Shown here: in pieces, positions 1-64,000 of the stretch
How positions within the stretch are numbered: the first letter of the stretch is position 1
How the letters are laid out: each line of letters opens with the position of its first letter
Program-made: the position numbers and the translations under genes
Origin: an uncultured virus (IMG/VR IMGVR_UViG_3300029258_001230)
Lineage: Duplodnaviria > Heunggongvirae > Uroviricota > Caudoviricetes
Reading direction: 5' to 3' (one strand)
DNA: 64,000 nucleotides
IMG/VR virus record: IMGVR_UViG_3300029258_001230
The notes under the pieces: generated by a model
Database searches by the model: none
Seen by the model: the letters and a program-made list of their open reading frames with translations, nothing else
Told to the model about the DNA's origin: nothing

Positions 1-20
1 TTTGGGTGTTTTGGTGGCTC

Positions 21-113
21 GTGGAGGCGAAGTGGAGGACAAGTGGAGGGCGTTTTTGTTGATTGGCGTGGGTTGTGGGAGCAACGCGGAGGGCAAGTGG
101 AGGGTGAGTGGAG
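21..113 (+). repeat. Two triplets of G(T/C)GGAG direct repeats with 11-bp period (iteron-like)
   Basis: GTGGAG at 21, 32, 43 and GCGGAG/GTGGAG at 86, 97, 108; GC-rich island in an AT-rich genome. Confidence 0.75.
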
Positions 114-201
114 AAAATAAATACCGTAATTTACTTGCGGTTTTGGTTTTAAGTTAGTAGTTTAGTAAAACACACAAACAGAAATTGTAAATACATACAT
201 T

Positions 202-480
202 ATGGGAAAGTTTATTACTCTTAGAGAAGAGTTTGAAAGTGAAACAAAAGGAGAAAACTGTTCGGATCAACAGTATATCAAATGGTTGGAAAGTATTGTG
301 GAGAAAGAAACGTTTTTATCTGCAAAAAATGAAACTTACTACCCTTTATATGTAAGCTCTCCTGAATATGAAAAGCTTTTGGTTATACAAAGCTATCCAA
401 AAGAAAAGGTATGGTTTAAAAATAAAGAAATGACAACTCAACAGTTTACTGATTTACTTACAAAGGTTGGTTGGTCTTAA
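202..480 (+). CDS. hypothetical protein
   Basis: 92-aa ORF downstream of a CACAAAC leader motif; stop abuts the repeat at 481. Confidence 0.7.
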   Translation: MGKFITLREEFESETKGENCSDQQYIKWLESIVEKETFLSAKNETYYPLYVSSPEYEKLLVIQSYPKEKVWFKNKEMTTQQFTDLLTKVGWS

Positions 481-562
481 TAACACCGAAATAACCGCCG
501 TGCGAAGCCATGGCGAGTTATACGGTGTTAAAGAGCGTTGCGGAACTAATGCGAATTATTTT
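481..562 (+). repeat. Conserved attC-like double-hairpin repeat, copy 1 of 7
   Basis: TAACACCG-AAATAAC...GTTAT-ACGGTGTTA followed by second hairpin GCGTTGCGGAACTAATGCG and a T-rich tail. Confidence 0.9.
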
Positions 563-585
563 GGAAAACACACAAAACACATAAA

Positions 586-945
586 ATGAATATATTAAGA
601 GTATCAAAAACAGTAAAACCAGATCGTGAATTAAGCTACGATACAGTAATCGGTATAGCAGAAGGTAATCCACCTATTAACGTGCTAGCAAAACATATAG
701 AAAGCCGTATAGGATTAAGTTCAAAAGTAAGAAAGCACGATGAAGATACGTATAGGGTTACTTTTACAAGGCTTATTAATTGGAGCGAAGAGAACAAGCG
801 AGAGGTGGTCGAGGAATGCAAGAACTTTAACTCTATGTTTAATACTGATTTTTGCCCTATTCGATTTATAAACGGGGAGAAAGAATATGATAATGATCGT
901 TTCTTTTATGCAGAAGTAATTATACAAACATCAATAATTCAATAA
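586..945 (+). CDS. hypothetical protein
   Basis: 119-aa ORF with AT-rich leader. Confidence 0.7.
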   Translation: MNILRVSKTVKPDRELSYDTVIGIAEGNPPINVLAKHIESRIGLSSKVRKHDEDTYRVTFTRLINWSEENKREVVEECKNFNSMFNTDFCPIRFINGEKEYDNDRFFYAEVIIQTSIIQ

Positions 946-1308
946 CTTATGGAGAATTTTAGAACTAAAAAGCTTTACAGGGTAACGGGAGTCGTAGGCG
1001 TTTTGTCCTATGTGTTAATAATGGGTATATATGTGCTTTTAACTATTGATCTATGGTAGTATTTGTTATGAGTTCAACCGCAAAGGATTCCAGAGGAGGT
1101 ATAAGACAAACACTTACTCTATCATGTAATATAGATAATTTCATTAAAGCATTAGGCTTAATTGAGGGATTTGAAAAGAAGTATTCAGGTAAAGGATTTG
1201 AGGTGAAAAACAGAACTGAATTATGTTGTTTTTGAAAAATCGCATAGGGCAAAACAGGCTTTTTTCAGTGCTTTTTATAGCGTTTTTGGGTCAGAGCCAA
1301 AAATCGGG

Positions 1309-1420
1309 TAAAGCATTGATAAACAAAGGTTTAAGATTTTTAGACTCGTCTAAAAATAAAGTTAGACTCGTCTTTACATATTTGTTAGACGTATCTAACA
1401 AATTAATTAACACCTTGATT
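1309..1420. promoter_or_regulatory. Three TAGAC-core palindromic sites flanked by two IHF-consensus sites
   Basis: TTTTTAGACTCGTCTAAAAA (1337), TAGACTCGTCT (1363), TTTGTTAGACGTATCTAACAAA (1381); WATCAANNNNTTR on the minus strand at 1309-1321 and 1408-1420. Confidence 0.6.
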
Positions 1421-1500
1421 TGCAATAGTTTACAAGGGTGTTTAATTAAAAATAAAGGACTTAAAATTGTACCAATCGCATTTACATACGAAAAATAAAT

Positions 1501-1734
1501 ATGAAAATCAAGAAAGGAGCAGACTTAATTGACTATATAGAAGAAAAAAGATTAAAACAAAATATTTCTATTGAAAGAATATCAAAAGTTGTCAACATAC
1601 ATAAAACAACTTATTATCGTTTCTTAGATAAGTCATTCGCTGGAAGAAAACTTAAAAACCTAGATGTTTTTTTAGATATTGCAAGGGAATTAGATTTGGA
1701 AATAACAATAAAAAGTGTAAAAGATGAAAATTAA
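1501..1734 (+). CDS. XRE/Cro-family HTH transcriptional regulator
   Basis: EEKRLKQNISIERISKVVNIHKTTYYRF fits the HTH_3 pattern; ends IARELDLEITI. Confidence 0.8.
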   Translation: MKIKKGADLIDYIEEKRLKQNISIERISKVVNIHKTTYYRFLDKSFAGRKLKNLDVFLDIARELDLEITIKSVKDEN

Positions 1735-2029
1735 GTTTAGATTAAGATTAAATGAACATAGTTTTGGAAAATACCAAAAAGGAGACGAAGATGACTTCTA
1801 TATTAATGTATTTGATGAAAGTAATGGTCTTGTTAGATACCCTATACATAGTAGATGGGATATAGTTTCTTTTGAGATAGTAGAAGGAGATGAAGGAGAG
1901 ATGTATTTAAGTAAAAAAGAGGTTATGGATTTTTACCTATGGATGCAGAAGAACGAATACGATCACAATATTCCTTCCAGAGTGGAAAAGAAATTAAATA
2001 AGTATATTAGTGAGGCAAAAACACAGTAA
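1724..2029 (+). CDS. hypothetical protein
   Basis: ORF overlapping the upstream stop, operon context. Confidence 0.7.
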   Translation: MKIKFRLRLNEHSFGKYQKGDEDDFYINVFDESNGLVRYPIHSRWDIVSFEIVEGDEGEMYLSKKEVMDFYLWMQKNEYDHNIPSRVEKKLNKYISEAKTQ

Positions 2030-2031
2030 CC

Positions 2032-2214
2032 ATGGAAGCTTTAACAGTAAAAGAGTTGATTGAGCAATTAGAAAACTTTGATAAAGACAAAGAAGTTCAA
2101 GTTAGTGCAGTTGGTATTTCAGGTAAGGACAGTTGGAATACACCACTTAATTTAGAAGAGCTTACAGTCGATGAGTTTAAAGGAGTAGTTAGAATAAACT
2201 TTAGTCTTTATTAA
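2032..2214 (+). CDS. small phage protein
   Basis: LTVKELIEQLENFDKDKEV N-terminus is common in small phage proteins; stop lies in the TAAC of an attC-like site. Confidence 0.75.
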   Translation: MEALTVKELIEQLENFDKDKEVQVSAVGISGKDSWNTPLNLEELTVDEFKGVVRINFSLY

Positions 2215-2273
2215 CGAGTAGTGTATGTAGTCGGATTTTTCCGATAGGAAAATATGCGACATACATACTGTTA
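2212..2273 (+). repeat. attC-like hairpin
   Basis: TAAC...GTGTATGTAGTCG...CGACATACATAC...GTTA with inner hairpin TTTTCCGATAGGAAAA. Confidence 0.8.
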
Positions 2274-2614
2274 GGTTTAGTTTTTAAATTAAATTAAATT
2301 AAAATAAAATATATGAGAGAATTTACTTGTGCAATGGGTGAAGTTGTTGATTTAGATAATGATAAAACATACAACCATTTACCTAAAACTGCTAAAGAAT
2401 TAGATAAATTAATGTTCGCTGAAATAGGTATGGCATTAGTTTACACTAAATATTTCTATCCCGATTGGGATAAGAAACAATGCTATAGGATACATAAATT
2501 AATAGAAGGTTTTGCTAAAGAAAGAAAAAATAACTACGGCAACGTAAAATGGTTGAGAGAGCAAGTGTTTATTTTTCAAGACGAAACTGAAAATATGTGC
2601 TAATTAAACCTAAC
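2270..2614 (+). mobile_element. Integron-like gene cassette carrying ORF 2313-2603
   Basis: Begins GTTAGGTTTA and ends TAAACCTAAC (10/10 complementary); one ORF inside. Confidence 0.75.
2313..2603 (+). CDS. hypothetical cassette protein
   Basis: 96-aa ORF filling the cassette. Confidence 0.75.
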   Translation: MREFTCAMGEVVDLDNDKTYNHLPKTAKELDKLMFAEIGMALVYTKYFYPDWDKKQCYRIHKLIEGFAKERKNNYGNVKWLREQVFIFQDETENMC

Positions 2615-2690
2615 ACCGTAATAATCATAGTGCGAAGCATTGTGATTATGGAGTGTTAAGGAGCGTTCCGAAGGAAATGCGAACTATTTT
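2611..2690 (+). repeat. Conserved attC-like double-hairpin repeat, copy 2
   Basis: TAACACCGTAATAATC...GATTATGGAGTGTTA plus GCGTTCCGAAGGAAATGCG. Confidence 0.9.
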
Positions 2691-2702
2691 AAGCGAAAAA
2701 AA

Positions 2703-2936
2703 ATGAAAAAAGGAGATAAAATAATATGGGATAGTGGTTTTGGTTATGAGATAGGCTATTTTATCGAGGACTCTGAAAACAAAATGTATAACTCTTTTAA
2801 GGTAGAGTTGATTACAGGAGTAGTTCAAGAAGAAACGCTAATAAGCAAGGATGAGATAATTCCATACACCAAGGAGAGTCAGGAGCAAATGAGTAATAAG
2901 TATGGTTATTCTAAGGCTTTTAGTGAAATATTTTAA
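2703..2936 (+). CDS. hypothetical protein
   Basis: 77-aa ORF. Confidence 0.7.
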   Translation: MKKGDKIIWDSGFGYEIGYFIEDSENKMYNSFKVELITGVVQEETLISKDEIIPYTKESQEQMSNKYGYSKAFSEIF

Positions 2937-2982
2937 ATAATAATTATTTTTTTACTATATTAGAAACACAAACACAAATAAC

Positions 2983-3348
2983 ATGGAAAAATACATTAAA
3001 TCACAACAGAGTATTGAGGTTAAGAAGCATTTTAACAAGAACCAATCGGATAAAGATATTTCTTCAAAGGTATTATCGTTAAGAGTAGATTCTGAAACAG
3101 CTGAAATAGTTGATAAGAATTGTAAAGAAGCAGGGGTTTCTAAGAATAAATATTTGTCTGAATTAGTTACTGATAATAATTTTAAAATTAAAAAAGGTCA
3201 GAGAGTAAGGGTTAGAAATTCAGAAAATTCAGATTATTTAGATAGAGTTTTTGCTTTTTACGATCCAAAAAGAAAGCTGTACGTATGTGAACCGAGTTTA
3301 GAGGGAAGTACATTGTATTACGGTTACGAAGAGTGCTTGTTTGATTAA
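2983..3348 (+). CDS. Ribbon-helix-helix DNA-binding protein with extra C-terminal domain
   Basis: LSLRVDSETAEIVDKNCKEAGVSKNKYLSELV fits the RHH pattern. Confidence 0.65.
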   Translation: MEKYIKSQQSIEVKKHFNKNQSDKDISSKVLSLRVDSETAEIVDKNCKEAGVSKNKYLSELVTDNNFKIKKGQRVRVRNSENSDYLDRVFAFYDPKRKLYVCEPSLEGSTLYYGYEECLFD

Positions 3349-3350
3349 TT

Positions 3351-3776
3351 ATGAACCAGAAAACTCATAAAAAGTGCAAATCTTGTGGTAAAGATTTTCG
3401 GTTGTTTAAGACTACGGACAAGTTCTGTTCGTTTAAATGTGTTCCAGATAAGGAAATTCAAAAAAGAACAATAAACAAGGTGTCGAATAAACAGAAGGAA
3501 TTTGATTCAGAATACGAAAAGAATAGAAAGGCATTAATCAAAGAGATTTTTGATAAAAACGGGAAAATCATTTGTGAAAGATGTTATACTGATAAGTCAA
3601 TAATGTTTTCCACTCATCACATAATGTTTAGAAGTGAATATCCAAGGCATCCAATGTTACATAGCAGGGATAATTTAATTCATTTGTGTTATGATTGCCA
3701 TGAGTATTATCACGATAAGAAGAGTAATAGAGATAGTTTAGTAAAAGAGAGAGGTTTAATTGAAAAGTTCAAGTAA
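3351..3776 (+). CDS. HNH endonuclease (NinG-like) with N-terminal zinc finger
   Basis: CKSC...CSFKC; CERC...STHH...NLIHLCYDCH. Confidence 0.8.
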   Translation: MNQKTHKKCKSCGKDFRLFKTTDKFCSFKCVPDKEIQKRTINKVSNKQKEFDSEYEKNRKALIKEIFDKNGKIICERCYTDKSIMFSTHHIMFRSEYPRHPMLHSRDNLIHLCYDCHEYYHDKKSNRDSLVKERGLIEKFK

Positions 3777-3777
3777 T

Positions 3778-3969
3778 ATGAAATGGATATTTGTAACACT
3801 ACTAATTATACTTTCAATATTATCATCATGTACTAAATGTACTTGCCCTAATAAAGAGAGCAATATTGTTATAGATAAAGGAATAAACTTCTATACAATC
3901 GAAACGGATTCTTTCATTTATATTATAGATAAGGTAACTGGAGAGTTAAGTAACATTTTAAGAAAGTAA
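3778..3969 (+). CDS. putative small lipoprotein
   Basis: MKW + hydrophobic stretch + LSSC lipobox; ATG at 3778 preferred over the track start. Confidence 0.55.
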   Translation: MKWIFVTLLIILSILSSCTKCTCPNKESNIVIDKGINFYTIETDSFIYIIDKVTGELSNILRK

Positions 3970-3970
3970 G

Positions 3971-4150
3971 ATGGTTGATCCAAAGAATAGAAAGTCTGAT
4001 TACGTTTGCATTGATTGTGGAGTTAAGTATTTGCATGAAAGTCAAAAGAGCAAAAAACAGTCTGTAACTTTCTTCATGGATGAATGTGGTATTTGCTCTA
4101 ATTTCAAACCTGTTACACATATAAGAGTGTATAACTATTTAATTAAATAA
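3971..4150 (+). CDS. small zinc-finger protein (not in ORF track)
   Basis: Manual translation MVDPKNRKSDYVCIDC...ECGIC..., 59 aa. Confidence 0.65.
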   Translation: MVDPKNRKSDYVCIDCGVKYLHESQKSKKQSVTFFMDECGICSNFKPVTHIRVYNYLIK

Positions 4151-4158
4151 TAAAAAAA

Positions 4159-4674
4159 ATGAAAAACCAAAAGCATCACATATATTTCAAAGAATGTACT
4201 CAGGAGTTCATTACTCTTCCGATAAATACGCCTAACTGTTATTATCTAGGAGAGTTTACTTTTAAAGAACTAGACAATCTTCATGATCTTGTCGAGTCAA
4301 AACCTATATCTTATAATGATTTATTAAAACACATAAACAATAACTCGGTGTCTCCAGTGATAAGTAAAGTAGACGAAATAAGAAAACAAGCAGAATCCTT
4401 TTACAGAAATAAATACCCAAAAGTGAATGAGTTAAGTTTCTCAGATAATCTTATTATTGATATAATGACAGATTTTATGTACAAACACAAAGTTAAATTT
4501 AATAAAGTTGATTTAGATGATGTTATACCTATAATGGATAAGATAGATAAGTGTATTAGCGATGAATTAGAATATTCAGCAGGTTACACAGAAGAAGAAA
4601 TGGCTAAAATATCTGATGCAGTAGAAAGGATTAAAGATGTTGCAGATGAAAATTGGATGCTTGTCAGGAATTAG
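4159..4674 (+). CDS. hypothetical protein, possibly a fusion across a cassette junction
   Basis: 171-aa ORF; internal GTTATACCT at 4522 pairs with AGGCATAAC at 4673. Confidence 0.65.
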   Translation: MKNQKHHIYFKECTQEFITLPINTPNCYYLGEFTFKELDNLHDLVESKPISYNDLLKHINNNSVSPVISKVDEIRKQAESFYRNKYPKVNELSFSDNLIIDIMTDFMYKHKVKFNKVDLDDVIPIMDKIDKCISDELEYSAGYTEEEMAKISDAVERIKDVADENWMLVRN

Positions 4675-4677
4675 GCA

Positions 4678-4738
4678 TAACGTATGGTAATATGGTTAAG
4701 CGATAGCGACCCGATAGGGTTAACTATATTACGTGTTG
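4678..4738 (+). repeat. attC-like hairpin
   Basis: TAAC...GTAATATGGTTAA...TTAACTATATTAC...GTTG. Confidence 0.8.
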
Positions 4739-4840
4739 TACACTGTATGGCGACTTAACAGAACGAAACTTAAATCGAAGCACAGAAGTAGTATTTATTT
4801 TTTGTGCGGTGGTAAATATTAATTTGAAAAATTAAAACTT

Positions 4841-5461
4841 ATGACAAAATTTAGATTAAAAAAAGAATACCATGAATCAGTTAAAGAACTATTTCACGAT
4901 GACTATGCAAATAAAATAATTAACCTAAAAGAAAGCCAAGAGTTTTTTGTAGATAGAGGATTTCCTTTAGATAAAATTGAGAAGGTTAAAGAGATTACAC
5001 CGATTGAAGAATTGATAAATGTTCTTAGTATCCGATTCAAAGAAGTTGCTAACAATAATGCTATTGATAAAGAATACTGGATTGAAAAAGCAAATAAATT
5101 TAGGTGCGATTCGATTATAGATATACTTAGAGTATTTGTGGATTATGTAAATAAAAAACAACCTTCTTACGGGCATATTCCAGATGAGTGGATAAGAGAT
5201 TTTGCAGTAGAAGATAATGGTGAAATAGTTTATAAAAGTAGTGGCGATGATTATAGTAAAGGGCTAGATGATGGGATAGAGTATGCACGTAGTTTGAATC
5301 CTAAAAAAGCATGGGATATTATATATGATAGCCTACCAAGTTATCAAACAATTCATGAGTTATTAGAAGGAGAAGAATTGACAAGGAAGGAGTTTACATC
5401 TTTTATTGATGGTGCTAAATGGTTTAGAGATTATTTACAAGAACAAATTATAAAGGAGTAG
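4841..5461 (+). CDS. hypothetical cassette protein
   Basis: 206-aa ORF with a FIDGAKW motif typical of small phage proteins. Confidence 0.75.
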   Translation: MTKFRLKKEYHESVKELFHDDYANKIINLKESQEFFVDRGFPLDKIEKVKEITPIEELINVLSIRFKEVANNNAIDKEYWIEKANKFRCDSIIDILRVFVDYVNKKQPSYGHIPDEWIRDFAVEDNGEIVYKSSGDDYSKGLDDGIEYARSLNPKKAWDIIYDSLPSYQTIHELLEGEELTRKEFTSFIDGAKWFRDYLQEQIIKE

Positions 5462-5463
5462 TT

Positions 5464-5751
5464 ATGGAAAATAAAATTAGATGGGTAGCAGAAGCGTATA
5501 ATAAGGATGCTTATCAATGGAATGTAACACCAGAAAGACTATTAAACGAAGAGGTAGAAAGATTGTCTAAAAACTCTTCAATAAAGGAAATTAAACTTGA
5601 AGATGCTACTGATATAGGCGATGACTTAGTAAAAGTTTACAGAGGCTATAACTATAACGGAGAATTGATTTATCAATGGCTCGCTAATAGTGTTAATGTT
5701 GGATATTTTACTAATGAAATGACAAAAGATTATGAACGAAAAGAATTATAA
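5464..5751 (+). CDS. hypothetical cassette protein
   Basis: 95-aa ORF in operon. Confidence 0.7.
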   Translation: MENKIRWVAEAYNKDAYQWNVTPERLLNEEVERLSKNSSIKEIKLEDATDIGDDLVKVYRGYNYNGELIYQWLANSVNVGYFTNEMTKDYERKEL

Positions 5752-6031
5752 AAACTACTTAGACAATATTGTAACTGAATGTTTTAATAATCATTTGAGT
5801 TCTTTAGAATGGGATGAAAATGACCCAATTCAAAAAGCTATGTATTTAAGATTGCATGATGCTTCAAAACAGCTTTTAAGAAAAATGAAAGCAAAAGTAA
5901 TTAATACTTCACATTGCAAAATTGATGCTTATGCTGATGATGATTGGTGTAATAATTATCAAAGTAGAGTTAATTGTGATGGTTGTAATTTCTGTTTAAC
6001 AAGTGGTTGTTCGGAAATTCCGAACTCATAA
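5732..6031 (+). CDS. hypothetical Cys-rich cassette protein
   Basis: C-terminal WC...CDGCNFC...C. Confidence 0.7.
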   Translation: MNEKNYKNYLDNIVTECFNNHLSSLEWDENDPIQKAMYLRLHDASKQLLRKMKAKVINTSHCKIDAYADDDWCNNYQSRVNCDGCNFCLTSGCSEIPNS

Positions 6032-6111
6032 AAAGCGAGGGGAAGAAAAAATAAATACGGTATGATTAGCACCAACTTTGATACGAGAACGGAACTAAGC
6101 CATATTGTGTA

Positions 6112-6203
6112 CAACAGATTACGGCTATGAATTGAAGCCGTATAACAAATGATTGATTCAAAGAAATAACCTTAACAACGGCTTTTATTTATAGCCATTG
6201 TTA
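6112..6203 (+). repeat. attC-like hairpin
   Basis: CAAC...GGCTATGAATTGAAGCCG...CGGCTTTTATTTATAGCC...GTTA. Confidence 0.8.
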
Positions 6204-6385
6204 GCAACTTTTAAAATTATGGATGACGAAATAACAATAAACCTAAGAGCCTTAACTGAGCGACAAAGAAATAACCTTGCAAAGGTATTAGACCAAGCCT
6301 TGAATGATATTGAAGATGAAACCAACGAAGTAGCATTAGAAACCCTACAAAAATTTGTAGAGGAATAATTTTTATTGTTGCTAAC
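6200..6385 (+). mobile_element. Minimal gene cassette carrying a 49-aa ORF
   Basis: GTTAGCAAC...GTTGCTAAC (9/9 complementary). Confidence 0.75.
6219..6368 (+). CDS. small acidic cassette protein (not in ORF track)
   Basis: MDDEITINLRALTERQRNNLAKVLDQALNDIEDETNEVALETLQKFVEE. Confidence 0.65.
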   Translation: MDDEITINLRALTERQRNNLAKVLDQALNDIEDETNEVALETLQKFVEE

Positions 6386-6462
6386 ACCGAAATAACCTCC
6401 GTTTTAATGGAGGGTTATGTGGTGTTATGAGCCGTTGCGATAGCTAATGGCGTTTTCTTTTT
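6382..6462 (+). repeat. Conserved attC-like double-hairpin repeat, copy 3
   Basis: TAACACCGAAATAACCTCC...GGAGGGTTATGTGGTGTTA plus GCCGTTGCGATAGCTAATGGC and T-tract. Confidence 0.9.
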
Positions 6463-6504
6463 AAGAATTAATCACTATATTTAATCACACAAACAAAACA
6501 ATAC

Positions 6505-6657
6505 ATGATTTTAGAAGAAGCAATAAAGATTTTAGATAATCACCAAAAGTGGAGAAGAGGCGAAATAGAAGATTGGGTTTCTACCCCTAAAGAGTTAGGA
6601 GAGGCTATTGATTTGATTCTCACAACCCTCAAAAACAATAACCAACAGGAGGGATAG
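6505..6657 (+). CDS. small phage protein (not in ORF track)
   Basis: MILEEAIKILDNHQKWRRG...PKELGEAID, 50 aa, after a CACAAAC leader. Confidence 0.7.
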   Translation: MILEEAIKILDNHQKWRRGEIEDWVSTPKELGEAIDLILTTLKNNNQQEG

Positions 6658-6658
6658 C

Positions 6659-7309
6659 ATGAAAGAACTACTAAGAAGTATATATCTTTACAATAAAACC
6701 TACTATAAGGTTTGGGTTCATATTTGGGTGTTCTCAGATTCAAAAAACGTATTTGATTTTACTTATTCGGAACTATCTTCCGTTTTGGGTATTCCAGAAA
6801 CAACAATAAGAAGAGCTATTGATAAGATATTCAGAGCATGGAATGATGATGGCAGAACTTTAGTAGAATTTGAAAAATCAGAAAACGGATCAAATCAAAT
6901 TAAATTATATCCAAAAGGAAAGCCTAAGTCTAAGTTTTATGAAATTCACGATGAAATGTTCGATTGGGTTAAAGTTTGGTATAAAAAGAATGATTATGAC
7001 TATTTAGAAATCGGGAGACATAAAAAGTATATTCGATTAATATCAGACAAGATTAAGAAGTCAATGATTGAAAGAACAAATCAAGAGCCAAACGATGAGG
7101 GTGTATTGAATAGCTTTCAACTGTTTTTTGAGAACATTCCCGATTGGTGGATTAATCAAGGTCAGGCTACTTTGAATAAAGTAAATAAGAATTACGATAC
7201 TATATTGAATCAAATAAAATCTAAAAATGGAAAAAAACGAGATAGCTACCAAAAGTCAAGTGAGCAAGTTGGAGAAGTCGATTTTACCAAGCTTACCGAG
7301 AACGACTAA
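6659..7309 (+). CDS. putative replication initiator (N-terminal HTH)
   Basis: FTYSELSSVLGIPETTIRRAI HTH; overlaps the downstream gene as in O/P-like pairs. Confidence 0.55.
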   Translation: MKELLRSIYLYNKTYYKVWVHIWVFSDSKNVFDFTYSELSSVLGIPETTIRRAIDKIFRAWNDDGRTLVEFEKSENGSNQIKLYPKGKPKSKFYEIHDEMFDWVKVWYKKNDYDYLEIGRHKKYIRLISDKIKKSMIERTNQEPNDEGVLNSFQLFFENIPDWWINQGQATLNKVNKNYDTILNQIKSKNGKKRDSYQKSSEQVGEVDFTKLTEND

Positions 7310-8036
7310 TAAGATAATCGAAACTCACAGAACGCATAAAAAAGTAAAGGACTTTTCCGAATCTGATTTTGCAGGTCTTTACAAAAGTCTTTTGGCTATA
7401 TGTAAATTGGTTGGGATAAAGGACGCTCCAGACAATTCTGTAATGCTTCTTCTTTTAGAACACATTAAAGTTCATCATATAGATTTTTCAACAAAGGAAA
7501 TTGAAATAGCTTTTAGTATGGCTTCGGCAGGTAAGTTGGATTTTGACTTCGAGCCTTACAACAAGATGACTCCTCAATTAATATCCAAAACTTTAAACTC
7601 ATATAAAGAAAAAAGGAATAAAAGCCTAGTTGAAGTATCAAGACAAATAGATAAAGCCAATCGGGAGAAAGTAAACAGTTCCGTTAAAACTAATGACTCA
7701 ATGGCTATTGATTATATTGTTTCCGTTTATGAAAAGTATAAAAAAGAACAAGAAAAATCAGAGCCAGACCATGCCGTTTACAGAGATTGGGGAAATAAGA
7801 TTTACCATTTTTTAGACATGAAGGGCATTGTATCGTTCTCGAAAGATAAAAAGAAAGACGCTATGGAACGTGCAAAAGCAATCGTTTCTAAAGAGCAGTT
7901 TGAATCAGATGTTAGGTATAGCTTTGAGAAATCAGATAATAAAACAGTTGTAGAAGCAAAGAACTTATTAGTTCAGGAGTGGTTTAAGAACGCTTGCGAA
8001 ATGGATGTTAACATTCGGGAGTTGATAAAGTTGTAG
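7227..8036 (+). CDS. putative replication accessory or helicase-loader-like protein
   Basis: Follows the initiator; EIEIAFSMASAGKLD segment resembles Bacteroidota phage replication proteins. Confidence 0.45.
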   Translation: MEKNEIATKSQVSKLEKSILPSLPRTTNKIIETHRTHKKVKDFSESDFAGLYKSLLAICKLVGIKDAPDNSVMLLLLEHIKVHHIDFSTKEIEIAFSMASAGKLDFDFEPYNKMTPQLISKTLNSYKEKRNKSLVEVSRQIDKANREKVNSSVKTNDSMAIDYIVSVYEKYKKEQEKSEPDHAVYRDWGNKIYHFLDMKGIVSFSKDKKKDAMERAKAIVSKEQFESDVRYSFEKSDNKTVVEAKNLLVQEWFKNACEMDVNIRELIKL

Positions 8037-8099
8037 TATTTTTTTTGCGAAAACGCAACGATATTACTATATTTACACAATAATAAAACACACAAACAC

Positions 8100-8312
8100 A
8101 TGATTAATTTAAGTATTGAAGACTCTTTAAGCGAGTTAAAGCAAATCAACATTGAGATTGATAAACTAAACACAGAAATCAATGCAAAAGGTCTTGATTC
8201 TCCAGAGCAAAAAGTTAATGCGAAGCATGATATTTTAAGATTGGGTAGCCTTTTAAAAGATAAAGAGTTTTTGAACTATTGTTTAACCTATTTACTTACA
8301 AACAATGGATGA
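8100..8312 (+). CDS. hypothetical protein
   Basis: 70-aa ORF directly after CACAAACAC. Confidence 0.65.
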   Translation: MINLSIEDSLSELKQINIEIDKLNTEINAKGLDSPEQKVNAKHDILRLGSLLKDKEFLNYCLTYLLTNNG

Positions 8313-8433
8313 AGAAGAATTAGTGTCAGAAATGATCGTTGAATTAGCTGGTGAGTATTTGGAAGTAGATAGTAGTCAGCTAAAATACTTAAAGAAAGAA
8401 ATAAAGACTGAGTTAGTCGATAGCGATAGTTAA
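8305..8433 (+). CDS. small acidic protein (not in ORF track)
   Basis: MDEEELVSEM...DSDS, 42 aa; stop is the TAA of TAAC at 8431. Confidence 0.55.
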   Translation: MDEEELVSEMIVELAGEYLEVDSSQLKYLKKEIKTELVDSDS

Positions 8434-8476
8434 CGATAAAGCTAACGGCTTTTTTAATTGCCGTTAGGATGTGTTA
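8431..8476 (+). repeat. short attC-like hairpin
   Basis: TAAC...CTAACGGC...GCCGTTAG...GTTA. Confidence 0.75.
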
Positions 8477-9251
8477 GCCACAGTTTTATTAAAAAAAATA
8501 AAAAATAGAATTATGAAATATATGGGAAGTAAAAATAGGTTTGCAAAAGAATTGCTACCTATAATTTTAAAAGACAGAAAACCTAATCAATGGTATGTTG
8601 AGCCATTTGCAGGAGGTATGAATATTATTGATAAAGTAAATGGTAATAGAATTGCAAATGACAATAACAAGTATTTAATAGCCTTATGGAAAGGAATACA
8701 GACTAATGAAAGCAGACCAACCGAAATAAGCAAAGAATTTTATAGTGATGTAAGAGATTGTTTTAATGGTAAAAACTCTAAATATAATGACTTCACAATA
8801 GGTTGGGTTGGTTTTATGGGTAGTGCAAACGGACGTTTCTTTGAGGGTGGTTATAGCGGAAAGTCAAATACCAAAAACGGAATAGTAAGAGATTATATTG
8901 CAGAAAGTATTCGCAATATAGAAAAGCAAATACCAAACTTAAAAGATATTGATTTTAGATGTAATGATTATAGAGAATTAGAAATACCTAAAAACAGTAT
9001 TATATATTGTGATATACCTTATGAGGGAACTAAACAATACTCGACAAGTAAAGGCTTTAATCATAAGCATTTTTGGGATTGGGTAAGAAGTACTACACTT
9101 AAAGGACATAAAGTGTTTGTAAGCGAATACAAAGCACCGAATGACTTTGAATGTGTTTGGGAAAAACAAGCAAAAAGTAGTTTAAGTGCCAACGGTAAAA
9201 TTGGAGGTAATAAAGTAAGCACAGAGAAACTGTTTGTTTATTGTGGCTAAC
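8473..9251 (+). mobile_element. Gene cassette carrying a Dam-like methyltransferase
   Basis: GTTAGCCAC...GTGGCTAAC (9/9); gene stop lies inside the terminal TAAC. Confidence 0.75.
8513..9250 (+). CDS. D12-class (Dam-like) N6-adenine DNA methyltransferase
   Basis: MKYMGSK, YVEPFAGG (motif I), YCDIPY (DPPY-like motif IV); likely start is ATG at 8513. Confidence 0.9.
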   Translation: MKYMGSKNRFAKELLPIILKDRKPNQWYVEPFAGGMNIIDKVNGNRIANDNNKYLIALWKGIQTNESRPTEISKEFYSDVRDCFNGKNSKYNDFTIGWVGFMGSANGRFFEGGYSGKSNTKNGIVRDYIAESIRNIEKQIPNLKDIDFRCNDYRELEIPKNSIIYCDIPYEGTKQYSTSKGFNHKHFWDWVRSTTLKGHKVFVSEYKAPNDFECVWEKQAKSSLSANGKIGGNKVSTEKLFVYCG

Positions 9252-9328
9252 ACCGAAATAACCATCGTTCGCAGAATGATGAGTTATGGAGTGTTAAAGA
9301 GCGTTCCGAAGGAAATGCGAACTATTTT
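9248..9328 (+). repeat. Conserved attC-like double-hairpin repeat, copy 4
   Basis: TAACACCGAAATAACCATC...GATGAGTTATGGAGTGTTA plus GCGTTCCGAAGGAAATGCG. Confidence 0.9.
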
Positions 9329-9352
9329 AGAAATTTTAAAATTAAATATAAA

Positions 9353-9892
9353 ATGAACTGGAAAGATTATAAACAAGAAGCAAAAAGAACATGGGCTAAC
9401 TTTAGCGAGATCCATAAGATTGAAAACGGAGATTTAGACAGAAGAATGGCTTTACTTCACTGCGTATTAGGTATTGAAACTGAGATTAACGAGTACAAAA
9501 AAGCTATCATCAATAATGATGAAGTAAATGCAAAAGAAGAGATTGGTGATGCGTATTGGTATTTGGCTAATTACGAATTGAGGTTTGATATACCTATAAT
9601 GAGTAAGTCCGACCTCAAAGGAGGAAGTTTGGATGATTGTGTAGAAACTGTTTTAGATTTGAGTAAAAAAGTTGTTTTCTATAAAAGTGATAAGTTTTGG
9701 GGAGAAGTTGATTTATGTATGGGGTCTATTCTTTATTATTTAGAAGATGTTGTTATGTCCAGAAGATATGATAAAGCAAGTATTTTACAAACTAACATAA
9801 ATAAACTAAAGTCTAGGTTTCCGAATAAATTCACTACTAAAGATGCTGATGAAAGAGATTTAGACAATGAAAGAAAAATACTAGAGCAATGA
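9353..9892 (+). CDS. MazG-like nucleotide pyrophosphohydrolase
   Basis: YKQEAKRT, LGIETEINE, KEEIGDAYWY, NINKLKSRFPNKF. Confidence 0.85.
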   Translation: MNWKDYKQEAKRTWANFSEIHKIENGDLDRRMALLHCVLGIETEINEYKKAIINNDEVNAKEEIGDAYWYLANYELRFDIPIMSKSDLKGGSLDDCVETVLDLSKKVVFYKSDKFWGEVDLCMGSILYYLEDVVMSRRYDKASILQTNINKLKSRFPNKFTTKDADERDLDNERKILEQ

Positions 9893-10725
9893 GATTAATT
9901 TCACAAAGTTTAATCAAGTCATTGAACAAATACATTAATGGTAAGCAATGCGGTTTAAAATTAAAAGCTCAATACGTAGATGGTATTGAGTTTGAACCGT
10001 CTGACGCTATGCGTTTAGGTCAATGGTTTGAATATAAGTGTACGGGTCAGAAAACTAAATTCGGTCATACTCCAGTTCCCGACAGATTAAAACCCAAAAA
10101 GCTAACAAAAGCACAAAAAGAAGCAGGGTTGAAACAAGAAGATATAGTTGGAGAGCTATCAAAGAAGTATCAAGATGCTTTAATTCAGGTGGAAGCTTTC
10201 CATAAAATGCTTAAAGCAGAAAAACTAACTATCATATCCACGGGTACTAGATTGAAGGATGATGAGTTCGGAATAAGTGGAGATGTAGATATTGTAGCTC
10301 AGAGAGAGGGAGACGATAAGCTAATCTTTATTGATACAAAGTATTCAGGATTACTTGAAAATAAATATGATGATTTAGGATGGCACTATGACTCTTTAGA
10401 GTATAAGCATGATATAATGATCCAATCAGTACAATATAAGTTATTAGGTATTCAGAACTATGGTTATGAGCCTGATTTTTACTTCTGGGTATTTTCAAGC
10501 ACAAATCCAAATGCCAGAAAGAGCATAAAAGTAGAGGTCAGCGAGGATCGTTTTAAGACACATATCAAAGATGTTTTTCAAGCAAGAAAGATATTTGAAC
10601 AAAATTTAAAACACGGATTCAAACCGTACCCATCACCAGACGGATGTGCTTCATGTCCTTTGAAGGAGACTTGCGAACATTTTACAGAAGTGCCAATAGT
10701 TCACACAGTGTATTATGGAAATTAA
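9889..10725 (+). CDS. PD-(D/E)XK Cas4/RecB-like exonuclease
   Basis: ISGDVDIV...FIDTK, QSVQY, C-terminal CASCPLKETC. Confidence 0.8.
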   Translation: MRLISQSLIKSLNKYINGKQCGLKLKAQYVDGIEFEPSDAMRLGQWFEYKCTGQKTKFGHTPVPDRLKPKKLTKAQKEAGLKQEDIVGELSKKYQDALIQVEAFHKMLKAEKLTIISTGTRLKDDEFGISGDVDIVAQREGDDKLIFIDTKYSGLLENKYDDLGWHYDSLEYKHDIMIQSVQYKLLGIQNYGYEPDFYFWVFSSTNPNARKSIKVEVSEDRFKTHIKDVFQARKIFEQNLKHGFKPYPSPDGCASCPLKETCEHFTEVPIVHTVYYGN

Positions 10726-10740
10726 AAACACACAAACACA

Positions 10741-11424
10741 ATGAGAGATTTAAAAAAAATCAAAGAAGAAATAAAAGATATGGCTACTATGGATTTAGAT
10801 ACGGCTATGTCTTGTTTTTACGTCCTTATGGATAACGGCAAACCTTACACGGGAATATCTGTCAGGTTCTCTGAATTAGTTGCTTATTGTTGGGGAGGGT
10901 TGGAAATTGGAACTCGGATTATAAGTAATGACGGTAAAAATATAGTTGTTGGGGCTGAATTATTGGATAAGGAAAAGGATTCAAAGTATAGCTTGGAGCT
11001 TACTCGATCGGTGGTTGGAATAAATGGTAGACCAATTTCAGGAGAAAAACTAGTTAATATAAGCACAACGCTTAGTTCTATTGCTTACAGGAATATCGTT
11101 TTTAAAGCGATACCCTCAATGGTTCTAAAGAAAGTAACCGAAGAGATTCAGGAGTTTATCAAGGACAATATTTCAGATTCAACAGCAATGAAAGATTGTA
11201 TCGACTTCTTTGTTTCCAAAAACGTTTCTAAAAACAAGATTGCTTCAAAGTTAGGGTTAGACTCATTAAGTGATATTGATAGTGAAAAAGCTTTTAGACT
11301 TATCGGGATGAAAAACGCAGTCGAAAGTAATGATACTACCGTTCACGAGTTATTTGGAAAGGATAAAGGTGTTTTTGAAACAGATGACAGTTTAGAAATT
11401 CCAGAGTTTAATTACAAAAAATGA
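10741..11424 (+). CDS. putative single-strand annealing/recombination protein
   Basis: Adjacent to the exonuclease; GISVRFSE resembles the GPSIRLAE motif of phage recombination proteins. Confidence 0.5.
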   Translation: MRDLKKIKEEIKDMATMDLDTAMSCFYVLMDNGKPYTGISVRFSELVAYCWGGLEIGTRIISNDGKNIVVGAELLDKEKDSKYSLELTRSVVGINGRPISGEKLVNISTTLSSIAYRNIVFKAIPSMVLKKVTEEIQEFIKDNISDSTAMKDCIDFFVSKNVSKNKIASKLGLDSLSDIDSEKAFRLIGMKNAVESNDTTVHELFGKDKGVFETDDSLEIPEFNYKK

Positions 11425-11523
11425 TATAAACATCACCTTGTTAGCAAATTAGAATGAGTAGAAGTTGTTTTTTAGCTTCTACTTTTCTATTTTTAGAGGA
11501 CACAAACACAAAAAAGTAAAATT

Positions 11524-11859
11524 ATGAGCAAGTATTACAACACTACAAATGCCTACGGAGATTTATTGAAAGACTACGAAGCAAGAGCAATTAGTCAAGA
11601 CGAAGTGGTTATAGGGGTTTTTAGAATCTACAAAAAACCATTATCCCCATCAATGATTTTAGAGTTATCGGGAATGAATTGTCCTCTGACCTCGGTTAGA
11701 AGAAGTATGACTAATCTAACAAGAGAAGGAAAGTTGGAAAAGACAGACACTAAGGTTAATGGTATTTATGATAGACCAGAATATCTATGGAAACTTCTAA
11801 AGAAAAAGGTTGCTAAAAATAAAGGAAAAGAAATTCAAGGGAAATTAGATTTAAACTAG
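11524..11859 (+). CDS. winged-HTH DNA-binding protein
   Basis: LTSVRRSMTNLTREGKLEKT...YLWK. Confidence 0.65.
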   Translation: MSKYYNTTNAYGDLLKDYEARAISQDEVVIGVFRIYKKPLSPSMILELSGMNCPLTSVRRSMTNLTREGKLEKTDTKVNGIYDRPEYLWKLLKKKVAKNKGKEIQGKLDLN

Positions 11860-11863
11860 ACTT

Positions 11864-12082
11864 ATGCGTTTAAGTGATGAACAACTGAATTACCCTAGTA
11901 ACACAGGTTTTGTTTGTTGTGTGGTATTAGAGAAAATGGACTTGGGGTGGATGGAACTTGAGGATGGGTCTAAATGTATGCCTTACATTAAGGGTAGTTC
12001 GGATAGTGATATGTATCGAGTAAATAACTGCCCTTCTTGTGGTAAGTATGTACGTGATGCAGTAATTAAATTACAAAGATAA
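11864..12082 (+). CDS. small zinc-ribbon protein
   Basis: CC...NNCPSCG. Confidence 0.6.
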   Translation: MRLSDEQLNYPSNTGFVCCVVLEKMDLGWMELEDGSKCMPYIKGSSDSDMYRVNNCPSCGKYVRDAVIKLQR

Positions 12083-12103
12083 ATCGAAAAATCATTAAAT
12101 AAA

Positions 12104-12412
12104 ATGGAACAAGAAAAGATTAGATATAGTGACGTAATGGATTTAGGCTTTAAAGAAGAAATCGGCAATGATAGTACCTACTTTAAAAAATACGGTTTTG
12201 ATTACGCTATTATAACAAAGTACTTAACTAAGAAGATTTACCTTGACTGGGCTAAAGAAACGCAACTTTGTGAAATGGTAAGGATTGATAGCCCTAAAAA
12301 CTGCAATATAAAAGCCAAATTGCCAATACGGAACTTGGAGCATTTAAAAGAGGTAGTCAACTTCTTTTCTGATGAAGAGGTAAATGAAGTTGATTATACA
12401 AAGTTTGCTTAA
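12104..12412 (+). CDS. hypothetical protein
   Basis: 102-aa ORF. Confidence 0.7.
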   Translation: MEQEKIRYSDVMDLGFKEEIGNDSTYFKKYGFDYAIITKYLTKKIYLDWAKETQLCEMVRIDSPKNCNIKAKLPIRNLEHLKEVVNFFSDEEVNEVDYTKFA

Positions 12413-12456
12413 TAAAGGTAAAGCATAAGCGTAGTATAGATAGTAAAAATGAAAAT

Positions 12457-12774
12457 ATGCCAAAAATATTTGAGTATCTAGGAATAATCATTAGGTTTTA
12501 TTCCAATGAGCATGATCCTATTCATGTTCACGCCATTTATCAAGATGCAGAAGTCAAAATTTCTTTCTTTTTTAAAGAAGGTCGTCTTTACAGAACCACT
12601 TACAAAGTTGAAAAAGGGAAATTCCCCCCTGCAAAAATGAAAGCACTTAAAAAGTTCGTTTCTATTTACAATTTGAAAATTGTTCACAGATGGAACGAGT
12701 ATTTTATTTTTAAAGTAAGTCCAAAATTTGAAAAAATCACCAAAAAGTTGAGCAATGAAGATAGATACAATTAA
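12457..12774 (+). CDS. DUF4160-family protein (putative toxin)
   Basis: MPKIFEYLGIIIRFYSNEHDPIHVHA...WNEYF. Confidence 0.8.
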   Translation: MPKIFEYLGIIIRFYSNEHDPIHVHAIYQDAEVKISFFFKEGRLYRTTYKVEKGKFPPAKMKALKKFVSIYNLKIVHRWNEYFIFKVSPKFEKITKKLSNEDRYN

Positions 12775-13003
12775 ACACCTAAAAGACCATCAGTTAGAAT
12801 TAGGTTTTAGCGATGGAACGTCAAAGGTTATTGATCTAGGTAACTTCATAAAATCGAGTAACCATCCATTGATAAAGAAGTATGCTGATATTGAACTATT
12901 CAAGCAAGTATATTTAGATGAAACAGGCACTCCTTGTTGGGGGAACAATGAATTTGACATTAGTCCAAAAAGTATAATTAAAGGCGATTTTGATATTACT
13001 TAA
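12755..13003 (+). CDS. DUF2442-family protein (putative antitoxin)
   Basis: LELGFSDGTSKVIDL...FKQVYLDETGTPCWGNNEFDISP; overlaps the DUF4160 gene. Confidence 0.8.
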   Translation: MKIDTIKHLKDHQLELGFSDGTSKVIDLGNFIKSSNHPLIKKYADIELFKQVYLDETGTPCWGNNEFDISPKSIIKGDFDIT

Positions 13004-13126
13004 CGGATTATAATAAATACAGTAGCGATATGGAAGATGAAATAAAACAGATTTGCACAGAATTAAATGATGGACAAATAGCGGTTGTACAAGCAACAGA
13101 AAAGCTATTGGATTTATTTAATGTTA
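13001..13126 (+). repeat. attC-like hairpin with a long coding loop
   Basis: TAAC...AATAAATACAGTAGC...GCTATTGGATTTATT...GTTA. Confidence 0.7.
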
Positions 13127-13206
13127 GTAATTCAAAATGTAAATGGATGAAGATTAACGGAGTTTACAAAAAGGAATGTAAAATAAAATACACTGAAAAA
13201 GAATAA
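13030..13206 (+). CDS. small protein starting inside the attC-like loop (not in ORF track)
   Basis: MEDEIKQICTEL...KLLDLFNVSNSKC...EKE, 58 aa. Confidence 0.55.
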   Translation: MEDEIKQICTELNDGQIAVVQATEKLLDLFNVSNSKCKWMKINGVYKKECKIKYTEKE

Positions 13207-13213
13207 TTATTAC

Positions 13214-13272
13214 TAAAGGACGAGTATATGCGAAGTGCTGACGATAGGAAGCATTGCGTATATACATTGTTG
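13214..13272 (+). repeat. attC-like hairpin with degenerate left core (TAAA)
   Basis: GTATATGCGAAGTGCT...AGCATTGCGTATATAC...GTTG. Confidence 0.7.
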
Positions 13273-14213
13273 TACACTGTATGGCGACTTATTAGCACTA
13301 ACCTTCAATCAAAGCACTAAACAGAAAAACAAAAAGAAAAAAGCGATGGCAAAAATAAATTTAGACAAGTATTACACATCAAAAGAACTTGCAAAGCATT
13401 GTATTGATGTAGTAAATAAATTGGGATTAGAAATAACTGAAACCATTGAGCCAAGTGCAGGAAATGGAAGTTTTAGTTTACAGATACCGAATTGTATTGC
13501 GTATGATTTGGAACCTGAACACGAAAGTATTATTAAACAAGACTTTCTAAAACTTGAATTGCCTTATAAAAGTGGAAGGTTGTTTATTGGAAACCCCCCA
13601 TTTGGAACAAGGAATACATTAAGTGTACGATTTTACAAACAAGCAATTAGAATGGGTGATTATATTGCTTTTATACTACCTGTAAGCCAATATAAAAACA
13701 ACCAACAAATGTATGAGTTTGACTTAATTCATTCGGAAGTATTGCCACTGATTGAATATAGTGGAATTAAACTATTGTGTTGCTTTAATGTATATAAAAG
13801 ACCTGAGAATGGAGTGAATACAAAAGCAATAGATTATAAGCTAAAAGATGTATTTGTTGGCGAATATAGAAGAGGTGGAACTTATAAAAAACCTGAAACT
13901 TTTGATTTTGCTATGAACACCTATGGGGCAAGTATTGGGAAAGAAGTTCTTGAAATAGGGACATTTTGCCAAGAAAATTATGTGATTATTAAAAATGAAA
14001 TGCACCGAGAAAGGATTTTAGAAGTGATGAGAAAAACTGACTGGAAGAATTTATATCCGTTTATTTCTAAACCTAAAATACAGACTTGGAAGATTTATAA
14101 GTATTTAAAAGAACAAATACCTGAATTGAAATAAAGAATTGCGGTGGCTTTTTTTGTTTTTCCTTCACATAACTTTCAAACGAAGAACGAACCTAAGCCA
14201 TATTGTGTACAAC
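13269..14213 (+). mobile_element. Gene cassette carrying an N6-adenine methyltransferase; same ends as 4735-6115
   Basis: GTTGTACACTGTATGGCGACTTA...CTAAGCCATATTGTGTACAAC. Confidence 0.8.
13346..14134 (+). CDS. N6-adenine DNA methyltransferase
   Basis: DKYYTS, IEPSAGNGSF, IGNPPFG; likely start is ATG at 13346. Confidence 0.85.
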   Translation: MAKINLDKYYTSKELAKHCIDVVNKLGLEITETIEPSAGNGSFSLQIPNCIAYDLEPEHESIIKQDFLKLELPYKSGRLFIGNPPFGTRNTLSVRFYKQAIRMGDYIAFILPVSQYKNNQQMYEFDLIHSEVLPLIEYSGIKLLCCFNVYKRPENGVNTKAIDYKLKDVFVGEYRRGGTYKKPETFDFAMNTYGASIGKEVLEIGTFCQENYVIIKNEMHRERILEVMRKTDWKNLYPFISKPKIQTWKIYKYLKEQIPELK

Positions 14214-14294
14214 ACCGTTATAACCTCCGTGCGAAGTCATGGAGGGTTATGTGGTGTTATGAGCCGTTGCGTAGCTAATGGCGTTTTCTTTTTT
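14210..14294 (+). repeat. Conserved attC-like double-hairpin repeat, copy 5
   Basis: CAACACCGTTATAACCTCC...GGAGGGTTATGTGGTGTTA plus GCCGTTGCGTAGCTAATGGC and T-tract. Confidence 0.9.
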
Positions 14295-14310
14295 AAAATA
14301 CATATAGTTA

Positions 14311-14348
14311 AAAAGCCCCAATTACGAGCGTAAGAGGGGCTTTTCTTT
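14311..14348. terminator. probable bidirectional intrinsic terminator
   Basis: AAAAGCCCC...GGGGCTTTTCTTT between convergent transcription units. Confidence 0.6.
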
Positions 14349-14402
14349 GATCTTTCGATCCACACAAACACAATACGAAGAACTCGCATCGCTTCAAATA
14401 TA

Positions 14403-14963
14403 CTAAATTACTGTAAAATAACCTTTCTCTGGAATAGTGATGTTATCAACAATGAACCTGATTTGTTTAAGGTTGAAGTTATCCACTTCAACTGCTCCTT
14501 CTCCGAATGTTTGTCTAGCTTCTTGAATTAAAGCATCTTTAGTCCATCTACGTCCTAAAGCTTTCTTTCTAAAAGTGTCAATTGTATCGAAGTCAATTTT
14601 AGATTCTGATTGATCGGATTTACCTTCTCCTGTAAGGATATTAAGTCTATCGTACACGATTTTAGGAACTTCAAGATGGCTTCCACTATCTTCTACGAAA
14701 TCAACTTTAGATAAGTCGTTTGTTACGTAGTAAATGTGAAGAGGGTTCTTTCTTTCTCTTCCTGACTTTGTTTTAGTAATTACTTTTTCAGCTCTAACGG
14801 CTACTGATTGAGTCATTCCCTCAATTAAAGTATAAAGCTTAACTCCTCCAATTTCTTTTTCTAATTGGTTGATTACTTTTTTAATTGTAGCTGGTTTGTC
14901 ATTTTCATTGACTTTGATTAAAGGATACTTTTCAAGTTCCTTTTCCCATTCTGCATTTGGCAT
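14403..14963 (-). CDS. hypothetical protein, paralog of the C-terminal domain of 15516-17969
   Basis: KYPLI...TKSG...YY...VPKIVYDRLNI shared with 15516-17969. Confidence 0.75.
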   Translation of the reverse strand: MPNAEWEKELEKYPLIKVNENDKPATIKKVINQLEKEIGGVKLYTLIEGMTQSVAVRAEKVITKTKSGRERKNPLHIYYVTNDLSKVDFVEDSGSHLEVPKIVYDRLNILTGEGKSDQSESKIDFDTIDTFRKKALGRRWTKDALIQEARQTFGEGAVEVDNFNLKQIRFIVDNITIPEKGYFTVI

Positions 14964-15012
14964 AATTATATTGTTTATGATTAATAATGGTGCTAATTTA
15001 CAAAAAACAAAG

Positions 15013-15020
15013 TATTTTTG
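15013..15020 (+). promoter_or_regulatory. Bacteroidota -7 promoter element TAnnTTTG
   Basis: TATTTTTG about 30 nt upstream of ATG 15050; similar elements at 20328, 30570, 46192, 46932, 50767, 59294. Confidence 0.6.
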
Positions 15021-15049
15021 TATTGTAAAAGGTAATATATTAGGTGGTT

Positions 15050-15505
15050 ATGTCAAATAAGGTGATTACTCCGAAAACTGATAAAAGCGGATTGTATAAA
15101 CATGGTTACTACCATTCGGAAGGTGGTATTCAAGTTTTCGTTGATGGGGTTAAGGAAATAGAGGTTGAAAAAGACGAGTATAAGATATGCAGAGGGGCTT
15201 ATAATAGTGATAAGATTTATGACTTTAAAGGAAAGACTAACCTAGAGGTGTTAGATGCTTTATTTAAAGACGCTCAATGTACGTTTAAAACGGAGTATGC
15301 AGATAGTGGGGATTTTATACTTTGCCGTCCAGTAGTGTATGATCGAAAAAAACATAACCGAAAAGGAACAGTAAAAGAAATACTTAATCAAATGCAATCA
15401 GAGAAGTCTTGCAGGGTTGAGAATGGAGATGATTCTAAGTCAAAAGGCGGAGAGTTGACTAATAAAGGTTGGTTTAAAGGAATGCTTAGTTTTTTAAATT
15501 GGTAA
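15050..15505 (+). CDS. GxxHxxGG-domain protein with C-terminal FLNW tag
   Basis: GYYHSEGGI...EIEVEKDEY; ends KGGEL...KGWFKGMLSFLNW. Confidence 0.7.
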   Translation: MSNKVITPKTDKSGLYKHGYYHSEGGIQVFVDGVKEIEVEKDEYKICRGAYNSDKIYDFKGKTNLEVLDALFKDAQCTFKTEYADSGDFILCRPVVYDRKKHNRKGTVKEILNQMQSEKSCRVENGDDSKSKGGELTNKGWFKGMLSFLNW

Positions 15506-15515
15506 AAACAAAATT

Positions 15516-17969
15516 ATGAAAGAAAACTTGAATATATTGATAAATAAAGAACCTTTGTTGTCAAAAACAAAAAAGAAAAGAAAAATGGAAAAAGACAAAT
15601 TCAACCACGATAGACTTCATTTTTACATTAATAAAAACAATGAAATGAGGGTTAAAACTCATTTAAAAAAAGGTCAATTCAAAAAGTTTTTAAAGTCTTT
15701 GAAAGTGCCATATACAACAGAGTCTAATTCAAGTGGTGATATTGTATCTGTTTACACCAAGGACAAGCGACCAATAGCTAGATATTTCAAGAGAGACGGG
15801 TTGTTGATTTCTAGAGATGATAGGTTTGTTTTAAAGTTGTTTAGAATGATTAATAAGATTAACCCGAAAATGGAAGAGGGCGGTAAACTAAATCCATACG
15901 CTATTTGCACAAGTTCAATAGGAGATAAAGAAGGAACAAACAAAAGGTCTGAATGGGATAAAAATGCTAAAGAAAGATATGATAATTGTTTAGAAAGTGT
16001 TTCTAAAAAAGAAGAAGGTGGCGAATTAAAAAGCGATTTTGATAAATTTAAGTCTTTATACAGGGAAGCTTTAAAAGAATACAATCAAAATAAAAACAAG
16101 GCAACAAGGCTTAAATTAAGTAGTGCTATTCATGTGTTTTACAGGGATTTCGTAACGTTTAACCCTGAATACTTATCAGTTTTTATTGAGTGGAACAATA
16201 AGTTACCAAAAACAGAGAGGTTTTTCACATATTATTCAGATTCATTTGAGAACTTTAAAGAAAATCCTTACTCATTAATTTCAGACGATTTAAAGTCAAG
16301 TAAATCTGTTTCTAAAGTCAAGTATGAATTAAACCCTAAAAACAAAGGTTTAGTATCATTAATGAAGGACTTTGTAAGCAATGATGAACTTCGTATAAAC
16401 CTGATGCCTATCCATTTTGACGACAAAGGAGTCGTTGGGACTGATGCTCATAAATTATTGTTTATTAAAGGTAATTCAGATTTTAAAGGTAATTACTGTA
16501 TAACTAAAGATTGTTTTAATGTCGTAGGGGGTGAGAAAGCGGTGAAAGACAGTAAATATCCCAATTATCAAGCTATTATTCCGTCTGATGTTGCAGAGAC
16601 AACAAAATTCAAAACCCAAGACCTATATAACTTTGTATCAACTATTGTTAATAACTCTCTATGCGACGGTAACCACGGTATATCTATACGCACAGAGGAA
16701 GGTGTAATGGATTTTAATGGGAGGTTATTAAAAGAGTCCTTGTCGTCAATGATGAAGCTGGGCTACAAAGAACTATCTTGTAATAGGTCAAGTATCCATA
16801 CTGACTCAAAGCCAATAACCTTAACGCCAGTTGGAAATGAGTATCAAACTTCTGATTTTGAAACGGATTTTGTTTTGCTTATGCCTGTCATGTTTAATGA
16901 TAAACCTGTTTTCGGGTATGACTTGCATGAAAATTGTGTTTTTGCCAATACCTATAAAGGAGATGATGAATGTGTCAATCCTTATTTAGAAAGCAAAAAT
17001 ATAGTGAAAGTTGAAGACGTTGAAAAGAAATCCAAAGAAATCAGAAAAAGCATAGAGGTTCTAGCGTCTTATGTTTTTTCTGGAGTAAAAACAAGGGATG
17101 TGGTAATTGACAAATACTTTACTCCTAATTTCGAGGGTAATTACTATGAGGTTTCTAGTCCTTTAGAGACTGTTTACTTTAATGACTATGTCTTTCATAT
17201 AGTTAAATCTAAGGATTTTGCTGAATATATAATGATAGAGGATTACACAGGAGCTTCTGTTGGAAGAGGCGCAAGTTTGAGTGAAGTAAAAGAAAAAGGT
17301 TTAGAAAATTTAAACAGGCAATCTGAATCATTGAAGGAGGCTATTGATGGTTTTATCGAATCAGGAAGAATAAGCCCTAGATATAGTGATAAATCTAAAA
17401 CTATTAAAGACGCTCAAAAGATAAAGATAAAAGAGTTGTTAAATACAAGAGATTACGGAAGTTTATATGAAATAATAATGACAGCTTCTAATAAGGACTC
17501 AAGGAGAGCTTATTCGGATTTATCTGGAACTAACATTGTGAACATGAATCAATCCCAAATAAAGGATTATTTAAAGACTGCTTATGGGTACGATGTTGAT
17601 TATGAGGTTAAAAAAGAGCAGGATAAAAAGAAGTTGGAAAAAGAGAGACAAGAAAAGGAGTATTGGGATGGTATAAAGTCAAAATACCCACTAATTGATT
17701 TTTCAAATACACCTAACAAAACCGTGAAACGAATAGACGATTATCTTAATAAGAGAGTTAGAGGTGCTAATGGAGTCGTTGATAATTACAAATATTTAGA
17801 AGATTGGAATGGAACTTACAAACGAGTTTATATAGATGAGTGGACGAAATCAGGAGATAAAAGAGCTAAACCAATAGTAGAATATTATATTGGAAACGAT
17901 AAAGGGGCGATGACTCAAGTTCCTAAAATGATTTACGATAGAATAAACTTGCCAGAGAAACAAAACTAA
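15516..17969 (+). CDS. large polyvalent protein with a beta-sliding-clamp-like domain
   Basis: FVSNDELRINLMPIHFD...VVGTDAHKL...KYPNYQAIIP resembles DnaN segments (ATDGHRL, YPDYxxVIP). Confidence 0.65.
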   Translation: MKENLNILINKEPLLSKTKKKRKMEKDKFNHDRLHFYINKNNEMRVKTHLKKGQFKKFLKSLKVPYTTESNSSGDIVSVYTKDKRPIARYFKRDGLLISRDDRFVLKLFRMINKINPKMEEGGKLNPYAICTSSIGDKEGTNKRSEWDKNAKERYDNCLESVSKKEEGGELKSDFDKFKSLYREALKEYNQNKNKATRLKLSSAIHVFYRDFVTFNPEYLSVFIEWNNKLPKTERFFTYYSDSFENFKENPYSLISDDLKSSKSVSKVKYELNPKNKGLVSLMKDFVSNDELRINLMPIHFDDKGVVGTDAHKLLFIKGNSDFKGNYCITKDCFNVVGGEKAVKDSKYPNYQAIIPSDVAETTKFKTQDLYNFVSTIVNNSLCDGNHGISIRTEEGVMDFNGRLLKESLSSMMKLGYKELSCNRSSIHTDSKPITLTPVGNEYQTSDFETDFVLLMPVMFNDKPVFGYDLHENCVFANTYKGDDECVNPYLESKNIVKVEDVEKKSKEIRKSIEVLASYVFSGVKTRDVVIDKYFTPNFEGNYYEVSSPLETVYFNDYVFHIVKSKDFAEYIMIEDYTGASVGRGASLSEVKEKGLENLNRQSESLKEAIDGFIESGRISPRYSDKSKTIKDAQKIKIKELLNTRDYGSLYEIIMTASNKDSRRAYSDLSGTNIVNMNQSQIKDYLKTAYGYDVDYEVKKEQDKKKLEKERQEKEYWDGIKSKYPLIDFSNTPNKTVKRIDDYLNKRVRGANGVVDNYKYLEDWNGTYKRVYIDEWTKSGDKRAKPIVEYYIGNDKGAMTQVPKMIYDRINLPEKQN

Positions 17970-17973
17970 AAAA

Positions 17974-20307
17974 ATGAACAAACAAGACAGAGTAAAACAA
18001 GAGGTTGAAAAGCGATTAAGAGAAAGTCAAAAAAGCAAGTCTTTCAAGGATGTTGGAAGAGTAGCCAACACCCGAAAGGAAATAAGGGCTTATAACCTAA
18101 TCAATAGCAGTATGCTTTCTGAATTAGAAGAGGATTCAGTAATGGCATATAAGATGGTTAAGAAAGATAACGTTTGGGAAAAGATTGACATTGATAGTCT
18201 AAGAGCAAAAGAAATGACTTCTGGGGCTGTTTTCTACATAACCAAACTAAGAGAGTCGGTAAAGTCAAAGCCTTCTGACAGTAAAAAGAACAGAGCTGTT
18301 TACGTTAATTTTTTAGGGTACTTGCAAACTCAACTTTATAGCTGTAAGGATTTGAATGATGTTAAGAAGGTGATGGACTCATTCAGGTCTATTAAATTAG
18401 ATAAAGCTATTGAAGTTTTAATTGAGCCTAAGTTTAATGAATTATCGGAGTCAGAAAAAGATTTGCTTAGGCTTCCGTTTGGTGGAACGAGATATACGCC
18501 AAATGACAATGCTACTTATAAATTCATGTCCACTATTAAAGATGTTTTTGGTGTAAGGTTTTTAAACACCCTATATCTTAGAAGTGACTCTGCAATGAGT
18601 AATTTTATTCAGGCAGAGAAATATGATCCGTTGTCGGAAGAAGATTCAAGTGAAAGGATAGAAAAGATAACGGAATCTTATGAGAGTTACGCTAAAAGAA
18701 ATATCTACCCTAGAATTGAAGAACTGAAAGATGCTGATGACACTAAATTAAGGGAGCTTTTAAGGAATTGGAGGAATAATTATATCCAAAAATTGTATAC
18801 TACAAACTTAGAGGGGTTTAGAGAAATGGCTATTAATTGGTTAGAAAAAACATTAGAGTCCAGAAAAGAAAATTTAGAAGCTAAAATAAAAGAAAACCAG
18901 CCTAGGGGTAATAATTGGTCTTGGCACGATGGTAAATCTGAAAAATCAGAGGAAAAGAAAAAGACAAAAAGAAAAGCAACACCAATCAATACAAAAAAGC
19001 GATTGGAGTACATTAAAAGAACAGGCGGTTATAAAGCTGACGCAGTTACACCAAAGGAAATAGTAGATAAATTCGGTTTCCAATCAGTAAACTACGGAAC
19101 ATACGTGGATGATGAATGGAGTAAGCAACACACTAACCACTTTTTAGGAGCTATGACCGATATGGCAGAGATGCTAAATATTGATATTAAACAAGTCAAT
19201 AATATTGGTAAATTAGATATAGCATTTGGAGCAAAAGGCGTTAAAGGTCATTTAGCAACCTACTTTCCACAAACAAAAGATATTAACCTAACTAAAGGTA
19301 ATGGAGACGGGTCGTTAGCTCACGAGTGGGGTCACTACTTTGACAATATTGTAATGGATGAAAGTGCAAATAAGCCAATTCCTTCTTTTGGTTCGGAGAC
19401 ATTTTCTAATAAAACAGTTTCTGCTAGGAAATCTAGGGAAGAAATAGAGAAAGTCCACCTTTACAATGCTTATGCTGAGTTAATGGATTTTATGATTAAT
19501 GGAGGTAAAGAAACACCTGAGTTACCATGTACTTTTTATGCTGTTAAGAAAGGTTATGAACCAAAGATTAACACTAGAAAAGGGTGGGAGGATGTAAATA
19601 AACGAGGAACATTGGAAGAAACACTATCCTACTTCAAAGAAAATGCACCTGCTTTATTTAAGATACAAACTAATACCAATAGCTATAATAGTCAAGTTAA
19701 TATTATAGGTCATATTCTTAGTTTATACGATGTAGATAGTTATGAGATACCCTTGAAGCTTAAAATGAGTTACTTTAAGCACAAGTCATTATACCATGAA
19801 TTTGTTTATTGCTCAAAAGGAAAAGACAAGAGGGGTAAAGAAGTTATTTCTCCAAGCGTATGGAATAGAACAAAGTATTGGTATTCAGATGTAGAACTAT
19901 TTGCTAGAGCATGGGAAACAATGATTCTTAGAAGACTTAATGAAAAAGGAAGAGTAAGCAACTATTTGGTTTCAGACGTTAAGTATCAAGAGAACGCAAC
20001 GCCTCACGAAGGGTTTTATGAGCCATATCCAGACGGAAAGGAATTAGAGAAGCTAGACGAGTTATTTGAAAGGGTGATTAACGCATTTAAAAGCCTGTAT
20101 TCAATTAATGACTTCAAGCCGTTTACAAATGTTCGGGAAGATGAATACTTTGAGTTTGAGTCTAAAAATAAAAAGAGAAAAGGCGAAGTAGATGAAGGTA
20201 TGATTGTAGAAAAGAAAGAAAGTAGAAAAGAAATAGAATTTGTAGATCCCGACAAAGACACGGAAATTGTTAGGAATCTTAAAGTTCTCAAAACATATAT
20301 TGATTAA
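17974..20307 (+). CDS. polyvalent protein with zincin metallopeptidase and LPD1-like region
   Basis: IAFGAKG...INLTKGNGDGSLAHEWGHYFD and YWYSDVELFARAWE...YLV...PYPDGKE. Confidence 0.8.
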   Translation: MNKQDRVKQEVEKRLRESQKSKSFKDVGRVANTRKEIRAYNLINSSMLSELEEDSVMAYKMVKKDNVWEKIDIDSLRAKEMTSGAVFYITKLRESVKSKPSDSKKNRAVYVNFLGYLQTQLYSCKDLNDVKKVMDSFRSIKLDKAIEVLIEPKFNELSESEKDLLRLPFGGTRYTPNDNATYKFMSTIKDVFGVRFLNTLYLRSDSAMSNFIQAEKYDPLSEEDSSERIEKITESYESYAKRNIYPRIEELKDADDTKLRELLRNWRNNYIQKLYTTNLEGFREMAINWLEKTLESRKENLEAKIKENQPRGNNWSWHDGKSEKSEEKKKTKRKATPINTKKRLEYIKRTGGYKADAVTPKEIVDKFGFQSVNYGTYVDDEWSKQHTNHFLGAMTDMAEMLNIDIKQVNNIGKLDIAFGAKGVKGHLATYFPQTKDINLTKGNGDGSLAHEWGHYFDNIVMDESANKPIPSFGSETFSNKTVSARKSREEIEKVHLYNAYAELMDFMINGGKETPELPCTFYAVKKGYEPKINTRKGWEDVNKRGTLEETLSYFKENAPALFKIQTNTNSYNSQVNIIGHILSLYDVDSYEIPLKLKMSYFKHKSLYHEFVYCSKGKDKRGKEVISPSVWNRTKYWYSDVELFARAWETMILRRLNEKGRVSNYLVSDVKYQENATPHEGFYEPYPDGKELEKLDELFERVINAFKSLYSINDFKPFTNVREDEYFEFESKNKKRKGEVDEGMIVEKKESRKEIEFVDPDKDTEIVRNLKVLKTYID

Positions 20308-20351
20308 AAAAAAACTAAAAAAAGGGTTAACTTTGTAAAAACAAAATACTT

Positions 20352-22505
20352 ATGAAGGTAGATATAGGTGATATAGTGAAAGTTGGGATAGGTTCAGATT
20401 TTCACTATGGTTATATAGAAAGTACAGATAGTGGTTTTCCGAATTACTTGCCTAACTATGTTAAAGTTAGTGGTATAGGAGATGCTATTGAAATTGATAA
20501 AGTAGAGAAAGTAAAGGCAGGAGAGGTGATTGAGTTAGATTACACGGAAATAACACCTTTGTCTACTCAATTATCAAGAATAACAGGGGATTCATGGACG
20601 GCTAAAAACTTTTCATCTTTAGGGGGTGATGAGCCTGATTCGGATGAATTGTTTATTCACACTAAAAGCAGGGTTAGATTTAAAACGCCTAGTAAACTGT
20701 GGAATAAAATAGATGGGTATAACTTGTACGTTGAAGATGAATTAATAAAGACGGCTAAAACGAATAAACCAATCGCTTCTGTTAAGGATGGAGAGTTAGA
20801 TTTTTCAATATTGGCGGACGGGATATATATTGATAAAGGAGAGGTTAAGAAAAAATACTTGTCAGGGGAAATACCATTTAACACTTCTGATAAGATTAGA
20901 TCAATAATCGGGGTTTCGCCAAAAGAAGACAGAGCAGAGGTTGAAGCTTTAGCGAGTGATGTTATTAAAGCTACCGTTGAAGAAGATGGTTCTTTGATTA
21001 CTTTTGATTCTATTAGCGATATTGTTGACAATGGTAGAGAATGGTTAGTTGATTTTGATGTTACCGTTAAAAGTGATGAAACAGTAAGTAAGGAAGTTAT
21101 AAGCCTTACTATAAATGATATGCACGAAGTATTGTCTGGAGGTGATTTTGATAGTCCAGAATATTTTGAATTAGGTGGTGAGTTGGATGATTCTAAGTAT
21201 GAGTCGTACAGGGATGATGTGATAAGACACTCTGAATACTTTGAGGCAGGAAATGGGTATAATTCTAGTTTTGATGGAGCTACAAATAAAGACGGGCATA
21301 AAACTAATGGTGAATATATTATAGAAGACAATAATATATTTTGGGTTTATACTGATGGAAAAGGTGAAGAATACAGCTCTAATGAGCAACCAAATTTTAG
21401 AGTAGATTTTGGTTCTTTAGTAGTAAAAGAAAATTATAAAGAAGGCGGTTCTATAAACTCTAAATTCATAGACTATGTATTAAAGTTCTACGGAAAACAA
21501 GGAGATAGTCAAGACAAAAAGAAACTTTTTGGTTCTGGAATAGAAGCTTATGAAGTTGAAGAAGCTGAAAAAGAGTTAAGATCCAAAAATAATTGGGGCG
21601 ATGGAGATTCGCTAGATAGAAAAAGAGCTAGAGATTTAATTTTAGAAAACCGAATTAAAAGACTAGAGGAATTGATTAAGGCTGATGACAAGGATATTAA
21701 AGAGCATTCTAGTATAGTTGGAGGTAAAACACCGAAAGAGATTAAGGAGTTAGCGAAAAAGACTGTTGAAAGCCTTGAATCGGAAAGATTGAATCAAGCG
21801 ATTATGGGACAAGGGGTAGATGCAGTTGCGCAAGAAAAAAAAGGCAAGGATGTGTATGATAACACGTTTTACCATTGGCACAATATATCTTTTGAAGGAG
21901 ATGAAGATGTATATGCTTATCCGACCCCAAAAGGAACAATAGTTTATGGGGAAGATGTTTCAGGAGAAAGGGAAAAACCATTTGGTACAAATTTTTCAAA
22001 AAGTCCTTTCTATTTAGAAACACAGCCTGATGAAGAGTATGACTTTGATTCTTTAGAAGAGTCTAAAAATAAAGCCTTAGAAATTATTGAAGAAAAAGGC
22101 TTAAATGAAAAAGGTTCTAAAAAGGATTTAAAGAAAGCTGATAAATCAAAGTACGACTTATTTATAAACGGGAAAACTTGGCATTACGGGGTTAACATCA
22201 AGGACGGTAAAGTAGATTACGATACTTTTAAAGGAAAAGATTTAGAATTTAAGTCAAGTAAAAAAGGAATTGAAGTATCTAAGTTACCTAAGTCAATAAG
22301 ATCAAAAGTTGAAGATTATTTATCTAAAGACGGAAATTCGGGTGATGATAATAAGGAGGTTTTAGAGGAAATTGAAATTCAACTAGAGGTGTTAACTGAT
22401 TTAAAGAACGATTTAAACCCTAAGTCAAAAGACGATAAAGATGTGTTGGAAGAAATTGAAATCCAACTAGAGGTATTAACTGATTTGAAAAACGATTTAA
22501 AATAA
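20352..22505 (+). CDS. large acidic multidomain protein (putative internal virion protein)
   Basis: 717 aa; FELGGEL and YKEGGSI motifs; C-terminal duplicated helix. Confidence 0.7.
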   Translation: MKVDIGDIVKVGIGSDFHYGYIESTDSGFPNYLPNYVKVSGIGDAIEIDKVEKVKAGEVIELDYTEITPLSTQLSRITGDSWTAKNFSSLGGDEPDSDELFIHTKSRVRFKTPSKLWNKIDGYNLYVEDELIKTAKTNKPIASVKDGELDFSILADGIYIDKGEVKKKYLSGEIPFNTSDKIRSIIGVSPKEDRAEVEALASDVIKATVEEDGSLITFDSISDIVDNGREWLVDFDVTVKSDETVSKEVISLTINDMHEVLSGGDFDSPEYFELGGELDDSKYESYRDDVIRHSEYFEAGNGYNSSFDGATNKDGHKTNGEYIIEDNNIFWVYTDGKGEEYSSNEQPNFRVDFGSLVVKENYKEGGSINSKFIDYVLKFYGKQGDSQDKKKLFGSGIEAYEVEEAEKELRSKNNWGDGDSLDRKRARDLILENRIKRLEELIKADDKDIKEHSSIVGGKTPKEIKELAKKTVESLESERLNQAIMGQGVDAVAQEKKGKDVYDNTFYHWHNISFEGDEDVYAYPTPKGTIVYGEDVSGEREKPFGTNFSKSPFYLETQPDEEYDFDSLEESKNKALEIIEEKGLNEKGSKKDLKKADKSKYDLFINGKTWHYGVNIKDGKVDYDTFKGKDLEFKSSKKGIEVSKLPKSIRSKVEDYLSKDGNSGDDNKEVLEEIEIQLEVLTDLKNDLNPKSKDDKDVLEEIEIQLEVLTDLKNDLK
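22343..22502 (+). repeat. intragenic duplication encoding VLEEIEIQLEVLTDLKNDL twice
   Basis: Two copies visible in protein and DNA, with synonymous differences. Confidence 0.85.
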
Positions 22506-22510
22506 TAAGA

Positions 22511-24010
22511 ATGGATTTATCAAAATTAACTATTGACGAATTAAAAAAGGAGATTAATAAGATTGAATTTACTATTAAAAAACAGTCTGAACCTATTGTT
22601 TCTGTACTTAAAAAGAAGTTGAAAAAATACGAGGACGAGTTGAATGGTAGAGACGGAAAGAGTAAGCCTAAAAAGTCTCCGAAGAAAGCAGAGCCAAAAA
22701 AGACCGATAAAAAAGCGAAAGCAGAAAGTGTAACTATTTATTGGGCAGAGGGAGATCAATCTAAATTAGATAAGTTCCCTAAAACATATTACTCTTGGGA
22801 AGATGCTAGTAATGCTATCAAGCCATTAGTTGAAAAAGGCTTGGGATATAATAAAGTCAAATATACTATTACTTTTGACGATGGTTCTGAATATGGTGGC
22901 AGACTAGATGTTTCTGAAAAAGAAGATAATCCAATTAGAGATTCTAAGGTATTTGCGAACACACCTAAAAAATTATTAGAATACTTAGTTAAAGAGGACG
23001 GGGATAAATCTGCTAAAGAGTTTTTAGATACACATGATTTTGACTCTCCTATGGTAGGAAAAAAGAAAAAAGAAACTAAAGAACCGAAAGAAGGTCAGGT
23101 TTATAAAATCAATGACAAGTCCAAGTCTATCAAGGCTAGAGGCGAGATTATTATAACGGATATTAGTGGTGGAAACGTCACGTTAGAGCCATTTCCTTTA
23201 AAGCCTAAAAAGAAGATGTCAGACACTTCTATTTTAAGAGTAGGAGTGTTTAAGAATATGGTTGATTCTGGAGATTATATTCACGTTAAAGACATTGAAT
23301 TGAAAGAAGAGCCTAAAACAAAGAAATACAAACTAGGCGATATGTATAGTTCAGATTTCGATTACGAAGGAATGATGGCTTATGCTGACAAGGTAGATGA
23401 AAAAACAGCGTTATCTACTTTAGAGAAATTGTCTGAGAGTATGCACGATGTCAACTATCACACAGAAGCTAAACGAATAGATGACTTAATCAAGAAAAAG
23501 AAAGACTCAAAGAAAGAAACGCCAAAACCAAAGGCTAAAACATTTGAACTTAAAATAGACGACAAGGTTTATAAGTTTAATGACGAGGCATCTAAAATTG
23601 AGTGTGAAAAGGCTATTGAAGCGGTTAAGGCTAGAAAGAAAGAAAAAGAAGAACACGAAAAGGCAAGAGAAGAAGGGCGTGAGAAAGCGAAAAATACTCC
23701 TGCGACAACTCGTATTGCGGAATCATTTGAAAAGATAACTAAAAGTGTCCTTAGAGAAGTTCCAGAAACAGCAATAGATAAGAAACCTAAAGAGGTTAAA
23801 AAGGAATTAGGCGAATTGGAAAAAGCGATCAATAATATGTTTGATAAGCTTGAAAATCTATTAGATAAGAAATTCAGCAAAGAGTCAAGGGCTAAAATTC
23901 TTGAAATTCTTACTAAATTTGAAGGGAAGTTGAAAGAAAAAGAAGTTGAAAAGAAAGAATTAGGAGGAGAGTTAGAAAGAAAGTCTCCATTAAGTTTTTT
24001 AAATTGGTAA
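22511..24010 (+). CDS. polyvalent protein with LPD25-like domain and FLNW tag
   Basis: VTIYWAEG...GYNKVKYTITFDDGSEYGGRLDV; ends ELGGELERKSPLSFLNW. Confidence 0.65.
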   Translation: MDLSKLTIDELKKEINKIEFTIKKQSEPIVSVLKKKLKKYEDELNGRDGKSKPKKSPKKAEPKKTDKKAKAESVTIYWAEGDQSKLDKFPKTYYSWEDASNAIKPLVEKGLGYNKVKYTITFDDGSEYGGRLDVSEKEDNPIRDSKVFANTPKKLLEYLVKEDGDKSAKEFLDTHDFDSPMVGKKKKETKEPKEGQVYKINDKSKSIKARGEIIITDISGGNVTLEPFPLKPKKKMSDTSILRVGVFKNMVDSGDYIHVKDIELKEEPKTKKYKLGDMYSSDFDYEGMMAYADKVDEKTALSTLEKLSESMHDVNYHTEAKRIDDLIKKKKDSKKETPKPKAKTFELKIDDKVYKFNDEASKIECEKAIEAVKARKKEKEEHEKAREEGREKAKNTPATTRIAESFEKITKSVLREVPETAIDKKPKEVKKELGELEKAINNMFDKLENLLDKKFSKESRAKILEILTKFEGKLKEKEVEKKELGGELERKSPLSFLNW

Positions 24011-24035
24011 TTAGTTAAAGGTAATATTTAAAGGT

Positions 24036-26576
24036 ATGGGAAAGAAATTCAGAAATAGCGAAATGACTGTTGTAGGCAAAAGAAGAGATAAGAACGGAAA
24101 CAGAACAATTAGATTAGGTTTTCCTGATGGAAAAGGGTTCAGTATTCAGACAAACGGAAACTTACCAGAAACGCATTCTATTTTTAGTAGAGTTAAAAGA
24201 GTAGACATGTTAACTGGAGAAGAGTTAGATGTAATTGAAAAGGAGGTTATTAGGTATGTAGAAGCTTTTGGAACTAAAAGACAGAAGGATTTAGTAGGAG
24301 TGGAGAAAAAAGCCAAAGGCGGTAAAACTCGTTCAACACACGCTATTAATCAAGACCGTAAAAGACTAAGCCAAGAGCCTTGGGAGCAAGCGTACAAGAA
24401 AAAAAGAAAAGGAGACTATTATGAGCCTGAAAAGAAAGAAGAAGGTGGTTCAATCAAGATGAATAATTTAGATTGGGGTAAAACAACTACTGAAAGAAAT
24501 AGTAATTTAGATTATTACAACTCCCTTGAAACTATAAAGGAAAAAGAGGATTTTAAAAGAAAGCTAAAGTCAAAAAATGAATCAGTTTTAAAAATAGGAG
24601 ATACGGTTAAGTATCCCGATGCTGAATATACAGGAGAGATTATTGAGTTAAAACCATCAACGGCTATTAAGGGAGAGGTAGAAGTAACAGTTTTATATAG
24701 AGATGGCAAGATGGTAAAAGACCTTGGTAGCTCGTTTGTGAAGACTAAAGCTAAAGATATAAGCTCAATAAATCCTAAGAGTTTTACGCTAAATGATATT
24801 ATTAATACAGTTAGTGATGTGGATGTTACAATGATCCGAAAAGGAACTTCTTTAGACAGTGCTGACAAAAGAGATATTTCATGGAGATTAGGAGATGGCT
24901 CTAAAAAGTATAGAGAGTGGTTTTCTAAAGAGTGGACTATTTCTGACTATGCTATAATTGAAGCGTCAAAAGGATCAGAGAATTTATATGCTGACATAGT
25001 TGTTTATTTTAACAATGAAGAGGATGGGGATATTTACCAAGCATATACAGTTAGTCTTTACTCTAAAAATAATGTTAAGGGGTTAAAATCTTTAATTTCC
25101 CACTTTGTTCAAAAAATGGAAAAAGGTGGTAAAACCCGTTCAACACACGCCATTAATCAAGATCGAAGAAGATTAAGTCAAGAGCCTTGGGAACAAGCGT
25201 ACAAGAAAAAAAGAAAAGGAGACTATTATGAGCCTGAAAAGAAAGAAAAAGGTGGTTCTTTGGGTGAGGATAATGGAAGAATATCAAAATCCGAAATCAA
25301 AAAACAAGGATATACAACTACCTATGATGTTTTAGGAGAAGATATTATTGGTAAAGAGGTTACAGTAAGTCATAGAAAAGAAAAAGGAATTGTAGACGGG
25401 TTTAAAGATTTAGGCGATTCTAACTATGAGGTTCTTATTTGGTATCCAGAATTAGGATTTTCGGAAGCGGTTAATACAAAATTTATTGATGTTAGATTTG
25501 TAGAGGAGTTTAAGGATGGCGGTTCTGTTTTTGTTGATTTGTTTGCTAAAGGTGGAGAAGTAAAAATGGTTGTTTTCCAAGTAAAAAAACCGAATGGCGA
25601 TTGGGAAGATAGAAAAGAATGGCAATCTAATGAGACTTATCAAAATGATTTAGAGCAAATGCAAAGAGAATACAAACAAGACCTACCCAATTTTAAAACA
25701 AGAGTTATTGAAAGAAGTTTTACCTTCGCTAAAGGTGGAGAGGTAGAAGGAGAATTAAAAGGCGAGATAATTAAAGAAGTAAACTCAAAGGTTTGGACTT
25801 TACAACTTTATGATGATAATGGCTATCATTCTTCAATTTACGCACCTAAAAAGTCTGACCTAACTCAATATATGAGAGAGCAAGGTATTAAAAAATACGC
25901 TAAAGGTGGAGAGGTAGACAATAGTTACCCTTCAATAGAAGTTGTAAAACACATTAAGTCTTTAGACTTGTCTGGATTGGAATCCATGAAGTCTGAGTTA
26001 GAAAAGGAAATGAGTAAAGGTCTTTTGAAAGGAAGAAAACACGATAGAGAGTTGTCTTTAATAAAAAGAGAAATCCGCAAAAGGAAGGGTGATTTGACTG
26101 ATGTTTTTGAAAGCGGAGGAGAGATAGAGTCTGCTTATGTTGATTACCTAAACGATATTGGTGATTCATACGACTACGAGAGTGATGAATGGATTATTGG
26201 TGGAGAAAATAGGGCTGATGAATATTGGGGCAGATATGGAGAAGCTTTAAGAGATCATGACCCAATAGGTTTTGAGGTTGGTAAAAACGAATTTGAAAGA
26301 GATGTTTTTGCTAAAGGAGGAAGCGCAAAAGGCTTGTCTCAAGAAGAGTTGGAACAAATAGCTAGTGATTTCGCTTATGTAACAGGAGGTGATGAAGAAA
26401 AGGCTATATATAGGCTTGTCGATCCTGATTACACGGATACTCTTCTTCCTAAATACAAAAAGGCTATTGAGGAGTGGGAACAAAAACATGGTGAGAAAGT
26501 TAGTGTATATAATAAGGGCGGTGTCATTAAATCAAAAGGATGGTTTAAGGGTTCATTATCATTCCTAAACTGGTAG
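24036..26576 (+). CDS. modular polyprotein with 11 xxxGG motifs and FLNW tag
   Basis: FAKGGEV twice, YAKGGEV, FESGGEI and others; ends KGWFKGSLSFLNW. Confidence 0.75.
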   Translation: MGKKFRNSEMTVVGKRRDKNGNRTIRLGFPDGKGFSIQTNGNLPETHSIFSRVKRVDMLTGEELDVIEKEVIRYVEAFGTKRQKDLVGVEKKAKGGKTRSTHAINQDRKRLSQEPWEQAYKKKRKGDYYEPEKKEEGGSIKMNNLDWGKTTTERNSNLDYYNSLETIKEKEDFKRKLKSKNESVLKIGDTVKYPDAEYTGEIIELKPSTAIKGEVEVTVLYRDGKMVKDLGSSFVKTKAKDISSINPKSFTLNDIINTVSDVDVTMIRKGTSLDSADKRDISWRLGDGSKKYREWFSKEWTISDYAIIEASKGSENLYADIVVYFNNEEDGDIYQAYTVSLYSKNNVKGLKSLISHFVQKMEKGGKTRSTHAINQDRRRLSQEPWEQAYKKKRKGDYYEPEKKEKGGSLGEDNGRISKSEIKKQGYTTTYDVLGEDIIGKEVTVSHRKEKGIVDGFKDLGDSNYEVLIWYPELGFSEAVNTKFIDVRFVEEFKDGGSVFVDLFAKGGEVKMVVFQVKKPNGDWEDRKEWQSNETYQNDLEQMQREYKQDLPNFKTRVIERSFTFAKGGEVEGELKGEIIKEVNSKVWTLQLYDDNGYHSSIYAPKKSDLTQYMREQGIKKYAKGGEVDNSYPSIEVVKHIKSLDLSGLESMKSELEKEMSKGLLKGRKHDRELSLIKREIRKRKGDLTDVFESGGEIESAYVDYLNDIGDSYDYESDEWIIGGENRADEYWGRYGEALRDHDPIGFEVGKNEFERDVFAKGGSAKGLSQEELEQIASDFAYVTGGDEEKAIYRLVDPDYTDTLLPKYKKAIEEWEQKHGEKVSVYNKGGVIKSKGWFKGSLSFLNW
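24315..25258 (+). repeat. Two copies of a ~137-bp intragenic repeat (24315-24451 and 25122-25258)
   Basis: KGGKTRSTHAINQDRxRLSQEPWEQAYKKKRKGDYYEPEKKExGGS occurs twice. Confidence 0.9.
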
Positions 26577-26580
26577 ATAT

Positions 26581-27033
26581 ATGGCAAAGAAAGTAAAAGA
26601 CCCTAACTTTGAAAAGTTAATTTCTGATATAGATATAGATGAAGCCCCCGTTGATTCGGGGGAGGATTCTGAGTTAGAGGGTCAAAAGGAATTGGAAAAC
26701 GAGGATTTTGAGGAAACGGAGTCTGAAAACGAAGAGGATGATAAGGTTGTTTCTGGCTATGAAGATTTTATCGCTCAAAACGAGATAGACGCTTCTTCTT
26801 TGCCGAAACATATTACTTCCTTAATTGATATTTACAATGAAGTTCAGTTAGAGGATAAAGAAAGTGAATCATTGGACGTTATAGACAAAAGGATAGTTTC
26901 CGAAATAAAGGATTGGAATAATTCAGATAATGAAGAAGAGCCTACTCAGGAAGAGTTAGAGAACGTAAACGATACCTTAGAATCAAAAGGCGGTTTGTTT
27001 GACGATGTTTTAGGTGGTGTTTTTAATTGGTAG
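26581..27033 (+). CDS. highly acidic protein with FNW tag
   Basis: E/D-rich; ends ESKGGLFDDVLGGVFNW. Confidence 0.75.
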   Translation: MAKKVKDPNFEKLISDIDIDEAPVDSGEDSELEGQKELENEDFEETESENEEDDKVVSGYEDFIAQNEIDASSLPKHITSLIDIYNEVQLEDKESESLDVIDKRIVSEIKDWNNSDNEEEPTQEELENVNDTLESKGGLFDDVLGGVFNW

Positions 27034-27036
27034 ATT

Positions 27037-27237
27037 ATGATAGGAGCAGTAACAGGATTAGTTAAGTCTAAAGAAGGAAAAATGTTTTTAGCCTTAGCAG
27101 GCGGCGTGGTGTTAGTTCTAACGGGAATCAACTACTACTACCAAATAAAAATGACAAAGCTTAGAATAGAAGATTTGAAGCAAGAGAATCAATTATTATC
27201 CAAGGAAAACGAATACTTGAAGGCTAGTGGCGTATAA
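27037..27237 (+). CDS. small membrane protein with coiled coil
   Basis: One predicted TM segment (MFLALAGGVVLVLTGINYYY). Confidence 0.7.
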   Translation: MIGAVTGLVKSKEGKMFLALAGGVVLVLTGINYYYQIKMTKLRIEDLKQENQLLSKENEYLKASGV

Positions 27238-27520
27238 GATTAAGAAATACACGAAAGATAAAGCGAAAAAGCTTGGTTTAATAGTCAAACCCTCTAATAA
27301 CAAAGGTAAAAAGATTGACGTTTTTAAACAGGGCAAAAAAGTAGCTTCCGTTGGTGCTATTGGCTACAATGATTATCCTACCTATTTAGAGTTAGAGGAA
27401 AAAGGAAAGGTGGAAAAGGGTACGGCAAAAAAGAGGCGTAAAATGTATAAGGCACGTCATCAAGACAACCGAACTAAAAAAGGAACTGACGGGTGGTATG
27501 CTGACCAACTTCTTTGGTAA
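27227..27520 (+). CDS. DUF5754-like basic protein
   Basis: KKIDVF...GAIGYNDYPTY...RRKMYKARH...GWYADQLLW. Confidence 0.65.
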   Translation: MAYKIKKYTKDKAKKLGLIVKPSNNKGKKIDVFKQGKKVASVGAIGYNDYPTYLELEEKGKVEKGTAKKRRKMYKARHQDNRTKKGTDGWYADQLLW

Positions 27521-27915
27521 TGGCTAAAGGAGAGGAAGAAGAACAAATATTACTTTGCGACTACATTAAGGAAAAATATCCTAATGTTATATTTAATTCC
27601 GATCATTCAGGAATAAGGACTTCAATAGGTTTAGCTAAAAGACTTTGTAAACTAAAATCAGAAAACAGTATTCCGGACTTAAATATAGACGAACCTAGAG
27701 GCGGTTGGTTTGGTTTAAAGATAGAATTGAAAGTTACGGGGAGGACAATTTTCAAGAAAGACGGGTTTTTAAGAAAATCACCCGATTTAGAGTCTCAATG
27801 GCGTATGCTAGTTCGCTTAGAATCTAATAATTATTGTGCAGGATTTGCTCAAGGACTGAATGAGGCAAAAGAAATAGTTGATTGGTATATGTCTTTACCA
27901 ATTACTCAGGTTTAA
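27520..27915 (+). CDS. VRR-NUC-like nuclease
   Basis: EEEEQ, SIPDLNI, GLKIELK, SQW. Confidence 0.75.
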   Translation: MAKGEEEEQILLCDYIKEKYPNVIFNSDHSGIRTSIGLAKRLCKLKSENSIPDLNIDEPRGGWFGLKIELKVTGRTIFKKDGFLRKSPDLESQWRMLVRLESNNYCAGFAQGLNEAKEIVDWYMSLPITQV

Positions 27916-28004
27916 TACATACACTTTTTTTTAGAATAAAAAAATATTTAATAGGGCAAAACTATTGCAAAATCGTTGCACCTTTGCATTAGATAAATAT
28001 TTAC

Positions 28005-28469
28005 ATGAGAAAAGAAGAAACCGAATTAATCACACTCATGGGTCGAATATCTAAGTTTATCAAGTGCCACGGCAAAGGTAGGCTTTATGAAATATTAGAC
28101 TCAGTAAACCCTTTAGCAAAGGTGGAAGACCCTTATAAGAAATTAATGGGTTTTATTCTCTCAAAATCTTGTGAAGTTTACGGGATTAAAGAAAAAGAAA
28201 TCAGTAAAAAGTCAGCAAACGGGGACTGTTCAGAGGCTAAGAAGTTGGCGATGTTCCTTATGTATGACAATGTACCAACGGTTTCTCAAAAGGATATTGC
28301 AAAGATGTTTGACTTATCCTCTCATACTTCTGTTTATATAGCGGTTAAAGAGTTTTCAAACCTTAACCCTAAAGTAAAGACGGACAGAGATAGGATTGAA
28401 AAGAAAGAGGCTTTAGAACGAGTAATAGATAAATACAAAGAATCAACCATAAATCAAGACTATGTTTAA
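28005..28469 (+). CDS. DnaA C-terminal-like HTH DNA-binding protein
   Basis: AKKLAMFL...SQKDIAKMFDLSSHTSVYIAVK. Confidence 0.65.
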   Translation: MRKEETELITLMGRISKFIKCHGKGRLYEILDSVNPLAKVEDPYKKLMGFILSKSCEVYGIKEKEISKKSANGDCSEAKKLAMFLMYDNVPTVSQKDIAKMFDLSSHTSVYIAVKEFSNLNPKVKTDRDRIEKKEALERVIDKYKESTINQDYV

Positions 28470-29694
28470 ATACGTTAAAAAAGGAGCTAGAAAGAAAATT
28501 GAAAAAGGGAAAATAAAGGATTTAGAGCTTTATTTGGAAAAGCATGGAGAATCCGCTTTAGACGATTTGGGCGTTAAAGACGGGGTTATTAAAAGTGAAT
28601 TAGAGCTTAATTCTATCCATAGCAAAATCAAAGAAGATGTAAGGCAATTAAGAATAGATACAGAATCAGAAAAAGCAACAGGGTCAGTAAGTGAACCAAC
28701 AACAGAAACAAAAAAAGACATGAAAGATAATAGTATTGTAGATCAAATAAGCGAGGAGATTCAAGCGGAAACAAAGCCAAAGGTGGATAGTGATATTCCG
28801 ACTTCATTTAGCCCTATTAATTCTCAACCATTGAAAGAGAGAAGTTATAACACAAAAGATGGAGGTGTAGACGTAGGAGAGATTCCAGAGCCTGAGTTTA
28901 AAGGAAAAGATTTTTCAGATATAGTTTCGGAAGAATCAGAAAGCGGTCAAGAATCGGGATCCAATGATAAACCTGACAGCCCATCAAATGAGTCCGAAGA
29001 AAAAGAAAACATAGCTGATAAGATTACAAACGAGGCTTTTAATGAGTTGCCTGATAAGGATAAAAAGATTGGGGCAAAACAACTTGTTAATACCGTGTTG
29101 GATGCTTATGAGATGTTACATGAGTTAGGTAAGAAGTTTGTTAAGTATCCAGAAGAAAAGTTGCAGGACAAAATAATCAAGGGGGAGATTGATCCTACAA
29201 TGGAAATTCCAATTGATGAAAGAGGTAATAGTACCAATGTAGTTGAGTTTTTCCAAGATTTTAATGAAAGTGCGAGCGAGGCTATTTCTTATGACCCTGA
29301 ATTTGGAGAAAAAGTTCGTCCAGCAATGGAGCGAGTTTTTATGAAAAAAGGGTGGGGAATGACTGACGAACAATATTTACTTACCGAGTTTGGTAAGGAT
29401 GTTGCATGGAAAGGTCTTCAAGTTTATAACCTAAAGAAAACGTCAAACTCAATGATGAATACTTTTGTAACTCTGCAAAGAGAGAAAATAAAGGCTATTA
29501 GAGAGGCTAATCAAGGTGTTAATATGTCTGAGTCAGTTTCTCCTGATTCTATTAGACAAGAGCCAAGAACAGAGCGTACAGAGCCAAGAAGAGAACAGGT
29601 AGAGCCAATAAGACAAGAAGATGTTCATAGTGAAGATGATTTACAAGATGATACAACTGATATTGTAGAGGAAATAACTAATTCAGACGATTAA
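28462..29694 (+). CDS. acidic hypothetical protein upstream of the packaging ATPase
   Basis: 410 aa; adjacent to the ATPase. Confidence 0.75.
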   Translation: MFKYVKKGARKKIEKGKIKDLELYLEKHGESALDDLGVKDGVIKSELELNSIHSKIKEDVRQLRIDTESEKATGSVSEPTTETKKDMKDNSIVDQISEEIQAETKPKVDSDIPTSFSPINSQPLKERSYNTKDGGVDVGEIPEPEFKGKDFSDIVSEESESGQESGSNDKPDSPSNESEEKENIADKITNEAFNELPDKDKKIGAKQLVNTVLDAYEMLHELGKKFVKYPEEKLQDKIIKGEIDPTMEIPIDERGNSTNVVEFFQDFNESASEAISYDPEFGEKVRPAMERVFMKKGWGMTDEQYLLTEFGKDVAWKGLQVYNLKKTSNSMMNTFVTLQREKIKAIREANQGVNMSESVSPDSIRQEPRTERTEPRREQVEPIRQEDVHSEDDLQDDTTDIVEEITNSDD

Positions 29695-29696
29695 TT

Positions 29697-30560
29697 ATGA
29701 GAGAAGCATTATTAGGAATTGCAGTAGGCAGAAAAGGGGTAGGTAAGACTTACGCTACCCTTCAAGATATTCAAGGATATTTAAAGGGAAATCCAAGCAC
29801 AGGTGTGAAGCCTAGAAAAGTGTTAATACTAGATGTTAATAATGAGTTTGGAAATGTTAGAGAAGATCAGAACCCCGAATTTGAGCATATAAAAGCTATT
29901 AAGCTTGATGACGTTCCTAAATTCACCATGTCTAAGAAAGTAGAGGCTAGACGAGTATCCGTTCTTAAACCAGAGGGCGGGAAAATGAATATGCGTGAAT
30001 TAGCAGGGGCTTTAGAGTTTATTTTAGAGAATTACGAGAATGGGTTGTTGTTAGTGGAGGATTTAACTAGATTTGTTTCTGATTCACTTCCAAATGACTT
30101 AATTGGTGCAATTTGTACTCAAAGACACGTATCAGTTGATGTTATTATCCATTTTCAAACTATCGGAAAAGCAGCTAATCCTAAGTTGTGGGGTAATTGT
30201 AATTGGTTAAGATTCCATAAATGCGATGACAACGTAGAGAGACATAAAAATAAATTTGGAGGAGATATTGAACATCTTAAAATACTTGAAAAATTAGTTG
30301 AGATACAATATAGGCAAGGCGATAAACGTTTTTATGCTTACTTGAACAAGGATGAGCATAAGATTCAGGGTAATTTCGATAAGAAAGACTTGATGTATGC
30401 GGTCTATCAGTATTTGGAAGATAATTACAATACAGTAATGAAACCAAAGCTAAATAAGAAGGATTTAATAACAGGCAAACCCGTTTATGATAATCACGAA
30501 GAATTAGCAAAAAAACTGATTAAGGAATTAACTTTAAAATACTACGGTAATCCTTTCTAA
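29697..30560 (+). CDS. genome-packaging ATPase, FtsK/HerA superfamily (A32/P9-like)
   Basis: Walker A GRKGVGKT, Walker B LLLVED, arginine-finger/sensor QRHVSVDVIIHFQ; stand-alone 287 aa with no nuclease domain. Confidence 0.8.
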   Translation: MREALLGIAVGRKGVGKTYATLQDIQGYLKGNPSTGVKPRKVLILDVNNEFGNVREDQNPEFEHIKAIKLDDVPKFTMSKKVEARRVSVLKPEGGKMNMRELAGALEFILENYENGLLLVEDLTRFVSDSLPNDLIGAICTQRHVSVDVIIHFQTIGKAANPKLWGNCNWLRFHKCDDNVERHKNKFGGDIEHLKILEKLVEIQYRQGDKRFYAYLNKDEHKIQGNFDKKDLMYAVYQYLEDNYNTVMKPKLNKKDLITGKPVYDNHEELAKKLIKELTLKYYGNPF

Positions 30561-30604
30561 AAAAGTCTTTATCTTTGTAGCTAGTATAAGGTAAGGTTTA
30601 TAAG

Positions 30605-31708
30605 ATGGATAGAGGGTTAACAGAGCAAGATTTAAGGTTTTATTTAGAGAAGGAGCAGAACTACGCTTATACTCCTTCTTCTAATTTGCCTAATTTAAAG
30701 CGGAATAGAATTGCTTTCGATATTTACAACCCTACTTTGTTCACTCAGGAAATACCTCTGTTTTCTAGCCCTTTCGGGTCTAATGAACAACAAGGTATTT
30801 CTTATGGCGACTTACTACTATCTTTTTATTCATCTATTGAAATAAGTGCGAGTGTTGTAGATAAAAAGACAGTTAGGGTTGAGTATTTACACGAAAATGG
30901 AATAACTTACACAACAACACCTCAGACAGTGAATGATATAGATGAATTTATAACTTACTTAGAAGATCAACTTAAAAACAATTTTAATTATATTCAAGTT
31001 GGTACAGAAGACTTTATAGTCTATAAGGAGAAAAATGACACTTATTTTAATTTCAGTCCTTCACCGAATGGTAACCTTATACCTACATATTCATCCAATA
31101 ATTTAATTAACCTTCAAGTTGGAAACCCCGTTAACCAAACTATATTATGGAATACTTTTCAAGTACAGTCATCATCTGGAATACAAATATCTGATTTAAT
31201 AGGCGATTTAACATACGCAGAATTAGTATCCGAATTAAATGAGTCTATAACTCCTTATATGTTTGATTTTATCTCTGTATATGCTGATAATGTTACACAA
31301 GTAAACAAACCGATAAAGTTAAAGATAGGTTCTAGTTCGGGATATAAAACAGTTGATATAAGAAAACCTGCTATTCCTTCTACTGATAGTTCTAATGTAG
31401 TTTTGAATATACCATTAAACTATTGTCCAAACCCTAATTCAGATTTAATATATACCGTTGGGTCAGGTGAAACAGTAAGAATGGTAATAAATTATAAGCA
31501 AGGAGATGTTTATCGTTATGCTAATAAGATTCAGTCAGAAATGAATAAGGGACTGACGTTTAAACAAGCAACTAATAAAACAAGGGTTAGTTTCGATCAG
31601 TCTGATTTAAAGTATATTCAAGGGTTAGATCTTTCAAAATGGAACTTTGACACCGAAGTGCCAGAGTCCCAAATTAAAAAGTTGGTAAAAAGGTATGTTA
31701 AAAGTTGA
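30605..31708 (+). CDS. paralog of the major capsid candidate with a large insertion (second or minor capsid protein)
   Basis: DLTYAELVSEL...PYMFDFISVYADNVTQVNKPIKL aligns with DVTYTEFLESI...PFKVGYMYLESSNTAQPFKQLTV of 34913. Confidence 0.6.
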   Translation: MDRGLTEQDLRFYLEKEQNYAYTPSSNLPNLKRNRIAFDIYNPTLFTQEIPLFSSPFGSNEQQGISYGDLLLSFYSSIEISASVVDKKTVRVEYLHENGITYTTTPQTVNDIDEFITYLEDQLKNNFNYIQVGTEDFIVYKEKNDTYFNFSPSPNGNLIPTYSSNNLINLQVGNPVNQTILWNTFQVQSSSGIQISDLIGDLTYAELVSELNESITPYMFDFISVYADNVTQVNKPIKLKIGSSSGYKTVDIRKPAIPSTDSSNVVLNIPLNYCPNPNSDLIYTVGSGETVRMVINYKQGDVYRYANKIQSEMNKGLTFKQATNKTRVSFDQSDLKYIQGLDLSKWNFDTEVPESQIKKLVKRYVKS

Positions 31709-32291
31709 CTTGGCTTTTGTCCATTATCCCATCCCATACACTTCTAGCGTATTCTTCATTAATACCTTTTAAAAGTTCTGGAGACAATCTATTTATTTTA
31801 CCCCAAACTTCATCAAATGAATTTAAAAAGTCAGGAAAAACAATAGTTTCATTGGGTGTGTGATTCATGTTCATATTATACATGAAATTACCATAAGCTT
31901 GCCGTAGTTCAGTTGGGTTTTTAGCTTGGGCTAATTGGGAAACCCTTTGCCTGCTTTTATAAACAGATGAAAAGTTCCTTATACAAACCAAGAATTGAAG
32001 GTCATCCCGAACCTCTAGCCATGTGCTTAAAACTTCTCCGTAGAAAAACTTAGGATCTTTTATGACAGGGTAGTTGATTTTTTTAATTGCCTTTTTTTGT
32101 TCCTTTATAGAGTTAAAGTCAGGGTCGTTACCTATCCATATAGAACCATTTACTTTCGATACATCCGAAGGCTCTAGTCCTGCATTGAATTTATTAATCC
32201 AATTACTTTGATATTCGATAAGACCTAGCTCATTTAACCATTTGGTTATTGCGCTTGTTCCAGACCTTCCCGTTCCTGTAATTACTAACAT
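31698..32291 (-). CDS. sulfotransferase-family protein
   Basis: ITGTGRSGTS PAPS-binding loop, IKDP, CIRN. Confidence 0.75.
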   Translation of the reverse strand: MLVITGTGRSGTSAITKWLNELGLIEYQSNWINKFNAGLEPSDVSKVNGSIWIGNDPDFNSIKEQKKAIKKINYPVIKDPKFFYGEVLSTWLEVRDDLQFLVCIRNFSSVYKSRQRVSQLAQAKNPTELRQAYGNFMYNMNMNHTPNETIVFPDFLNSFDEVWGKINRLSPELLKGINEEYARSVWDGIMDKSQVNF

Positions 32292-32293
32292 AT

Positions 32294-32539
32294 TTATTGT
32301 TCTTTTCTTTCTATTTCTTGAATTTCCCTTCCTAGAAAGGGTTTGTCTTTTCGGATATTATCAAGTACTTGAAGAACGTGGTCAATTTCTGTATAGATTT
32401 CATTATATTTCAAACAAGCTTCAACGTTGACTTTACCGAATTTATCTACCTTATTAGAATCCCAATAAGAAAGCTTCTTTTTTAGTTCTTGTAATTGTGC
32501 TTTGTACTTTTTGTTAAGATGCTTTTTATTGTACCTCAT
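32294..32539 (-). CDS. hypothetical protein
   Basis: Minus-strand operon member. Confidence 0.65.
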   Translation of the reverse strand: MRYNKKHLNKKYKAQLQELKKKLSYWDSNKVDKFGKVNVEACLKYNEIYTEIDHVLQVLDNIRKDKPFLGREIQEIERKEQ

Positions 32540-32542
32540 AAG

Positions 32543-33397
32543 TTAAGGAATAACAGTTGCTAAATGTAAATTATCTTTAAACTTATCTTGGTTTCTCATT
32601 ACTTCCTTAGATATGTTGTTTAGTCGCTTGTCTAAAGCAGTGTAGAACATCCATGTTTTTTCCTTGTCGTGTTTATTCTTTTCATACTCCCCTATTAAGA
32701 ACATCATTTTTGGATCAACACCTAAATCAATTATTTCTTTCGCACGGTCAAGCATTTCAGGAAGCCTTCTTTCCGCATCCTTCATATCTTTTTCGTACTT
32801 AGGTAAGAATTGATTGTTGTAGTAATCCAACCTTTCTTCTAGTCTCTTTTCAAGAGTAACAATATGAAGGTTTGTATCAAATAATTCTTTCTTTAGCTTG
32901 GCATCTGTGTAAGGGTCGTTTTCTTCCTTAATTTTGTCCTGTAGCGATTTTGATAGCTCTTTTAGGTTTTTAAGATACTCGTTAGTCAACTTATTGACTT
33001 CAATTAATTCTACATTATCAGGTTTCTTTTCAGTTGAAGCAAAAAACGAGTTTTCAGATAACTCTTTCATTTTAGCCTCTAAATCATCAAACTGAATGTT
33101 TTTCTTTTCTTCATCCGTTGCAATCTTTTCGATTGATGGTATGATGTGGTGTTTAACCTCTCTCTTTGTTAATTTCCACGATGCTGAATAATGTCTTAAA
33201 GGGATTTCTGCTTCGTGCTTTTCTTTTTCAGCTAAAGCCCTTTCCATTTTTGAGTATCTTTTTTTGTTTGAAATCACTTTATCACACTCGTTAATAAAGT
33301 TAGAATACATTTGTATTCCTTTCTCCCAAATAGTTAGTAAGTTTTCAGCACTGTTCTTTCTGTAAAGTAGTTTTTCTAATTCCGTTAATTCTTGCAT
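32543..33397 (-). CDS. coiled-coil hypothetical protein
   Basis: 284 aa, helical and K/E-rich. Confidence 0.75.
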   Translation of the reverse strand: MQELTELEKLLYRKNSAENLLTIWEKGIQMYSNFINECDKVISNKKRYSKMERALAEKEKHEAEIPLRHYSASWKLTKREVKHHIIPSIEKIATDEEKKNIQFDDLEAKMKELSENSFFASTEKKPDNVELIEVNKLTNEYLKNLKELSKSLQDKIKEENDPYTDAKLKKELFDTNLHIVTLEKRLEERLDYYNNQFLPKYEKDMKDAERRLPEMLDRAKEIIDLGVDPKMMFLIGEYEKNKHDKEKTWMFYTALDKRLNNISKEVMRNQDKFKDNLHLATVIP

Positions 33398-33400
33398 AGT

Positions 33401-33577
33401 TTAATTGTTTAAATTGTTATTAATAAGATTGATTGAGTCTCTTTTTAACTCCATTTCAATTTGTTTTGTTTTTTCTCTTTCAGTTTCAACGTCATATTCC
33501 TTCAACTGTACTACTGTTAAAAGAATTGTTGTACCTATTATTAAGGTGGCAACGACAAGTCCTTCTATTCTATCCAT
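33401..33577 (-). CDS. small membrane protein (not in ORF track)
   Basis: MDRIEGLVVATLIIGTTILLTVVQLKEY..., 58 aa, fills the operon gap. Confidence 0.6.
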   Translation of the reverse strand: MDRIEGLVVATLIIGTTILLTVVQLKEYDVETEREKTKQIEMELKRDSINLINNNLNN

Positions 33578-33591
33578 TTTAATCTGTTTTT

Positions 33592-33804
33592 TTATTCAAC
33601 ACCAATTTGAGTATTTGCCCTCTTCCTAACAGAAACGATTATATATCTCCCATTTTCTGAATATTTACAATCCACATAACGTTCATGTCTAATAAGAAAA
33701 TTAATAAATGAGTCGCCACCTCTTAAAGAGTCTCTAATCATTCTGTTTGCTACTATGTGTGGTGTTTTAGTGCATAGACTCTGCAACTCTTTTTCTTCAT
33801 TCAT
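33592..33804 (-). CDS. hypothetical protein
   Basis: Minus-strand operon member. Confidence 0.6.
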   Translation of the reverse strand: MNEEKELQSLCTKTPHIVANRMIRDSLRGGDSFINFLIRHERYVDCKYSENGRYIIVSVRKRANTQIGVE

Positions 33805-33819
33805 TTTTTAATAGTTTAA

Positions 33820-34545
33820 TTATTGATTTAAAATTTCATCCATAACATCTAACCAAGTTCCGTTAAGATGTTTGCATTGAACTGTCGTATCTATAAATAC
33901 AGGAATGTCTTTTTGGTGACAGTCATTGGCGAACCAAGTATCAGCATGGTGCATTTCTCCTTTTACAAATCTGAACGGAACATTCTCAAAAGCTTTCCTA
34001 GATATTAAAGCGCAACCGATACCTGCATGATATACTTGTTTTAAGTTACCATTGTATAATAAAGGCTCTTCGTGTTCAATAAAAGGCACAGTCTTATAAG
34101 CATTTTTAAAACGATCCAAAGGCTCAGCTACTTGAACCATAGATTTTCTCATTTTACCGTGAAAAATATCATATACCCCAGACACAACAAGTTTTCTGCT
34201 CGTTAAAAGTCTTTCAATAACATCTAAAGGAGGGATAACGTCTGTTTCCAAGTGAAGCATATAGTCGTAGTTGTTATTTAAAGCATATTGACGGCAGGCT
34301 TCGTGTGCCTTAGTAGTTCGTTCTAAAACCCCGCTTAAATCATAACCAACTCTTTCAACTACAAAACCTTCCTCTTCCATTTCCATAGCAAACTCTCCTG
34401 TTTCGCTATTGTCAGCCAAGTAAACATCATAGTTTGAATAAGTCAGGTTTTTGACGGTTGTTTTCCATGTTTCCCAACAGTATTTTTTAGAGTCATGTTG
34501 CGGAGCGCACACTAATACTTTTGGTAGGTCTATCGGTTTTTCCAT
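33820..34545 (-). CDS. GT-A fold (GT2-like) glycosyltransferase
   Basis: YLADNS, YDYMLHLETDV (DxD-like), GIGCALISR, ADTWF. Confidence 0.8.
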   Translation of the reverse strand: MEKPIDLPKVLVCAPQHDSKKYCWETWKTTVKNLTYSNYDVYLADNSETGEFAMEMEEEGFVVERVGYDLSGVLERTTKAHEACRQYALNNNYDYMLHLETDVIPPLDVIERLLTSRKLVVSGVYDIFHGKMRKSMVQVAEPLDRFKNAYKTVPFIEHEEPLLYNGNLKQVYHAGIGCALISRKAFENVPFRFVKGEMHHADTWFANDCHQKDIPVFIDTTVQCKHLNGTWLDVMDEILNQ

Positions 34546-34776
34546 AAATTTTATTTTGCCCTATTAGATATGTCCGTAAAAATAACAAACCATATTCAAT
34601 AATCCAAAAATAAGATTAACATAAATAACATGGTTATTTAATTGATTATCAAATATTTATTAATCAAAAACACTTGTATTGCAAATTATGTTTTTTTATT
34701 AACGGAATAAAAACCCACAACTTTGTATTGTTAGAAAATTGTAAAACCGAGTTATGTAACTCATAAATATCAAAAA

Positions 34777-34887
34777 ATGAAAGAAGTTAAAGACATTTTC
34801 AAGGCGATGCTACCAGTAGCTTTAGGTGTGACAGCAGGATTATTCGTGCATGAGCAAATTAAGAAAGCTATTGATAAGAAAGCTTAA
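34777..34887 (+). CDS. 36-aa membrane peptide upstream of the capsid candidate (not in ORF track)
   Basis: MKEVKDIFKAMLPVALGVTAGLFVHEQIKKAIDKKA. Confidence 0.65.
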   Translation: MKEVKDIFKAMLPVALGVTAGLFVHEQIKKAIDKKA

Positions 34888-34912
34888 TTAAAAATCATTA
34901 AAAAGAAGAAAG

Positions 34913-35599
34913 ATGAGAGATTATTTTGGAGAAGCGATGAATTTCGCAAACGAAAGCTACTCTAACTATGATGGTGGAGGTTGGAACAACATGGATTCTT
35001 ACAACTACCAAGATGGTTATGAGTACGCTTCACAAGGAGCAGGTGTAGAAGCAAAAGCTTCTTTACCATTTGTAATTAACATTGCTAACTCAACTACTGA
35101 TGACGTATCATCTGTTGTTGTATTAGGTGCTAACTCGAATTTGACTGGAGCTACTAACTTTGGTAACGTTGCGGCTATTACTATTACAATGGATAATGGT
35201 GATGTAACTTATACTGAGTTCTTAGAGTCTATCAAGTCTGAGCCATTTAAAGTTGGTTATATGTATTTAGAGTCTTCTAATACAGCACAGCCATTTAAGC
35301 AATTGACTGTAACGTATAGAGAGCCTAATGGTCGTAAGACAGAGTTACCTGTAACTCCACGTAAAGACCCTATGCAGAATCAAGCGGATGTTACTATTGT
35401 TAAGTATTCATTCCCAGTAGACGGATTTACAAGAATCACAACTACTATCTTGGCATCTGCGACTCTTACTATGAGTCTGTACCCACAAGAGCAATTGAAC
35501 CTTGCAAGAGGTTTAGTAGGACGTTCGATTGGTAAAGCTTATTCACAGCCTAACTTATCGCAATTCCAATTGCCTACGGGTAATCCTTTAGTAGGATAA
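34913..35599 (+). CDS. putative major capsid protein (single jelly-roll-like)
   Basis: Beta-strand-rich 228 aa; codon usage looks highly expressed (AAC, TTC, GCT, CGT); own upstream promoter region and terminator; opens the structural block. Confidence 0.6.
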   Translation: MRDYFGEAMNFANESYSNYDGGGWNNMDSYNYQDGYEYASQGAGVEAKASLPFVINIANSTTDDVSSVVVLGANSNLTGATNFGNVAAITITMDNGDVTYTEFLESIKSEPFKVGYMYLESSNTAQPFKQLTVTYREPNGRKTELPVTPRKDPMQNQADVTIVKYSFPVDGFTRITTTILASATLTMSLYPQEQLNLARGLVGRSIGKAYSQPNLSQFQLPTGNPLVG

Positions 35600-35617
35600 T
35601 TAGAATTGTCTAATATA

Positions 35618-35660
35618 AGAGGGCAGAGCCTACTAATGTAGGTTATCTGCCCTTTTTTTT
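35618..35660 (+). terminator. intrinsic terminator after the capsid candidate
   Basis: AGGGCAGA...TCTGCCCT followed by a T-tract. Confidence 0.85.
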
Positions 35661-35676
35661 AAGTTAAATTGAGGTT

Positions 35677-36108
35677 ATGACTATATATGAATACACGGCA
35701 ATTAATAATCCCAACGGAGCTAGAAATCTTTTAGGTTCTTATGGTGTTAAGCCTATCAACAGACCTGATTACTTAGCTAAACAATTAGCTGATTTAATAT
35801 CTCGAACAGGGAATGATGGTTTGTATAAATTAGGTTCTATTCATCCTGATTTTGAATTGGTAAAGAAAATTGTCCAAGGTCAAGTTGAAAAAGAATATAA
35901 GGAGAAAGAATCTGAGAAAGAAAAAAGCTTCCTTAATGCTGATGGTCAGGAAATTAAAGACACGGTAAAAGAGATAAAAGCAAAACAAGAAGTAATGGGG
36001 TATGGCAATGGATCAAACTCACCGAATATTAACTCTGATAAAACAGAATTAATGATAATAGGAAGTATTGCTTTAATTGGATTGGCGTTGATTTTAAATC
36101 GAAAGTAA
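35677..36108 (+). CDS. virion membrane protein (C-terminal TM)
   Basis: FLNADG motif; C-terminal hydrophobic helix plus RK. Confidence 0.7.
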   Translation: MTIYEYTAINNPNGARNLLGSYGVKPINRPDYLAKQLADLISRTGNDGLYKLGSIHPDFELVKKIVQGQVEKEYKEKESEKEKSFLNADGQEIKDTVKEIKAKQEVMGYGNGSNSPNINSDKTELMIIGSIALIGLALILNRK

Positions 36109-36698
36109 TGAGACATTATAGCAATACAATTAAGAATATAGCTAACGCATACAAGTCTAATGACTTAGAGTTGGCTAGACATTTCGTATATACTGAGTTG
36201 GCTCGCATGATAGATGAAGAGCCTAATAAGGTTGCTGATTTATTAAATGAATCAGGTGTTACAGGTGTAAGTTCTCAAAGTGATAAGACTAAGTTGGTTG
36301 AAGCATCCTCTAGGGAGATAATCAGAAATAAAAAATTCCAAGACTTAATATTAGCTAAAATAGCTATTAATTCTAAGAAGTCTAATTTTTATAAGGCGAA
36401 TGGAGAAGGTGTTTCCGATTTGGTAGAGCAAGTAGGTCAAGCAGGGCAGTCTGCTGGAGGAGGTCAAGCAGGTGCTATTATAGGTTCTCTATCTGAGTTG
36501 GGTAGTAATATATTTGGTTTTTTTACTACTAAAAAGCAAATGGATATTGAGGAGCAACAAGCCAAGTCATCTATGTATGCTAATTTACTTAAAGATGATG
36601 ATGATGGAACTAATTGGCTACCCATAGCTATTATAGGAGGTGTTCTCCTCATTGGAGGGGTTGTAGTTTGGAAAGTTTTAGGAAGTAAAAATAAGTAA
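36108..36698 (+). CDS. virion membrane protein, paralog of 36709
   Basis: FYKANG, Gly-rich segment, C-terminal TM. Confidence 0.7.
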   Translation: MRHYSNTIKNIANAYKSNDLELARHFVYTELARMIDEEPNKVADLLNESGVTGVSSQSDKTKLVEASSREIIRNKKFQDLILAKIAINSKKSNFYKANGEGVSDLVEQVGQAGQSAGGGQAGAIIGSLSELGSNIFGFFTTKKQMDIEEQQAKSSMYANLLKDDDDGTNWLPIAIIGGVLLIGGVVVWKVLGSKNK

Positions 36699-36708
36699 AA
36701 AAAACAAG

Positions 36709-37242
36709 GTGGTAGGTTTGAATAAAAAGCAGTTAATAGGGGTTTTTGCTAAGTTGATAAGCAAGAACCCTTTGGCTGTTAAAAACTTATTGAGAGACCA
36801 TGGGGTTGAAGTTGGTGATGATAAATATAAAATCGCTAAATATTTATTGGATAATATTAAAAACAACCCTGTTTTAGTGAGAGATTTGTCTAGCTTGATT
36901 GTTAAAGAAGGATTGATTAAATCTATTGATTATTCTAGTGGCGATGGAAGATGGGCAGAAGCAGGAGTAACCGTAGCTAAAGACACGGCAACAGGAGCGC
37001 AATCAGGAGGTGGTGTTGGAGCAATTGTCGGCTTTATAGTAGGGTCTATATCGGCAGGGTTTGGAATAGGAGATGCTAAAAAACAAGACGAGTTAGAGGA
37101 CGAAAAGGCAAAAAACGAACTTTATGCAGATTTGTTTTCAGAAGAAAAAGAATTAAAAAAGAATAATTTAATACCAATACTTATAGTCGGGGGTGTTTTA
37201 TTAGTTTCAGCTATAATGATTGTTGTATTTGTAAAATTTTAA
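36709..37242 (+). CDS. virion membrane protein, paralog of 36108
   Basis: KKQDELEDEKAKNELYADL vs KKQMDIEEQQAKSSMYANL; IPILIVGGVLL vs LPIAIIGGVLL. Confidence 0.7.
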   Translation: MVGLNKKQLIGVFAKLISKNPLAVKNLLRDHGVEVGDDKYKIAKYLLDNIKNNPVLVRDLSSLIVKEGLIKSIDYSSGDGRWAEAGVTVAKDTATGAQSGGGVGAIVGFIVGSISAGFGIGDAKKQDELEDEKAKNELYADLFSEEKELKKNNLIPILIVGGVLLVSAIMIVVFVKF

Positions 37243-37246
37243 ATAG

Positions 37247-37735
37247 ATGTTAATAGAAGCTACTTTAATAAATGATTGTTTATCTCCAAAAGGGAGTTTG
37301 TCTTCTGAGGATAAAAAACCATTCCATAAAGGTGATAAGGTTGTAGGTAGGGTTGTTGATATAAAAAATGGCGACTCGAAAATGCTAGGATTACAGACAG
37401 TAGAAGGTTATATAATACCAGATGCTTTTGTAGAGCCAATAGGAGAGTTTAAAGGTGATCCAAATGATTTAGGTATTCAGGATGCTGAATATTACGAGGA
37501 AGAGTCGATTGGTAAAAAAGCTGTTAGTGATTCAATCCAAAAAGTAAATCCCAAAAACCTCATAAGTTCAAATAGTATGAGGAGTAAAAAAGCTGTTCAA
37601 ATAGGAGTTGCAGGAGGGTTGTTAGGTCTTGTTGTAGCGATGATTTATGGTAAAAACAAATTAATATCTACTGGTATAGGTGCTTTTGGAGGTATGGTGG
37701 TAGGTAATTACATTTCAGAAATAGAAAATAAATAA
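37247..37735 (+). CDS. membrane protein with two C-terminal Gly-rich TM helices
   Basis: GVAGGLLGLVVAM and GIGAFGGMVVG. Confidence 0.7.
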   Translation: MLIEATLINDCLSPKGSLSSEDKKPFHKGDKVVGRVVDIKNGDSKMLGLQTVEGYIIPDAFVEPIGEFKGDPNDLGIQDAEYYEEESIGKKAVSDSIQKVNPKNLISSNSMRSKKAVQIGVAGGLLGLVVAMIYGKNKLISTGIGAFGGMVVGNYISEIENK

Positions 37736-37737
37736 TT

Positions 37738-38220
37738 ATGGGACAGAATAAAAAAGCGATTTTGAAAACGGGGTTTGGAACAACTTTGAATTTGTTAGAG
37801 TTAAGTCCTAGAGAGTATATAGTGACAAAGAAAATAACTACTGTAATAGATACTCCTCATCAAGAAATTAAAGGGACTAAAAACACTTTTCTTGAAGGTG
37901 CTAAAATCAAAGGTAATCTATGGAAAGAAACTGATGATAAGCAAGGTAAGCAAAGAAATGTAGTAATGGTTCAAGCTGACGGTGGTAGATATTTATTACC
38001 CGTTGATGTTGTTGAGTTGGTTGATACAGAGAAAGAAGAGATTAAAAAAGAACTAGAGACCTTAAAAGGAGATTTAGAAAAGTATAAAGATCAAGCAAAA
38101 GAACATTTGTCTGGAATAAAGACAGAAACTAAAGACTTGTTTGATAAAGAAGTTTTCGGACTAAAGGTTAAGCAGTTGTTGTTAATAGGTGTTGGGATTT
38201 TGATAATTAAAAAATTGTAA
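37738..38220 (+). CDS. membrane protein (C-terminal TM)
   Basis: Ends LLLIGVGILIIKKL. Confidence 0.7.
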   Translation: MGQNKKAILKTGFGTTLNLLELSPREYIVTKKITTVIDTPHQEIKGTKNTFLEGAKIKGNLWKETDDKQGKQRNVVMVQADGGRYLLPVDVVELVDTEKEEIKKELETLKGDLEKYKDQAKEHLSGIKTETKDLFDKEVFGLKVKQLLLIGVGILIIKKL

Positions 38221-38588
38221 TGGGAAATAAAGTTTCGGTAATAGGCGTTAATTTTAAAAATCAGTACAACGAGGCTATGAGCCAAGTAGTTGCTACTGGC
38301 ACAATAACTCCTTTACTAAATCTTTACCTTAAATACAACAAACAATTAGAGCAAAACCACGGTTTGAGTATTAATGAATTTCTAGGGCTTTCTAATGAGA
38401 AAATTGACTCTATAATTAGTGTGGAAAAGTATTTGAACGATAATAAAGTAAATGCAGGTAGTGATATTATATATACTGAATCATTAAATCAGAACGATAA
38501 TGGTAGCAGTTTCAATGTTAACTACATATATCCTATAGCAGGAGTTTTGTTGTTAAGTGTTGGTGTGGTTTTAATTTTTAAAAAATAG
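38220..38588 (+). CDS. membrane protein (C-terminal TM)
   Basis: Ends IAGVLLLSVGVVLIFKK. Confidence 0.7.
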   Translation: MGNKVSVIGVNFKNQYNEAMSQVVATGTITPLLNLYLKYNKQLEQNHGLSINEFLGLSNEKIDSIISVEKYLNDNKVNAGSDIIYTESLNQNDNGSSFNVNYIYPIAGVLLLSVGVVLIFKK

Positions 38589-38593
38589 ATGGT

Positions 38594-39322
38594 ATGAATG
38601 TTTATCATTATAAAATGGTTTCAGATTGGCTTCATGCGGATATGTCGCAAGAAGATTTAAAAGCTAAATCCTTTCAAGATAACTTGAATCAGTTAGATAA
38701 TAAGTTAGTTAATACAGGCGGATTAGATAAGAAGGATTTAGTTAATAAAGTTTCTATTAAAACTAAAGAGGAACTTCAAAAAGCGGTTACTAAGCCATCT
38801 AGTTATTCTAACCCTACTTATAGAAGAACAGAATACACTTCTAATACTTGTGCGGAATTGGAAAAGACTAAATCAAGTCTAGTGAATTGTCAATCAACAG
38901 TTTCTAAATTGAAAAAAGAATTAGAAGCTTTGGGTAGTTCAAAGAAAATTAACGATAATGAGTATATTTCTAGGATTAAATCATTAGAAGGTAGTGTATC
39001 TAAGTTGGTAGAAGAGAATAAAGAACTTGAAGAGCGATTAAAACAATGCTTATCATCCAAATCAACAGATCCAGACGCTTTAAATAAGTGTGAATCAGAT
39101 AAAGAAGATCTTGTTAAGAAAGTAACGGATTTAGAGGGGCAAATTAAAGGTCTTAAAGACAAGCCTTCGGTAAGTATAGTATCAGCACCAAGTAATCTTT
39201 CTAGTGGAGGTGCAGGTGGAAGTTCAAGTAGCAATAAAAAGCCAAAAGAAGCGAAATCATACTTTTTGCCATTATTGGTAATATCAGCAGGATTAGGAAC
39301 ATTTTTATTCAATCAAAAATAG
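38594..39322 (+). CDS. coiled-coil membrane protein (C-terminal TM)
   Basis: Heptad repeats with spaced Cys, S/G linker, terminal TM. Confidence 0.7.
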   Translation: MNVYHYKMVSDWLHADMSQEDLKAKSFQDNLNQLDNKLVNTGGLDKKDLVNKVSIKTKEELQKAVTKPSSYSNPTYRRTEYTSNTCAELEKTKSSLVNCQSTVSKLKKELEALGSSKKINDNEYISRIKSLEGSVSKLVEENKELEERLKQCLSSKSTDPDALNKCESDKEDLVKKVTDLEGQIKGLKDKPSVSIVSAPSNLSSGGAGGSSSSNKKPKEAKSYFLPLLVISAGLGTFLFNQK

Positions 39323-39328
39323 ATTAAT

Positions 39329-39826
39329 ATGGGGTCAGAAGCGGAAATATTAGGTTACATGATTAAGTCAGGAGACTTGAAAAGATTCTCAAAAGAACAG
39401 GAAGAGAAGTTTAGAGAAATTGGAGGTATGGTAGATAGAGGTGAAATCACCTTAAATCAATCTTATAAACTAGCTAAAAAGAATGGCTTTAAAGGGGTTA
39501 ACGGCTCTTACAGTAATAGCACTGGAGATTATGAACAAGCCATGAATGAATGGGAATCTGAAAATTGGGGAGATAGTTCTCAAAACGGAGGCTTTAAAGA
39601 TTGGGCTAATACAGCTAAATCAGCAGGTTGGATTAATACAGGGCTTAATGTTTTAAATTCTTTGTTCGGAACAGGCAGTCAGGGTCAGCAAGAACAACAG
39701 CCACAAGTAGTAGTTGTAAAAGATGAAGACAAGGGTTTGAGTACAGGTGCTATCATTGGCATATCGTTAGGTGGTGTAGCGATATTAGGTACAATTATAT
39801 TTTTAGCAACAAGAAATAGAGATTAA
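39329..39826 (+). CDS. membrane protein (C-terminal TM)
   Basis: YSNSTG motif; GLSTGAIIGISLGGVAILGTIIF. Confidence 0.7.
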   Translation: MGSEAEILGYMIKSGDLKRFSKEQEEKFREIGGMVDRGEITLNQSYKLAKKNGFKGVNGSYSNSTGDYEQAMNEWESENWGDSSQNGGFKDWANTAKSAGWINTGLNVLNSLFGTGSQGQQEQQPQVVVVKDEDKGLSTGAIIGISLGGVAILGTIIFLATRNRD

Positions 39827-39828
39827 TT

Positions 39829-40098
39829 ATGGAAAAGTCAGATTTAGTAAAAGGAATTGTTGGCGGTGTAGTAGCAGGTTTTTCAATTGGAGTAGGTTTT
39901 TTAATCGCTCAAAAAACAGTTGGTAAAATGTTTCACGCTAAAAAAGATGACGTTAACATTAAGGACGAAATCAAAAATGGTGTTGTTGAGGGTTTGAAGC
40001 AAATTCAAACAGAAAAGAAAGCACAGGCTTATGAAAGCGCAAATGGTTCAAGAGGTGCGGAAGCAAAAAGAAGAGTAGGTCATCCTTATATGCGATAA
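39829..40098 (+). CDS. membrane protein (N-terminal TM)
   Basis: GIVGGVVAGFSIGVGFL; YESANG motif. Confidence 0.7.
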   Translation: MEKSDLVKGIVGGVVAGFSIGVGFLIAQKTVGKMFHAKKDDVNIKDEIKNGVVEGLKQIQTEKKAQAYESANGSRGAEAKRRVGHPYMR

Positions 40099-40101
40099 AC
40101 T

Positions 40102-40887
40102 ATGCTTAAATACAAAGCGAATACAAATAAAAAGAAAACAAACTTACTTCTAGGTATTGAGGTTAAACGCCCTTTGAAAGTTAGAATCCAAGCAATAGAC
40201 CCTTATAAAAAAGGAGCTGTTTATATGGATAGATGGCAAACTATTGAGGGTAGGAAGGATTTTGAGATAAGACTTCCTCAAAGCCCTAAAGATTTAATGG
40301 TTAGAATTATTTCTCCAGATGCTATCCGACAAGATAGCATGGAAAACATGGTTAGAGTAACCAAGTTTGAAGAAATTGATTTGCCTGAGTATTCGCAATG
40401 TGTTACAGGAAAGAAGGTAAAGACGTTTATCGAGTTTGCAAAATGGTTTTGTGAAAATGCAGGTATATTAGAGTGTGGAAGATACCAGTCGACAGATGGT
40501 AAGTACACAGTCGATTATTTACCTGTAATTGTAGATAGAGGTAAGCAACTTACAACACCAGCTAGGATTTCAAATCAAACAGGACGCATGGAGATAAGCC
40601 GTAGGTCTTTTGATCGAATGAGCATTCCTATGCGTATGGCGATTATTTGCCATGAGTTTAGCCATTACTACTTGAATGAAATTCAAAAGGATGAGATTGA
40701 AGCCGATCTAAATGCTTTAACTCTTTACTTAGGTATGGGTTATCCAGTTATTGAGGCTCATAAAGCTTTCTTGGAAACATTTTACAAGTACCCAACAGAA
40801 GCAAATAGAGAAAGGTATGAATACTTAAAAGCGTATATAGATAACTTTGATAAGTTGAAGTACGATATATGCTCAATTTTTAAATAA
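40102..40887 (+). CDS. zincin metallopeptidase (HExxH), candidate maturation protease
   Basis: IICHEFSHYY...EIEADLNA...ER; located within the structural module. Confidence 0.75.
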   Translation: MLKYKANTNKKKTNLLLGIEVKRPLKVRIQAIDPYKKGAVYMDRWQTIEGRKDFEIRLPQSPKDLMVRIISPDAIRQDSMENMVRVTKFEEIDLPEYSQCVTGKKVKTFIEFAKWFCENAGILECGRYQSTDGKYTVDYLPVIVDRGKQLTTPARISNQTGRMEISRRSFDRMSIPMRMAIICHEFSHYYLNEIQKDEIEADLNALTLYLGMGYPVIEAHKAFLETFYKYPTEANRERYEYLKAYIDNFDKLKYDICSIFK

Positions 40888-41607
40888 ATGAATATGGGAA
40901 ATAAAAAGACAATTTTAATCGGATTAGGCGTTTTGGCACTAGCAGGATTTGTTTGGTATAAAAGGAAAGAAAAAAGTGGTGCAACGTATGAGCCATCTAA
41001 CGCTGTTAAAAGGTATAGGCAAGAAGATGGGGTGTGTTATGAGATTAAGACTTTATACTCACGAAAAAATGCAGGAAGTCTCTCGATGGAAATGGATATA
41101 GAGGAGGTTTCAAGAAAAGAGATACCTTGTTCTGAAATGCCAAAAGTTGACGAAGGTTTCAAAAAAGAGTTATTAGAAAGAGATGATGTACCTGAGGCGT
41201 TTAATAGAACTGAATTAGGACTGCGTTATCAATATTATTACTCAAAAGGATTTTACTTTAAGAAGATGGCTTCGGGTGTTTATTATGATTCTGATAGTAA
41301 AGGAACTCAAATAACAAAAGAAGAGTATTTAAAAGCTTTTTTTAGTGAAGAGCCACCACTAACCACAGATTTAACTGATGGTCAGAATTACAACGACCCA
41401 GTTTTTCAAGGAGAGACGGCTGATAATTTACAACCTAATGGTAACCAATATAATCAAAATACCTTAGAAGACGATAAGCTAGAGGTAGATGATAGAGATA
41501 GACCAGAAAGAGTTTATATCAATAGAGATAATCAAGAAAATATTAGAGTCCCTAAAAATAACTCTCAATTAACACCAGAGCAAATAGCTTTATTGCAAGC
41601 GATATGA
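40888..41607 (+). CDS. membrane protein (N-terminal TM)
   Basis: KKTILIGLGVLALAGFVWYKRK. Confidence 0.7.
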   Translation: MNMGNKKTILIGLGVLALAGFVWYKRKEKSGATYEPSNAVKRYRQEDGVCYEIKTLYSRKNAGSLSMEMDIEEVSRKEIPCSEMPKVDEGFKKELLERDDVPEAFNRTELGLRYQYYYSKGFYFKKMASGVYYDSDSKGTQITKEEYLKAFFSEEPPLTTDLTDGQNYNDPVFQGETADNLQPNGNQYNQNTLEDDKLEVDDRDRPERVYINRDNQENIRVPKNNSQLTPEQIALLQAI

Positions 41608-41990
41608 TAACAATTAACGGGATAGTGACAGATAGAGAAGGAGAGCCGTTGCCGTTCGCATCCATTTATGAATCTAACTCGAAAGGTATTCAAGTTAGTG
41701 GAAATGGAACGTCTAGCAACATAAACGGAATCTATTTATTGCAAAATTTGCAATCTAACCATGTTACATTTTCGCACATAGGCTATAAGGATAAAACTTA
41801 TAAAGTTTCGGATATTTGTATTGTTGGTAAATGTAATCTAAATGTAGGTTTAGAGGTTGATTCGGTAGGCTTAGGAGAGGTTGTTATTAACGTAGAGAGA
41901 GATAAGAAATTGTTGGGCTTGATTAAAATAACAGCCTCTTCCTTTGCTTTATCAACATTGTTATTTTTAGGAATTGAAAAACTTAAATAA
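41604..41990 (+). CDS. carboxypeptidase-regulatory-like (CarbopepD_reg_2) domain membrane protein
   Basis: INGIVTDREGEPLPFASI...GTSSNINGIY...FSHIGYK...LGEVVI, as in SusC N-terminal domains. Confidence 0.75.
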   Translation: MITINGIVTDREGEPLPFASIYESNSKGIQVSGNGTSSNINGIYLLQNLQSNHVTFSHIGYKDKTYKVSDICIVGKCNLNVGLEVDSVGLGEVVINVERDKKLLGLIKITASSFALSTLLFLGIEKLK

Positions 41991-42460
41991 TGGTTCAAAA
42001 TAAAATAATATCAAGTAGTAGAGAGTTGGTTGATAAAATATCAGCTAACAAATACACTCCATACGTTTTGGGTGGTATTGGTATTGTAGTAGCGAGCATA
42101 ATTATTTACAGGAAAGCAACAAAAAAAACGACTTTAAATACATTAGGTTCTAATCTATCAAATGATGAGGCGAAAGTCGTAGCGGAAAGCCAGTTTGGGT
42201 TTATGAATAAACTAGGGACGGCTGACATTCAAACTATGATAAAAGGACTTGAAAATCTAAATAAAGGAGATTTAAGGAAAGTGTATAATGCTTTTGGTAC
42301 TAGGTGTTACAATGGATACACAGAATGTGTTTTATTAGATAAATATTTAGGAGGTAGAAATTTAGATTTATTTGGTTGGTATTCGGAAGAGTTGAGCGAT
42401 TCGGAAAGGGAGTCAATGAGAGGGGTTTGGAGTAAATCAGAAATACCATTAACATTTTAA
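41990..42460 (+). CDS. membrane protein with an annexin-repeat-like domain
   Basis: N-terminal TM; MNKLGTAD...VYNAF...DLFGWYSEELS. Confidence 0.5.
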   Translation: MVQNKIISSSRELVDKISANKYTPYVLGGIGIVVASIIIYRKATKKTTLNTLGSNLSNDEAKVVAESQFGFMNKLGTADIQTMIKGLENLNKGDLRKVYNAFGTRCYNGYTECVLLDKYLGGRNLDLFGWYSEELSDSERESMRGVWSKSEIPLTF

Positions 42461-42461
42461 C

Positions 42462-42932
42462 ATGGATAAAAAGAAAGTAATATTAGGTTCGGTTATATTA
42501 ACATCTATTATAGGTGTAGCTTTACTTGGTTCTCATTTGGTAAAGAAAAGAAAAGAAAAAATAGAAGCTGAAAAAGATGAGGCGGTAAAAGGAGCTTTAG
42601 AAGAAGCTGAAAAAGACAAGGAGCAAGCGATAAAAGAAGTTACGGATCAGGTTAAAGGACAGCTTACTGGTAAATATGCTTACCCTAAGTCAGGTAAGGT
42701 GAATGTAAGGACAAGCCCAGAAGTTGATAACAAGTTTCCTGACAATATCCTATATGAAGATTATAATAAAAAAGTGGGGCTGATAGTAGATGTAGTTAAC
42801 GATAATTCTCCTAGATACGGCGAGGATTTTAAGTGGTATAAGGTTAAATTGTCCGAACCAAAATCGGGTTGGTTTTCAGACGATGAGTTTGGTTATGTTA
42901 GAGAGGATGTAGTAACAGTCAAAAATATTTAA
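42462..42932 (+). CDS. membrane protein with SH3b-like domain
   Basis: VNVRTSP...WYKVKL...GYVREDVV. Confidence 0.7.
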   Translation: MDKKKVILGSVILTSIIGVALLGSHLVKKRKEKIEAEKDEAVKGALEEAEKDKEQAIKEVTDQVKGQLTGKYAYPKSGKVNVRTSPEVDNKFPDNILYEDYNKKVGLIVDVVNDNSPRYGEDFKWYKVKLSEPKSGWFSDDEFGYVREDVVTVKNI

Positions 42933-42934
42933 AA

Positions 42935-43369
42935 ATGAGTTGTAGAAGAAAAAGAACAATAGAGGAACAGTTGCATATAGCAATTCCAAATAATCCTAAC
43001 ATTCCTTCAAGATATGCTAGGGGGTTGCTCTCTTATCAACCACAGTTATTTGTGGAAGATCCGTGGTTAGATAATTATAACGACACTCAAGCGTTACTGA
43101 ACTATCGAAATGCAGAGGGAGGAAGGCAAATGCCAGAAGACTCCTTAAATGAGTTGAAAAAAGCTGATATTGACTTGAAAGGAGAGTATTCTTTAACTAA
43201 AGAGGATGTTAAATCAGCTATTGAGAAAACAAGTAAGGAAAAAGAGATCGAAAAAATCGAGAAAGAAATTAAAAGTAATGTTTTAGGTTCTAATCTTGTA
43301 GCTTGGGGGTTAGTTGGAACTATTGCTTTAGGGGTTTTTATTGCAGGAAAGTCATTGATTAAAAAATAA
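42935..43369 (+). CDS. membrane protein (C-terminal TM)
   Basis: YRNAEG motif; terminal TM. Confidence 0.7.
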   Translation: MSCRRKRTIEEQLHIAIPNNPNIPSRYARGLLSYQPQLFVEDPWLDNYNDTQALLNYRNAEGGRQMPEDSLNELKKADIDLKGEYSLTKEDVKSAIEKTSKEKEIEKIEKEIKSNVLGSNLVAWGLVGTIALGVFIAGKSLIKK

Positions 43370-43379
43370 ATTTAAGATT

Positions 43380-43751
43380 ATGAACAAGGGATTGAAGATA
43401 GGTTTAATAGTAGGCGGTATAGCGGTAGTGAGTACTATTGGTTATTTAGTGTATAAAAAAATAAGTTCAGCAAATACAAATATTGGTGGAAACGAATCTC
43501 TTCCTGATACAAGGGGGGGTAAGGTGACTGATTCTACTTGTAGAAGTAATGATAAAGCTAGATTAGCTTTAAGAGAAGGGCTTTACATTCCTTCGGATTG
43601 GGCTAAAAGATTTCCTAACCAATCTGATTGTAAATTGTTAGAATGGATGTACGAGCTTAAATTTCAAACAGGTAAAAGTTGGGCTGGAGACTATGATAAT
43701 GAAAAGCTTTTAGAAACAGCCGAGTGGCAGTTGCATGAACAAAATAAGTAA
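43380..43751 (+). CDS. membrane protein, paralog of 43754
   Basis: KARLALREGLYIP...QSDCKLLEWMYELK...SWA...KLLETAEWQ. Confidence 0.75.
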   Translation: MNKGLKIGLIVGGIAVVSTIGYLVYKKISSANTNIGGNESLPDTRGGKVTDSTCRSNDKARLALREGLYIPSDWAKRFPNQSDCKLLEWMYELKFQTGKSWAGDYDNEKLLETAEWQLHEQNK

Positions 43752-43753
43752 TT

Positions 43754-44344
43754 ATGAGTAAAAAGAAAGCAGGTTTAGCATTTTTAATCGGAGGTGGTGT
43801 TTTGCTTTTAGGCGGAATCGCTTACATGATGTTTAAGAAGGAAGACGGTCAGAATGATGTAGAGTCTTCCGACACAGAAGGTGCTGAGTTGAAACCAGAG
43901 GATATTTGTGCAGGGGAAGATAACTGGAAAGCAAGAGGTGCTTTAACTAAAGGTCTGTATATCCCAGAAGGTCATATTAAAAGATACCCCGATCAAACTG
44001 ATTGCGAATTGTTAGGATGGATGTATGAACTTAAATATGGGTCAGGCGATAGTTGGGCTAAGGATTACAGTTTGCAAAAGCTAGTTGAAACAGCAGAGTG
44101 GCAATGGTGGAATGAAAAGTTTGGTAAAGAGGCTTTAGAAAGTCAAATACAAGATTTCAATGATTGGAAGTCAGGAGTTAGATGTCCTAGCGGTTGGGAG
44201 CGTTACGCCGATTCAGCTTGCCGTAAAAAAATAGGCAGGAATGTAGACACAGGGGTTAGTGTTTATGATTATTGTGCGTTGTATGGCAATAAAGATAAGC
44301 CTCTTTGTGAAGGAATAGATAAAAGAAGATATTCACCTAAATAA
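43754..44344 (+). CDS. membrane protein, paralog of 43380 with Cys-rich extension
   Basis: KARGALTKGLYIP...QTDCELLGWMYELK...SWA...KLVETAEWQ. Confidence 0.75.
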   Translation: MSKKKAGLAFLIGGGVLLLGGIAYMMFKKEDGQNDVESSDTEGAELKPEDICAGEDNWKARGALTKGLYIPEGHIKRYPDQTDCELLGWMYELKYGSGDSWAKDYSLQKLVETAEWQWWNEKFGKEALESQIQDFNDWKSGVRCPSGWERYADSACRKKIGRNVDTGVSVYDYCALYGNKDKPLCEGIDKRRYSPK

Positions 44345-44350
44345 GATTTT

Positions 44351-44707
44351 ATGTTTAGTAATTATAACGGAATTGATAGAGAGCTTTTAGCAAATGTAAA
44401 CACTAAGTTGGACACGCCTGAAACTTACAGTAGAGATGTGGTAAGTAGAGAGGTTAGCGGTCAAGGGATGACTATTGAAGATTTAGATAGGGCTAATGAT
44501 GTTCAAAGAGCAGAAGATTTAGAGAATCATAAAGCTAAACAAGAAGAATGGGAACTTCGTGAAGACTTGTCTAGTGAAGATGGACAAACAATAGCATCTC
44601 CACCATCTGTCAGTAAGGGTTTAAAAAAAGAGTATATTCTGATAGGATTAGGTGTTTTAATTCTTGTAGCAGGAAGTATTTTTTATTTCAAAAAAAATAA
44701 GCAATGA
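44351..44707 (+). CDS. membrane protein (C-terminal TM)
   Basis: Starts MFSNYNG; terminal TM. Confidence 0.7.
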   Translation: MFSNYNGIDRELLANVNTKLDTPETYSRDVVSREVSGQGMTIEDLDRANDVQRAEDLENHKAKQEEWELREDLSSEDGQTIASPPSVSKGLKKEYILIGLGVLILVAGSIFYFKKNKQ

Positions 44708-44919
44708 ACTTAACCGATCGACTTTACAAAACATTTAAAGGACAAGAACCAACAAAAGTAAGTCCTAGAGTAAAGAACAAAAGATTGTTTAAATGCAAGA
44801 CTTGTCCGATTTACACTAAATTAGGAACGTGCGGAAATGGAGTAACAAAGGGGTGTGGTTGTATCGTTGATATGAAAACAGATTATTTAAACGAAAAATG
44901 TCCAGAAGGAAAATGGTAG
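44704..44919 (+). CDS. small Cys-rich protein (DUF6171-like)
   Basis: RLFKCKTCP...C...GCGC...K...CPEGKW. Confidence 0.6.
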   Translation: MNLTDRLYKTFKGQEPTKVSPRVKNKRLFKCKTCPIYTKLGTCGNGVTKGCGCIVDMKTDYLNEKCPEGKW

Positions 44920-45380
44920 AACAAGGGAGTAAAAAGTGTTTAGTAAATAAAGTGATTTCGTATAGACAAACGGGTGCTATTCAGTTTATGAAAGCATTAA
45001 AGTCTTTTGATTTTGTCGCTTTTGAAGGAGTTAAGTTTTCGGTTCTGAAAGGCGAGGTTATAGAGGTAGCCCCTTTTGATAAGGTAATCAGAGATTGTCA
45101 AGGCGAGTTACTTGAGGAATATAAAGTAATTAGGTTTAGAAAGGTAGCTACTGATGAATGGATTTCATTCAGAAAAGAAGTTGTTGAATCTTATTTAGAG
45201 TCCTATTTTACTGAGGCTACCGAATTAGAACACGATAAACAAACGTCTGAAAACTACGGGTTAAATAAAGAGTATAGGGTTATAAACGTTAAAAAAGTTG
45301 AAATTCCGTCCTACGTGTTTTTAGTAGTAGGATTAGGGATAGGTGTATTAAGTTATAAATTATTGAATAAAAACAAGTAG
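44898..45380 (+). CDS. membrane protein (C-terminal TM)
   Basis: Terminal VFLVVGLGIGVLSYKLL. Confidence 0.65.
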   Translation: MSRRKMVEQGSKKCLVNKVISYRQTGAIQFMKALKSFDFVAFEGVKFSVLKGEVIEVAPFDKVIRDCQGELLEEYKVIRFRKVATDEWISFRKEVVESYLESYFTEATELEHDKQTSENYGLNKEYRVINVKKVEIPSYVFLVVGLGIGVLSYKLLNKNK

Positions 45381-45382
45381 AT

Positions 45383-45694
45383 ATGATTCCAGAAGAAGAT
45401 TATAGTTATGCAGGAGGTGTTATAGCTTGTGCAGCTCTACATCCTTTAAACAAAAAAAAGAGAGAGGAATGTAAAGAAGATTGGCAGGCGGGGAAGGCTG
45501 ACACGTCTGGTGTTACAGAAGCCGAATTTATGGCAGAAATGATGAAAGAAAGAGAGGCTACAAGAAGGGCTGAATTAGCCTCTGATAAATGGTCTCCATT
45601 AGCTGTTACAGGGGTTGTCGCTGGTAGCATGATTTCACTAGCAGTAATGATTGCTATTATTGTAAAAGTTCGTAAAAAGAAAAAACAAAAGTAA
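45383..45694 (+). CDS. membrane protein (C-terminal TM)
   Basis: YSYAGG motif; TM followed by a poly-K tail. Confidence 0.7.
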   Translation: MIPEEDYSYAGGVIACAALHPLNKKKREECKEDWQAGKADTSGVTEAEFMAEMMKEREATRRAELASDKWSPLAVTGVVAGSMISLAVMIAIIVKVRKKKKQK

Positions 45695-46170
45695 TGAATA
45701 GGAAAACCGTTTTATTAGGTGTATTCGCATTAGGATTGGGTGCTTTATCTTTTTATGGATATAAGCAATACAAAGCCGTAAAGGGCGTTAAGTTTGAAGT
45801 TATTGGTTATCAAATCAAATCAATAAACTTACAGCAAACTGTTTTAGATTTAACACTTGCTTTTACGAATACAACTGATCTAGGTTTTGATGTTACTTCA
45901 TACTCTTTTGATATAAGAGGGAATGAGAAGTATGTAGGAAGTTCAGATTCTAAGGAATTAATTACAGTTGATGCAAATAAGGTGAACACCTTAAAAGCAG
46001 AAGTTGTCATTCCAAATAAGATTGCTTTGCAAAGTGCGAGTAAATCTATTGGAGAATCAGGTCTTAAAAATGTGTTGATAACGATTAAGGGAGGTGTGAA
46101 TGTCAAGAAAGGGATTTTGCCCTTTTATATTCCGATTAATTACTCATTTAAAATTAGTGATTTAGAGTAG
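45694..46170 (+). CDS. LEA_2/WHy-like domain membrane protein
   Basis: N-terminal TM; LTLAFTNTTDLGFDVTSYSFDI...YVG. Confidence 0.65.
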   Translation: MNRKTVLLGVFALGLGALSFYGYKQYKAVKGVKFEVIGYQIKSINLQQTVLDLTLAFTNTTDLGFDVTSYSFDIRGNEKYVGSSDSKELITVDANKVNTLKAEVVIPNKIALQSASKSIGESGLKNVLITIKGGVNVKKGILPFYIPINYSFKISDLE

Positions 46171-46227
46171 AAAAATTTTAAAAAAGGTTCGTAAATTTGT
46201 ATCGAATCAACTTTTAAAATTTTAGAT

Positions 46228-46647
46228 ATGAACGTAAGTAAATTAGTAGGAGATTACATTAAGAAGACAATTGATAGGTTGTCGAAAGAACATAAGGTAG
46301 AAAAAGAAGACATTTCTATCGTTATTGGTTCTAAAGTTAATGGAAGAGAAATAACGCCCTACTACTTTTATGCAAAAAACGGTGTTCCTGTGTCGAATGA
46401 AAACGGACTTGTGACATTGGATTTTGTTAGAGATATTTTAGGTAAGAAGATAGATATGTTAGGTTATGGAGCGATAACGGATAACTTTCTAAAAACTTAC
46501 TTTAGAACAATTGGACAAGAGTATGAGACAGAGCCGAATCATGTTTTTTTATTCTTATCCGATTTAGGAGAAAAAGAAATAACAGTTGGACTGTTTAAAA
46601 GTTCAGAATTAATAAGAACCATGAAACTTAGTGATGTGTTCGAGTAA
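46228..46647 (+). CDS. hypothetical protein
   Basis: 139 aa, preceded by TAAATTTG. Confidence 0.7.
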   Translation: MNVSKLVGDYIKKTIDRLSKEHKVEKEDISIVIGSKVNGREITPYYFYAKNGVPVSNENGLVTLDFVRDILGKKIDMLGYGAITDNFLKTYFRTIGQEYETEPNHVFLFLSDLGEKEITVGLFKSSELIRTMKLSDVFE

Positions 46648-46658
46648 ATGAATAAACT

Positions 46659-46934
46659 ATGGCTTTAGAATCAAATACTTTTACAAAGGCAATAACGAAT
46701 GATAGCCTGACTATTCAATCGGGATTCGGTGTTAGAAAGTTATCTATTTATAATGCTAGTGCCGTTACGGGGACGGTTACTGGTAACGCTACATTAGGAG
46801 ATCAAACATCTAGTGCTTTAGATATAGAAGAGGGAGAGTCTTTTACTATTATCGCTTCAAATGATAATCCAATTGCAGGTGTTACAATAACCGCTCCAGC
46901 TTCTTGTACTTTAAAGGTTTTAGCTGAAATATAA
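46659..46934 (+). CDS. small beta-rich structural protein (vertex/penton candidate)
   Basis: T/S/G-rich, beta-strand pattern; directly upstream of the spike. Confidence 0.45.
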   Translation: MALESNTFTKAITNDSLTIQSGFGVRKLSIYNASAVTGTVTGNATLGDQTSSALDIEEGESFTIIASNDNPIAGVTITAPASCTLKVLAEI

Positions 46935-46946
46935 ATTTGTAAAGGT

Positions 46947-48833
46947 ATGAATGTAGGGACAGGATTCGGGATAAATAAAGGTAATGCAGGGGGTGGAAGC
47001 ATAAGCGGAAGTGGAACTAATAACTATGTAGCAAGATGGACACCTGATGGAACTACATTGGGGGATTCTATTATACAAGATGATGGAACTTCTTTGGGAG
47101 TTAATTTCACACCATTTTCAAGTGCTTTATTATACTTGCAAGGAGATGGAACTTCTAATCACGGAACAACACTTTGGATTAAAGAAGCAACTACTGTAAC
47201 TGAGAGTACAACGGGATTACTTATTAATCAGAATGGAAGTAATGAGGCTAATACTAAAAAAGGGTCTGGTGTTACTGTTAGAAATGCAACCAACACTTCT
47301 ATTGCCTATGATGTAGATATTAATTCAAGTTCAGCTTCCTTATCGGTTGGTTTAAGAAATGATATTACAAATACAAGTGCTAATGGTACGATAGTTGGTG
47401 TTTTTAATACTGATTTGCAAAGTTCAGGTAGCGGTAATGTTATTTCTTCATTTACAAACATAACTAATCCAACAAGTGGTTTAGTTTATGGTAATTTTCA
47501 CGAAGTCACTTATAACGGAAGTAATACAGCAACGGCTGTTTATGGTTCTAGTTCTGAGATTTCAGTAGATGGTACGGCGGTTGTCGATAATTATTTTGGG
47601 CATAGTTCTATTTATGGAGAAACAACGAACGGAACAACGACAAACGTTTACCTATTTAGGGGTATAGGAGAATCGAATAACGCTACTAACTTATATGGTT
47701 TATATATTGATGTTTCAGGCACAGCAACTAATAAGTATGCAGTTACATTAATTGATGGAACAGAAGCAGACGGATATATTCTAAGTTCTGATGCGAATGG
47801 TAATGGTAGTTGGGCAGACCCTTCTACTTTGGTTGATACTATTTATACGGCTGATGGTAGTTTTAACAATGACAGAACGGTAGATTTAAGCGGTTATAGT
47901 TTAACCTTTAACAAAAATTACAATATAAATAAAGACTTTAGGGTAAATTCGTATCCTTACTCTGGCAGTTATAGCGACCCCTATTTTAATATTGACAGAT
48001 ACGGCGGTATTGATATTATGGGGTCTAACCCTACTACAAACAATGGTTATGCACTTTCCGTTAGCCGTTCAATAGGTACTTCAGATAAAGTTTTGGGAGT
48101 AGGTTTAAGAGGTGGCGGTATTTGGAACGGAATGCAAAGAGGCATATCTATTGGCGACCTTAATAATGCGACATGGCCTTTTGGCATGAGTTTTAACGAC
48201 GGAGAAATAAGATTTTCTAATGGCACTAATTTTACTGACGGGTGGAACGATGTTATTCAACATAGATTTAATTTAAAAGGCAATCCTATTGTAATTTTTA
48301 ACGAGCAAGGACTAGGAACTTTTACTGTTGGCGGAAATAGTAGAATTGGTTCAGAATCAATTTCATTACAAGGTCATACTCTAATCCAAGGTCAAGGAAA
48401 CACAAGTGGAACAACCGCTTTAGAGGTTGAGAATATAGATGGGGATAGCCTGTTAACCGTCTTAGATAATGGGAGGTCTTCCTTTATTAGTCAGGTGGGG
48501 TCAATTCAAGCAAGTGCTATTACTGTATCAGCAAATTCTGCTACCTTTGATGGAGATAAGGGTAATTCACAACCTTTAGATTTGACGAATGCGACTGGAG
48601 ATATAACATTAACTTTCACTAATTTAGAAGCAGGATTTACCTATTTTATCGAAGTAACTCAAAAAGCGAGTTCTCCAGTTGATATTGGAACTTATACTAT
48701 TGCAGGAGGTTCTGCTACATTCCCAAGTGGTACAGCTCCAGTAATTAGCACTGGTGCAAATGCGGTAGATACTTTAGTAGTTTATTACAATGGTACAGAC
48801 ATTCGTGTTAACTTCTCACAAAATTATTCATAA
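46947..48833 (+). CDS. spike/fiber receptor-binding protein
   Basis: 628 aa, T/S/N/G-rich; GSGTNNYVARW, GYILSSDANGNGSW and FPSGTAPVISTGANAVD motifs typical of fibers. Confidence 0.75.
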   Translation: MNVGTGFGINKGNAGGGSISGSGTNNYVARWTPDGTTLGDSIIQDDGTSLGVNFTPFSSALLYLQGDGTSNHGTTLWIKEATTVTESTTGLLINQNGSNEANTKKGSGVTVRNATNTSIAYDVDINSSSASLSVGLRNDITNTSANGTIVGVFNTDLQSSGSGNVISSFTNITNPTSGLVYGNFHEVTYNGSNTATAVYGSSSEISVDGTAVVDNYFGHSSIYGETTNGTTTNVYLFRGIGESNNATNLYGLYIDVSGTATNKYAVTLIDGTEADGYILSSDANGNGSWADPSTLVDTIYTADGSFNNDRTVDLSGYSLTFNKNYNINKDFRVNSYPYSGSYSDPYFNIDRYGGIDIMGSNPTTNNGYALSVSRSIGTSDKVLGVGLRGGGIWNGMQRGISIGDLNNATWPFGMSFNDGEIRFSNGTNFTDGWNDVIQHRFNLKGNPIVIFNEQGLGTFTVGGNSRIGSESISLQGHTLIQGQGNTSGTTALEVENIDGDSLLTVLDNGRSSFISQVGSIQASAITVSANSATFDGDKGNSQPLDLTNATGDITLTFTNLEAGFTYFIEVTQKASSPVDIGTYTIAGGSATFPSGTAPVISTGANAVDTLVVYYNGTDIRVNFSQNYS

Positions 48834-48850
48834 AATAAAATTCATATAAA

Positions 48851-49177
48851 ATGGCTTTAGAAATAACAGCAACAGAAACAGCTAAATTAACCGTACAAGG
48901 TACTTCAACAGAATTACCAAGTCTATACAGTAGATTATCTTGTCAAATGACAGAGGACGGTAAAACAATGAACACAAGGTTGTTTAACTACGGTGTAAAG
49001 CAAAATTACTTAGATGGGGAAACCTCTGTAAATATAGCTGAGTTAAATCCAAAATATGCTTTAGAAGTAGATACAGTAGGTGGAGAAACTCAAAGCATTA
49101 CATTGGCTAACCAAAAAATGAAAGCATTATTGGAAGCGAAAGGATATACGGTAGTAATTACTGATTTACCAAGCTAA
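48851..49177 (+). CDS. spike-associated protein
   Basis: Follows the spike gene. Confidence 0.55.
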   Translation: MALEITATETAKLTVQGTSTELPSLYSRLSCQMTEDGKTMNTRLFNYGVKQNYLDGETSVNIAELNPKYALEVDTVGGETQSITLANQKMKALLEAKGYTVVITDLPS

Positions 49178-49188
49178 AAAGTAGTTAT

Positions 49189-49797
49189 ATGCACATTGCA
49201 CAATTTATGAATCAAGGGTCACGGGGTGGCGGTGGCGGTAGCTGTACGGCTATAAAGTCTGATACTTTACAGATTGGGTCAGGAACGAGTAACGCATCCT
49301 ACGCCCCTGCTTATGGTCTTTACGATTATTCGTGGTATGGTGCTTTATGGGAGGCTTCTGAATTTACGGGTACTGCTGACGGAGAGATACAAATAACGGG
49401 ATTACAAGTAGAGGTTAGCGGTTATACACCAACTTATACCTATAACAATATGGAGATATGGTTGAGTGAAGTTACTGAGACAATCCTTTATGACCCACCT
49501 GCTGTTGATGGTACGGATATGACTAAAAGTAACGAGGTTCAGGTATATGTTGGAGATTTTACCATATCTTCAAATGGGTTTATAAACATAGACTTTGATA
49601 CTAACTATTGCTTTAGCGGTAATAACTCGCTATTTGTTGAGTTTAGAAATAAAGACGGAAGTTGGCAAAGTGGTTTTGGTAATGGAGAATATGAAGTAGA
49701 GATAAGCAAAGCAGGTTATAAAGCCACGGATAATGCGTACCCAACTGGTACGGGTTTAAGAACCAACGGAAGGATTAATACAATTTTTAAATATTAA
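49189..49797 (+). CDS. beta-sandwich spike/adhesin-like protein
   Basis: PAYGLYDYSW...IDFDTNYCFSGNNSLFVE resembles Bacteroidota adhesin-type modules. Confidence 0.5.
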   Translation: MHIAQFMNQGSRGGGGGSCTAIKSDTLQIGSGTSNASYAPAYGLYDYSWYGALWEASEFTGTADGEIQITGLQVEVSGYTPTYTYNNMEIWLSEVTETILYDPPAVDGTDMTKSNEVQVYVGDFTISSNGFINIDFDTNYCFSGNNSLFVEFRNKDGSWQSGFGNGEYEVEISKAGYKATDNAYPTGTGLRTNGRINTIFKY

Positions 49798-49799
49798 TT

Positions 49800-50033
49800 A
49801 TGAATTTTCAAGAACTAGAAACAGAATTATCAGTAATAGGCACAGTTGATTATTGCGGATATAATGGGGAGAATACAAACAGTATCATTATAGCTATAAG
49901 CGATTTTAACAATACTTCTAGTAATGTAAACGCTTATAACAATATAATCTCTAACAGAGTTGAACCAACGCATCCAAAAGTTGAAAACTTAACTATTCAC
50001 GGTAATATTATTAAAGCTGATTACAGAGCATAG
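49800..50033 (+). CDS. hypothetical protein
   Basis: 77-aa ORF in operon. Confidence 0.65.
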   Translation: MNFQELETELSVIGTVDYCGYNGENTNSIIIAISDFNNTSSNVNAYNNIISNRVEPTHPKVENLTIHGNIIKADYRA

Positions 50034-50741
50034 ATGAATGTTTATACTGAAATATTAAATCATCTTGAAGGAAACGTATTCCTATTATCATTTTCCATGA
50101 TAATAACAGGGGTTATAATGATCTTTTCGACATTCTTTAAAACAACTAAAGATGCTTGGATTGAAAGAATCAAGAGTGCTAAGTCAATAATAAGTATAGG
50201 TGGTTCAGAGAAATACACTATATCAGATTTAGAAAACCATAAGGTTTTTAGCAAGTTAGATAGGTTTAAAAAGTATAATAAGCGTTTTTTAACTCATGGA
50301 GAATATGACGAAACCAAAACTAAGGCTTTTAAGGTGTTTTTGGACTCAAAATTAGAGTCTACTAAGGATTGCATAAAGTATATTATTAAGCATTCAAATA
50401 ATAAAATGTCTAGGTTAGAGTTAAGGAACTTGATAGATACAGCTTTCTTGAACCATGATAAAGAGCTGGAACAAAAAATGATTTTGAAGTTCACGGGTGA
50501 CGGATTGAGTAAGTTGAATACAGCTATGTTAGTTGACAAATTCTTCTCCATAAGAGAATTAGCGATGGATAAGTATTCAGATGCTTTTGATGATGTTTTC
50601 TCTACTCCTACCTTTGATGATAACAAACATATTTTGAATGTAATATTCTTTTTGATACACATAGAGTCTCAGGATATAGTAGAAGCTTGTGTCGAAGCCT
50701 TTGAGTCTGTTAACGGGATTTTTAAAGACATTGAGTATTAA
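50034..50741 (+). CDS. membrane-anchored hypothetical protein
   Basis: N-terminal TM plus helical domain. Confidence 0.7.
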   Translation: MNVYTEILNHLEGNVFLLSFSMIITGVIMIFSTFFKTTKDAWIERIKSAKSIISIGGSEKYTISDLENHKVFSKLDRFKKYNKRFLTHGEYDETKTKAFKVFLDSKLESTKDCIKYIIKHSNNKMSRLELRNLIDTAFLNHDKELEQKMILKFTGDGLSKLNTAMLVDKFFSIRELAMDKYSDAFDDVFSTPTFDDNKHILNVIFFLIHIESQDIVEACVEAFESVNGIFKDIEY

Positions 50742-50792
50742 ATTTAGATTAATCTAAAAATGTGTGTAAATTTGTAGTATAGAAATTATTTT

Positions 50793-51317
50793 ATGAGGAA
50801 ATTAGTCGATCAGTTTATAAGAGAGTTTGGGTTTGACGGTTGGGGAGATTATATTGACAGTTCTTTTCAATGGATGATTAATCAAAAGATACTTTTGCTT
50901 TCAATAGGACTTGGAAGTGTTGGTGCTTATTTAGAAGAGTATTTAGGTTTAGAGCCTGTAGTTTATTTAGCTTTTATCGGGCTTTTGGTTATGGAGTTTT
51001 GGTCTGGGATTAAAGCTTCTATTAAAGAGGGTAAAAAAATCCAGTCAAATAAATTGCAACGAGTAATATTGAAAATGCTTACCTACACTACTTTAATAGG
51101 TATAATGCACATTTTTAACACTAGATTAAATACACCAAACATATTTGGGTTAAAGATTAAAATATTCTCATTCATATATTACACAACAATCAATTTAGTA
51201 GTAGTTCAGCTTATAGTTTCAGTCTTGGAAAATCTATCTAGGTTAGGGTATTCAGAAACAAGTAAAATATTTAAAATAATATCTTCCAAAATCAACAAGT
51301 GGACAGATATAAAGTAG
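50793..51317 (+). CDS. holin (phage holin family 4-like)
   Basis: 3-4 TM; EFWSGIKAS...IQSNKL...K...SVLENLSRLG. Confidence 0.7.
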   Translation: MRKLVDQFIREFGFDGWGDYIDSSFQWMINQKILLLSIGLGSVGAYLEEYLGLEPVVYLAFIGLLVMEFWSGIKASIKEGKKIQSNKLQRVILKMLTYTTLIGIMHIFNTRLNTPNIFGLKIKIFSFIYYTTINLVVVQLIVSVLENLSRLGYSETSKIFKIISSKINKWTDIK

Positions 51318-51338
51318 TAATCAATTAAACCAATATAC

Positions 51339-51752
51339 ATGAAAATTACAGTTACTTACCGAGATTTAATTAATGAGTTGAAACCATCTTTAGAATTGGT
51401 TTCAAAAAAGCAGTATCCATCAACAACGGATTTAGATCATTTGCTAAATATTGCAGATAATCTAAGAGAGGTTTCAGATAAAGCAAAGCTGTTTTGGGAA
51501 ACTAGAGAAAAAATCCTAAATGATTTAGCCGATAAAGACGAGAATGGTAATGCTATTCAGAAGCAGGATGAAAACGGAAATAGCTATTTAAGTCTTACTG
51601 ATGAGAGTAAAGAGTTATTCGGAAAAAGACTTACCGAACTAAATGACAAGAAAGTTAAGATTGAGATTAAGAAGTTGAAAAAGACAGATTTTAAGGGAGT
51701 TGATAATTTAACACCTTCTGAACTGTTTGGTTTGGCGTTAATTTTAGAATAG
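51339..51752 (+). CDS. hypothetical phage protein
   Basis: DKDENGN motif; ends LTPSELFGL. Confidence 0.65.
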   Translation: MKITVTYRDLINELKPSLELVSKKQYPSTTDLDHLLNIADNLREVSDKAKLFWETREKILNDLADKDENGNAIQKQDENGNSYLSLTDESKELFGKRLTELNDKKVKIEIKKLKKTDFKGVDNLTPSELFGLALILE

Positions 51753-51753
51753 T

Positions 51754-52248
51754 ATGATTGACTTTAAAAACATAACGGATGAAGAGGCTCTTTCTAAATT
51801 GAAAGAGTTCTTTTCTATCCATGAATTAGTAGATAAGGCTACCTATGATAAATATGGAGAAAGGGCTTGGGATTTCATGGATTTGCGCCTCGTTAGAAAC
51901 TTGTTGTTTATAAGGGTTAAATTAGGTAAGAGTATAACCGTTAATAATTGGAAATGGGGTGGTAGTCTTTCACAAAGAGGGTTACGGACTAATACTTCTT
52001 ATATAGTTAAAAAGAAAACTCAAAAAGACAGTATTTATCTTTCTGCTCATACTATGTTTAAAGCAGTTGATTTTGATGTGGACGGAATGACAGCAAACGA
52101 GGTTCGTGAGTGGATCGAATCCAATTCAGGGGAATTGCCTTATCCGTGTAGGTTAGAAAGAAAGTTAAATGGTAATTATATAACATGGGTTCACTTAGAT
52201 GTATATTACAATCCGTCTTTGCCAAAAGTATATTTATTTGATGTTTAA
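51754..52248 (+). CDS. peptidase M15-like endolysin
   Basis: RGLR...SAH...AVDF...WVHLD zinc-peptidase signature. Confidence 0.8.
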   Translation: MIDFKNITDEEALSKLKEFFSIHELVDKATYDKYGERAWDFMDLRLVRNLLFIRVKLGKSITVNNWKWGGSLSQRGLRTNTSYIVKKKTQKDSIYLSAHTMFKAVDFDVDGMTANEVREWIESNSGELPYPCRLERKLNGNYITWVHLDVYYNPSLPKVYLFDV

Positions 52249-52347
52249 ATGGTTGTCAAGACTTGTAATATTGTTAATGATATTTGTAGTTCCTTTTGGG
52301 ATACCAATGTTGGGTTTGTACGCAGTAATATTTAAAAGAAAAAATAA

Positions 52348-53088
52348 ATGGATTTTAACGAAACCACAGAATTAGTTATAGACACCTTAGAAGGAGGGTA
52401 TTATCATCCTGATATGCTAAAGGACGGGAGGGTTAAAGACTCTCGCTATGCTAATAGTGGGGAAACCATGTTTGGGATTGACAGGAAAGCTGGGGGGAGT
52501 ATTAACACAACCACTGCTGGTAAGCGGTTTTGGAATATCATTGATAATGCAAATGCTCGTTCAAATTGGAAATGGAACTACAAAGGCGGTAAACATGAGA
52601 ATAAACTGAAAGAATTGGTAGGTGAAATGATAAGACCTAGATATGAAAGCCTTGCTAACAAATATATGTCTCCTGAAACCAAAAAGATTGTTGATAAAGA
52701 CGATAAGTTAAGATTTCATTTTATATATGCCACTTGGAACGGTTCTGGTTGGTTTAGAAAGTTCGCAAAAGACATTAACGAAGCCGTAGATAGAGGTGTC
52801 AAGAACAGAGATGAACTACATGAGATAGCAATTAATTCTAGGACTAAAGAAGGATTGTCAGCTGGAAGTTCGCCAAACTCTTTAATATACCAAACTGGTA
52901 AAAAGATAGAGGGGTTATTCGAGGAATATGCTGATAAGTTTAGTCGATATGGTATTTTGGGTATTGCTAAATCATTTGCTTATAGCCCGTTGTCTTTTAT
53001 AAAGCGAAATAAATTAGCTGTTGCAGGTAGTGTAATGTTATTAACGACAGGGGTATTAACTATTTACTATTTTAAATCAAAAAAGTAA
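52348..53088 (+). CDS. GH108-like lysozyme with C-terminal membrane anchor
   Basis: LEGGY...GETMFGI; terminal TM LAVAGSVMLLTTGVLTIYYF. Confidence 0.7.
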   Translation: MDFNETTELVIDTLEGGYYHPDMLKDGRVKDSRYANSGETMFGIDRKAGGSINTTTAGKRFWNIIDNANARSNWKWNYKGGKHENKLKELVGEMIRPRYESLANKYMSPETKKIVDKDDKLRFHFIYATWNGSGWFRKFAKDINEAVDRGVKNRDELHEIAINSRTKEGLSAGSSPNSLIYQTGKKIEGLFEEYADKFSRYGILGIAKSFAYSPLSFIKRNKLAVAGSVMLLTTGVLTIYYFKSKK

Positions 53089-53426
53089 TGGGCAGGTTCA
53101 AGTACGTTATAATCACAATAGTTTGTTTGTTAGGAGTTTACTTTTTTATAAACTCTAAAAAAGAGCATAAATCAAAGTTAGAAGAAATTGAAAAAGCAAA
53201 AATTGAAATAGATAGCATTAAAAATGAGTCTTTAATTAGATCATATAAAATAGATTCTATCAAGTCAGTTAATGATAGCATTTCTTCCTTAATTAAGGAT
53301 TCTGAAAAAGAAGTGAAAATAATAACTAAAGAATATGAAAAGAAAATTATTAACGTTAGTAGCGTTTCTATTGATTCTAGTATCTCTTTCGTCTCAAAAC
53401 GACTATCCGAAATTAACCTTGATTAA
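53088..53426 (+). CDS. spanin-like membrane protein
   Basis: N-terminal TM plus coiled coil; in the lysis module and overlapping the next gene. Confidence 0.5.
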   Translation: MGRFKYVIITIVCLLGVYFFINSKKEHKSKLEEIEKAKIEIDSIKNESLIRSYKIDSIKSVNDSISSLIKDSEKEVKIITKEYEKKIINVSSVSIDSSISFVSKRLSEINLD

Positions 53427-53766
53427 TTCAGATACGTTAGTTTTGTTTGAGCCGAATAATGTCCGTAAGATGCACAAGGTGTTTTTACAGTTAGATAGCA
53501 CTATTGATGTAAACGAGAACATTAGAACAAGAAATGACTACTTAAACCAATCAGTAGTAAGCTTAAATCTTATCATAGAAGAGCAGGACTCTATAATTGG
53601 AAACAATAATAAGATATTTGGAAAGTTAGAGTCGTCTAACAAAAAACTGTTAGAAGTAAATAAAAAACAAGAAAAACATATAAATTTCCTAAAAAAAGTT
53701 AGAAATTTGTACGGAGGAGTTGGATTATTGTCGGGAGTGGTAATAACATTGTTAATAGTTAACTAA
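53335..53766 (+). CDS. spanin-like coiled-coil membrane protein
   Basis: Signal peptide, coiled coil, C-terminal TM. Confidence 0.5.
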   Translation: MKRKLLTLVAFLLILVSLSSQNDYPKLTLINSDTLVLFEPNNVRKMHKVFLQLDSTIDVNENIRTRNDYLNQSVVSLNLIIEEQDSIIGNNNKIFGKLESSNKKLLEVNKKQEKHINFLKKVRNLYGGVGLLSGVVITLLIVN

Positions 53767-53767
53767 T

Positions 53768-54136
53768 ATGGATAATAATAAAAAGGCATGGATTTCAGTA
53801 GGCGTAATAGGAGCATTGTTTCTAGGGCTATACGCTTATAATAAACGAAAAGCTAAACCAACTCAGTCAAACAAGGGTTTGTCCGTTAAAGATGCTCAGG
53901 ATATAGAGCATACAGAATTGTTTCCGATTAGATTAGGAAGTAAAGGGTATGAAGTAAAGGTGGTTCAAAGATACCTGAATACAGTGTGTAAGTCGGGAGT
54001 AGAATTATCTGGAGTGTTTGATGAGAATTTAAAAGATAAACTAATCAATTGTAAAATAATTGGTAGAGACGAGATAGATGAAGATTTTTATTTTAGAATC
54101 CAAAAGGATTTGGAGGCAGGAAAGATTTTGCCTTAG
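53768..54136 (+). CDS. membrane protein with peptidoglycan-binding domain
   Basis: IRLGSKGYEVKVVQRYLN...SGVFD resembles PG_binding_1. Confidence 0.7.
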   Translation: MDNNKKAWISVGVIGALFLGLYAYNKRKAKPTQSNKGLSVKDAQDIEHTELFPIRLGSKGYEVKVVQRYLNTVCKSGVELSGVFDENLKDKLINCKIIGRDEIDEDFYFRIQKDLEAGKILP

Positions 54137-54164
54137 TATTGTTTAATTTGTAAATGTAAAAGTG

Positions 54165-54308
54165 ATGAATAAGAAGTTAGTTAGAAACATCATTATTGGA
54201 GGAGTAGTTTTAACGGCAGGTTTTTTAGCGTATAAGCACTTCACCAAAGAGGAAGATGTAAACGGAGAAGAGACTCATTCAGGAGCGTCTGGATGTGGGT
54301 GTAGTTAA
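54165..54308 (+). CDS. 47-aa membrane peptide (not in ORF track)
   Basis: MNKKLVRNIIIGGVVLTAGFLAYKHF...HSGASGCGCS. Confidence 0.7.
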   Translation: MNKKLVRNIIIGGVVLTAGFLAYKHFTKEEDVNGEETHSGASGCGCS

Positions 54309-54331
54309 TTTAAGTTTAAGGTAAAAAAGGT

Positions 54332-54781
54332 ATGGAAAAAAAGAAAAGAAACATTTTAATCGGAGTAGGGTTGATTGCTACTGGGTTAATCTTAACGAAA
54401 AGAGCAGTTGACAAAGGAAAAGAAGTTCCTGTGATCGGGAAATTGTTTAAAAAAGATGGTGCATCAGAAGAAGTAGCTGTTGAACAAGTAACAGAAGAAA
54501 GTCATTCAGAAGCTATAGGAATTAGAGGTGGTTCAGGTAGTATTAAATGGCAAAACTGTTTCACAGATGATAAAGGGAATACTTGTTGTTATCACCCTAC
54601 TACGGGAGATGTTCACTGTAACGTAGGAGCTTCAAAGGTAAGGGCTAAAGCAAATGCTATTGACAGGAGTTTTAGAAGTGTTCAAAGAGATTTGAGAGGT
54701 AGAACGGTTAGACCACTAAGAAGAGCTGTTAGGACAAATGCACTTAACAGAGCTTCTTTGTTTCAAATGTACGGTTTATAG
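54332..54781 (+). CDS. membrane protein with basic C-terminus
   Basis: N-terminal TM; HSEAIG motif; Arg-rich tail. Confidence 0.7.
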   Translation: MEKKKRNILIGVGLIATGLILTKRAVDKGKEVPVIGKLFKKDGASEEVAVEQVTEESHSEAIGIRGGSGSIKWQNCFTDDKGNTCCYHPTTGDVHCNVGASKVRAKANAIDRSFRSVQRDLRGRTVRPLRRAVRTNALNRASLFQMYGL

Positions 54782-54803
54782 TTTAAGTAATTAATTTAAA
54801 ATT

Positions 54804-54830
54804 AAAGGGAGGCTAGTTCTCCCTTTTTTT
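54804..54830 (+). terminator. intrinsic terminator
   Basis: AAAGGGAG-GCTAGTT-CTCCCTTTTTTT. Confidence 0.8.
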
Positions 54831-54833
54831 GTT

Positions 54834-55331
54834 ATGCACAAAGAAGCAAAAGAAGAGGCGATAAGGTTTTCTGAATTATATCTAAAAGATGCTGAAAATC
54901 TACAAATTTTAGACGTAGGGAGTTATAGCGTTAATGGATCGTTAAGAGAGGTTTTTGAAAAACATGGAAACTATACAGGATTAGATATTCAGGAAGGAAA
55001 AAACGTTGATATTGTAAGCCCCGTAGATAACTTTATATTTACGGATAATATGTTTGACGTTATTGTTTCTAGTAGTTGCTTTGAGCATAATATCGTGTTT
55101 TGGAAAACATTTGAAGAAATGATTAGAGTTGCTAAATCGGAAGCCTTAATTTTTATCAACACACCTAGCAGAGGTGGTTATCATGGTTATCCATTAGACT
55201 GTTGGAGGTTTTACAAAGACGCATATAAAGCGTTAGAGATGTCTAATTCTGGTAAAGTAGAGTTGTTGGAGCAAAGGTTTAATGATAAAGGGCATTGGGG
55301 CGATAATATCGGGATATTTAAAGTAAAGTAA
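54834..55331 (+). CDS. class I SAM-dependent methyltransferase (Methyltransf_11-like)
   Basis: ILDVGS...YTGLDI...FDVIVSSSCFEH. Confidence 0.85.
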   Translation: MHKEAKEEAIRFSELYLKDAENLQILDVGSYSVNGSLREVFEKHGNYTGLDIQEGKNVDIVSPVDNFIFTDNMFDVIVSSSCFEHNIVFWKTFEEMIRVAKSEALIFINTPSRGGYHGYPLDCWRFYKDAYKALEMSNSGKVELLEQRFNDKGHWGDNIGIFKVK

Positions 55332-55876
55332 TGAGAAAGGTTTATTATTCTACGCCATACGATCAGTCAATGAATATTGGAAGGTATTACAATGATTTCA
55401 TGGAGCTACTTCCAAGTGATGATTGTTGGGCTGTTTTCACGGATGGAGATGCTATGTTCTCAACTCCTGATTACGGTAGTAAGATAGAGTACATAATCGC
55501 TAAACACGGAAAAGAATACCCTTTACTAACTTCTGTTACTAATCGAATAGGAAGACCAGAACAAAGAGTAAATGGAACATGGGAAAGTAATGATTTGTCG
55601 TTTCACAGAAGCAAGGGAGAGCAAGTATGGAGTCAAAATAAAGACCTTATAGATAACGCTACTAATTACCAACCAATAGGAGGGGTGTTATTAGCACTCA
55701 ATAAAGGCAGATGGAAAAAGGTAGGGAAATTCTCTGAAAAAGGGATGTTGGGAATTGATAACGATATTCACAGAAAATTTGTATCTTTCGGAATGAAAGT
55801 GGGTATCATGAAGGGTATTTATATGATTCATTGGTACAGAGGGGGAGACGCAAAAAACAAGAAACATTTATTATAA
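55331..55876 (+). CDS. GT-A fold glycosyltransferase-like protein
   Basis: VFTDGDAMF (DxD), GGVLLA, GIDND. Confidence 0.65.
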   Translation: MRKVYYSTPYDQSMNIGRYYNDFMELLPSDDCWAVFTDGDAMFSTPDYGSKIEYIIAKHGKEYPLLTSVTNRIGRPEQRVNGTWESNDLSFHRSKGEQVWSQNKDLIDNATNYQPIGGVLLALNKGRWKKVGKFSEKGMLGIDNDIHRKFVSFGMKVGIMKGIYMIHWYRGGDAKNKKHLL

Positions 55877-55887
55877 ACCGAATAAAC

Positions 55888-56433
55888 ATGGAAAGAAAAG
55901 TTTTTTTATTAGGAAGAGCTAAATCAGGAACGAGGTCTATTGATAAAGCCTTAAATGACTTAGGGTATTCGACTCTAAACAAACACCAAGGGCTAGATAC
56001 CGATAATCTAGCACAAGACATCATTAAGAAAATGAAAAATAAAGGAGCTTTCACAGCTACCGTTAAATTTGATATTGAGCAAATAAAAGAGATTGAAAAA
56101 ACTTATCCAGAAGCCGTGTTCATTCTTACGGAAAGACCTTCTGATAAGTGGTACTCATCATGGGTGGGTCATCATTCAAGAAAAGCAACAAAAGAAAATC
56201 CCAGAACAGAAGAAACGGCTTTTAAGAATAAAGGGGCGTGGGTAGATAAGTATTACATTGAGTATAATACTTTAGTAAAAAGACATTTCCAAGGAAGAGA
56301 ATGGAAACTTTTACACATAATGTATGGAGCTAAAAATGATAATTGGGGCGCACTATGTAGCTTTCTTAAAAAGCCAGTTCCAAAAGGCGGTTTCCCACAT
56401 CAAAATAGATCGGTAGATCAAAAGAAAAAGTAA
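55888..56433 (+). CDS. sulfotransferase-family protein (Sulfotransfer_4-like)
   Basis: KVFLLGRAKSGTRS...FILTER...WYSS...WGALCSFL...FPHQN; ATG at 55888. Confidence 0.8.
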   Translation: MERKVFLLGRAKSGTRSIDKALNDLGYSTLNKHQGLDTDNLAQDIIKKMKNKGAFTATVKFDIEQIKEIEKTYPEAVFILTERPSDKWYSSWVGHHSRKATKENPRTEETAFKNKGAWVDKYYIEYNTLVKRHFQGREWKLLHIMYGAKNDNWGALCSFLKKPVPKGGFPHQNRSVDQKKK

Positions 56434-57089
56434 TGAATCGAAAAGTCATATATAGTGCTATATTTGGCAATTACGATGCGGTCAAAATACATAGTCATAT
56501 CAATAAGGAATATGACTATGTATTATTTTCTGACTCTGCTACTATATCAGCTCAATCTAGCAGGATGGATAGTTCTAATTGGACTGTTATCAATATGGGT
56601 AATGTTTCAAATCCTCGTTTATTAGCTAGAGAATTAAAAGTTTTGAATAAGGTTTTAGGTTCTTATTCGGAATCAATATGGTTAGACGGTAAATATAAAC
56701 AGATTGGAGATATTAACGATTTGTTTGAAAACGACTCAAGCTATTTTACGACTATGACTCATCCTAGTAGGAGTTGCGTATATAAAGAAGCGGAGGCTTG
56801 TGTTTCAATGGGTAGAGGGAATAAAGATGATATATTAACGCAGATAGAAAGGTATCAATCAGAAGGGCTTCCAAAAAACATCGGAATGGTTAATTCAGCC
56901 GTAATAAGGAGGTTTAACACACCTAGAGTTAATGCGATCAATGAGGGTTGGTGGAACGAGATAGAAAACGGAAGTATCAGAGACCAAATAAGTTTTAACT
57001 ACGTTTTGTGGAAATTAAAAGAAAAAATCCATATATTCGACCATAACAAACTTAAAGGAGTTCTTCAAGAACACAAACATTTAATTTAG
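56433..57089 (+). CDS. DUF616-family glycosyltransferase
   Basis: IYSAIFGNYD...WLDG...HPSRSCVYKEA...RDQISFNY. Confidence 0.8.
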   Translation: MNRKVIYSAIFGNYDAVKIHSHINKEYDYVLFSDSATISAQSSRMDSSNWTVINMGNVSNPRLLARELKVLNKVLGSYSESIWLDGKYKQIGDINDLFENDSSYFTTMTHPSRSCVYKEAEACVSMGRGNKDDILTQIERYQSEGLPKNIGMVNSAVIRRFNTPRVNAINEGWWNEIENGSIRDQISFNYVLWKLKEKIHIFDHNKLKGVLQEHKHLI

Positions 57090-57094
57090 ACAAT

Positions 57095-57736
57095 ATGAAA
57101 AGATGGGACATTATTAATTCTTATATCCATAAGGAAGGGTATTCTACGTATTTAGAAATCGGTTTGCAGTCTGGAATTTGCAGAGATAATATACAGATTC
57201 CAAACAAGAATAAAACCACGGTAGACCCTGATGAAAGGTCAAATAACCCAACTCACAATATGACTTCTGATGAGTTCTTTGAGCAAAACGACAAGACTTT
57301 TGATGTGATATTCATTGATGGATTACACCATGCAGAACAAGTGTTTAAAGATATTGAAAATGCCTTAGAGGTGCTTAATGAAGGTGGGACAATATTTTGT
57401 CATGATATGCTTCCAATTGAAGAGGTGCAAGCTAAAGTTCCGAGAGAAACGCAAGTATGGAACGGTGACTGTTGGAAGGCTTGGTATAAGTTAAAAGGTA
57501 CTAGAGACGACTTAGATATGTTCGTTATTGAAAGAGATTGGGGTGTTGGTGTTATTAAGAAAGGTTCTCAGGAAGTGGTCAAGGAATTAGATATTCCAAT
57601 GAGTGAAATGACTTGGTCTTTCTATATGGAGCATAAAAGAAAAAACACTATTGGAAAAATAGATGGGAAAGAATTTAAGAATCACAACCCAGAGTTCTTT
57701 AATGATCCGAAACTATTTAAACCAATGAATAGATAG
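57095..57736 (+). CDS. class I SAM-dependent methyltransferase (Methyltransf_24-like)
   Basis: YLEIG...VDP...FDVIFIDGLH...GGTIFCHD. Confidence 0.85.
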   Translation: MKRWDIINSYIHKEGYSTYLEIGLQSGICRDNIQIPNKNKTTVDPDERSNNPTHNMTSDEFFEQNDKTFDVIFIDGLHHAEQVFKDIENALEVLNEGGTIFCHDMLPIEEVQAKVPRETQVWNGDCWKAWYKLKGTRDDLDMFVIERDWGVGVIKKGSQEVVKELDIPMSEMTWSFYMEHKRKNTIGKIDGKEFKNHNPEFFNDPKLFKPMNR

Positions 57737-57912
57737 TTGAGAATTTAAAACTAACGAGTAACTTAACTGATGTGCTAATACCAGAAAGTGAAGGTTCGTA
57801 AATATAAATATATTGACAGGATAGCCGAGCCTATATAAGTAAGTAGGAAGTTTCTAATGTTTTAAAGGATGGCAACAAGTTTTAATTAGAAGCGAAATAA
57901 ATAGTTTGAAAA

Positions 57913-58083
57913 ATGAAATACACCATAGAAATATTAGAAAGAAGCATTGATTCTCTTGAAGTTGCTTATATGATGAGAGTAGTTAGAGGCACTGTTGATA
58001 AGGATAGTGAACAAGCTATCATCAACAGACATAGAGTTGATGAGTTGAAGAAAGCAATAAACATTTTGCAAAGTAATTCATAA
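57913..58083 (+). CDS. small protein (not in ORF track)
   Basis: MKYTIEILERSIDSL...ELKKAINILQSNS, 56 aa; stop at the edge of an attC-like hairpin. Confidence 0.6.
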   Translation: MKYTIEILERSIDSLEVAYMMRVVRGTVDKDSEQAIINRHRVDELKKAINILQSNS

Positions 58084-58204
58084 TGGTCGAGCATAACAAA
58101 TGGTGGGGATAAAGAGCGAAACCCTTTCACACCACAAAAAAGATAATTAGTAACCGAATAGCTTAAAGTTGGAAACCTGCCCCACTTTTTGTTATACATT
58201 GTAA
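58081..58204 (+). repeat. degenerate attC-like hairpin
   Basis: ATAACAAATGGTGGGG...CCCCACTTTTTGTTAT arms; cores read TAAT and GTAA. Confidence 0.6.
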
Positions 58205-58230
58205 TAGGTAGGCTTTAATACAATTTTATT

Positions 58231-58434
58231 ATGGCAAAGAAAGTTAAACGTCATGTAGTAAAAGAGACTCTTTATCATGCTATTTCAAAAAAGAAAAACG
58301 GAGAGGTTGTTAATTTAGAAATGAATGCTAAAAACAAAGCTCATTTCAAGAGAAAAGCAAAAGAGTTTGGGTACAGTGTTACTGGAAATATATTTTCAGG
58401 CAAGGCAAGGTCTTATATGGATATGCAACAGTAA
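58231..58434 (+). CDS. small basic cassette protein
   Basis: 67-aa ORF between GTAATAGGT (58201) and ACCTATAAC (58464). Confidence 0.65.
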   Translation: MAKKVKRHVVKETLYHAISKKKNGEVVNLEMNAKNKAHFKRKAKEFGYSVTGNIFSGKARSYMDMQQ

Positions 58435-58468
58435 TGTTACAAGGTAGGCTCTTTCGGGGGCTTACCTA

Positions 58469-58595
58469 TAACGGTTACTTGTATGAGTATTAGCCGATTA
58501 GAAATTACAGAAGTATCGAATTGAAAATTAACTTAATAAATAGTAATAGCTTTAAAAACAAGCACTGCAACGGCTATTGCTTATACAAATTGTTG
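58469..58595 (+). repeat. attC-like hairpin
   Basis: TAAC...TTGTATGAGTATTAGCCG...CGGCTATTGCTTATACAA...GTTG. Confidence 0.8.
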
Positions 58596-58612
58596 TGGTG
58601 CGTTATTTAGCG

Positions 58613-58921
58613 ATGGCAAAATTTAGAAAGAAACCTGTGATTATTGAAGCAATTCAATTAAAAGAAACGAACATAAGCGAAGTGCTTAATTTTATGGGGC
58701 AAACTGTAAGATTACCATCTTTTCAAGAGCAAATGAGATTTGAGCAGTATGAAGATAGTGTCATTGAAAACGGTATGGATATATACACTTTAGAAGATGG
58801 TAGAGATGGTAGAGCGAAGCACGTAGCGACTATTGGTGATTGGATTATTAAAGGTGTTAAAGGTGAGTTTTATCCTTGTAAACCTGATATTTTTGAACAG
58901 ACCTATGAGAGCGTTGGCTAA
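58613..58921 (+). CDS. conserved phage protein (RKKPV...GDWII...YPCKPDIF family)
   Basis: Motif widespread in phages; ATG at 58613; stop inside TAAC. Confidence 0.8.
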   Translation: MAKFRKKPVIIEAIQLKETNISEVLNFMGQTVRLPSFQEQMRFEQYEDSVIENGMDIYTLEDGRDGRAKHVATIGDWIIKGVKGEFYPCKPDIFEQTYESVG

Positions 58922-59000
58922 CACCGTTATAACCTCCGTTTTAATGGAGGGTTATGTGGTGTTATGATCCGTTGCGATAGCTAATGGCGTTTTCTTTTTT
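58919..59000 (+). repeat. Conserved attC-like double-hairpin repeat, copy 6
   Basis: Nearly identical to copy 3 (6382). Confidence 0.9.
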
Positions 59001-59012
59001 TAAATCAAATCA

Positions 59013-59291
59013 ATGATAGTAAAATATTCAATAATAGTATTCCTTACTCAATTAGTTTTCATAGGTTGTAGAACGTGGAATGTTAAGGCAATATCTAAAG
59101 ATAAGATTGGTCAAGTTCTTTTGTCTGGATCATTAATACATATAGCATGGTTGATTTCTATTTCAATTGGTGCTATTTCTGTAAATGAAATTATTTCCGA
59201 TTTTGATTGGAGGTATTTACCTGTTGTAATCTGCTCTTTGATAGGTGGATTAGTAGGTAGCTATATCTCAATGAAAAGTAAAAAGATTTAG
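59013..59291 (+). CDS. small 3-TM membrane protein (DUF5698-like)
   Basis: Three hydrophobic segments. Confidence 0.6.
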   Translation: MIVKYSIIVFLTQLVFIGCRTWNVKAISKDKIGQVLLSGSLIHIAWLISISIGAISVNEIISDFDWRYLPVVICSLIGGLVGSYISMKSKKI

Positions 59292-59352
59292 AATACATTT
59301 GTATTTTAACAATCAAAACTATATTTTAGCACAAACACAAACATTTTAAATC

Positions 59353-60396
59353 ATGGAATTAGAAAAGATTGACCCTGAAAAGTATGGGTTAGAAGAAATG
59401 AAAGCGGAACAAATACGTTCTCAATTTCAACCAATGCTTGACAAGATGGTCGAGTTAGAAAAGGAAGCAAATGAAGTGTTTAGCAAGCCTATTGATGAAG
59501 ACACTTGTAAATTAGCTAAAGAGGTTAGGTTGAAATTCGTTAAGGTAAGAACAGGAACGGCTAAAGTTCATAAGGAGCAAAAGGCTTTTTACTTAGCGGC
59601 TGGTAAGTTTATTGATGGGTGGAAGAACACACAAAAATTTGCTTCTGAGGGAGTTGAAAAACGTCTTTTAGAAATTGAGAAGTATTACGAAAACTTGGAA
59701 CTTCAAAAAATCAAGGAATTAAGAGAGTCCAGAGAAGAAGAGTTGAAGTCGTTTGATGTAGAGGTTATTCCAGAGGGGTTAGGCGTAATGGATGATGCTA
59801 TTTGGGATAATTACATTCAGGGAGTCAAGACCAACCACAAGTTAAGAAAAGAAGCAGAAGAAAAGTCTCGATTGGAACAAGAGGAGAAAGAGCGAAAAGC
59901 AAAACTTCACGAAAGCAGAAAGAATAAGGTTCTTCATTTTTGGTTCTTAATGAATGATGAAGAAAAGCAGTTAGATTTTTCGGACTTCACTAATGATGAG
60001 TTTGACCAATTTTATCAAGACTTCTCAAAGCAGAAAGAGAATCACGATTTAGATCAAAAGAAAATTAAGGAAGAGAACGAAAGGCTTAAACGTGAGCAAG
60101 AGGAGAAAGAAGCCGAGGCAAAACGTCAAAGAGAGTTAGAAGCTAAAAAGCTCAGAAAACTAGAGGAGGAGAAAAAGGCTTTAGAACTAGAAGCTGAAAA
60201 CAAGCGAAAAGCAGAAAAGGAAAAAGAAGAATTAGAACTTTCCAAAAAGGATTCGGATAAGGTTAAAGCACTAATCAATGATGTTACCGAATTAAAATTA
60301 AAGTATTCTTTCAAGTCAAAGAAGAATAAAGTAATGTTTGATGGGGTGTGTTCTCTTTTAGAGAAAGTAATCCATTATATTCAGACAAATAGTTAG
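59353..60396 (+). CDS. coiled-coil phage protein (DUF1351/Gam-like)
   Basis: AKEVRLKFVKVRT...GKFIDG; long E/K-rich coil. Confidence 0.55.
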   Translation: MELEKIDPEKYGLEEMKAEQIRSQFQPMLDKMVELEKEANEVFSKPIDEDTCKLAKEVRLKFVKVRTGTAKVHKEQKAFYLAAGKFIDGWKNTQKFASEGVEKRLLEIEKYYENLELQKIKELRESREEELKSFDVEVIPEGLGVMDDAIWDNYIQGVKTNHKLRKEAEEKSRLEQEEKERKAKLHESRKNKVLHFWFLMNDEEKQLDFSDFTNDEFDQFYQDFSKQKENHDLDQKKIKEENERLKREQEEKEAEAKRQRELEAKKLRKLEEEKKALELEAENKRKAEKEKEELELSKKDSDKVKALINDVTELKLKYSFKSKKNKVMFDGVCSLLEKVIHYIQTNS

Positions 60397-60428
60397 TAAA
60401 CAATTTTTTTAATTATAAATCAAGTATT

Positions 60429-60896
60429 ATGAATTTCAAGTGTAAAATTTCCTACATTAAACAGAACGAAAACGGATCAGTTGTAAAAGTTAAAGAAGAA
60501 TATGTAGTTCCTGCATTGTCTTTTACCGAAGCAGAAGCGAATCTTCAAAGTATTTTAGAAAGCTATATTGCAGAGTATAACCTTGAAAGCTGTACTCCTT
60601 TAAAAGTGACAGATGTTATTTTTGGAGAGGGAGCAGATGATTTTTACAAAGCTAAGATAGATTATGTTAGTTATGATGAAGATTCTGGGAAAGAAAAGAA
60701 GATTTCTGAAACTTATTTAATCCGTTCTAACAACCTTAAAGATTGTTTACCTATGATTGAATCAAGAATGGAAGGAAGTGTTGTTAATTGGGAGGTAACG
60801 TCTGTTTCAAAGACCAATATCGCAGACGTGTTTGTTGCTGAGCAATTAAAAGAAGCTTTAGGAATGAATATTCAAGAATCTGTTGAATCAAAGTAA
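60429..60896 (+). CDS. DUF4494-family protein
   Basis: FKCKISY...EEYVVPALSFTEAEA...FYKAKI...DEDSGKEKK...TNIADVF. Confidence 0.8.
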   Translation: MNFKCKISYIKQNENGSVVKVKEEYVVPALSFTEAEANLQSILESYIAEYNLESCTPLKVTDVIFGEGADDFYKAKIDYVSYDEDSGKEKKISETYLIRSNNLKDCLPMIESRMEGSVVNWEVTSVSKTNIADVFVAEQLKEALGMNIQESVESK

Positions 60897-60898
60897 AA

Positions 60899-61126
60899 AT
60901 GGATTTAAAATGTATTGATAAGCATAAAGACGAGGACTCCGTTTTGGAGTTCTTGTCCGTTGCTAAAGAGTTTGATAACGGCATTTCGTTAGAGGACAAT
61001 GTAACTATATTAAATATGGACAGGTTTTGTAATTCAATGATTAACCTAATCAAAGCAAAACCAAGTAAGCTTCAATATGAGCTAGCTATCCAAATGTCAA
61101 AATCATTAATGGCAGAGATTACCTAA
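60899..61126 (+). CDS. hypothetical protein
   Basis: 75-aa ORF. Confidence 0.6.
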   Translation: MDLKCIDKHKDEDSVLEFLSVAKEFDNGISLEDNVTILNMDRFCNSMINLIKAKPSKLQYELAIQMSKSLMAEIT

Positions 61127-61206
61127 TAAACATTTTGTTAAAAAACAATAGGCAATTGCAGTAAAATTGAGTTTAACTTTATAATCCAAAATTAAAATTC
61201 AAGACT

Positions 61207-61368
61207 ATGGCAGAAATTCAGGAAGAGATTAAGAGATTACAGGGTAAGTTGACGGGGGATATGTTTAAAGACATGGACGTTAAACATAGAATCCATAAGT
61301 TAGAAATGAAGATGAATGGTGTGAAGCCGAATGATTCTCATTTTGAGTGCGTTGGATGTAGTGCTTAA
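61207..61368 (+). CDS. 53-aa protein with C-terminal CxxC (not in ORF track)
   Basis: ...KLTGDMFKDMDVKHRIHKLEMKMNGVKP...ECVGCSA; followed by a terminator. Confidence 0.7.
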   Translation: MAEIQEEIKRLQGKLTGDMFKDMDVKHRIHKLEMKMNGVKPNDSHFECVGCSA

Positions 61369-61392
61369 TTAATTTTAGTTTTAGTTTTTAGG

Positions 61393-61419
61393 AAAAGAGG
61401 GGTAATTCCCTCTTTTTTT
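61393..61419 (+). terminator. intrinsic terminator
   Basis: AAAAGAGGG-GTAATT-CCCTCTTTTTTT. Confidence 0.8.
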
Positions 61420-61511
61420 GTATATTAGTGTCACACAAACGTTAATAACAGGTAATTGTAATGAGACTAGAGGTCAATAGAATTGCTAATGAATGCCTTT
61501 AAATATTACAA

Positions 61512-61592
61512 TAACACCGTAATAACAAACGTCCGCAGGATGTTTAGTTATGGGGTGTTGAAGAGCGTTGCGAAGCTAATGCGAATTATTTT
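61512..61592 (+). repeat. Conserved attC-like double-hairpin repeat, copy 7
   Basis: TAACACCGTAATAACAAAC...GTTTAGTTATGGGGTGTTG plus GCGTTGCGAAGCTAATGCG. Confidence 0.9.
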
Positions 61593-61616
61593 AAAAAACA
61601 CACAAATACTAAAATT

Positions 61617-62036
61617 ATGATTGAGTTAATACCACCTTACGTCTATGTTGGGTTAGATTACAAAGTAGAGGATAAGGACTATATTTCTTATGTGGAAGAT
61701 AAAACAAAAACCATTATTAATAGGTTTTGCGGATTAGATTACCAAACATATATGATAGATAATGCTAATAGTAGAAAAAGAGAGTATGTTGTTCCTAGAC
61801 AAATATACTTCTTTTTATGCCATAACATTCTTTTGGGCAGAAGGGAATATATTATATCCAAGTTTGCAAGAGAAAAGGGTTTTAATCATGGAACTCTTAT
61901 TTCAAATATTAATAGGATAAAAGGGTTTGTGGAAACAGATAAGTTGCTTAACTTTGAAATTCAGAACATGTTAAAATCAATAAAAGAATGGACTTTTCGT
62001 TACGAGCCAACAAACACTTTTCAAGACCTCTTTTAG
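61617..62036 (+). CDS. DnaA C-terminal-like HTH protein
   Basis: SRKREYVVPRQIYFFL...NHGTLIS. Confidence 0.7.
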   Translation: MIELIPPYVYVGLDYKVEDKDYISYVEDKTKTIINRFCGLDYQTYMIDNANSRKREYVVPRQIYFFLCHNILLGRREYIISKFAREKGFNHGTLISNINRIKGFVETDKLLNFEIQNMLKSIKEWTFRYEPTNTFQDLF

Positions 62037-62563
62037 TCAAACTTTTCAAGAATTTAAAAGGTGTTAATTGTAAAGTAGTATTCAATAAAGGGTGTAATTA
62101 TTATTCTCCAGAACTAAGTATTCAGCAAAAGGAGCAAATTAATAAGTTGGTTGGATTTTCCGATGGGTTGTTTGTTCATAGAAATTCATTCAGGGTAGGT
62201 TGGAGGGCAAATACTATTGGAGATATTGAGTTGTTTGCATATTTCTATAAAAACGGGAAAAGACCAAGCCTTCCTGAGATTGAGTACACCTATTATTTAG
62301 GTTCTGTATCTATTGGAGAGCCTTTTGATGTTTCGATTAATAAAGTTAGTGGTAGTTATGGGGAGTCCGATTACGTTAAATATATTGTCCGAACAAGTAA
62401 AACCAAAAGTAAGGTGTTGATAGAACATAAGTCTAAAAAATCTTATGGTTGGTTTTTGAAACCCTACATTGGTGGAAAAGCTACCTATCCAAACGATATG
62501 AGTATTACGATCAATGAAAAATCAAAAAAAGAATACTACTTCAAAGCAAAAGGTTTTAAGTAG
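61988..62563 (+). CDS. hypothetical beta-rich protein
   Basis: INKLVGFSDG...NSFRVGWR...LKPYIGG. Confidence 0.65.
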   Translation: MDFSLRANKHFSRPLLVKLFKNLKGVNCKVVFNKGCNYYSPELSIQQKEQINKLVGFSDGLFVHRNSFRVGWRANTIGDIELFAYFYKNGKRPSLPEIEYTYYLGSVSIGEPFDVSINKVSGSYGESDYVKYIVRTSKTKSKVLIEHKSKKSYGWFLKPYIGGKATYPNDMSITINEKSKKEYYFKAKGFK

Positions 62564-62754
62564 AGTAGACCTTAAAGGTGTCAGGCTTTGCCAATTCTAC
62601 ACGGATAATCCTGATTTGTTCCATAACGATAAAAGGAAGCAATACAATATATTAGGAGGGGTTGATTTCCTGCCATTGTATGATGATGTAGAAGAGGATG
62701 TTTGATTTAATAAATTAATTTATTATATTGTACCATACACAAACACATTGAATT

Positions 62755-63036
62755 ATGAAAAAGATTACTATTCCAGACCTGATTGTTAATTTAGAGTCTA
62801 AAAAAAGGGTTGACAAACAAGCTCCCGAAGAATCCTTACCTGACCTATATAAGAAGATTGGCTATGGTTTAGCTTTAGAGTCTTTAGAGGAGTGTAAAGA
62901 TTACATTATTCACTCAGTAAAAGGGTTTGAAGAAGCTATATCTATTTGCCGAATGTTAATCAAGAACGATAGGAAGTTAAGTAAGGATGAAATATTGGAA
63001 TCATTAAAATTGTTCTTAGAAAATAACGAGTTATGA
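62755..63036 (+). CDS. hypothetical protein
   Basis: Preceded by a CACAAAC leader. Confidence 0.65.
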   Translation: MKKITIPDLIVNLESKKRVDKQAPEESLPDLYKKIGYGLALESLEECKDYIIHSVKGFEEAISICRMLIKNDRKLSKDEILESLKLFLENNEL

Positions 63037-63410
63037 AAGATGAATATTTAAGAGAAAAAATCATTGCTGAATCAAAAATCCAGTCTTTAGAAGCCTCCGT
63101 CAGTAGAGAAAAAGAGATTTCAAGTAAGGCTATTGAGTCTTTAAATAGTTTCGCATCATGGCTTATAGTGGTAGTCATATTTTTTCTAAGTATAATATCA
63201 TGGAAGTTTTATGACTCCAAACCTAAGTCGCAATTAGAGTTAGAGAATGAGCGTTTGAAACAAGAGCTTAAATTTAAGCAGGAGATAATCAATAGTTGGG
63301 AGGATCATGCCAACAGAATGAAAAGAATAGTTGGTCTTCCAGATACAGTTGAGTGGTCTTATAAGCAAAAGGTTATTCGCCCAATAGATACTCATAAATT
63401 AGAGAAGTAA
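63033..63410 (+). CDS. membrane protein
   Basis: Central TM helix plus coiled coil. Confidence 0.65.
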   Translation: MKDEYLREKIIAESKIQSLEASVSREKEISSKAIESLNSFASWLIVVVIFFLSIISWKFYDSKPKSQLELENERLKQELKFKQEIINSWEDHANRMKRIVGLPDTVEWSYKQKVIRPIDTHKLEK

Positions 63411-63427
63411 CAAAATTTTGAAAACAA

Positions 63428-63856
63428 ATGGAAACAAAAAATTTACGAATAGGAAACTTGGTGGGAATAAAGAAAACCGCCCTACACGCTGACGGCTGCA
63501 ATACTGAAAACACCTTCTTTGAAATAGAGGAACTAAAAAAAGACGTAGTGCAATTTAAAGGCTTTCACGCTGGCGAATATTACAAAGACTTGAAGGGAAT
63601 CAAACTTAATGAAGGGATGCTATCTCTATATGGTTTTAAACGTTCAAGTGAGAAACTAATTTACTTGCCAATACCACAGATAAAATCTGAAATACACTTT
63701 GAGAAACACGCTTACGGGAACGTGATAACCTTACAAAGTAGTGTAGGGATGTTTGTTCCAAATGATATTCAGTACTTCCACGAATTGCAGAATCTATTTT
63801 TTTCGATTACTGGCGAAGAACTTGAATTAGTACACGAACGTAGCACTTGTGGCTAA
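63428..63856 (+). CDS. conserved Bacteroidota-phage protein
   Basis: LRIGNLV...IQYFHELQNLFFSITGEEL; stop inside GGCTAAC. Confidence 0.7.
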   Translation: METKNLRIGNLVGIKKTALHADGCNTENTFFEIEELKKDVVQFKGFHAGEYYKDLKGIKLNEGMLSLYGFKRSSEKLIYLPIPQIKSEIHFEKHAYGNVITLQSSVGMFVPNDIQYFHELQNLFFSITGEELELVHERSTCG

Positions 63857-63979
63857 CGTATAGTGGTATGGTGTCGTAGCGGATTAGAACGCACGAACCT
63901 TTGAATAATAACAGAACTTAATAAATAGAATAAATGATTGACTTAAACGAAAAACCGCTATGCACTATACCACGTGTTA
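63854..63979 (+). repeat. attC-like hairpin
   Basis: TAAC...GTGGTATGGTGTCGTAGCGG...CCGCTATGCACTATACCAC...GTTA. Confidence 0.8.
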
Positions 63980-64000
63980 CAGGCAGTACGGGTATAAATG

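Follow-up and report, generated by a model that had tools for sequence, protein, structure and literature searches.

An uncultured marine phage carries, between its small early genes, about ten copies of an element of ~85 bases each, which consists of a long irregular hairpin (H1), a short hairpin (H2) and, usually, a run of T residues. With a probability of about one half, we consider this element to be a compact gene-boundary cassette that mediates a stop and restart at the transcript level and also serves as a recombination junction, and that is comparable to the PeSL cassettes of T4-type phages rather than an integron-like platform.

The window, i.e., the whole stretch of 64,000 nucleotides that was analyzed, contains seven of these copies. 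The sequence AACACCGNNATAA was matched with at most one mismatch at positions 482, 2612, 6383, 9249, 14211, 58920, and 61513, always on the plus strand, which recovers all seven copies of the preliminary description at the positions given there. Shuffled sequences contained 1.05 matches on average, and 0 of 100 shuffles reached seven. A scan of the window with a covariance model at E<0.01 revealed no additional copy. A near-identical public contig, with a single mismatch over 10,081 bases, extends 10,190 bases past the end of the window and holds the remaining copies (Table 1). No copies are present in the block of tightly packed long genes at 15–58 kb; the copies probably occupy the early/accessory gene arms of the phage, the host of which probably belongs to the Flavobacteriia. 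The arm holding copies 1–5 is headed by a 184-nt stretch, in which a promoter-like box is found together with a CA-rich leader. Contigs assembled from four DNA runs break at the repeats when compared with bases 1–16000 and cross-map between copies. Joints in these runs, e.g., from 205 to 481 and from 6112 to 6383, were considered as empty sites, an option that was rejected because the other copies and the inverted repeat explain them.

Table 1. Positions of the copies of the element and of associated features, in coordinates of the window or, for the extension, window-equivalent coordinates
Feature	Position	Strand	Score (bits)	Structure and gene context
Copy 1, subtype A	481..565	+	90.5	H1 481–530; spacer 531–534; H2 535–552; tail GAATTATTTTGG 553–564; starts one base past the stop codon of ORF 202–480; following ATG at 586
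Copy 2, subtype A	2611..2693	+	84.1	No bulge; compensatory change in the ATAAT/ATTAT stem; 7 nt 3' of the stop of ORF 2313–2603; following ORF from 2703
Copy 3, subtype B	6382..6463	+	86.7	H1 apex GTTTTAAT; H2 GCCGTT..AATGGC, then GTTTTCTTTTT; 13 nt behind ORF 6198–6368; downstream promoter-like CTATATTTAAT-CACACAAAC, then a 50-aa ORF from ~6508
Copy 4, subtype A	9248..9331	+	93.1	Dam methyltransferase gene 8471–9250 ends in the opening TAA of this copy; following ATG at 9353
Copy 5, subtype B	14210..14294	+	88.9	Convergent junction with minus-strand gene 14403–14963 downstream; promoter-like 14173–14214 on the 5' side; another GC-rich hairpin 14310–14345 on the 3' side
Copy 6, subtype B	58919..59000	+	82.3	ORF 58577–58921 ends in the TAA of this copy; ATG at 59013, 12 nt past the T-run
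Copy 7, subtype A	61512..61595	+	96.1	~90 nt 3' of a separate canonical terminator (61393–61419) and a promoter-like box (61420–61441)
Extension copy	64900	+		
Extension copy	67051	+		
Extension copy	73418	-		Behind a minus-strand gene
Degenerate extension copy	near 73.7 kb			
Site A	6076..6116	+		Promoter-like TTTG-N20-CATATTGTGTACAACA
184-nt stretch	22..205			Inverted second copy (96% identity) at the end of the extension, ~74 kb distant

H1 is an irregular helix of ~19–21 bp with a lower stem of 6 bp. Its internal loop is asymmetric (4 x 3 nt) and located 11–13 bp below the tip; in some copies, two positions of this loop can pair. H1 contains the conserved boxes TAACA(C/T)CG, ATAA, TTAT, and GTGTTA, and its tips are C(GNA)G triloops. 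It always precedes H2, at a fixed distance of 6 nt, and its apex and H2 have a module in common, CGT..ATG with a near-invariant G.U pair, the tip of which tolerates inserted mini-hairpins. One apex, in contig L073, consists of a C(UUCG)G loop, which is typical of RNA. Of the features listed in the preliminary description, the alignments confirmed the common boxes, the second hairpin, the tail rich in T and A, and the covarying inner stem with its variants CGCC/GGCG, CTCC/GGAG, CATC/GATG, and AAAC/GTTT. The unpaired base that had been noticed next to GTTAT is indeed present in six of the seven window copies, copy 2 being the one without it. Since the corresponding column of the family alignment contains a base in 19 of the 28 rows and none in the other nine, this feature is common but not universal. 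A K-turn or tandem G.A pairs in the internal loop were rejected, as the positions are not conserved, and so was an ANTAR-type dual hexaloop, as mini-hairpins replace the loops in this phage.

The two-hairpin fold was predicted for the plus strand of all seven window copies (-22.9 to -31.3 kcal/mol; z -3.7 to -5.3), whereas the complement of copy 4 folds at only -16.8 kcal/mol (z -2.4). In the 28-row family alignment, 89.1% of the cells pair, vs. 28–48% when the partners are slid. Changes on both sides were found in 17 of the 29 pairs, a count obtained partly on a model-fitted alignment and with copies within one phage being mutually related, and 0 of 500 shuffles reached the observed values. 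A MAFFT alignment of 15 sequences showed the same trend in pairing and covariation, and the fold and covariation claimed earlier are thereby upheld. The covariation fits the coding strand only. The helix cells contain 68 G.U or U.G combinations vs. seven A.C or C.A; the G.U pair of H2 is kept in 27 of 27 rows, and its counterpart in H1 is G.U in 22 and U.G in three of 26.

The position of the element relative to genes is equally regular. Each of the ten copies follows a gene on its own strand, which is the plus strand for nine copies and the minus strand for one. Seven of the ten copies contain a stop codon or begin 0–13 nt after one, and in nine the following start codon is found 92–126 nt from the first base of the element, with the same layout in other contigs. 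Thus, the element fills the intergenic space from stop to start, among small genes of unknown function, as PeSL cassettes do. In two cases, copy 5 and the one in L073, it is located at a convergent junction, where only a role at the 3' end makes sense. Because of the terminator and the promoter-like box ~90 nt upstream, copy 7 is located in the leader of ORF 61617–62036 and not at a gene end. A conserved C-terminal peptide (Tyr-Cys-x) encoded by the element was considered and rejected, since in-frame stops occur just upstream in most copies.

H2 resembles an intrinsic (Rho-independent) terminator in being a short, G+C-rich hairpin. At least four T residues occur within 16 nt of it in 16 of the 25 copies with H2 (nine of ten in this phage), and a terminator scan called two copies, of subtype B. 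However, it differs from such terminators by its conserved sequence (CGTT..AATG with the G.U pair) and by the invariable presence of H1 in front of it, and, as the run of four T residues is absent behind nine of the 25 H2 hairpins, H2 is not a canonical terminator everywhere. Behind copies 6 and 67051, only ~12–14 nt separate the T-run from the ATG and a promoter box is absent, so the genes that follow would need read-through. Furthermore, a plain terminator does not explain why the unpaired CCG, the TAAC, ATAA, TTAT, and GTGTTA boxes, and two invariant G.U pairs are strictly conserved across phages with few or no proteins in common.

Many start codons of the phage are preceded by promoter-like boxes, CTAT(A/T)TTTAG or TATATTGT, followed by ACACAAACAC. 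This box recurs in the tails of the subtype A copies, and TAHHTT[TAG] is matched by 11 of the 25 tails. In sequence, the boxes resemble the -7 element of Bacteroidota, which is given as TAHHTTTG, with transcription starting 4–5 nt downstream, in the available part of the source (PMC6847099). On the 5' side of the element, a full promoter upstream of each copy was searched for; no -33 signal was seen, and only a weak motif, wATTGT, was found 4 nt 5' of AACAC, with ATTG at that place in 10 of 28 copies. Site A repeats the 5' flank of copy 5 and is followed by a different hairpin; its module is conserved in contig L043. A crAss-like virion RNA polymerase was also considered and rejected, since the long ORFs contain no DFDxD motif and gave no PDB matches. 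The sections available of the phi14:2 paper report no hairpin signal.

In the reading that we prefer, i.e., that of a stop/restart cassette, RNA polymerase coming from the upstream gene would transcribe H1 and then H2. In most copies, H2 and the U-run behind it would function as an intrinsic terminator or attenuator. H1 would remain at or near the 3' end of the transcript, where it may protect the upstream message or be recognized via its conserved boxes by a protein or an RNase. The tail, which is rich in T (CTATTTTAG, TTATTTTTAAA), may in many copies double as a host-type -7 promoter box and, since a CA-rich leader comes next, transcription could restart there for the next gene.

H1 could instead be an intercistronic site for a double-strand-specific RNase, which would cut in the internal loop, split the cistrons, and leave the upstream message with a hairpin that protects it. 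The early and late mRNAs of phage T7 contain about ten conserved, irregular hairpins of ~20 bp with an internal loop between cistrons, which are RNase III sites. The size of the H1 helix, the position of its asymmetric loop, the conserved sequence around that loop, and the presence of about ten copies between early-gene cistrons are all reminiscent of these sites. However, the T7 sites are single hairpins without an adjacent terminator. H2 and the copies at convergent junctions would be left unexplained, and the lower stem of H1 measures only 6 bp; we consider such cleavage, which is hypothetical here, unlikely.

Outside this phage, ~17 further copies were found in 14 other phage contigs, with 1–3 copies in each, which brings the total to ~27 examples in 15 contigs. 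An all-against-all comparison of 14 contigs by BLASTP and phmmer revealed no protein family common to all element-bearing phages. Among GenBank phages, neither a 4.8-kb stretch (megablast) nor a 628-aa protein (tblastn) found a match, copy 4 gave no match with phages by blastn, and searches of viral contigs with two proteins of the phage revealed no relatives. The whole window yielded no Rfam match at the gathering score, and the three weak matches at E<=5 in bases 1–15000 are not located at an element. In genomes of bacterial species, a strict pattern was matched by 22 stretches, none of which scored E<0.01 with the covariance model. That model also found no copies in 151 Flavobacteriales genomes (strict filters, only 30 candidates scored per genome), which gives no hint of a host system using the element.

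These data bear on the possibility that the element is a regulatory RNA acting in cis or trans: H1 and H2 could form a bipartite binding site, with two CGU..AUG modules, for a protein of the host or the phage, possibly as an antitermination or attenuation switch that governs read-through at H2; alternatively, the element could be an sRNA of ~85 nt transcribed from a promoter-like box of its own on the upstream side. The unpaired bases and G.U pairs are strictly kept whilst their neighbors covary, and the same module, with a tip that accepts mini-hairpins, is found in both hairpins. Moreover, copy 5 has a full promoter-like flank, as in site A and L043, without a downstream gene, and copy 7 is part of a leader that a terminator and promoter precede. 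The wATTGT motif at a fixed distance upstream would equally fit an independently transcribed RNA. However, this upstream motif is weak and lies in coding sequence in several copies, a -33 signal was not seen, and neither a common protein family nor a match in Rfam or in the 151 Flavobacteriales genomes was found. We regard a regulatory RNA as possible but not as the probable explanation.

Comparison of related phages shows that the element lies at mosaic junctions. From base 2 of the element onward, contigs L042 and L011 show 93.7% identity over 1,262 nt; upstream of it, they are dissimilar. In L031 and L050, a gene that is 90.7% identical is followed by a break in homology (277 vs. 801 nt); homology returns 7 nt before the element, continues through its end (82%), and is then lost again. 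The window and L043 have a gene and a predicted promoter in common (79.5% nucleotide identity), after which each contains an unrelated ORF, and the element closes both. Thus, in all three comparable pairs of related contigs, the insertion, deletion, or replacement ends at the element, and the gene content next to it varies among related phages, which was the test put forward in the preliminary description. The copies provide 80–100 nt of similar sequence in direct orientation and may, therefore, act as homology patches between which phages swap, gain, or lose genes, and in this manner they may have caused these junctions.

For PeSL cassettes, promoter and terminator activity and the formation of mini-circles have been demonstrated, according to the portions available of the two reports (PMC2839356; PMC4122927). 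As described there, PeSLs, too, are short, repeated intergenic cassettes that occupy the interval between a gene's stop codon and the start codon that follows, and in which a terminating or attenuating stem-loop accompanies a promoter of the host type (both predicted in our phage). Like our element, they cluster among small genes of unknown function and are found at the breakpoints of insertions, deletions, and replacements between relatives. In contrast, the element described here occurs in another phage group and probably in another host phylum, and, because of this, the predicted promoter type is different, i.e., a -7 box instead of the sigma-70 hexamers of PeSLs. The element also has two hairpins, which are strongly conserved in sequence and contain invariant G.U pairs as well as an irregular stem that resembles attC, whereas the stem-loops of PeSLs are simple, often contain G/C tracts, and vary in position.

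Sharp edges of homology, and the fact that the element is the only sequence that some contigs have in common, could also suggest a miniature mobile element of the REP/RAYT, IS200/IS605 hairpin, or MITE-like type that spreads by itself into gene ends. The window copies have an insertion in H2 in common that is present in no other phage, and they are on average 72% identical to one another vs. 53% to those of other phages, which indicates multiplication within this lineage. Nevertheless, a Pfam scan of the 127 ORFs over 74 kb revealed no HUH (Y1) or other transposase. Target duplications are absent, as are terminal inverted repeats beyond the hairpin itself, the orientation strictly follows transcription, and the other phages hold only 1–3 copies. 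All in all, we consider a self-spreading element very improbable.

The preliminary description had interpreted the repeat as a resident, attC-like recombination platform and five of its copies as closing a run of cassettes. H1 would then act as a fold of single-stranded DNA, at which a structure-specific recombinase captures or excises gene cassettes. C(GNA)G triloops, as found at the tips of H1, are very stable in DNA, folded DNA would also tolerate G.T pairs, and the genes adjoining the element differ among relatives. In attC sites, the R box and the L box have opposite orientations, whereas H1 contains its two AAC/GTT boxes as direct repeats along the stem. The Pfam scan detected neither a tyrosine nor a serine recombinase in the 74 kb. 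PF00589 was found in one of five other element-bearing records, in a protein of 189 aa, but not in G003, a complete genome of 40 kb that contains the element.

Compared with attC sites as described in the available part of the source (PMC5027507), the likeness holds for the layout of H1, i.e., an imperfect hairpin in which AAC...GTT forms the outer stem and an internal loop takes the place of the spacer, followed by a second stem, with an extrahelical base in the 3' arm of most copies and a variable tip. The hairpin is placed directly behind a gene, and the TAA of TAAC commonly serves as the stop codon of that gene. The likeness does not extend further. In attC sites, a conserved R box, 5'-RYYYAAC-3', is paired to 5'-GTTRRRY-3' (PMC5027507), whereas among 28 copies RYYYAAC occurs in five and GTTRRRY in none, and the bases next to TAAC show no complementarity to those next to GTTA. 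In attC sites, two to three bases are extrahelical, and the central spacer that separates the R and L boxes has 5–6 unpaired bases in each arm; H1 has at most one extrahelical base (none in nine rows), and its internal loop, of 4 x 3 nt, is present but shorter. Furthermore, attC sites show low mutual sequence similarity and are recognized by structure (PMC5027507), whereas our element is far more conserved, with boxes that are invariant across phages with few or no common proteins. It also adds a second hairpin and a T-run, the strand that folds is the coding strand, and an integron integrase (IntI), which in integrons is encoded beside the array together with attI and Pc, was not found among the 127 ORFs of the 74 kb. 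The second hairpin, the T-run, the promoter-like boxes, and the constant orientation relative to transcription indicate a role in RNA or regulation. A recombinase-driven, integron-like platform was, therefore, not substantiated, and we consider an attC-like function of H1 very improbable.

The near-invariant G.U pair and the unpaired CCG in H1 point to a binding partner, which is hypothetical. H1 could be a new kind of structure-specific recognition site, present in otherwise unrelated marine phages, at which a factor, possibly a host enzyme, acts. The two AAC/GTT boxes one helical turn apart, the bulge, and the G.U module in both hairpins are features that would suit such a site, and the factor would either switch termination or cleave and rejoin nucleic acid where genes meet. 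Although this reading is quite unlikely, it would, if true, mean integron-like trading of single genes by phages without an integrase of their own.

Phages of marine Bacteroidota are abundant and, to our knowledge, gene regulation in them is almost unstudied. The stop/restart cassette proposed here represents a defined and testable signal, with a covariance model, that bounds transcription units and sits where relatives exchanged genes. If its activities are confirmed, it would add a structured RNA motif that is absent from Rfam, and it would extend the idea of the mobile regulatory cassette, so far reported from T4-type phages of Proteobacteria, to another group of phages and another host phylum.

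The element is best read as a stop/restart cassette that works at the RNA level and, in addition, functions as a junction for recombination, a reading to which we give a probability of about one half. All seven copies of the preliminary description were recovered at their coordinates with the pattern AACACCGNNATAA (at most one mismatch), which matched seven times in the window, always on the plus strand; in shuffled sequence, it matched 1.05 times on average and never seven times in 100 shuffles. Alignment of the copies divides the ~85 nt into a first hairpin (H1), a spacer, a second hairpin (H2) and a tail. H1 (50 nt) has an outer stem TAACAC/GTGTTA, an internal loop with an invariant CCG on the 5' side and a middle stem ATAAC/GTTAT. 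The unpaired base and the covarying inner stem reported earlier were both seen again, the former as one bulged base after the middle stem in six of the seven window copies, the latter in the copy alignment. Above the inner stem, an invariant G.U and a U-A pair lead to a small tip, either UUUA or a triloop (GAA or GCA) with a closing C-G pair. After a 4-nt spacer, H2 follows as GCGTT-GCGAAGC-T-AATGC (subtype A) or GCCGTT..AATGGC (subtype B), and a T-rich tail forms the 3' end. Each window copy adopts this two-hairpin fold on the plus strand (-22.9 to -31.3 kcal/mol, z -3.7 to -5.3), and folding of the complement of copy 9248 yielded only -16.8 kcal/mol.

Coordinates of the element copies and associated features (window numbering, continued into the extension, i.e., the near-identical public contig beyond the 3' end, unless a contig is named)
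Feature	Coordinates	Strand	Remarks
Element copies, subtype A (starts)	481, 2611, 9248, 61512	+	
Element copies, subtype B (starts)	6382, 14210, 58919	+	
Extension copies	64900, 67051	+	
Extension copy	73418	-	directly behind a minus-strand gene
Degenerate extension copy	near 73.7 kb		
Promoter-like consensus sites	2957-2977, 6476-6497, 8062-8099, 11487-11511, 59318-59346, 61420-61441, 62718-62748		just 5' of start codons
Site A	6076-6116		promoter-like stretch
Leader hairpins behind the shared site A region	6112-6150; contig L043 445-500		unlike each other
Methyltransferase genes before copies	8471-9250		Dam-type
	13235-14134		methyltransferase-like ORF
	63934-64890 (extension)		C5 type
Inverted repeat, 184 nt	22-205; 74007-74190 (extension; contig L038 ~5634-5817)		96% identical; brackets 74 kb

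A metagenome scan yielded two contigs of the same phage, one spanning window positions 21-25849, the other overlapping the 3' end of the window with 1 mismatch in 10,081 bases compared and running 10,190 bases further. These 74 kb hold ten good copies, and the stretch from 14.3 to 58.9 kb, with long, tightly packed genes, is free of the element. Scanning with patterns and then with a covariance model of 15 sequences retrieved at least ~17 further copies in at least 14 other contigs (1-3 per contig). Two of the carriers, G003 (40 kb, one copy) and G008 (69.5 kb, two copies), have direct terminal repeats and a completeness rating of 100%. Across the family, the consensus reads TAACA(C/T)CG-nn-ATAA-stem-C-GT[UUUA or mini-hairpin]AT-G-stem'-(bulge)-TTAT-nnn-GTGTTA-n6-CGTT[TT or mini-hairpin]AATG, with TTATTTTTAAA usually behind it; the apex of H1 and H2 have one module in common. 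The motif matched no Rfam family. Element-bearing phages have few or no proteins in common, and BLASTP and phmmer revealed no protein family common to all carriers. Between this phage and G008, BLASTP found no common protein at E<=1e-5, and phmmer found one ORF pair at E<=0.01, the window member of which is an HNH-endonuclease-like ORF (3351-3776). A mini-hairpin is inserted in H2 in all window copies and in no other phage, and the window copies, of two subtypes, are on average 72% identical to each other vs. 53% to those of other phages; the copies of this phage therefore appear to have multiplied or been homogenized within its lineage. That the element is a miniature mobile element is a rival explanation.

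Covariation was scored on two alignments, a model-fitted one of 28 rows and a MAFFT alignment of 15 rows. Pairing was found in 89.1% of the cells of the former, as against 28-48% with slid partners, and in 86.3% of those of the latter. Pairs altered on both sides numbered 17 and 11 of 29, and cells altered on both sides 90 and 36, respectively. The observed values were reached in none of 500 shuffles of the 28-row alignment; for the 15-row alignment, none of 500 shuffles matched the cells paired and the covariation score, and two matched the pair count. Since the helices hold 68 G.U/U.G cells vs. 7 A.C/C.A cells, the folding strand is the coding strand. In the 28-row alignment, the pair in H2 is G.U in 27 of 27 rows; among the 26 rows scored for its counterpart in H1, 22 have G.U and 3 have U.G. 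This strand bias fits RNA and folded single-stranded DNA alike. The C(UUCG)G tip of the copy in contig L073 favors RNA; C(GNA)G triloops form very stable mini-hairpins in DNA as well. The invariant unpaired bases and G.U pairs of H1, kept across phages without common proteins, would ask for a specific partner. Rival readings at this level are a regulatory or small RNA and an RNase III-type processing site.

Without exception, the element is oriented like its flanking genes. Seven of the ten copies of this phage begin 0-13 nt past a stop codon or supply that codon with their own TAA, and for nine of the ten, the distance from the first element base to the next start codon is 92-126 nt; the layout between stop and start is equivalent in other element-bearing phages. 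Copy 14210 and the L073 copy occupy convergent junctions. A run of at least four T within 16 nt after H2 is present in 16 of the 25 H2-bearing copies (9/10 in this phage), and a terminator scan rated subtype B terminator-like. Copy 61512 lies ~90 nt downstream of a separate canonical terminator and promoter-like box and, hence, in a leader.

In this phage, CTAT(A/T)TTTAG or TATATTGT stands before many start codons, with ACACAAACAC following after 2-9 nt. This promoter-like consensus resembles the -7 element of Bacteroidota, given in PMC6847099 as TAHHTTTG, with transcription starting 4-5 nt downstream and a weak -33 element. The sites fit leaders that lack a Shine-Dalgarno sequence and are rich in A/C, and CA-rich leaders precede many start codons; AGGAG is present before at least one gene (ATG 2727). 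Subtype A tails (GAAYTATTTTR) contain the box too, as do those of most other phages (TTATTTTTAAA), and 11 of 25 tails match TAHHTT[TAG]. The box is absent from the tails of copies 58919 and 67051, with ~12-14 nt to the next ATG. A weak wATTGY motif is located 4 nt 5' of AACAC, with ATTG at that place in 10 of 28 copies; no -33 signal was found 5' of the element copies. Copy 14210 has a promoter-like 5' flank of 42 nt, which occurs again at site A and in L043 and is followed in both of these places by a hairpin that differs from the element. The layout of the L043 hairpin (AACGG..GTAACTGTC..GACAGTTAC..GGTGTT) is reminiscent of H1. Host assignment to the Flavobacteriia seems likely because the window Dam methyltransferase finds its best matches in phages of Croceibacter and Cellulophaga, the DNA has ~33% G+C, and the leaders are CA-rich and the promoter-like boxes of Bacteroidota type.

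Gene content differs beside the element in all three pairs of related contigs that could be compared, the outcome that the preliminary description had expected. From element base 2 onward, L042 and L011 show 93.7% identity over 1,262 nt, and they are unlike upstream, where just 64 nt are available in L011. In L031 and L050, the upstream gene is 90.7% identical, after which homology is interrupted (by 277 nt carrying a 50-aa ORF vs. 801 nt carrying a 231-aa ORF), returns 7 nt 5' of the element, continues to its end (82%) and is then lost. A gene (81% identical at the amino-acid level) and the site A region (79.5% at the nucleotide level) are common to the window and L043 and are followed by unrelated ORFs of 56 and 115 aa, respectively, with the element closing both. 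At these mosaic junctions, the element thus forms an island of homologous sequence. Such breaks are equally expected from homologous exchange between repeated regulatory cassettes, as described for the promoter-early stem-loop cassettes (PeSLs) of T4-type phages in PMC2839356 and PMC4122927, and in this respect the element is PeSL-like.

The proposal that the repeat is an attC-like resident recombination platform did not hold up with regard to core consensus, bulges, similarity or recombinase. According to PMC5027507, attC sites of integrons are bottom-strand hairpins with RYYYAAC/GTTRRRY, 2-3 extrahelical bases, a 5-6 nt spacer per arm, a variable tip and low sequence similarity between sites, and are accompanied by IntI. 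RYYYAAC was found in 5 and GTTRRRY in none of 28 element copies. Where attC has 2-3 extrahelical bases, the element has one or none, and similarity between its copies is high, not low; an internal loop is present as a candidate spacer, at 4 x 3 nt as against 5-6 nt per arm. No recombinase was found among 127 ORFs in 74 kb of this phage, nor was an HUH enzyme found in it. PF00589 was detected in one of five other element-bearing records (a 189-aa protein of G008) and is absent from the complete G003. An attC-like DNA site keeps a small probability, because the activity might come from a host enzyme or be encoded in a further stretch of the genome.

Among other genes in the window, a series of long ORFs at 15516-31708 (817, 777, 717, 499, 846, 410, 287 and 367 aa) has nearly no database matches, and no RNA polymerase motif was found in it; one of these ORFs, which contains an LPD1 domain, has matches in PHROG families made up of very large phage proteins. 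Enzymes modifying sugars or small molecules (methyltransferases, a sulfotransferase and a TOD1/MUCI70-like glycosyltransferase) are encoded at 54834-57736, adjoining the lysis region (holin 50793-51317). Genes for DUF4160 and DUF2442 lie side by side at 12457-13003, a pairing that we take to be a candidate toxin-antitoxin-like module.

A DNA methyltransferase gene directly precedes three of the ten copies of this phage. Likewise, the element or its H2 module is found behind a methyltransferase gene in contig L124 and in the cultured Nonlabens phage P12024S, which has the H2 module only, at a convergent junction. Small genes form two arms, one rightward and one leftward, in which the element copies of this phage sit; each arm is headed by a copy of the 184-nt inverted repeat, at which both public contigs of this phage end exactly. 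Each repeat copy contains a promoter-like box and a CA-rich leader at the head of a diverging arm. If the genome is a circle of ~74 kb, both repeat copies would lie back to back.

Follow-up and report, generated by a model that had tools for sequence, protein, structure and literature searches.

Accessory gene cassettes bounded by hairpin sites in an uncultured phage seem to be traded much as in bacterial integrons, with a different enzyme that is absent here

Integrons combine an IntI integrase, an attI site and promoterless cassettes bounded by attC sites. Hairpin-dependent movement is also known from IS200/IS605 elements, from their palindrome-associated derivatives and from Xer-dependent elements (CTX phage, pdif modules), and the element's own enzyme may be absent; IS608 recognizes its sites through the pairing of guide sequences. 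In T4-type phages, promoter/stem-loop (PeSL) cassettes have been described (Arbiol et al. 2010, PMC2839356; Comeau et al. 2014, PMC4122927). The closest published work, going by the portions of it drawn on here, is that of Qi, Rajabal, Ghaly, Tetu and Gillings (2023, Front Microbiol 14:1091391; PMC9892861) on CALINs (clusters of attC sites lacking an integrase) in virulent phages, in which the single tested site of the hairpin family described below, P12002L_attC1, yielded no recombinants with IntI1.

We analyzed a window of 64,000 nucleotides from an uncultured phage (IMG/VR IMGVR_UViG_3300029258_001230). The initial annotation had read positions 2212 to 14294 as integron-like units of co-oriented genes whose ends are reverse complements. 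All six of the pairs it had located are present: TGTTAGGTTTA at 2269 with TAAACCTAACA at 2605, TGTTGTACAC at 4734 with GTGTACAACA at 6107, TGTTAGCAAC at 6199 with GTTGCTAACA at 6377, GTTAGCCACA at 8473 with TGTGGCTAAC at 9242, GTTGTACAC at 13269 with GTGTACAAC at 14205 and, imperfectly, GTTAGTAAT at 13123 with ATTACTAAA at 13209 (8 of 9 positions match, and the end is TAAA, not TAAC). A 9-mer inverted pair is meaningless by itself, because the window contains 1194 such pairs less than 3 kb apart; the non-random part is position. As background, the 9-mer at a window position has its reverse complement 60-3000 nt upstream in 2.5-2.8% of cases (1512 of 60,900 positions; 32 of 1153 for 9-mers ending in AAC). 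Four of the seven intergenic AACACCG elements in the window have a matched 9-mer partner upstream, and each partner sits immediately 3' of a hairpin. Among 34 unique sites of related contigs, a matched partner occurs at 21, and a perfect one is lacking at 13; for control AAC positions the count is 161 of 5835 (binomial, about 1e-24; background, 2.8-3.1%). The end 6-mers of homologous frames differ yet stay complementary (GTACAC/GTGTAC in the window, ACCAAC/GTTGGT in the related contig L073). Some cassettes have unmatched ends, for example that of the methyltransferase P12002S gp38/P12002L gp36.

Judged from its sequence, the window seems to carry at least five exchangeable gene cassettes, two of them with DNA methyltransferase genes. 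Every feature placed below is on the + strand, as is every gene in 1-14300, in keeping with the co-orientation noted initially. Cassette A (2216..2614) opens with a hairpin (2216-2268, CGATAGG loop), whose arms are similar to those of an insert in a relative (L006, below), followed by GTTAGGTTTA at 2270. It closes with TAAACCTAAC at 2605-2614, giving perfect inverted ends of 10-11 nt, and its ORF (2313-2603, 96 aa) falls in no family that we found. The TAAC upstream of it (2212-2215) contains the stop codon of ORF 2032-2214. Cassette 4 (4682..6115) has a hairpin at 4682-4734, GTTGTACAC at 4735 and conserved frames on the left (to 4844) and on the right (6031-6115, ending in GTGTACAAC); Polaribacter phages P12002L and P12002S have sequence that matches the left frame, and no family was found for any of its ORFs (4841-5461, 5464-5751 and 5732-6031). 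Cassette 5 (6116..6385) consists of two small hairpins (6116-6199), GTTAGCAAC at 6200, a 49-aa ORF (6219-6368) and GTTGCTAAC at 6377-6385.

Cassette C (8435..9251) follows a TAAC (8431-8434) that contains the stop codon of ORF 8305-8433. It runs from a hairpin (8435-8472) and GTTAGCCACA at 8473 to TGTGGCTAAC at 9242-9251, and its gene (8513-9250) encodes a Dam-like N6-adenine methyltransferase (Pfam MethyltransfD12, 4.9e-15; phrog_56) with 43% amino acid identity to that of the P12002L gp54 cassette. The short stretch from GTTAGTAAT to ATTACTAAA (13123..13217), which lies within and just past ORF 13030-13206, was the fifth pair of the initial annotation; given its imperfect match, its standing as a unit is uncertain, and end units of 94-157 nt like it close cassettes of the related contigs L006, L013, L030, L092 and L095. 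Cassette 9 (13218..14213) belongs to the frame family of cassette 4, with a hairpin at 13218-13268 (CGATAGG loop), GTTGTACAC at 13269 and GTGTACAAC at 14205-14213. Its gene (13346-14134) encodes a putative N6-adenine methyltransferase of family D12 (phrog_799, 8e-12; we read an NPPF motif) and has 70.7% nucleotide identity to the cargo of contig L088. A sixth cassette starts after TAAC at 63854-63857 with a long-loop hairpin and GTTACAGGCA at 63976 (63858..64000 in the window). Its cargo, a C5 cytosine methyltransferase (DNA_methylase, 9.7e-36), lies past the window on contig Ga0180432_10000889, as does its TGCCTGTAAC end; the L022 unit is 928 nt. The identified cargo thus consists of three DNA methyltransferases, which probably protect from host restriction. 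Stop codons within TAAC, initially said to be frequent, occur at 2212, 8431, 9248 and 63854 and not at other boundaries, and that remark was overstated.

Cassettes are seated at a conserved two-hairpin docking element, of which the window has seven copies. The copy at 2611..2692 comprises hp1 (TAACACCG to GGAGTGTTA, 2611-2658), a small second hairpin and a T-rich tail, and that at 9248..9329 comprises hp1 (9248-9296) and then hp2. At 6382..6462 (hp1, 6382-6427) and 14210..14294 (hp1, 14210-14258), hp2 is terminator-like (6431-6451 and 14263-14282, respectively) and is followed by a T run. An upstream matched partner is absent at 481..567, outside the range of the finding, and at 61512..61598, and a perfect one is absent at 58919..58999. 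Between 2212 and 14294, five cassettes are distributed over four docking elements; the sixth begins close to the end of the window. The hairpins between units, described at the outset from the window alone, were borne out by comparison: in 41 distinct copies of the element from other contigs, the stem is kept by two-sided compensatory changes at 7 of 16 pairs (pair 15-44, for example, in 24 of the 41 sequences). Of the 41, 17 have C-GNA-G or C-GNNA-G at the hairpin tip, forms associated with stable DNA mini-hairpins.

Perhaps the hairpins are simply RNA signals, that is, terminators or processing and stabilizing stems of early transcripts, and gene swapping arises incidentally when these intergenic repeats recombine, homologously or illegitimately, in co-infecting phages, as proposed for the PeSL cassettes of T4-type phages? 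The two terminator-like hp2 sequences fit this, as does the location of the elements between co-oriented genes; hp2 resembles an intrinsic terminator, and part of the conservation may serve transcription. Identity between the element at 6382..6462 and its copies at 14211 and 58920 is 92-100%, and such likeness within a genome would favor homologous exchange. PeSL-mediated shuffling in T4-type phages is also on record, in the parts of the reports considered here (PMC2839356, PMC4122927). However, transcript signals would have no role for covarying, cassette-specific complementary ends, especially over 0.3-1.4 kb, and the tetraloops at the tips are not of the GNRA type. Nor were sigma-70-type promoters in excess (66 versus 69.7 expected, in a scan that excludes Bacteroidota promoters).

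The breakpoints in relatives also weigh against RNA signals. We compared two metagenome pairs and the cultured Polaribacter phages P12002L and P12002S, and observed that wherever near-identical backbones differ by an inserted, lost or replaced unit, the break comes directly after (T)AAC, at the hairpin's 5' foot. Contig L008 is empty where L006 is occupied (backbones, 99.8-99.97% identical). The L006 insert is 287 nt, with a break after ..CATAAC at both borders, and its ends, joined in a circle, are computed to give a perfect 21-bp stem. The inserted hairpin and hp1 have only CATAACAC in common, so breaks fall at the same 3-4 nt core though the hairpins are nearly unlike. L068 and L073 carry different units of hairpin plus gene (391 and 811 nt) in a common backbone, of which the right flank is 1362 nt at 99.2% identity and the left flank merely 50 nt at 94%. 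What distinguishes P12002L from P12002S (backbones, 99.6-99.7% identical) is inserts, about 1.08 kb and 0.9 kb long, together with one replacement, and each has AAC at its borders. Together with the recombinase linkage reported below, these observations leave the RNA-signal account unlikely.

Since breakpoints in relatives fall after (T)AAC, we define the cassette as hairpin, GTTAxxxx, gene(s) and xxxxTAAC. On this sequence evidence, a gene travels with the hairpin on its upstream side, and the AACACCG hairpin downstream remains in the backbone as a docking site. The boundaries initially expected, GTT to AAC plus a downstream hairpin, were not those found in other phages: units run from one AAC to the next on the coding strand. 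In L088, end frames 93-95% identical to those of window cassette 4 enclose other cargo, in another context; homology ends at the inverted ends, and both flanking hairpins differ while the frames are kept. Not every mosaic can be explained by crossing-over after AAC alone. The window and P12002L have only two proteins in common (BLASTP, 1e-4), one of them a cassette methyltransferase, which supports the spread of cassettes without a common backbone. The proposal that the virus acquires and shuffles accessory genes thus finds its empty, occupied and replaced sites, exact at the AAC core, in relatives rather than in this phage. For the phage itself we saw neither a circle nor an empty site or junction, in four public runs that exist as contigs only and whose contigs break at the repeats.

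We propose that the early region of the phage is made of modules divided by one family of hairpin recombination sites, each built of (T/C)AAC, a short unpaired spacer, a variable stem and loop, a spacer and GTT(A/G). The mobile cassette would comprise the remainder of the hairpin, GTTAxxxx, gene(s) and xxxxTAAC, seated at the AAC foot of a docking element; in the excised circle the ends would join, and xxxxTAAC and GTTAxxxx would lengthen the hairpin stem. The logic would be that of integron cassettes and attC, except that the gene lies on the strand opposite to the one usual in integrons. Movement would occur by site-specific recombination on folded single strands, catalyzed by a short Xer/IntI-like tyrosine recombinase that a co-infecting phage or the host may supply. 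We consider this reading somewhat probable.

Could the units instead be non-autonomous single-strand transposons of the IS200/IS605 type (palindrome-associated elements), moved by a Y1 HUH transposase in trans? Such an enzyme would make its cuts on the same strand, after TAAC at either end, would find these sites through pairing with the bases that adjoin the hairpin foot, and would then insert the circle on the 3' side of a further TAAC. Consistent with this, each indel is bounded by AAC twice on the same strand, insertion is always 3' of (T)AAC, and the right end pairs with bases by the left hairpin, in a way that may be likened to guide-sequence recognition; a Y1 transposase gene also lies within the array region of chromosome G080. 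However, Pfam detected no Y1_Tnp among the 102 window ORFs or 21 extension ORFs, units have one hairpin rather than a subterminal hairpin at both ends, and insertion takes place where other family hairpins have their feet, which is what recombination from site to site would produce. What consistently accompanies the arrays is a tyrosine recombinase gene and not one for an HUH enzyme. We regard Y1 transposition as very unlikely.

The absence of a tyrosine recombinase from the window, noted initially from the sequence alone, was upheld: Pfam and PHROGs revealed none among its 102 ORFs, and no recombinase of any kind was recognized there or in 21 ORFs of about 10 kb beyond. Because this phage does not encode one, the recombinase of the favored integron-like reading would have to come in trans. 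Among the best 80 viral loci encoding relatives of a short tyrosine recombinase, 34 have family hairpins under a strict pattern and 46 have none; all 63 hairpins at these loci are on the recombinase's strand, 154-5730 nt upstream (a reversed-sequence control gave 2 matches). It is this linkage of arrays to a recombinase gene, in position and strand, that RNA signals leave unexplained. The linked arrays have up to 5 sites, matched ends and a primary site adjoining the recombinase. Family hairpins also adjoin recombinase relatives in some Flavobacteriaceae chromosomes: in G248, G080 and G111, orthologues with 72% identity to each other lie 0.5-3 kb from them, and only 3 of 9 close-orthologue chromosomal loci have a clear family hairpin within 3 kb. 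The related phage loci (744 kb, with P12002L and P12002S among them) yielded no tblastn match to the chromosomal recombinase. We infer that such an enzyme might act in trans on the cassettes of this phage.

A host IntI-like enzyme or another recombinase had been suggested at first. The linked recombinases (266-305 aa, Xer/IntI-like) score 157-210 bits against the IntI model (TIGR02249; cut-off, 265), with the match split into two stretches in each, and no protein passed that cut-off in a sample of 301 genomes of the family (taken as Flavobacteriaceae) to which a Lutibacter MAG belongs. Classical IntI is thus unlikely to be the enzyme, and a short Xer/IntI-like recombinase is our candidate. These results bear on whether the sites are ordinary attC sites (CALIN) that were taken up from a classical host integron and are acted on by its IntI integrase. 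Their YAAC/GTTR ends and 7-5-7 style build would suit that origin, and HattCI called the P12002L member an attC, in the part of Qi et al. (PMC9892861) used here. Against it stand the failure of that site with IntI1 in the same source, the recombinase scores, and a hairpin that lies 5' of the gene with breaks after AAC, not 3' of the gene with breaks between G and TT. A docking-type pattern had 34 matches in 185,579 species genomes, about chance by a rough estimate, and none of the 34 had the family build. We judge a classical integron origin extremely unlikely. What survives of the initial layout is matched ends by attC-like hairpins in dispersed mini-arrays lacking an integrase; the choice of traveling hairpin and the role of IntI do not.

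How, then, does this locus compare with known systems? Like the IS200/IS605 and Xer-dependent elements, it shows insertion by a short fixed motif, and Xer-type recombinases act on folded or paired sites; unlike them, it has one hairpin per unit, no Y1 transposase and no recognized 28-bp dif-like site. As in PeSL cassettes, variable small genes of hyperplastic regions are bordered by recurring intergenic stem-loops, which mark the places of difference between related phages; PeSLs, as presented in the parts of those papers cited, are said to act by homologous exchange between composite promoter-terminator motifs, whereas here we find a fixed 3-4 nt core, mutually complementary unit ends and a recombinase linked to arrays elsewhere. 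The CALINs of Qi et al. (PMC9892861) are likewise phage-borne, lack an integrase and carry methyltransferase cargo, and P12002L_attC1 is a hairpin of exactly the window's family. Window cassettes 4 and 9 and the P12002L gp38 cassette have end frames in common. In the relevant part of that study, only two P12002L sites were called, in "divergent directions," where we read at least five matched or AAC-bounded cassettes, and that part reports no empty or occupied sites, docking element or family-linked recombinase. With integrons the locus shares imperfect hairpin sites with YAAC/GTTR ends and an unpaired spacer, ends that would complete the hairpin in the circle, mostly one gene per cassette, near-identical sites within an array and, in relatives, arrays adjoining a tyrosine recombinase. 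It differs in that the hairpin travels 5' of the gene, breakpoints follow AAC on the coding strand, arrays lie upstream of the recombinase (where present) in the same direction, that recombinase is short (266-305 aa) and below the IntI model cut-off, and the sites of this phage are dispersed over several docking elements with no recombinase. With a different enzyme, absent here, the phage seems to be trading accessory genes much as bacterial integrons do.

We found all six pairs of complementary unit ends that the initial annotation had reported between 2212 and 14294, the sixth of which (13123/13209) is imperfect. Inverted pairs of 9-mers within 3 kb of each other are common by chance, with 1194 in the window, and hence we tested their position instead. 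The window holds seven intergenic copies of an element of ~85 nt, here called the docking element, which starts (T/C)AACACCG and consists of a first hairpin, hp1, and a smaller one, hp2. At four of these seven copies, the 9 bases ending at the docking AAC recur as a reverse complement 186-945 nt upstream, always directly after another hairpin; the base rate for such partners in the window is 2.5-2.8%. The hp1 pattern detected the docking element in 13 stretches of viral and 96 of metagenome sequence. Among 41 distinct copies, the stem is kept by compensatory changes at 7 of 16 pairs, and the hairpin contains a 3x3 internal loop. All 41 are flanked by (T/C)AAC and GTT(A/G), where the search pattern had fixed AAC and GTT and left the neighbouring T/C and A/G free. 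At the unique sites elsewhere that have enough upstream sequence, a perfect 9-mer partner was present in 21 of 34 cases, compared with a rate of 2.8-3.1% at control positions within those loci. We conclude that the matched ends are real and that they extend well beyond the window phage.

Perhaps such hairpins act as RNA signals and are spread by homologous exchange, like the PeSL cassettes of T4-type phages? In this comparison, hp2 was terminator-like in two of the seven docking elements. Sigma-70-type promoters showed no excess in the window (66 versus 69.7 expected), in a scan that left Bacteroidota-type promoters outside its scope. We also considered the loop motifs as an argument for DNA over RNA folding and kept them as a weak hint only, because one copy has a CTTCGG tip. 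Generic hairpin scanners were set aside, as they either were so strict that known sites were missed or failed to outperform shuffled sequence (14 versus 11; 80 versus 39-67).

Near-identical relatives fix the limits of the units. The related loci L006 and L008 are 99.8-99.97% identical on both sides of 287 bases that are extra in L006. In L008, AATCATAAC is followed at once by hp1, with no insert. The L006 insert runs from a hairpin arm through a loop, in which an 80-codon ORF begins, to the second arm, then GTTATGCG with the remainder of the ORF, and finally CGCATAAC. Both junctions have CATAACAC in common, and the ends of the insert would pair as a perfect 21-bp stem in a circle. A second pair, L068 and L073, shares a left flank that breaks off directly after CGCATAAC (50 nt at 94%) and a right side of hp1 plus downstream sequence (1362 nt in total at 99.2%); between these flanks, the two loci carry different units of hairpin and gene. 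The cultured Polaribacter phages P12002L and P12002S, which have one host, possess backbones that are 99.6-99.7% identical. Two inserts, of ~1.08 kb and ~0.9 kb, and one replacement set them apart, with a breakpoint just 3' of AAC (written AAC/) at all boundaries. Across all pairs of family loci, homology repeatedly stops at TAAC, the 5' foot of the hairpin. These breakpoints define a cassette as hairpin + GTTAxxxx + gene(s) + xxxxTAAC, in which the upstream hairpin is part of the cassette and the downstream AACACCG element remains in the backbone. The end pairs of the initial annotation stand, but its unit limits shift, because the breakpoints in relatives include the hairpin 5' of each gene.

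HUH single-strand transposases of the IS200/IS605 type and palindrome-associated elements likewise insert 3' of a constant tetranucleotide and make both cuts in the same strand; here, every observed indel has (T)AAC/ at its boundaries, read on the coding strand. However, no Y1_Tnp occurs among the 123 ORFs of the window and its extension in a second contig, and the units here have one hairpin each, in contrast to the subterminal hairpins at both ends of IS200/IS605 elements.

Applying the unit rule of hairpin first and TAAC last, we place cassettes on the + strand at 2216-2614, 4682-6115 (cassette 4), 6116-6385 (cassette 5), 8435-9251 and 13218-14213. A sixth starts at 63858, also on the + strand, with a C5 methyltransferase as cargo beyond the window end. 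Five of the window units have matched ends. The end frames of cassette 4, that is, the conserved segments around its cargo, are 93-95% identical to those of a cassette in L088, whereas the cargo and both neighboring hairpins differ. In L073, the same frame has other 6-mers that are still complementary, and in P12002L gp38 its ends are nearly complementary. The same frame with different but complementary 6-mers argues that pairing of the cassette ends is selected. Ends are unmatched in some cassettes, as would follow from the fusion of neighbors when a deletion joins any two sites. A perfect 14-nt inverted repeat links 5043-5056, inside the ORF at 4841-5461, with 6197-6210, where cassette 5 has its left end; each arm holds GTTGCTAAC/GTTAGCAAC, and the repeat may be a chance match or the trace of an older junction.

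Window sequence is present in four public runs, as contigs that break at the repeats. Paralogous copies of the element elsewhere in the genome account for the contig joints 205>481, 6112>6383, 9337>14211 and 600>14294, and the loose ends at 6119, 6207, 8505 and 13213 show variant neighbors. The same phage is also present in two metagenome contigs: one is 100% identical across 3249-20258, and the second is 99.99% identical across 52920-64000 and extends ~10 kb further.

The window looks like phage sequence. Its G+C content is 33%, and the + strand holds almost all genes. Those with a family in Pfam or PHROGs encode a holin, an endolysin, polyvalent-protein domains, MazG, a PD-(D/E)XK exonuclease and several methyltransferases; the majority of the ORFs have no family. 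In the phage collection, neither window positions 2000-15000 (megablast), nor a 628-aa ORF (tblastn), nor one docking element (blastn) found a match. The PD-(D/E)XK nuclease as query found no relative among viral contigs, Rfam returned no family for the whole window at E <= 1, and ARAGORN found no tRNA in it. Two observations hint at the host. Only P12002L and P12002S match the left frame of one cassette, and family hairpins are common among sampled genomes of the family to which a Lutibacter MAG belongs, taken here to be Flavobacteriaceae.

Several further features of the phage were observed. The G-rich GTGGAGG-type repeats at 1-205, together with the sequence that leads to the first start codon, reappear inverted at 96% identity in L084, the far end of contig Ga0180432_10000889, where another gene unit and then a docking element come next; this may be the terminal inverted repeat of a linear genome of ~74 kb. 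The motif CACAAACA occurs 12 times on the + strand (for example, at 173, 2967, 6488, 8091, 10731, 11501, 59330 and 62738) and never on the - strand. Most copies sit 5-25 nt ahead of a start codon, and the motif is probably a leader or promoter-proximal motif of early genes. The 846-aa ORF at 24036-26576 encodes a large, internally repetitive product without a family; it contains a direct repeat of 146 nt, 90% identical, at 24306-24451 and 25113-25258, and several GCTAAAGGTGGAGA-type repeats at 25536-26330. A run of modification-type genes at 54834-57736 encodes a SAM methyltransferase, two glycosyltransferase-like proteins, a sulfotransferase and another methyltransferase.

Which enzyme could act on these sites? 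The initial annotation had recognized no tyrosine recombinase in the window, and we likewise found none in its 102 ORFs or in the 21 ORFs of the ~10-kb extension. A classical integron, with an IntI enzyme acting from elsewhere, is suggested by the attC build of the sites. In Qi et al. (2023, PMC9892861), phage CALINs (attC clusters without an integrase) are already described, one site of this hairpin family included, and HattCI called that P12002L family member an attC. However, the same paper reports no recombinants of P12002L_attC1 with IntI1, and the absence of an integrase from the window and extension also speaks against this explanation. The host IntI-like enzyme of the initial annotation is unlikely in its classical form: the IntI model TIGR02249 exceeded its cut-off in 0 of 301 genomes sampled from the family of the Lutibacter MAG. 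The docking-type pattern gave 34 matches in 185,579 species genomes, close to a chance level that we put at ~27 by a back-of-envelope estimate rather than a computed one, and none had the family build. Searching PF00589 in three viral records with the docking element gave no match. HNH endonucleases and NinG were rejected as a shared enzyme, being inconsistently present in related loci.

A short Xer/IntI-like tyrosine recombinase is the likelier enzyme. A strict cassette-type hairpin pattern matched 111 of 401 genomes sampled from the Lutibacter-MAG family; alone it is unspecific, since the reversed control also matches many genomes. Many of the matches are perfect family hairpins, some of them clustered. 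In the chromosomes of two Flavobacteriaceae, G248 and G080, a gene for a tyrosine recombinase of 301-305 aa lies 0.5-3 kb from family hairpins, in a neighborhood of restriction and other defense genes. The two proteins are 72% identical; they score 211-213 bits with their best model, XerA/integron integrase (cut-off 220), and 208-210 bits with the IntI model (cut-off 265), with which the linked recombinases overall reach 157-210 bits. Only three of nine chromosomal loci of close orthologues had a clear hairpin within 3 kb. Relatives of the short recombinase are encoded in 197 viral stretches, and of the 80 best loci, 34 have hairpins that satisfy the strict family pattern. Every one of these 63 hairpins is on the same strand as the recombinase gene and precedes its start by 154-5730 nt, versus 2 matches in the reversed-sequence control. 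Hence, the link between hairpin and recombinase is much stronger in viral contigs than in chromosomes.

The recombinase-linked viral arrays hold as many as five near-identical sites, whose cassette ends are matched, and three of these arrays (L243, L244 and L275) have the same hairpin build and end rule as the window. In L243, the recombinase-adjacent site is followed by GTTATACACA, and the complement TGTGTATAAC lies upstream of the array, as predicted by insertion at AAC/ of a primary site. The phage recombinases with arrays are 266-268 aa long and fall under all curated cut-offs. The short recombinase is absent from the window, its 10-kb extension, P12002L, P12002S and 744 kb of element-bearing loci. 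The window phage carries orphan arrays, with no downstream recombinase on the same strand.

Other hairpins and mobile units were observed in these surveys. A further class of hairpin, TAAC..GATATGAAATCGTTTTAATGTTTTATATC..GTTA, is dispersed as single copies in many Flavobacteriaceae genomes (for example, G119, G182, G215 and G026), frequently with AACGAAGTTA after it, and seems to be a REP-like relative of those in cassettes. Another type, CAAC..TATA..GCATAGC.ACCC.GCGGGATG.CTACGAC.., lies ~7 kb from a short recombinase gene in two different genomes (L161 14286-14347; L197 17251-17313). A chromosomal array (L158/L159, G080:C1:793000-832000) contains three copies of an IS91-type Y2 transposase unit (237 aa), adjoined by truncated short-recombinase copies (162 and 202 aa); among its cassettes are those for an Alw26I-type restriction enzyme with a C5 methylase and for a GmrSD nuclease.

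Building on the sites, folding potential, matched ends and breakpoints demonstrated here, and on the recombinase linkage elsewhere, we infer that recombination between two AAC/ feet would release a cassette as a circle, which would then insert at a docking hairpin's foot. The substrate would be a folded single strand, as for attC, and the enzyme would be supplied by a co-infecting phage or by the host. We tentatively propose, at slightly less than an even chance, that marine Flavobacteriia and their phages share a second, independently organized cassette-capture system with exchange in trans among phages, a "mirror integron." It would have its own short tyrosine recombinase without the IntI insertion, arrays upstream of the recombinase and in the same direction, and hairpins that lead genes instead of trailing them, with crossovers at AAC/. 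Lytic phages lacking a recombinase, the window phage among them, would keep several docking sites and, when co-infecting a cell, would trade methyltransferase and other cassettes in trans. Smyshlyaev et al. (2021) note that the IntI insertion is not conserved across the whole subgroup of integron-like recombinases.

If true, a mirror integron would be a common market of restriction-evasion and defense genes among unrelated phages and hosts. Such a parallel system in phages of a major marine group would explain why the same methyltransferase genes occur at different places in unrelated lytic phages, would give a mechanism for "hyperplastic" early regions of phage genomes, and would offer a compact pair of hairpin and recombinase, testable as a gene-insertion tool. 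The question lends itself to direct testing, as the sites occur in the cultured P12002L and P12002S and in their Polaribacter host. In a literature search with bioRxiv supplements and subscription journals outside its reach, we found no description of the hairpin family as such, of the docking element, or of the family's 5' hairpin position, empty and occupied sites or link to a short recombinase. Nor did we find a description, for phages or Flavobacteriaceae, of hairpin-cassette arrays headed by a short Xer/IntI-like recombinase.

Integrons are the textbook bacterial device for stocking and reshuffling single genes and, to our knowledge, were thought exclusive to bacteria until 2023. The hairpin family resembles attC in its YAAC/GTTR ends, unpaired spacer and variable stem; of the integron consensus RYYYAAC/GTTRRRY, only the YAAC/GTTR part is kept. 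The integron rule that the cassette start is complementary to the inverse core at the other end holds in the window and elsewhere. In contrast to integrons, which cross over at G/TT of R' and have attC 3' of the gene, crossover here would lie at AAC/ of the 5' foot. The integron layout proposed in the initial annotation survives only when read on the opposite strand, and its G/TT crossover does not, as the indels are bounded by AAC/. The hairpin upstream of a gene moves and the downstream one stays, an arrangement that equals the integron layout only on the non-coding strand.

Follow-up and report, generated by a model that had tools for sequence, protein, structure and literature searches.

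How do two cassettes in one viral genome come to have the same ends around unrelated genes? The window, a 64,000-nucleotide stretch of DNA from an uncultured virus of the Caudoviricetes (IMG/VR record IMGVR_UViG_3300029258_001230), holds two such cassettes, for which the initial annotation proposed a reusable carrier shell of nested inverted repeats. We found that the window has just two copies of the left end, GTTGTACACTGTATGGCGACTTA (4735-4757 and 13269-13291), with no other match to it when up to three mismatches are allowed, and likewise just two of the right end, CTAAGCCATATTGTGTACAAC (6095-6115 and 14193-14213). For either end, two matches were reached in 0 of 100 shuffles. The second, inner inverted pair is likewise present in each cassette, as GTATTTATTTTTT (4791-4803) and AAAAAATAAATAC (6046-6058) in cassette 1 and as GAAAAACAAAAAG (13324-13336) and CTTTTTTTGTTTTTC (14148-14162) in cassette 2. 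The outer inverted repeat consists of 9 bp, two non-matching positions and 6 bp; the mismatch, TG on the left versus TT on the right, gives a G·T wobble on the + strand. These features and others of the same kind in the window are as follows (box and anti-box are defined below).

2270-2614, + strand: further cassette with box GTTAGGTTT, a 96-aa ORF (2313-2603), then TAA-TT-AAACCTAAC; hairpin on both sides.
4679-4737, + strand: leader hairpin of cassette 1 (AAC...stem-loop...GTT), as read from the sequence; the cassette opens with the final GTT of this hairpin.
4735-4757, + strand: left outer end of cassette 1, consisting of box GTTGTACAC, then TG, then TATGGC.
4791-4803, + strand: cassette 1, inner inverted repeat on the left side; from 4804 to 4840 the conserved leader goes on, up to the ATG.
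4841-6031, + strand: cargo of cassette 1, three ORFs of unknown function (4841-5461, 5464-5751 and 5732-6031; 206, 95 and 99 aa).
6032-6115, + strand: right shell of cassette 1, consisting of AAAAGCGAGGGGAAG, the inner repeat (6046-6058), a spacer, and CTAAGCCATATT with anti-box GTGTACAAC (6095-6115).
6200-6385, + strand: further small cassette with box GTTAGCAAC, a 49-aa ORF, then TT-GTTGCTAAC; an AACACCG hairpin is next.
8473-9251, + strand: further cassette with box GTTAGCCAC and a Dam (D12) methyltransferase; the stop codon lies within anti-box GTGGCTAAC.
13222-13271, + strand: leader hairpin of cassette 2, with loop GACGATAGGA.
13269-14213, + strand: cassette 2, with left end 13269-13291, inner repeats 13324-13336 and 14148-14162, and right end 14193-14213.
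13346-14134, + strand: putative N6-adenine methyltransferase of cassette 2, 262 aa, with PHROG matches and an NPPF motif.
14211-14299, + strand: AACACCG-type hairpin, beginning with the last AAC of cassette 2, then a terminator-like hairpin with a T run (hairpin families D3-D6 and D11).
63857-64000, + strand: long hairpin with a spacer-like loop, then box GTTACAGGC at 63975, a cassette start cut by the window end.

The cargo was as initially described, three unknown genes in one cassette and a methyltransferase in the other. None of the three ORFs of cassette 1 matched a Pfam or PHROG family; homologues of the first were found in loci L001 and L097 and of the third in L006 and L113, and the 206-aa protein has only close, unnamed relatives. 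The 262-aa protein of cassette 2 had no Pfam match above threshold and matched PHROG DNA-methyltransferase families (phrog_799, 7e-11; phrog_5172, 1e-26).

The ends are not confined to these two cargos. A search of other contigs and a catalogue of what the ends enclose gave 21 distinct complete cassettes, in viral, metagenome and MAG contigs, with about 11 cargo types inside the same ends, which bears out the idea of a reusable shell. Loci were collected by the GTTGTACAC pattern, so the cargo statistics cover that class only: of the 18 cassettes scanned, 15 encode a C5, N4/N6 or Dam methyltransferase or Mom (PF00145 in 5, PF01555 in 5, PF02086 in 3 and PF25680, Mom, in 2). The GTTGTACAC shell has a conserved leader of ~105 nt that stops at the ATG and a conserved trailer of ~85 nt that starts just past the stop codon or provides it, and its left end is always preceded by a hairpin. 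The left end has decayed in L016, and L050, L029 and L158 carry uncompensated changes. Empty shells, which the initial annotation had suggested looking for, were not found among the 21 cassettes, in which the shortest left-to-right distance is 627 nt, and no clean empty site was found. The GTTGTACAC shell is a very successful backbone, which has taken in DNA-modifying enzymes of at least five unrelated families, and both window cassettes belong to a family of swappable cassettes that is widespread among marine Flavobacteriia phages.

Loose repeats had also been noted in the spacers. Two long hairpins, near 58470-58594 and 63857-63977, do have spacer-like sequence in their large loops. The repeats themselves are weak direct repeats, and the spacers do not form inverted ones, since the mean local-alignment score over the 21 cassettes was 9.8 in direct orientation, compared with 5.9 when inverted and 6.8 when the spacers were shuffled, and only 3 of the 21 cassettes scored above every shuffle.

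The inner exchange site first proposed, at the inner repeats, was not supported. When cassettes with the same shell and different cargo are compared, similarity does not stop at the inner repeat; on the left it reaches the start codon, and on the right it comes to within ~12 nt of the stop codon, downstream of it. Cargo has therefore been replaced ORF for ORF rather than at the inner repeat, its borders being the ATG on one side and a point just past the stop codon on the other. The visible exchange points of the cassettes are their outer boundaries, not inner ones.

The shell in the window proved to be one variant of a more general rule. A unit consists, in order, of an AAC...GTT leader hairpin, a box (GTT+N6), a 5' leader, one or a few ORFs, a stop codon and an anti-box, which is TT followed by the reverse complement of N6 and AAC. 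Box/anti-box pairs number 12 on the + strand of the window and 2 on the - strand (shuffle mean 1.13), and three more cassettes in the window follow the rule (2270-2614, 6200-6385 and 8473-9251); box GTTACAGGC recurs with its own anti-box in L238. Among 130 left sites defined by context alone, with the anti-box sought within 3 kb, 24 had their own anti-box downstream, as against a mean of 4.09 when boxes were permuted among sites, and only 1 had it upstream. Without the GTTGTACAC class, 12 of 107 sites had their own anti-box, versus 0.89 after permutation. About three quarters of hairpin+GTT sites lack an exact anti-box within 3 kb. There are ~19 box words, each with a matching anti-box, and all 19 box types keep AAC and GTT unchanged and have a purine at position 4. 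The outer stems are 14-17 bp long, and the inner repeat exists in 6-7 versions across shells, yet is paired within each cassette. One exception is a cassette type (C in P12002L, X in P12002S) the ends of which are non-complementary.

Whole units have been gained, lost and moved among phages with almost no common proteins. The flanks of cassette 1 have no blastn or tblastx similarity to those of L001, L003 and L160, yet the same hairpin and shell are present there, the hairpin standing ahead of cassettes with other cargo. The loop word of this hairpin occurs in other stems in 10 viral contigs, and the leader hairpin of cassette 2 stands before at least 7 other cassette types. L156 holds a copy of cassette 2 with a different right flank; the two are 98% identical as far as ...GTGTACAAC and unrelated directly after. 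Generally, identity between cassettes shared by otherwise unrelated phages ends exactly at ...CAAC. The window, two complete viral genomes and P12002L have only three protein clusters in common, one of which is a cargo Dam methyltransferase. The cultured Polaribacter phages P12002L and P12002S, the flanks of which are 99.5% identical, differ in that P12002S has an additional unit at an AAC|GT junction, made up of a hairpin and a methyltransferase cassette; the hairpin that goes with the unit is the upstream one, and P12002L carries a homologue of the extra cassette elsewhere in its array. What comes after the right ends varies, with different hairpins at some and none at others. In these comparisons (P12002L with P12002S, and the window cassettes with L001, L003, L160 and L156), the copies flank variable genes and mark the breakpoints of indels or replacements, which fall exactly at AAC/GTT junctions. 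No locus contained a circle or tandem junction (anti-box, hairpin, own box).

Sharp-ended terminal inverted repeats of 17 nt and many copies in unrelated contexts would also suit a MITE-like, non-autonomous transposon with passenger genes, the ends of which are cut by a transposase acting in trans. We consider this highly improbable. The terminal words vary among cassette types while remaining self-complementary, so a single transposase would not fit; the ends overlap the closing GTT/AAC of adjoining hairpins, no consistent target-site duplication was seen in the 21 cassettes, and we found no transposase in the cargo or its neighbours and none common to the phages. An inverton, in which a recombinase flips the DNA between inverted repeats to turn a gene on or off, is hardly credible. 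Genes are indeed flanked by inverted repeats here, and methyltransferase and specificity genes are described as inverton cargo in the available text of two reports (PMC7672463, PMC9881135). However, the left-type end always adjoins a hairpin, the TG/AA asymmetry keeps its sides in 21 of 21 cassettes, no copy is inverted relative to its flanks and no invertase was found.

The architecture also resembles several known systems, among them the integron. In integron cassettes, a 5' GTT core is complementary to an AAC core past the ORF, AAC and GTT enclose imperfect hairpins, the AAC core often contains the stop codon, and arrays are co-oriented; attC sites generally conserve no more than the AAC/GTT triplets and a purine at position 4. 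The cassettes here share the core complementarity (a 5' GTT-box complementary to N6-AAC past its own ORF), the AAC/GTT-bounded hairpins, the stop codon in or beside the AAC box and the co-oriented arrays, and the same triplets and purine alone are conserved. They differ in that no IntI was found and the hairpin of the mobile unit lies 5' of the ORF, and the complementarity spans 14-17 nt with a second inner pair. Another parallel is with the pdif modules of Acinetobacter plasmids, which carry diverse cargo between inversely oriented short sites in many contexts, the sites being 28-bp XerC/D sites with one consensus. By this description, varied cargo between inverse short sites in many contexts is common to both, whereas the terminal words here vary and covary, and hairpins adjoin them.

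When compared with a phage collection, the left end and leader of the window shell matched only P12002L and P12002S (75.8% over 114 nt). The virulent Polaribacter phage P12002L has been reported to carry a CALIN, a cluster of attC sites lacking an integrase (Qi et al. 2023, PMC9892861). According to the available text of that report, its hairpin TGCTAAC...GTTAGGC was predicted as an attC site; this hairpin-type site, attC1, was called by HattCI alone and yielded no IntI1 recombinants, and the neighbouring site, which uses an anti-box, was called by HattCI and Infernal and was recombined by IntI1. The P12002L CALIN belongs to the same element family as our cassettes, attC1 being an AAC...GTT hairpin between two methyltransferase cassettes, and both have orphan DNA methyltransferase cargo and no integrase; the difference is that the report, as far as its available text goes, describes two predicted sites in one phage. 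The box/anti-box complementarity, the nested-repeat shell, the ORF-precise borders, the spread over unrelated phages and the P12002L/P12002S indel go beyond that text. The attC consensus quoted there is RYYYAAC/GTTRRRY, and the fit of our boxes to GTTRRRY is partial (GTTGTAC at 6 of 7 positions, GTTACCT at 5 of 7 and GTTAGGT at 7 of 7).

Could these then be true integron cassettes, with hairpins that are bona fide attC sites moved by a host integron integrase? The geometry, the HattCI call and the IntI1 recombination at G|TTAGGC in the neighbouring P12002L site speak for it (PMC9892861, available text). We nevertheless consider it improbable. None of five cassette-bearing phage records, three of them complete genomes, encodes a PF00589 integrase, and neither Pfam nor PHROGs revealed an integrase in the window. 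The integron integrase TIGR02249 was not found over the cut-off in four MAGs, nor in 201 genomes of one likely host family, a weak null result because the control also gave no signal anywhere. The hairpin-type site was neither called by Infernal nor recombined by IntI1, and a canonical integron cassette would take its downstream hairpin, not one 5' of the ORF. In addition, the borders of similarity both lie at box edges; therefore no hairpin travels strictly with a cassette.

Promoter-early stem-loop (PeSL) cassettes of T4-type phages are similar in other respects (Arbiol et al. 2010, PMC2839356; Comeau et al. 2014, PMC4122927). In the available text of these accounts, small conserved stem-loop motifs lie between non-essential genes, serve as exchange points between otherwise unrelated sequences, cause indels between close relatives, and have led to the proposal of a circular intermediate. 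A PeSL is a sigma-70 promoter plus terminator present as direct repeats, whereas our cassettes also have ends complementary to each other and, where the shell is of the methyltransferase kind, a second repeat nested inside them; neither the phages nor their hosts are related to those of the PeSLs. No Bacteroidetes-type promoter with correct spacing in the shell was convincing by eye; a stem-loop is present.

A serious rival is that the shell acts in RNA. The 5' and 3' ends of a cistron would pair through box/anti-box and inner/inner contacts into a panhandle, forming with the hairpins a module for processing, stability or translation control, spread by ordinary homologous recombination between conserved regulatory sequences. 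Processing stems of this general kind flank rRNAs. Every cassette has the same orientation as its ORF, the rule applies to the + strand of the window only (12 versus 2), and 14 of 19 box types have as their sole conserved departure from Watson-Crick pairing a G facing T on the coding strand, which is a G·U wobble in RNA and an A·C mismatch on the other strand. The stop codon has a fixed place just 5' of the stem, the shell edges are UTR-like, at the ATG and past the stop codon, and in L186 the inner pairing is supplied by coding sequence. The hairpin loops (CGTTTTAATG, GACGATAGGA) stay conserved while the stems differ, with at least 20 different stems seen, like protein-bound RNA hairpins, and the shell is common to phages without shared proteins, so on this argument a host factor must read it. 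However, there was no Rfam match, the outer stems are short, and the anti-box is absent from most hairpin-led genes. Box words B1 and B2 differ at 5 of 6 positions while their spacers are still ~75% alike, so the change fits a contiguous swap of anti-box, hairpin and box better than stepwise compensatory mutation. Nor does a panhandle alone explain the sharp DNA breakpoints at AAC/GTT. On balance, we think this role possible and give it the lesser share.

The reading we prefer, with a probability of about 0.5, sees each unit as an exchangeable cassette of an integron-like or PeSL-like kind, its shell serving as an expression adaptor. Exchange would occur by recombination between the hairpin/AAC-GTT junctions common to all units, and in an intermediate circle the anti-box, hairpin and box would form one long attC-like hairpin. 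The enzyme would not be phage-encoded; general or micro-homology recombination, as for T4-type PeSLs, or a host site-specific enzyme may serve. The shell would double as an expression adaptor, its two ends pairing on the + strand, a role suggested because the borders between shell and cargo sit at the ATG and just after the stop codon.

The DNA-modification genes that the cassettes carry probably help the phages to escape host restriction. Taken further, and more speculatively, the cassettes may represent an integrase-independent, integron-like form of gene capture peculiar to phages of marine Flavobacteriia, in which a split, cassette-specific site would close round the leader hairpin on circularisation and be read by a host function common to unrelated phages, and in which the shell would turn any ORF set between its ATG and stop codon into an expressed anti-restriction gene.

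The two cassettes of the window, cassette 1 with three ORFs and cassette 2 with a putative N6-adenine methyltransferase, are bounded by the same ends. The shared left end of 23 nt starts at 4735 and 13269 and the shared right end of 21 nt finishes at 6115 and 14213, with no other site in the window for either at up to three mismatches; no shuffled sequence carried two matches to the left or the right end. The inner inverted pair described for each cassette in the initial annotation was also present at its claimed position. The outer repeat consists of nine matching bases (GTTGTACAC), two positions that never match (on the + strand, TG in the left end versus TT in the right) and six matching bases (TATGGC).

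Order of elements in the shell
Left side: outer repeat, spacer of about 38 nt, inner repeat of 10–19 nt, GWGCGKTGGCAAA, short leader to the ATG
Right side: AAAAGCGAGGGAAG-like sequence just past the stop codon, inner repeat, spacer, TAA or TAG stop, outer repeat

The inner repeat varies among shells and always matches within one cassette; its versions include GTATTTATTTTTT, GTAATAATATTTTT, AGAATTTTTAAAAGCCTTA, GAAAAACAAAAA and CTTTTTCTTTTCTTTTTT, and that of L186 (ATAGCTTGTG) is composed of coding sequence (L numbers denote the compared viral, metagenome and MAG loci). Of the loose repeats proposed for the spacers, a weak likeness in direct orientation was found, and no complementarity between spacers. 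The inner repeats had also been suggested to be an exchange site, which the comparison does not support: between cassettes with the same shell and different cargo, the likeness reaches the ATG and resumes about 12 nt past the stop codon, so that cargo is swapped ORF for ORF and the inner repeat is not the point of exchange. Some ORFs, in several cassettes, continue through the right shell to the fixed stop codon, and therefore unrelated enzymes carry similar tails. Such tails were seen on methyltransferases of unrelated families (L025, L050, L083, L093, L011, L042, L145, L238 and L242) as a K/E-rich stretch followed by ...TLFNAQT, ...HEPSIKTGT or ...PTLFNELN; they may result from read-through that is only incidental, or may form a peptide with a function. 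A Bacteroidetes-type promoter was sought by eye in the shell, where the spacing did not agree consistently with the consensus. Over the whole window no Rfam family reached gathering score, and within 4600–6500 there was one chance-level match (E 0.75). The idea of a CRISPR-repeat mimic was considered and dropped.

Scanning public collections with the core of the shell ends, and treating lone matches in unrelated coding sequence as chance, we paired left and right ends into at least 21 different complete cassettes, 627 to 1381 nt long, including the two of the window. The same ends surround several enzyme families, which upholds the proposal of a reusable carrier shell with unrelated cargo; no empty shell was present among the matches listed. 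All comparative loci were obtained through the GTTGTACAC pattern or two hairpin loop words, and locus frequencies are biased for this reason. Pfam was run on 20 ORFs of 18 cassettes, leaving out L120 and L035, whose cargo repeats that of L003 and L011.

Pfam families in the cargo of 18 shell cassettes
C5 cytosine methyltransferase (PF00145): 5/18 cassettes, one split by a frameshift
N6_N4 methyltransferase (PF01555): 5/18 cassettes
D12/Dam methyltransferase (PF02086): 3/18 cassettes
Mom (PF25680): 2/18 cassettes
No Pfam family: 3/18 cassettes (L186, L001 and cassette 2)

The cassette 2 protein matched PHROG methyltransferase families and gave one weak match (E 0.008) in a PDB sequence search. 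The cargo of cassette 1 belongs to no Pfam or PHROGs family; its 206-aa protein had 26 matches, all close unnamed relatives (43–91% identity), no usable match in the protein atlas and an AlphaFold model of low confidence (mean pLDDT 56.7). A second modification cluster at 54834–57736, comprising a SAM-dependent methyltransferase, two glycosyltransferase-like ORFs and a DNA methyltransferase-like ORF, has no GTTGTACAC shell that we could see.

Cassettes neighbour phage genes (terminase, replication, RusA and ParB-like), often with more methyltransferases. Flavobacteriia are indicated as hosts by MAG labels and by the Polaribacter phage match. The window itself looks like phage DNA, with 33% G+C, ORFs nearly all on the + strand and few recognisable families; megablast of 4000–15000 against phage records gave no match. 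Its large ORFs contain direct repeats, at 24306–24451 and 25113–25258 (146 nt, 90% identical, 807 nt apart) and at 22351–22501 (67 nt, 87% identical, 84 nt apart), which are probably repeated protein domains. On a Flavobacteriaceae MAG contig (L083/L084), a GTTGTACAC cassette with an N6_N4 methyltransferase directly adjoins a phage integrase gene and bacterial genes (NUDIX and trpF-like); this position at a prophage edge places the family in temperate phages as well.

Directly 5′ of every left end lies a stem-loop closed by AAC...GTT, the closing GTT forming bases 1–3 of the cassette. The loop word CGTTTTAATG occurs in 35 distinct hairpins and GACGATAGGA-like words in 23; between them, these hairpins have 38 distinct 5′ stem sequences. 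The same hairpins also stand 5′ of other boxes, each of which recurs in inverted form at the gene's 3′ end. In box types B1, B2, B3, B4 and B6, the left end reads GTT+N6 (the box), (A/T)G and 3–6 bases, and the right end reads stop codon, 3–6 bases, TT, the reverse complement of N6, and AAC (the anti-box). Scanning the window with this rule gave 12 pairs on the + strand versus 2 on the − strand (shuffle mean 1.13, maximum 5), and 5 of the 12 have hairpin context.

Box/anti-box pairs with hairpin context in the window, + strand
2270–2614: pair
4735–6115: cassette 1
6200–6385: pair
8473–9251: pair around a Dam gene
13269–14213: cassette 2

Of 117 candidate pairs across all loci, 45 are preceded by a hairpin of −12 kcal/mol or lower. 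These use 24 box words, of which 19 were judged real, a division from chance types decided by the author's reading of context; the other five are A/T-rich or lie in unrelated loci. In a test independent of pairing, left sites were defined by context alone and boxes were permuted among sites.

Left sites with their own anti-box downstream, observed and permuted
All 130 sites: 24 observed; permuted mean 4.09, maximum 11; anti-box upstream at 1
107 sites without GTTGTACAC: 12 observed; permuted mean 0.89, maximum 4
Same 107 sites, one mismatch allowed: 31 observed; permuted mean 8.64, maximum 15

Box/anti-box complementarity is thus real, directional and cassette-specific, and it is absent from most hairpin-led genes. 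A generic scan for AAC...GTT-closed hairpins (73 on the + strand versus 56–76 in five shuffles) was undiscriminating and was set aside; looking for inverted 9-mers with the TT rule left out was uninformative.

The window also has a repeat family of about 100 nt in seven copies (470–576, 2611–2704, 6371–6471, 9237–9342, 14199–14299, 58908–59008 and 61512–61606), each an AACACCG...GGTGTT hairpin followed by a second hairpin that has a T run and looks like a terminator. In many copies the anti-box of the cassette before it ends in the first AAC, and GGCTAAC contains the upstream ORF's stop codon. The attC-like loops reported near 58500 and 63890 proved to be two long hairpins, 58470–58594 and 63857–63977, with spacer-like sequence in loops of about 75 nt, 20-bp stems, the common loop word AACTTAATAAATAG and a GTT box after each. 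At L143, L117, L158, L220 and L242 (about 5355–5375), a small hairpin with a GACGATAGGA or GACGTTAGGA loop either precedes the likely start codon of certain cargo genes by 10–20 nt or spans it, and may control translation.

In the phage collection, the left end and leader of the window matched two cultured phages only, Polaribacter phages P12002L (L242) and P12002S (L243), 5′ of a methyltransferase gene in a region of the same architecture as the window cassettes. Identity between the two genomes is 99.5% as far as ...GGTAAC, where P12002S has an extra hairpin and methyltransferase cassette of about 0.9 kb ending ...GCTAAC. Past this unit both genomes have the same hairpin and cassette, the junctions sharing AACGT, and identity stops again after the shared cassette at ...CAAC|G. 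The differing unit is therefore a hairpin plus a cassette, with the hairpin on the 5′ side. The extra cassette type breaks the box rule, since its ends are not complementary. Its methyltransferase has a homologue elsewhere in the P12002L array (L242 5391–6188 versus L243 3673–4463). Identity is 88% over both ends and the central parts are unrelated, which resembles a swap of the target-recognition part.

Qi et al. 2023 (PMC9892861) reported two predicted attC sites and two methyltransferases of P12002L as a CALIN; HattCI alone called attC1, from which no verified IntI1 recombinants were obtained, and attC2 was recombined by IntI1. The attC1 primer sequence of that study is the AAC...GTT hairpin between two cassettes of P12002L, and attC2 lies on the other strand, its GTTAGGC core being the anti-box of the last cassette. 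A term search of the P12002L/S genome paper (PMC4615864) gave no mention of hairpins or repeats of this kind, and no description of the GTTGTACAC shell was found in open-access full text. Like integron cassettes, these units have their own 5′ GTT core complementary to an AAC core past the ORF, hairpins bounded by AAC and GTT, and stop codons in or beside the AAC core. We nevertheless do not class them as integron cassettes because they differ in three defining features: no IntI was found in the phage records, MAGs and family genomes searched, the hairpin is 5′ in the moving unit, and no hairpin is strictly tied to one cassette. In function, the nearest analogue is the PeSL element of T4-type phages (PMC2839356, PMC4122927).

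Comparison between phages shows movement of these units. The hairpin and shell of cassette 1 are common to L001, L003 and L160, with flanks that are dissimilar even by tblastx, and its cargo is mosaic, ORF1 being common to L001 and L097 and ORF3 to L006 and L113. Cassette 2 is 98% identical in L156, and identity stops exactly past ...GTGTACAAC. The window, two complete cassette-bearing viral genomes and P12002L have only three protein clusters in common (E 1e-5), one of them a cargo Dam methyltransferase; it follows that the shell has spread between phages that are unrelated, and that its recombinase could not be a phage protein which all of them have. No target-site duplication was consistent across cassettes. 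A search for relatives of the flanking proteins, aimed at an empty site, gave none for 4159–4674 and only one weak partial match for 14403–14963. The sequencing runs listed with the window are four DNA runs, possibly its source samples, and no RNA run; in the four, contigs break at shell ends and hairpins. Three listed joints have short sides (24–40 letters); one, from 6112 to 6383 (runs X3 and X4, side 26), brings a right end directly onto an AACACCG hairpin; its origin may be a different phage. The contigs of these runs showed neither a clean empty site nor a circle.

Five phage records with cassettes, of which three are complete genomes, contain no tyrosine recombinase, and Pfam and PHROGs showed none in the window. 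No integron integrase scored above the curated cut-off in four MAGs, and none was found in 201 genomes of the family of one MAG, a weak search in which control genomes were also silent. Assembled contigs contained no circle or tandem junction of the GTTGTACAC class, and the two matches of a generic scan are one palindromic place. We think that recombination at the hairpin/AAC-GTT junctions which the units share exchanges the cassettes, in a PeSL-like manner or by a host enzyme, and that the conserved shell would act as an expression adaptor. Box words are almost completely different between shells whose spacers are still similar, which favours the anti-box, hairpin and box having been contiguous at some stage, as in a circle, and replaced together. 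A nicking enzyme could stimulate the exchange. At 3351–3776, some 1 kb before cassette 1, the window has an HNH endonuclease gene (best E to PHROG families 5.5e-9), and an annotated HNH homing endonuclease lies beside the P12002L methyltransferase array (L242 7724–8114).

A strong rival, or an additional function, is an RNA panhandle formed by the complementary ends. Coding-strand G·T wobble in 14 of the 19 box types, the fixed stop codon beside the stem, the UTR-like shell borders and the conserved hairpin loops suggest end-to-end folding, and argue that the + strand would fold in this way as RNA or as single-stranded DNA. The cassette-specific complementary ends (about 19 versions) would be either a new kind of split recombination site or a new kind of mRNA end-pairing module; either would be of interest.

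Phages must keep changing their anti-restriction genes, and the means of fast swapping are poorly understood. The cassette is a sequence-defined unit with sharp borders, recognisable by rule, and its exchange is testable at the bench because two cultured, closely related phages of a culturable Polaribacter differ by one unit. The attC-like sites reported in P12002L are part of a much larger structured family, which seems to need no integron integrase. A further possible use of the conserved shell is to guide a search for unrecognised anti-defence genes, for which the three ORFs of cassette 1 are candidates.
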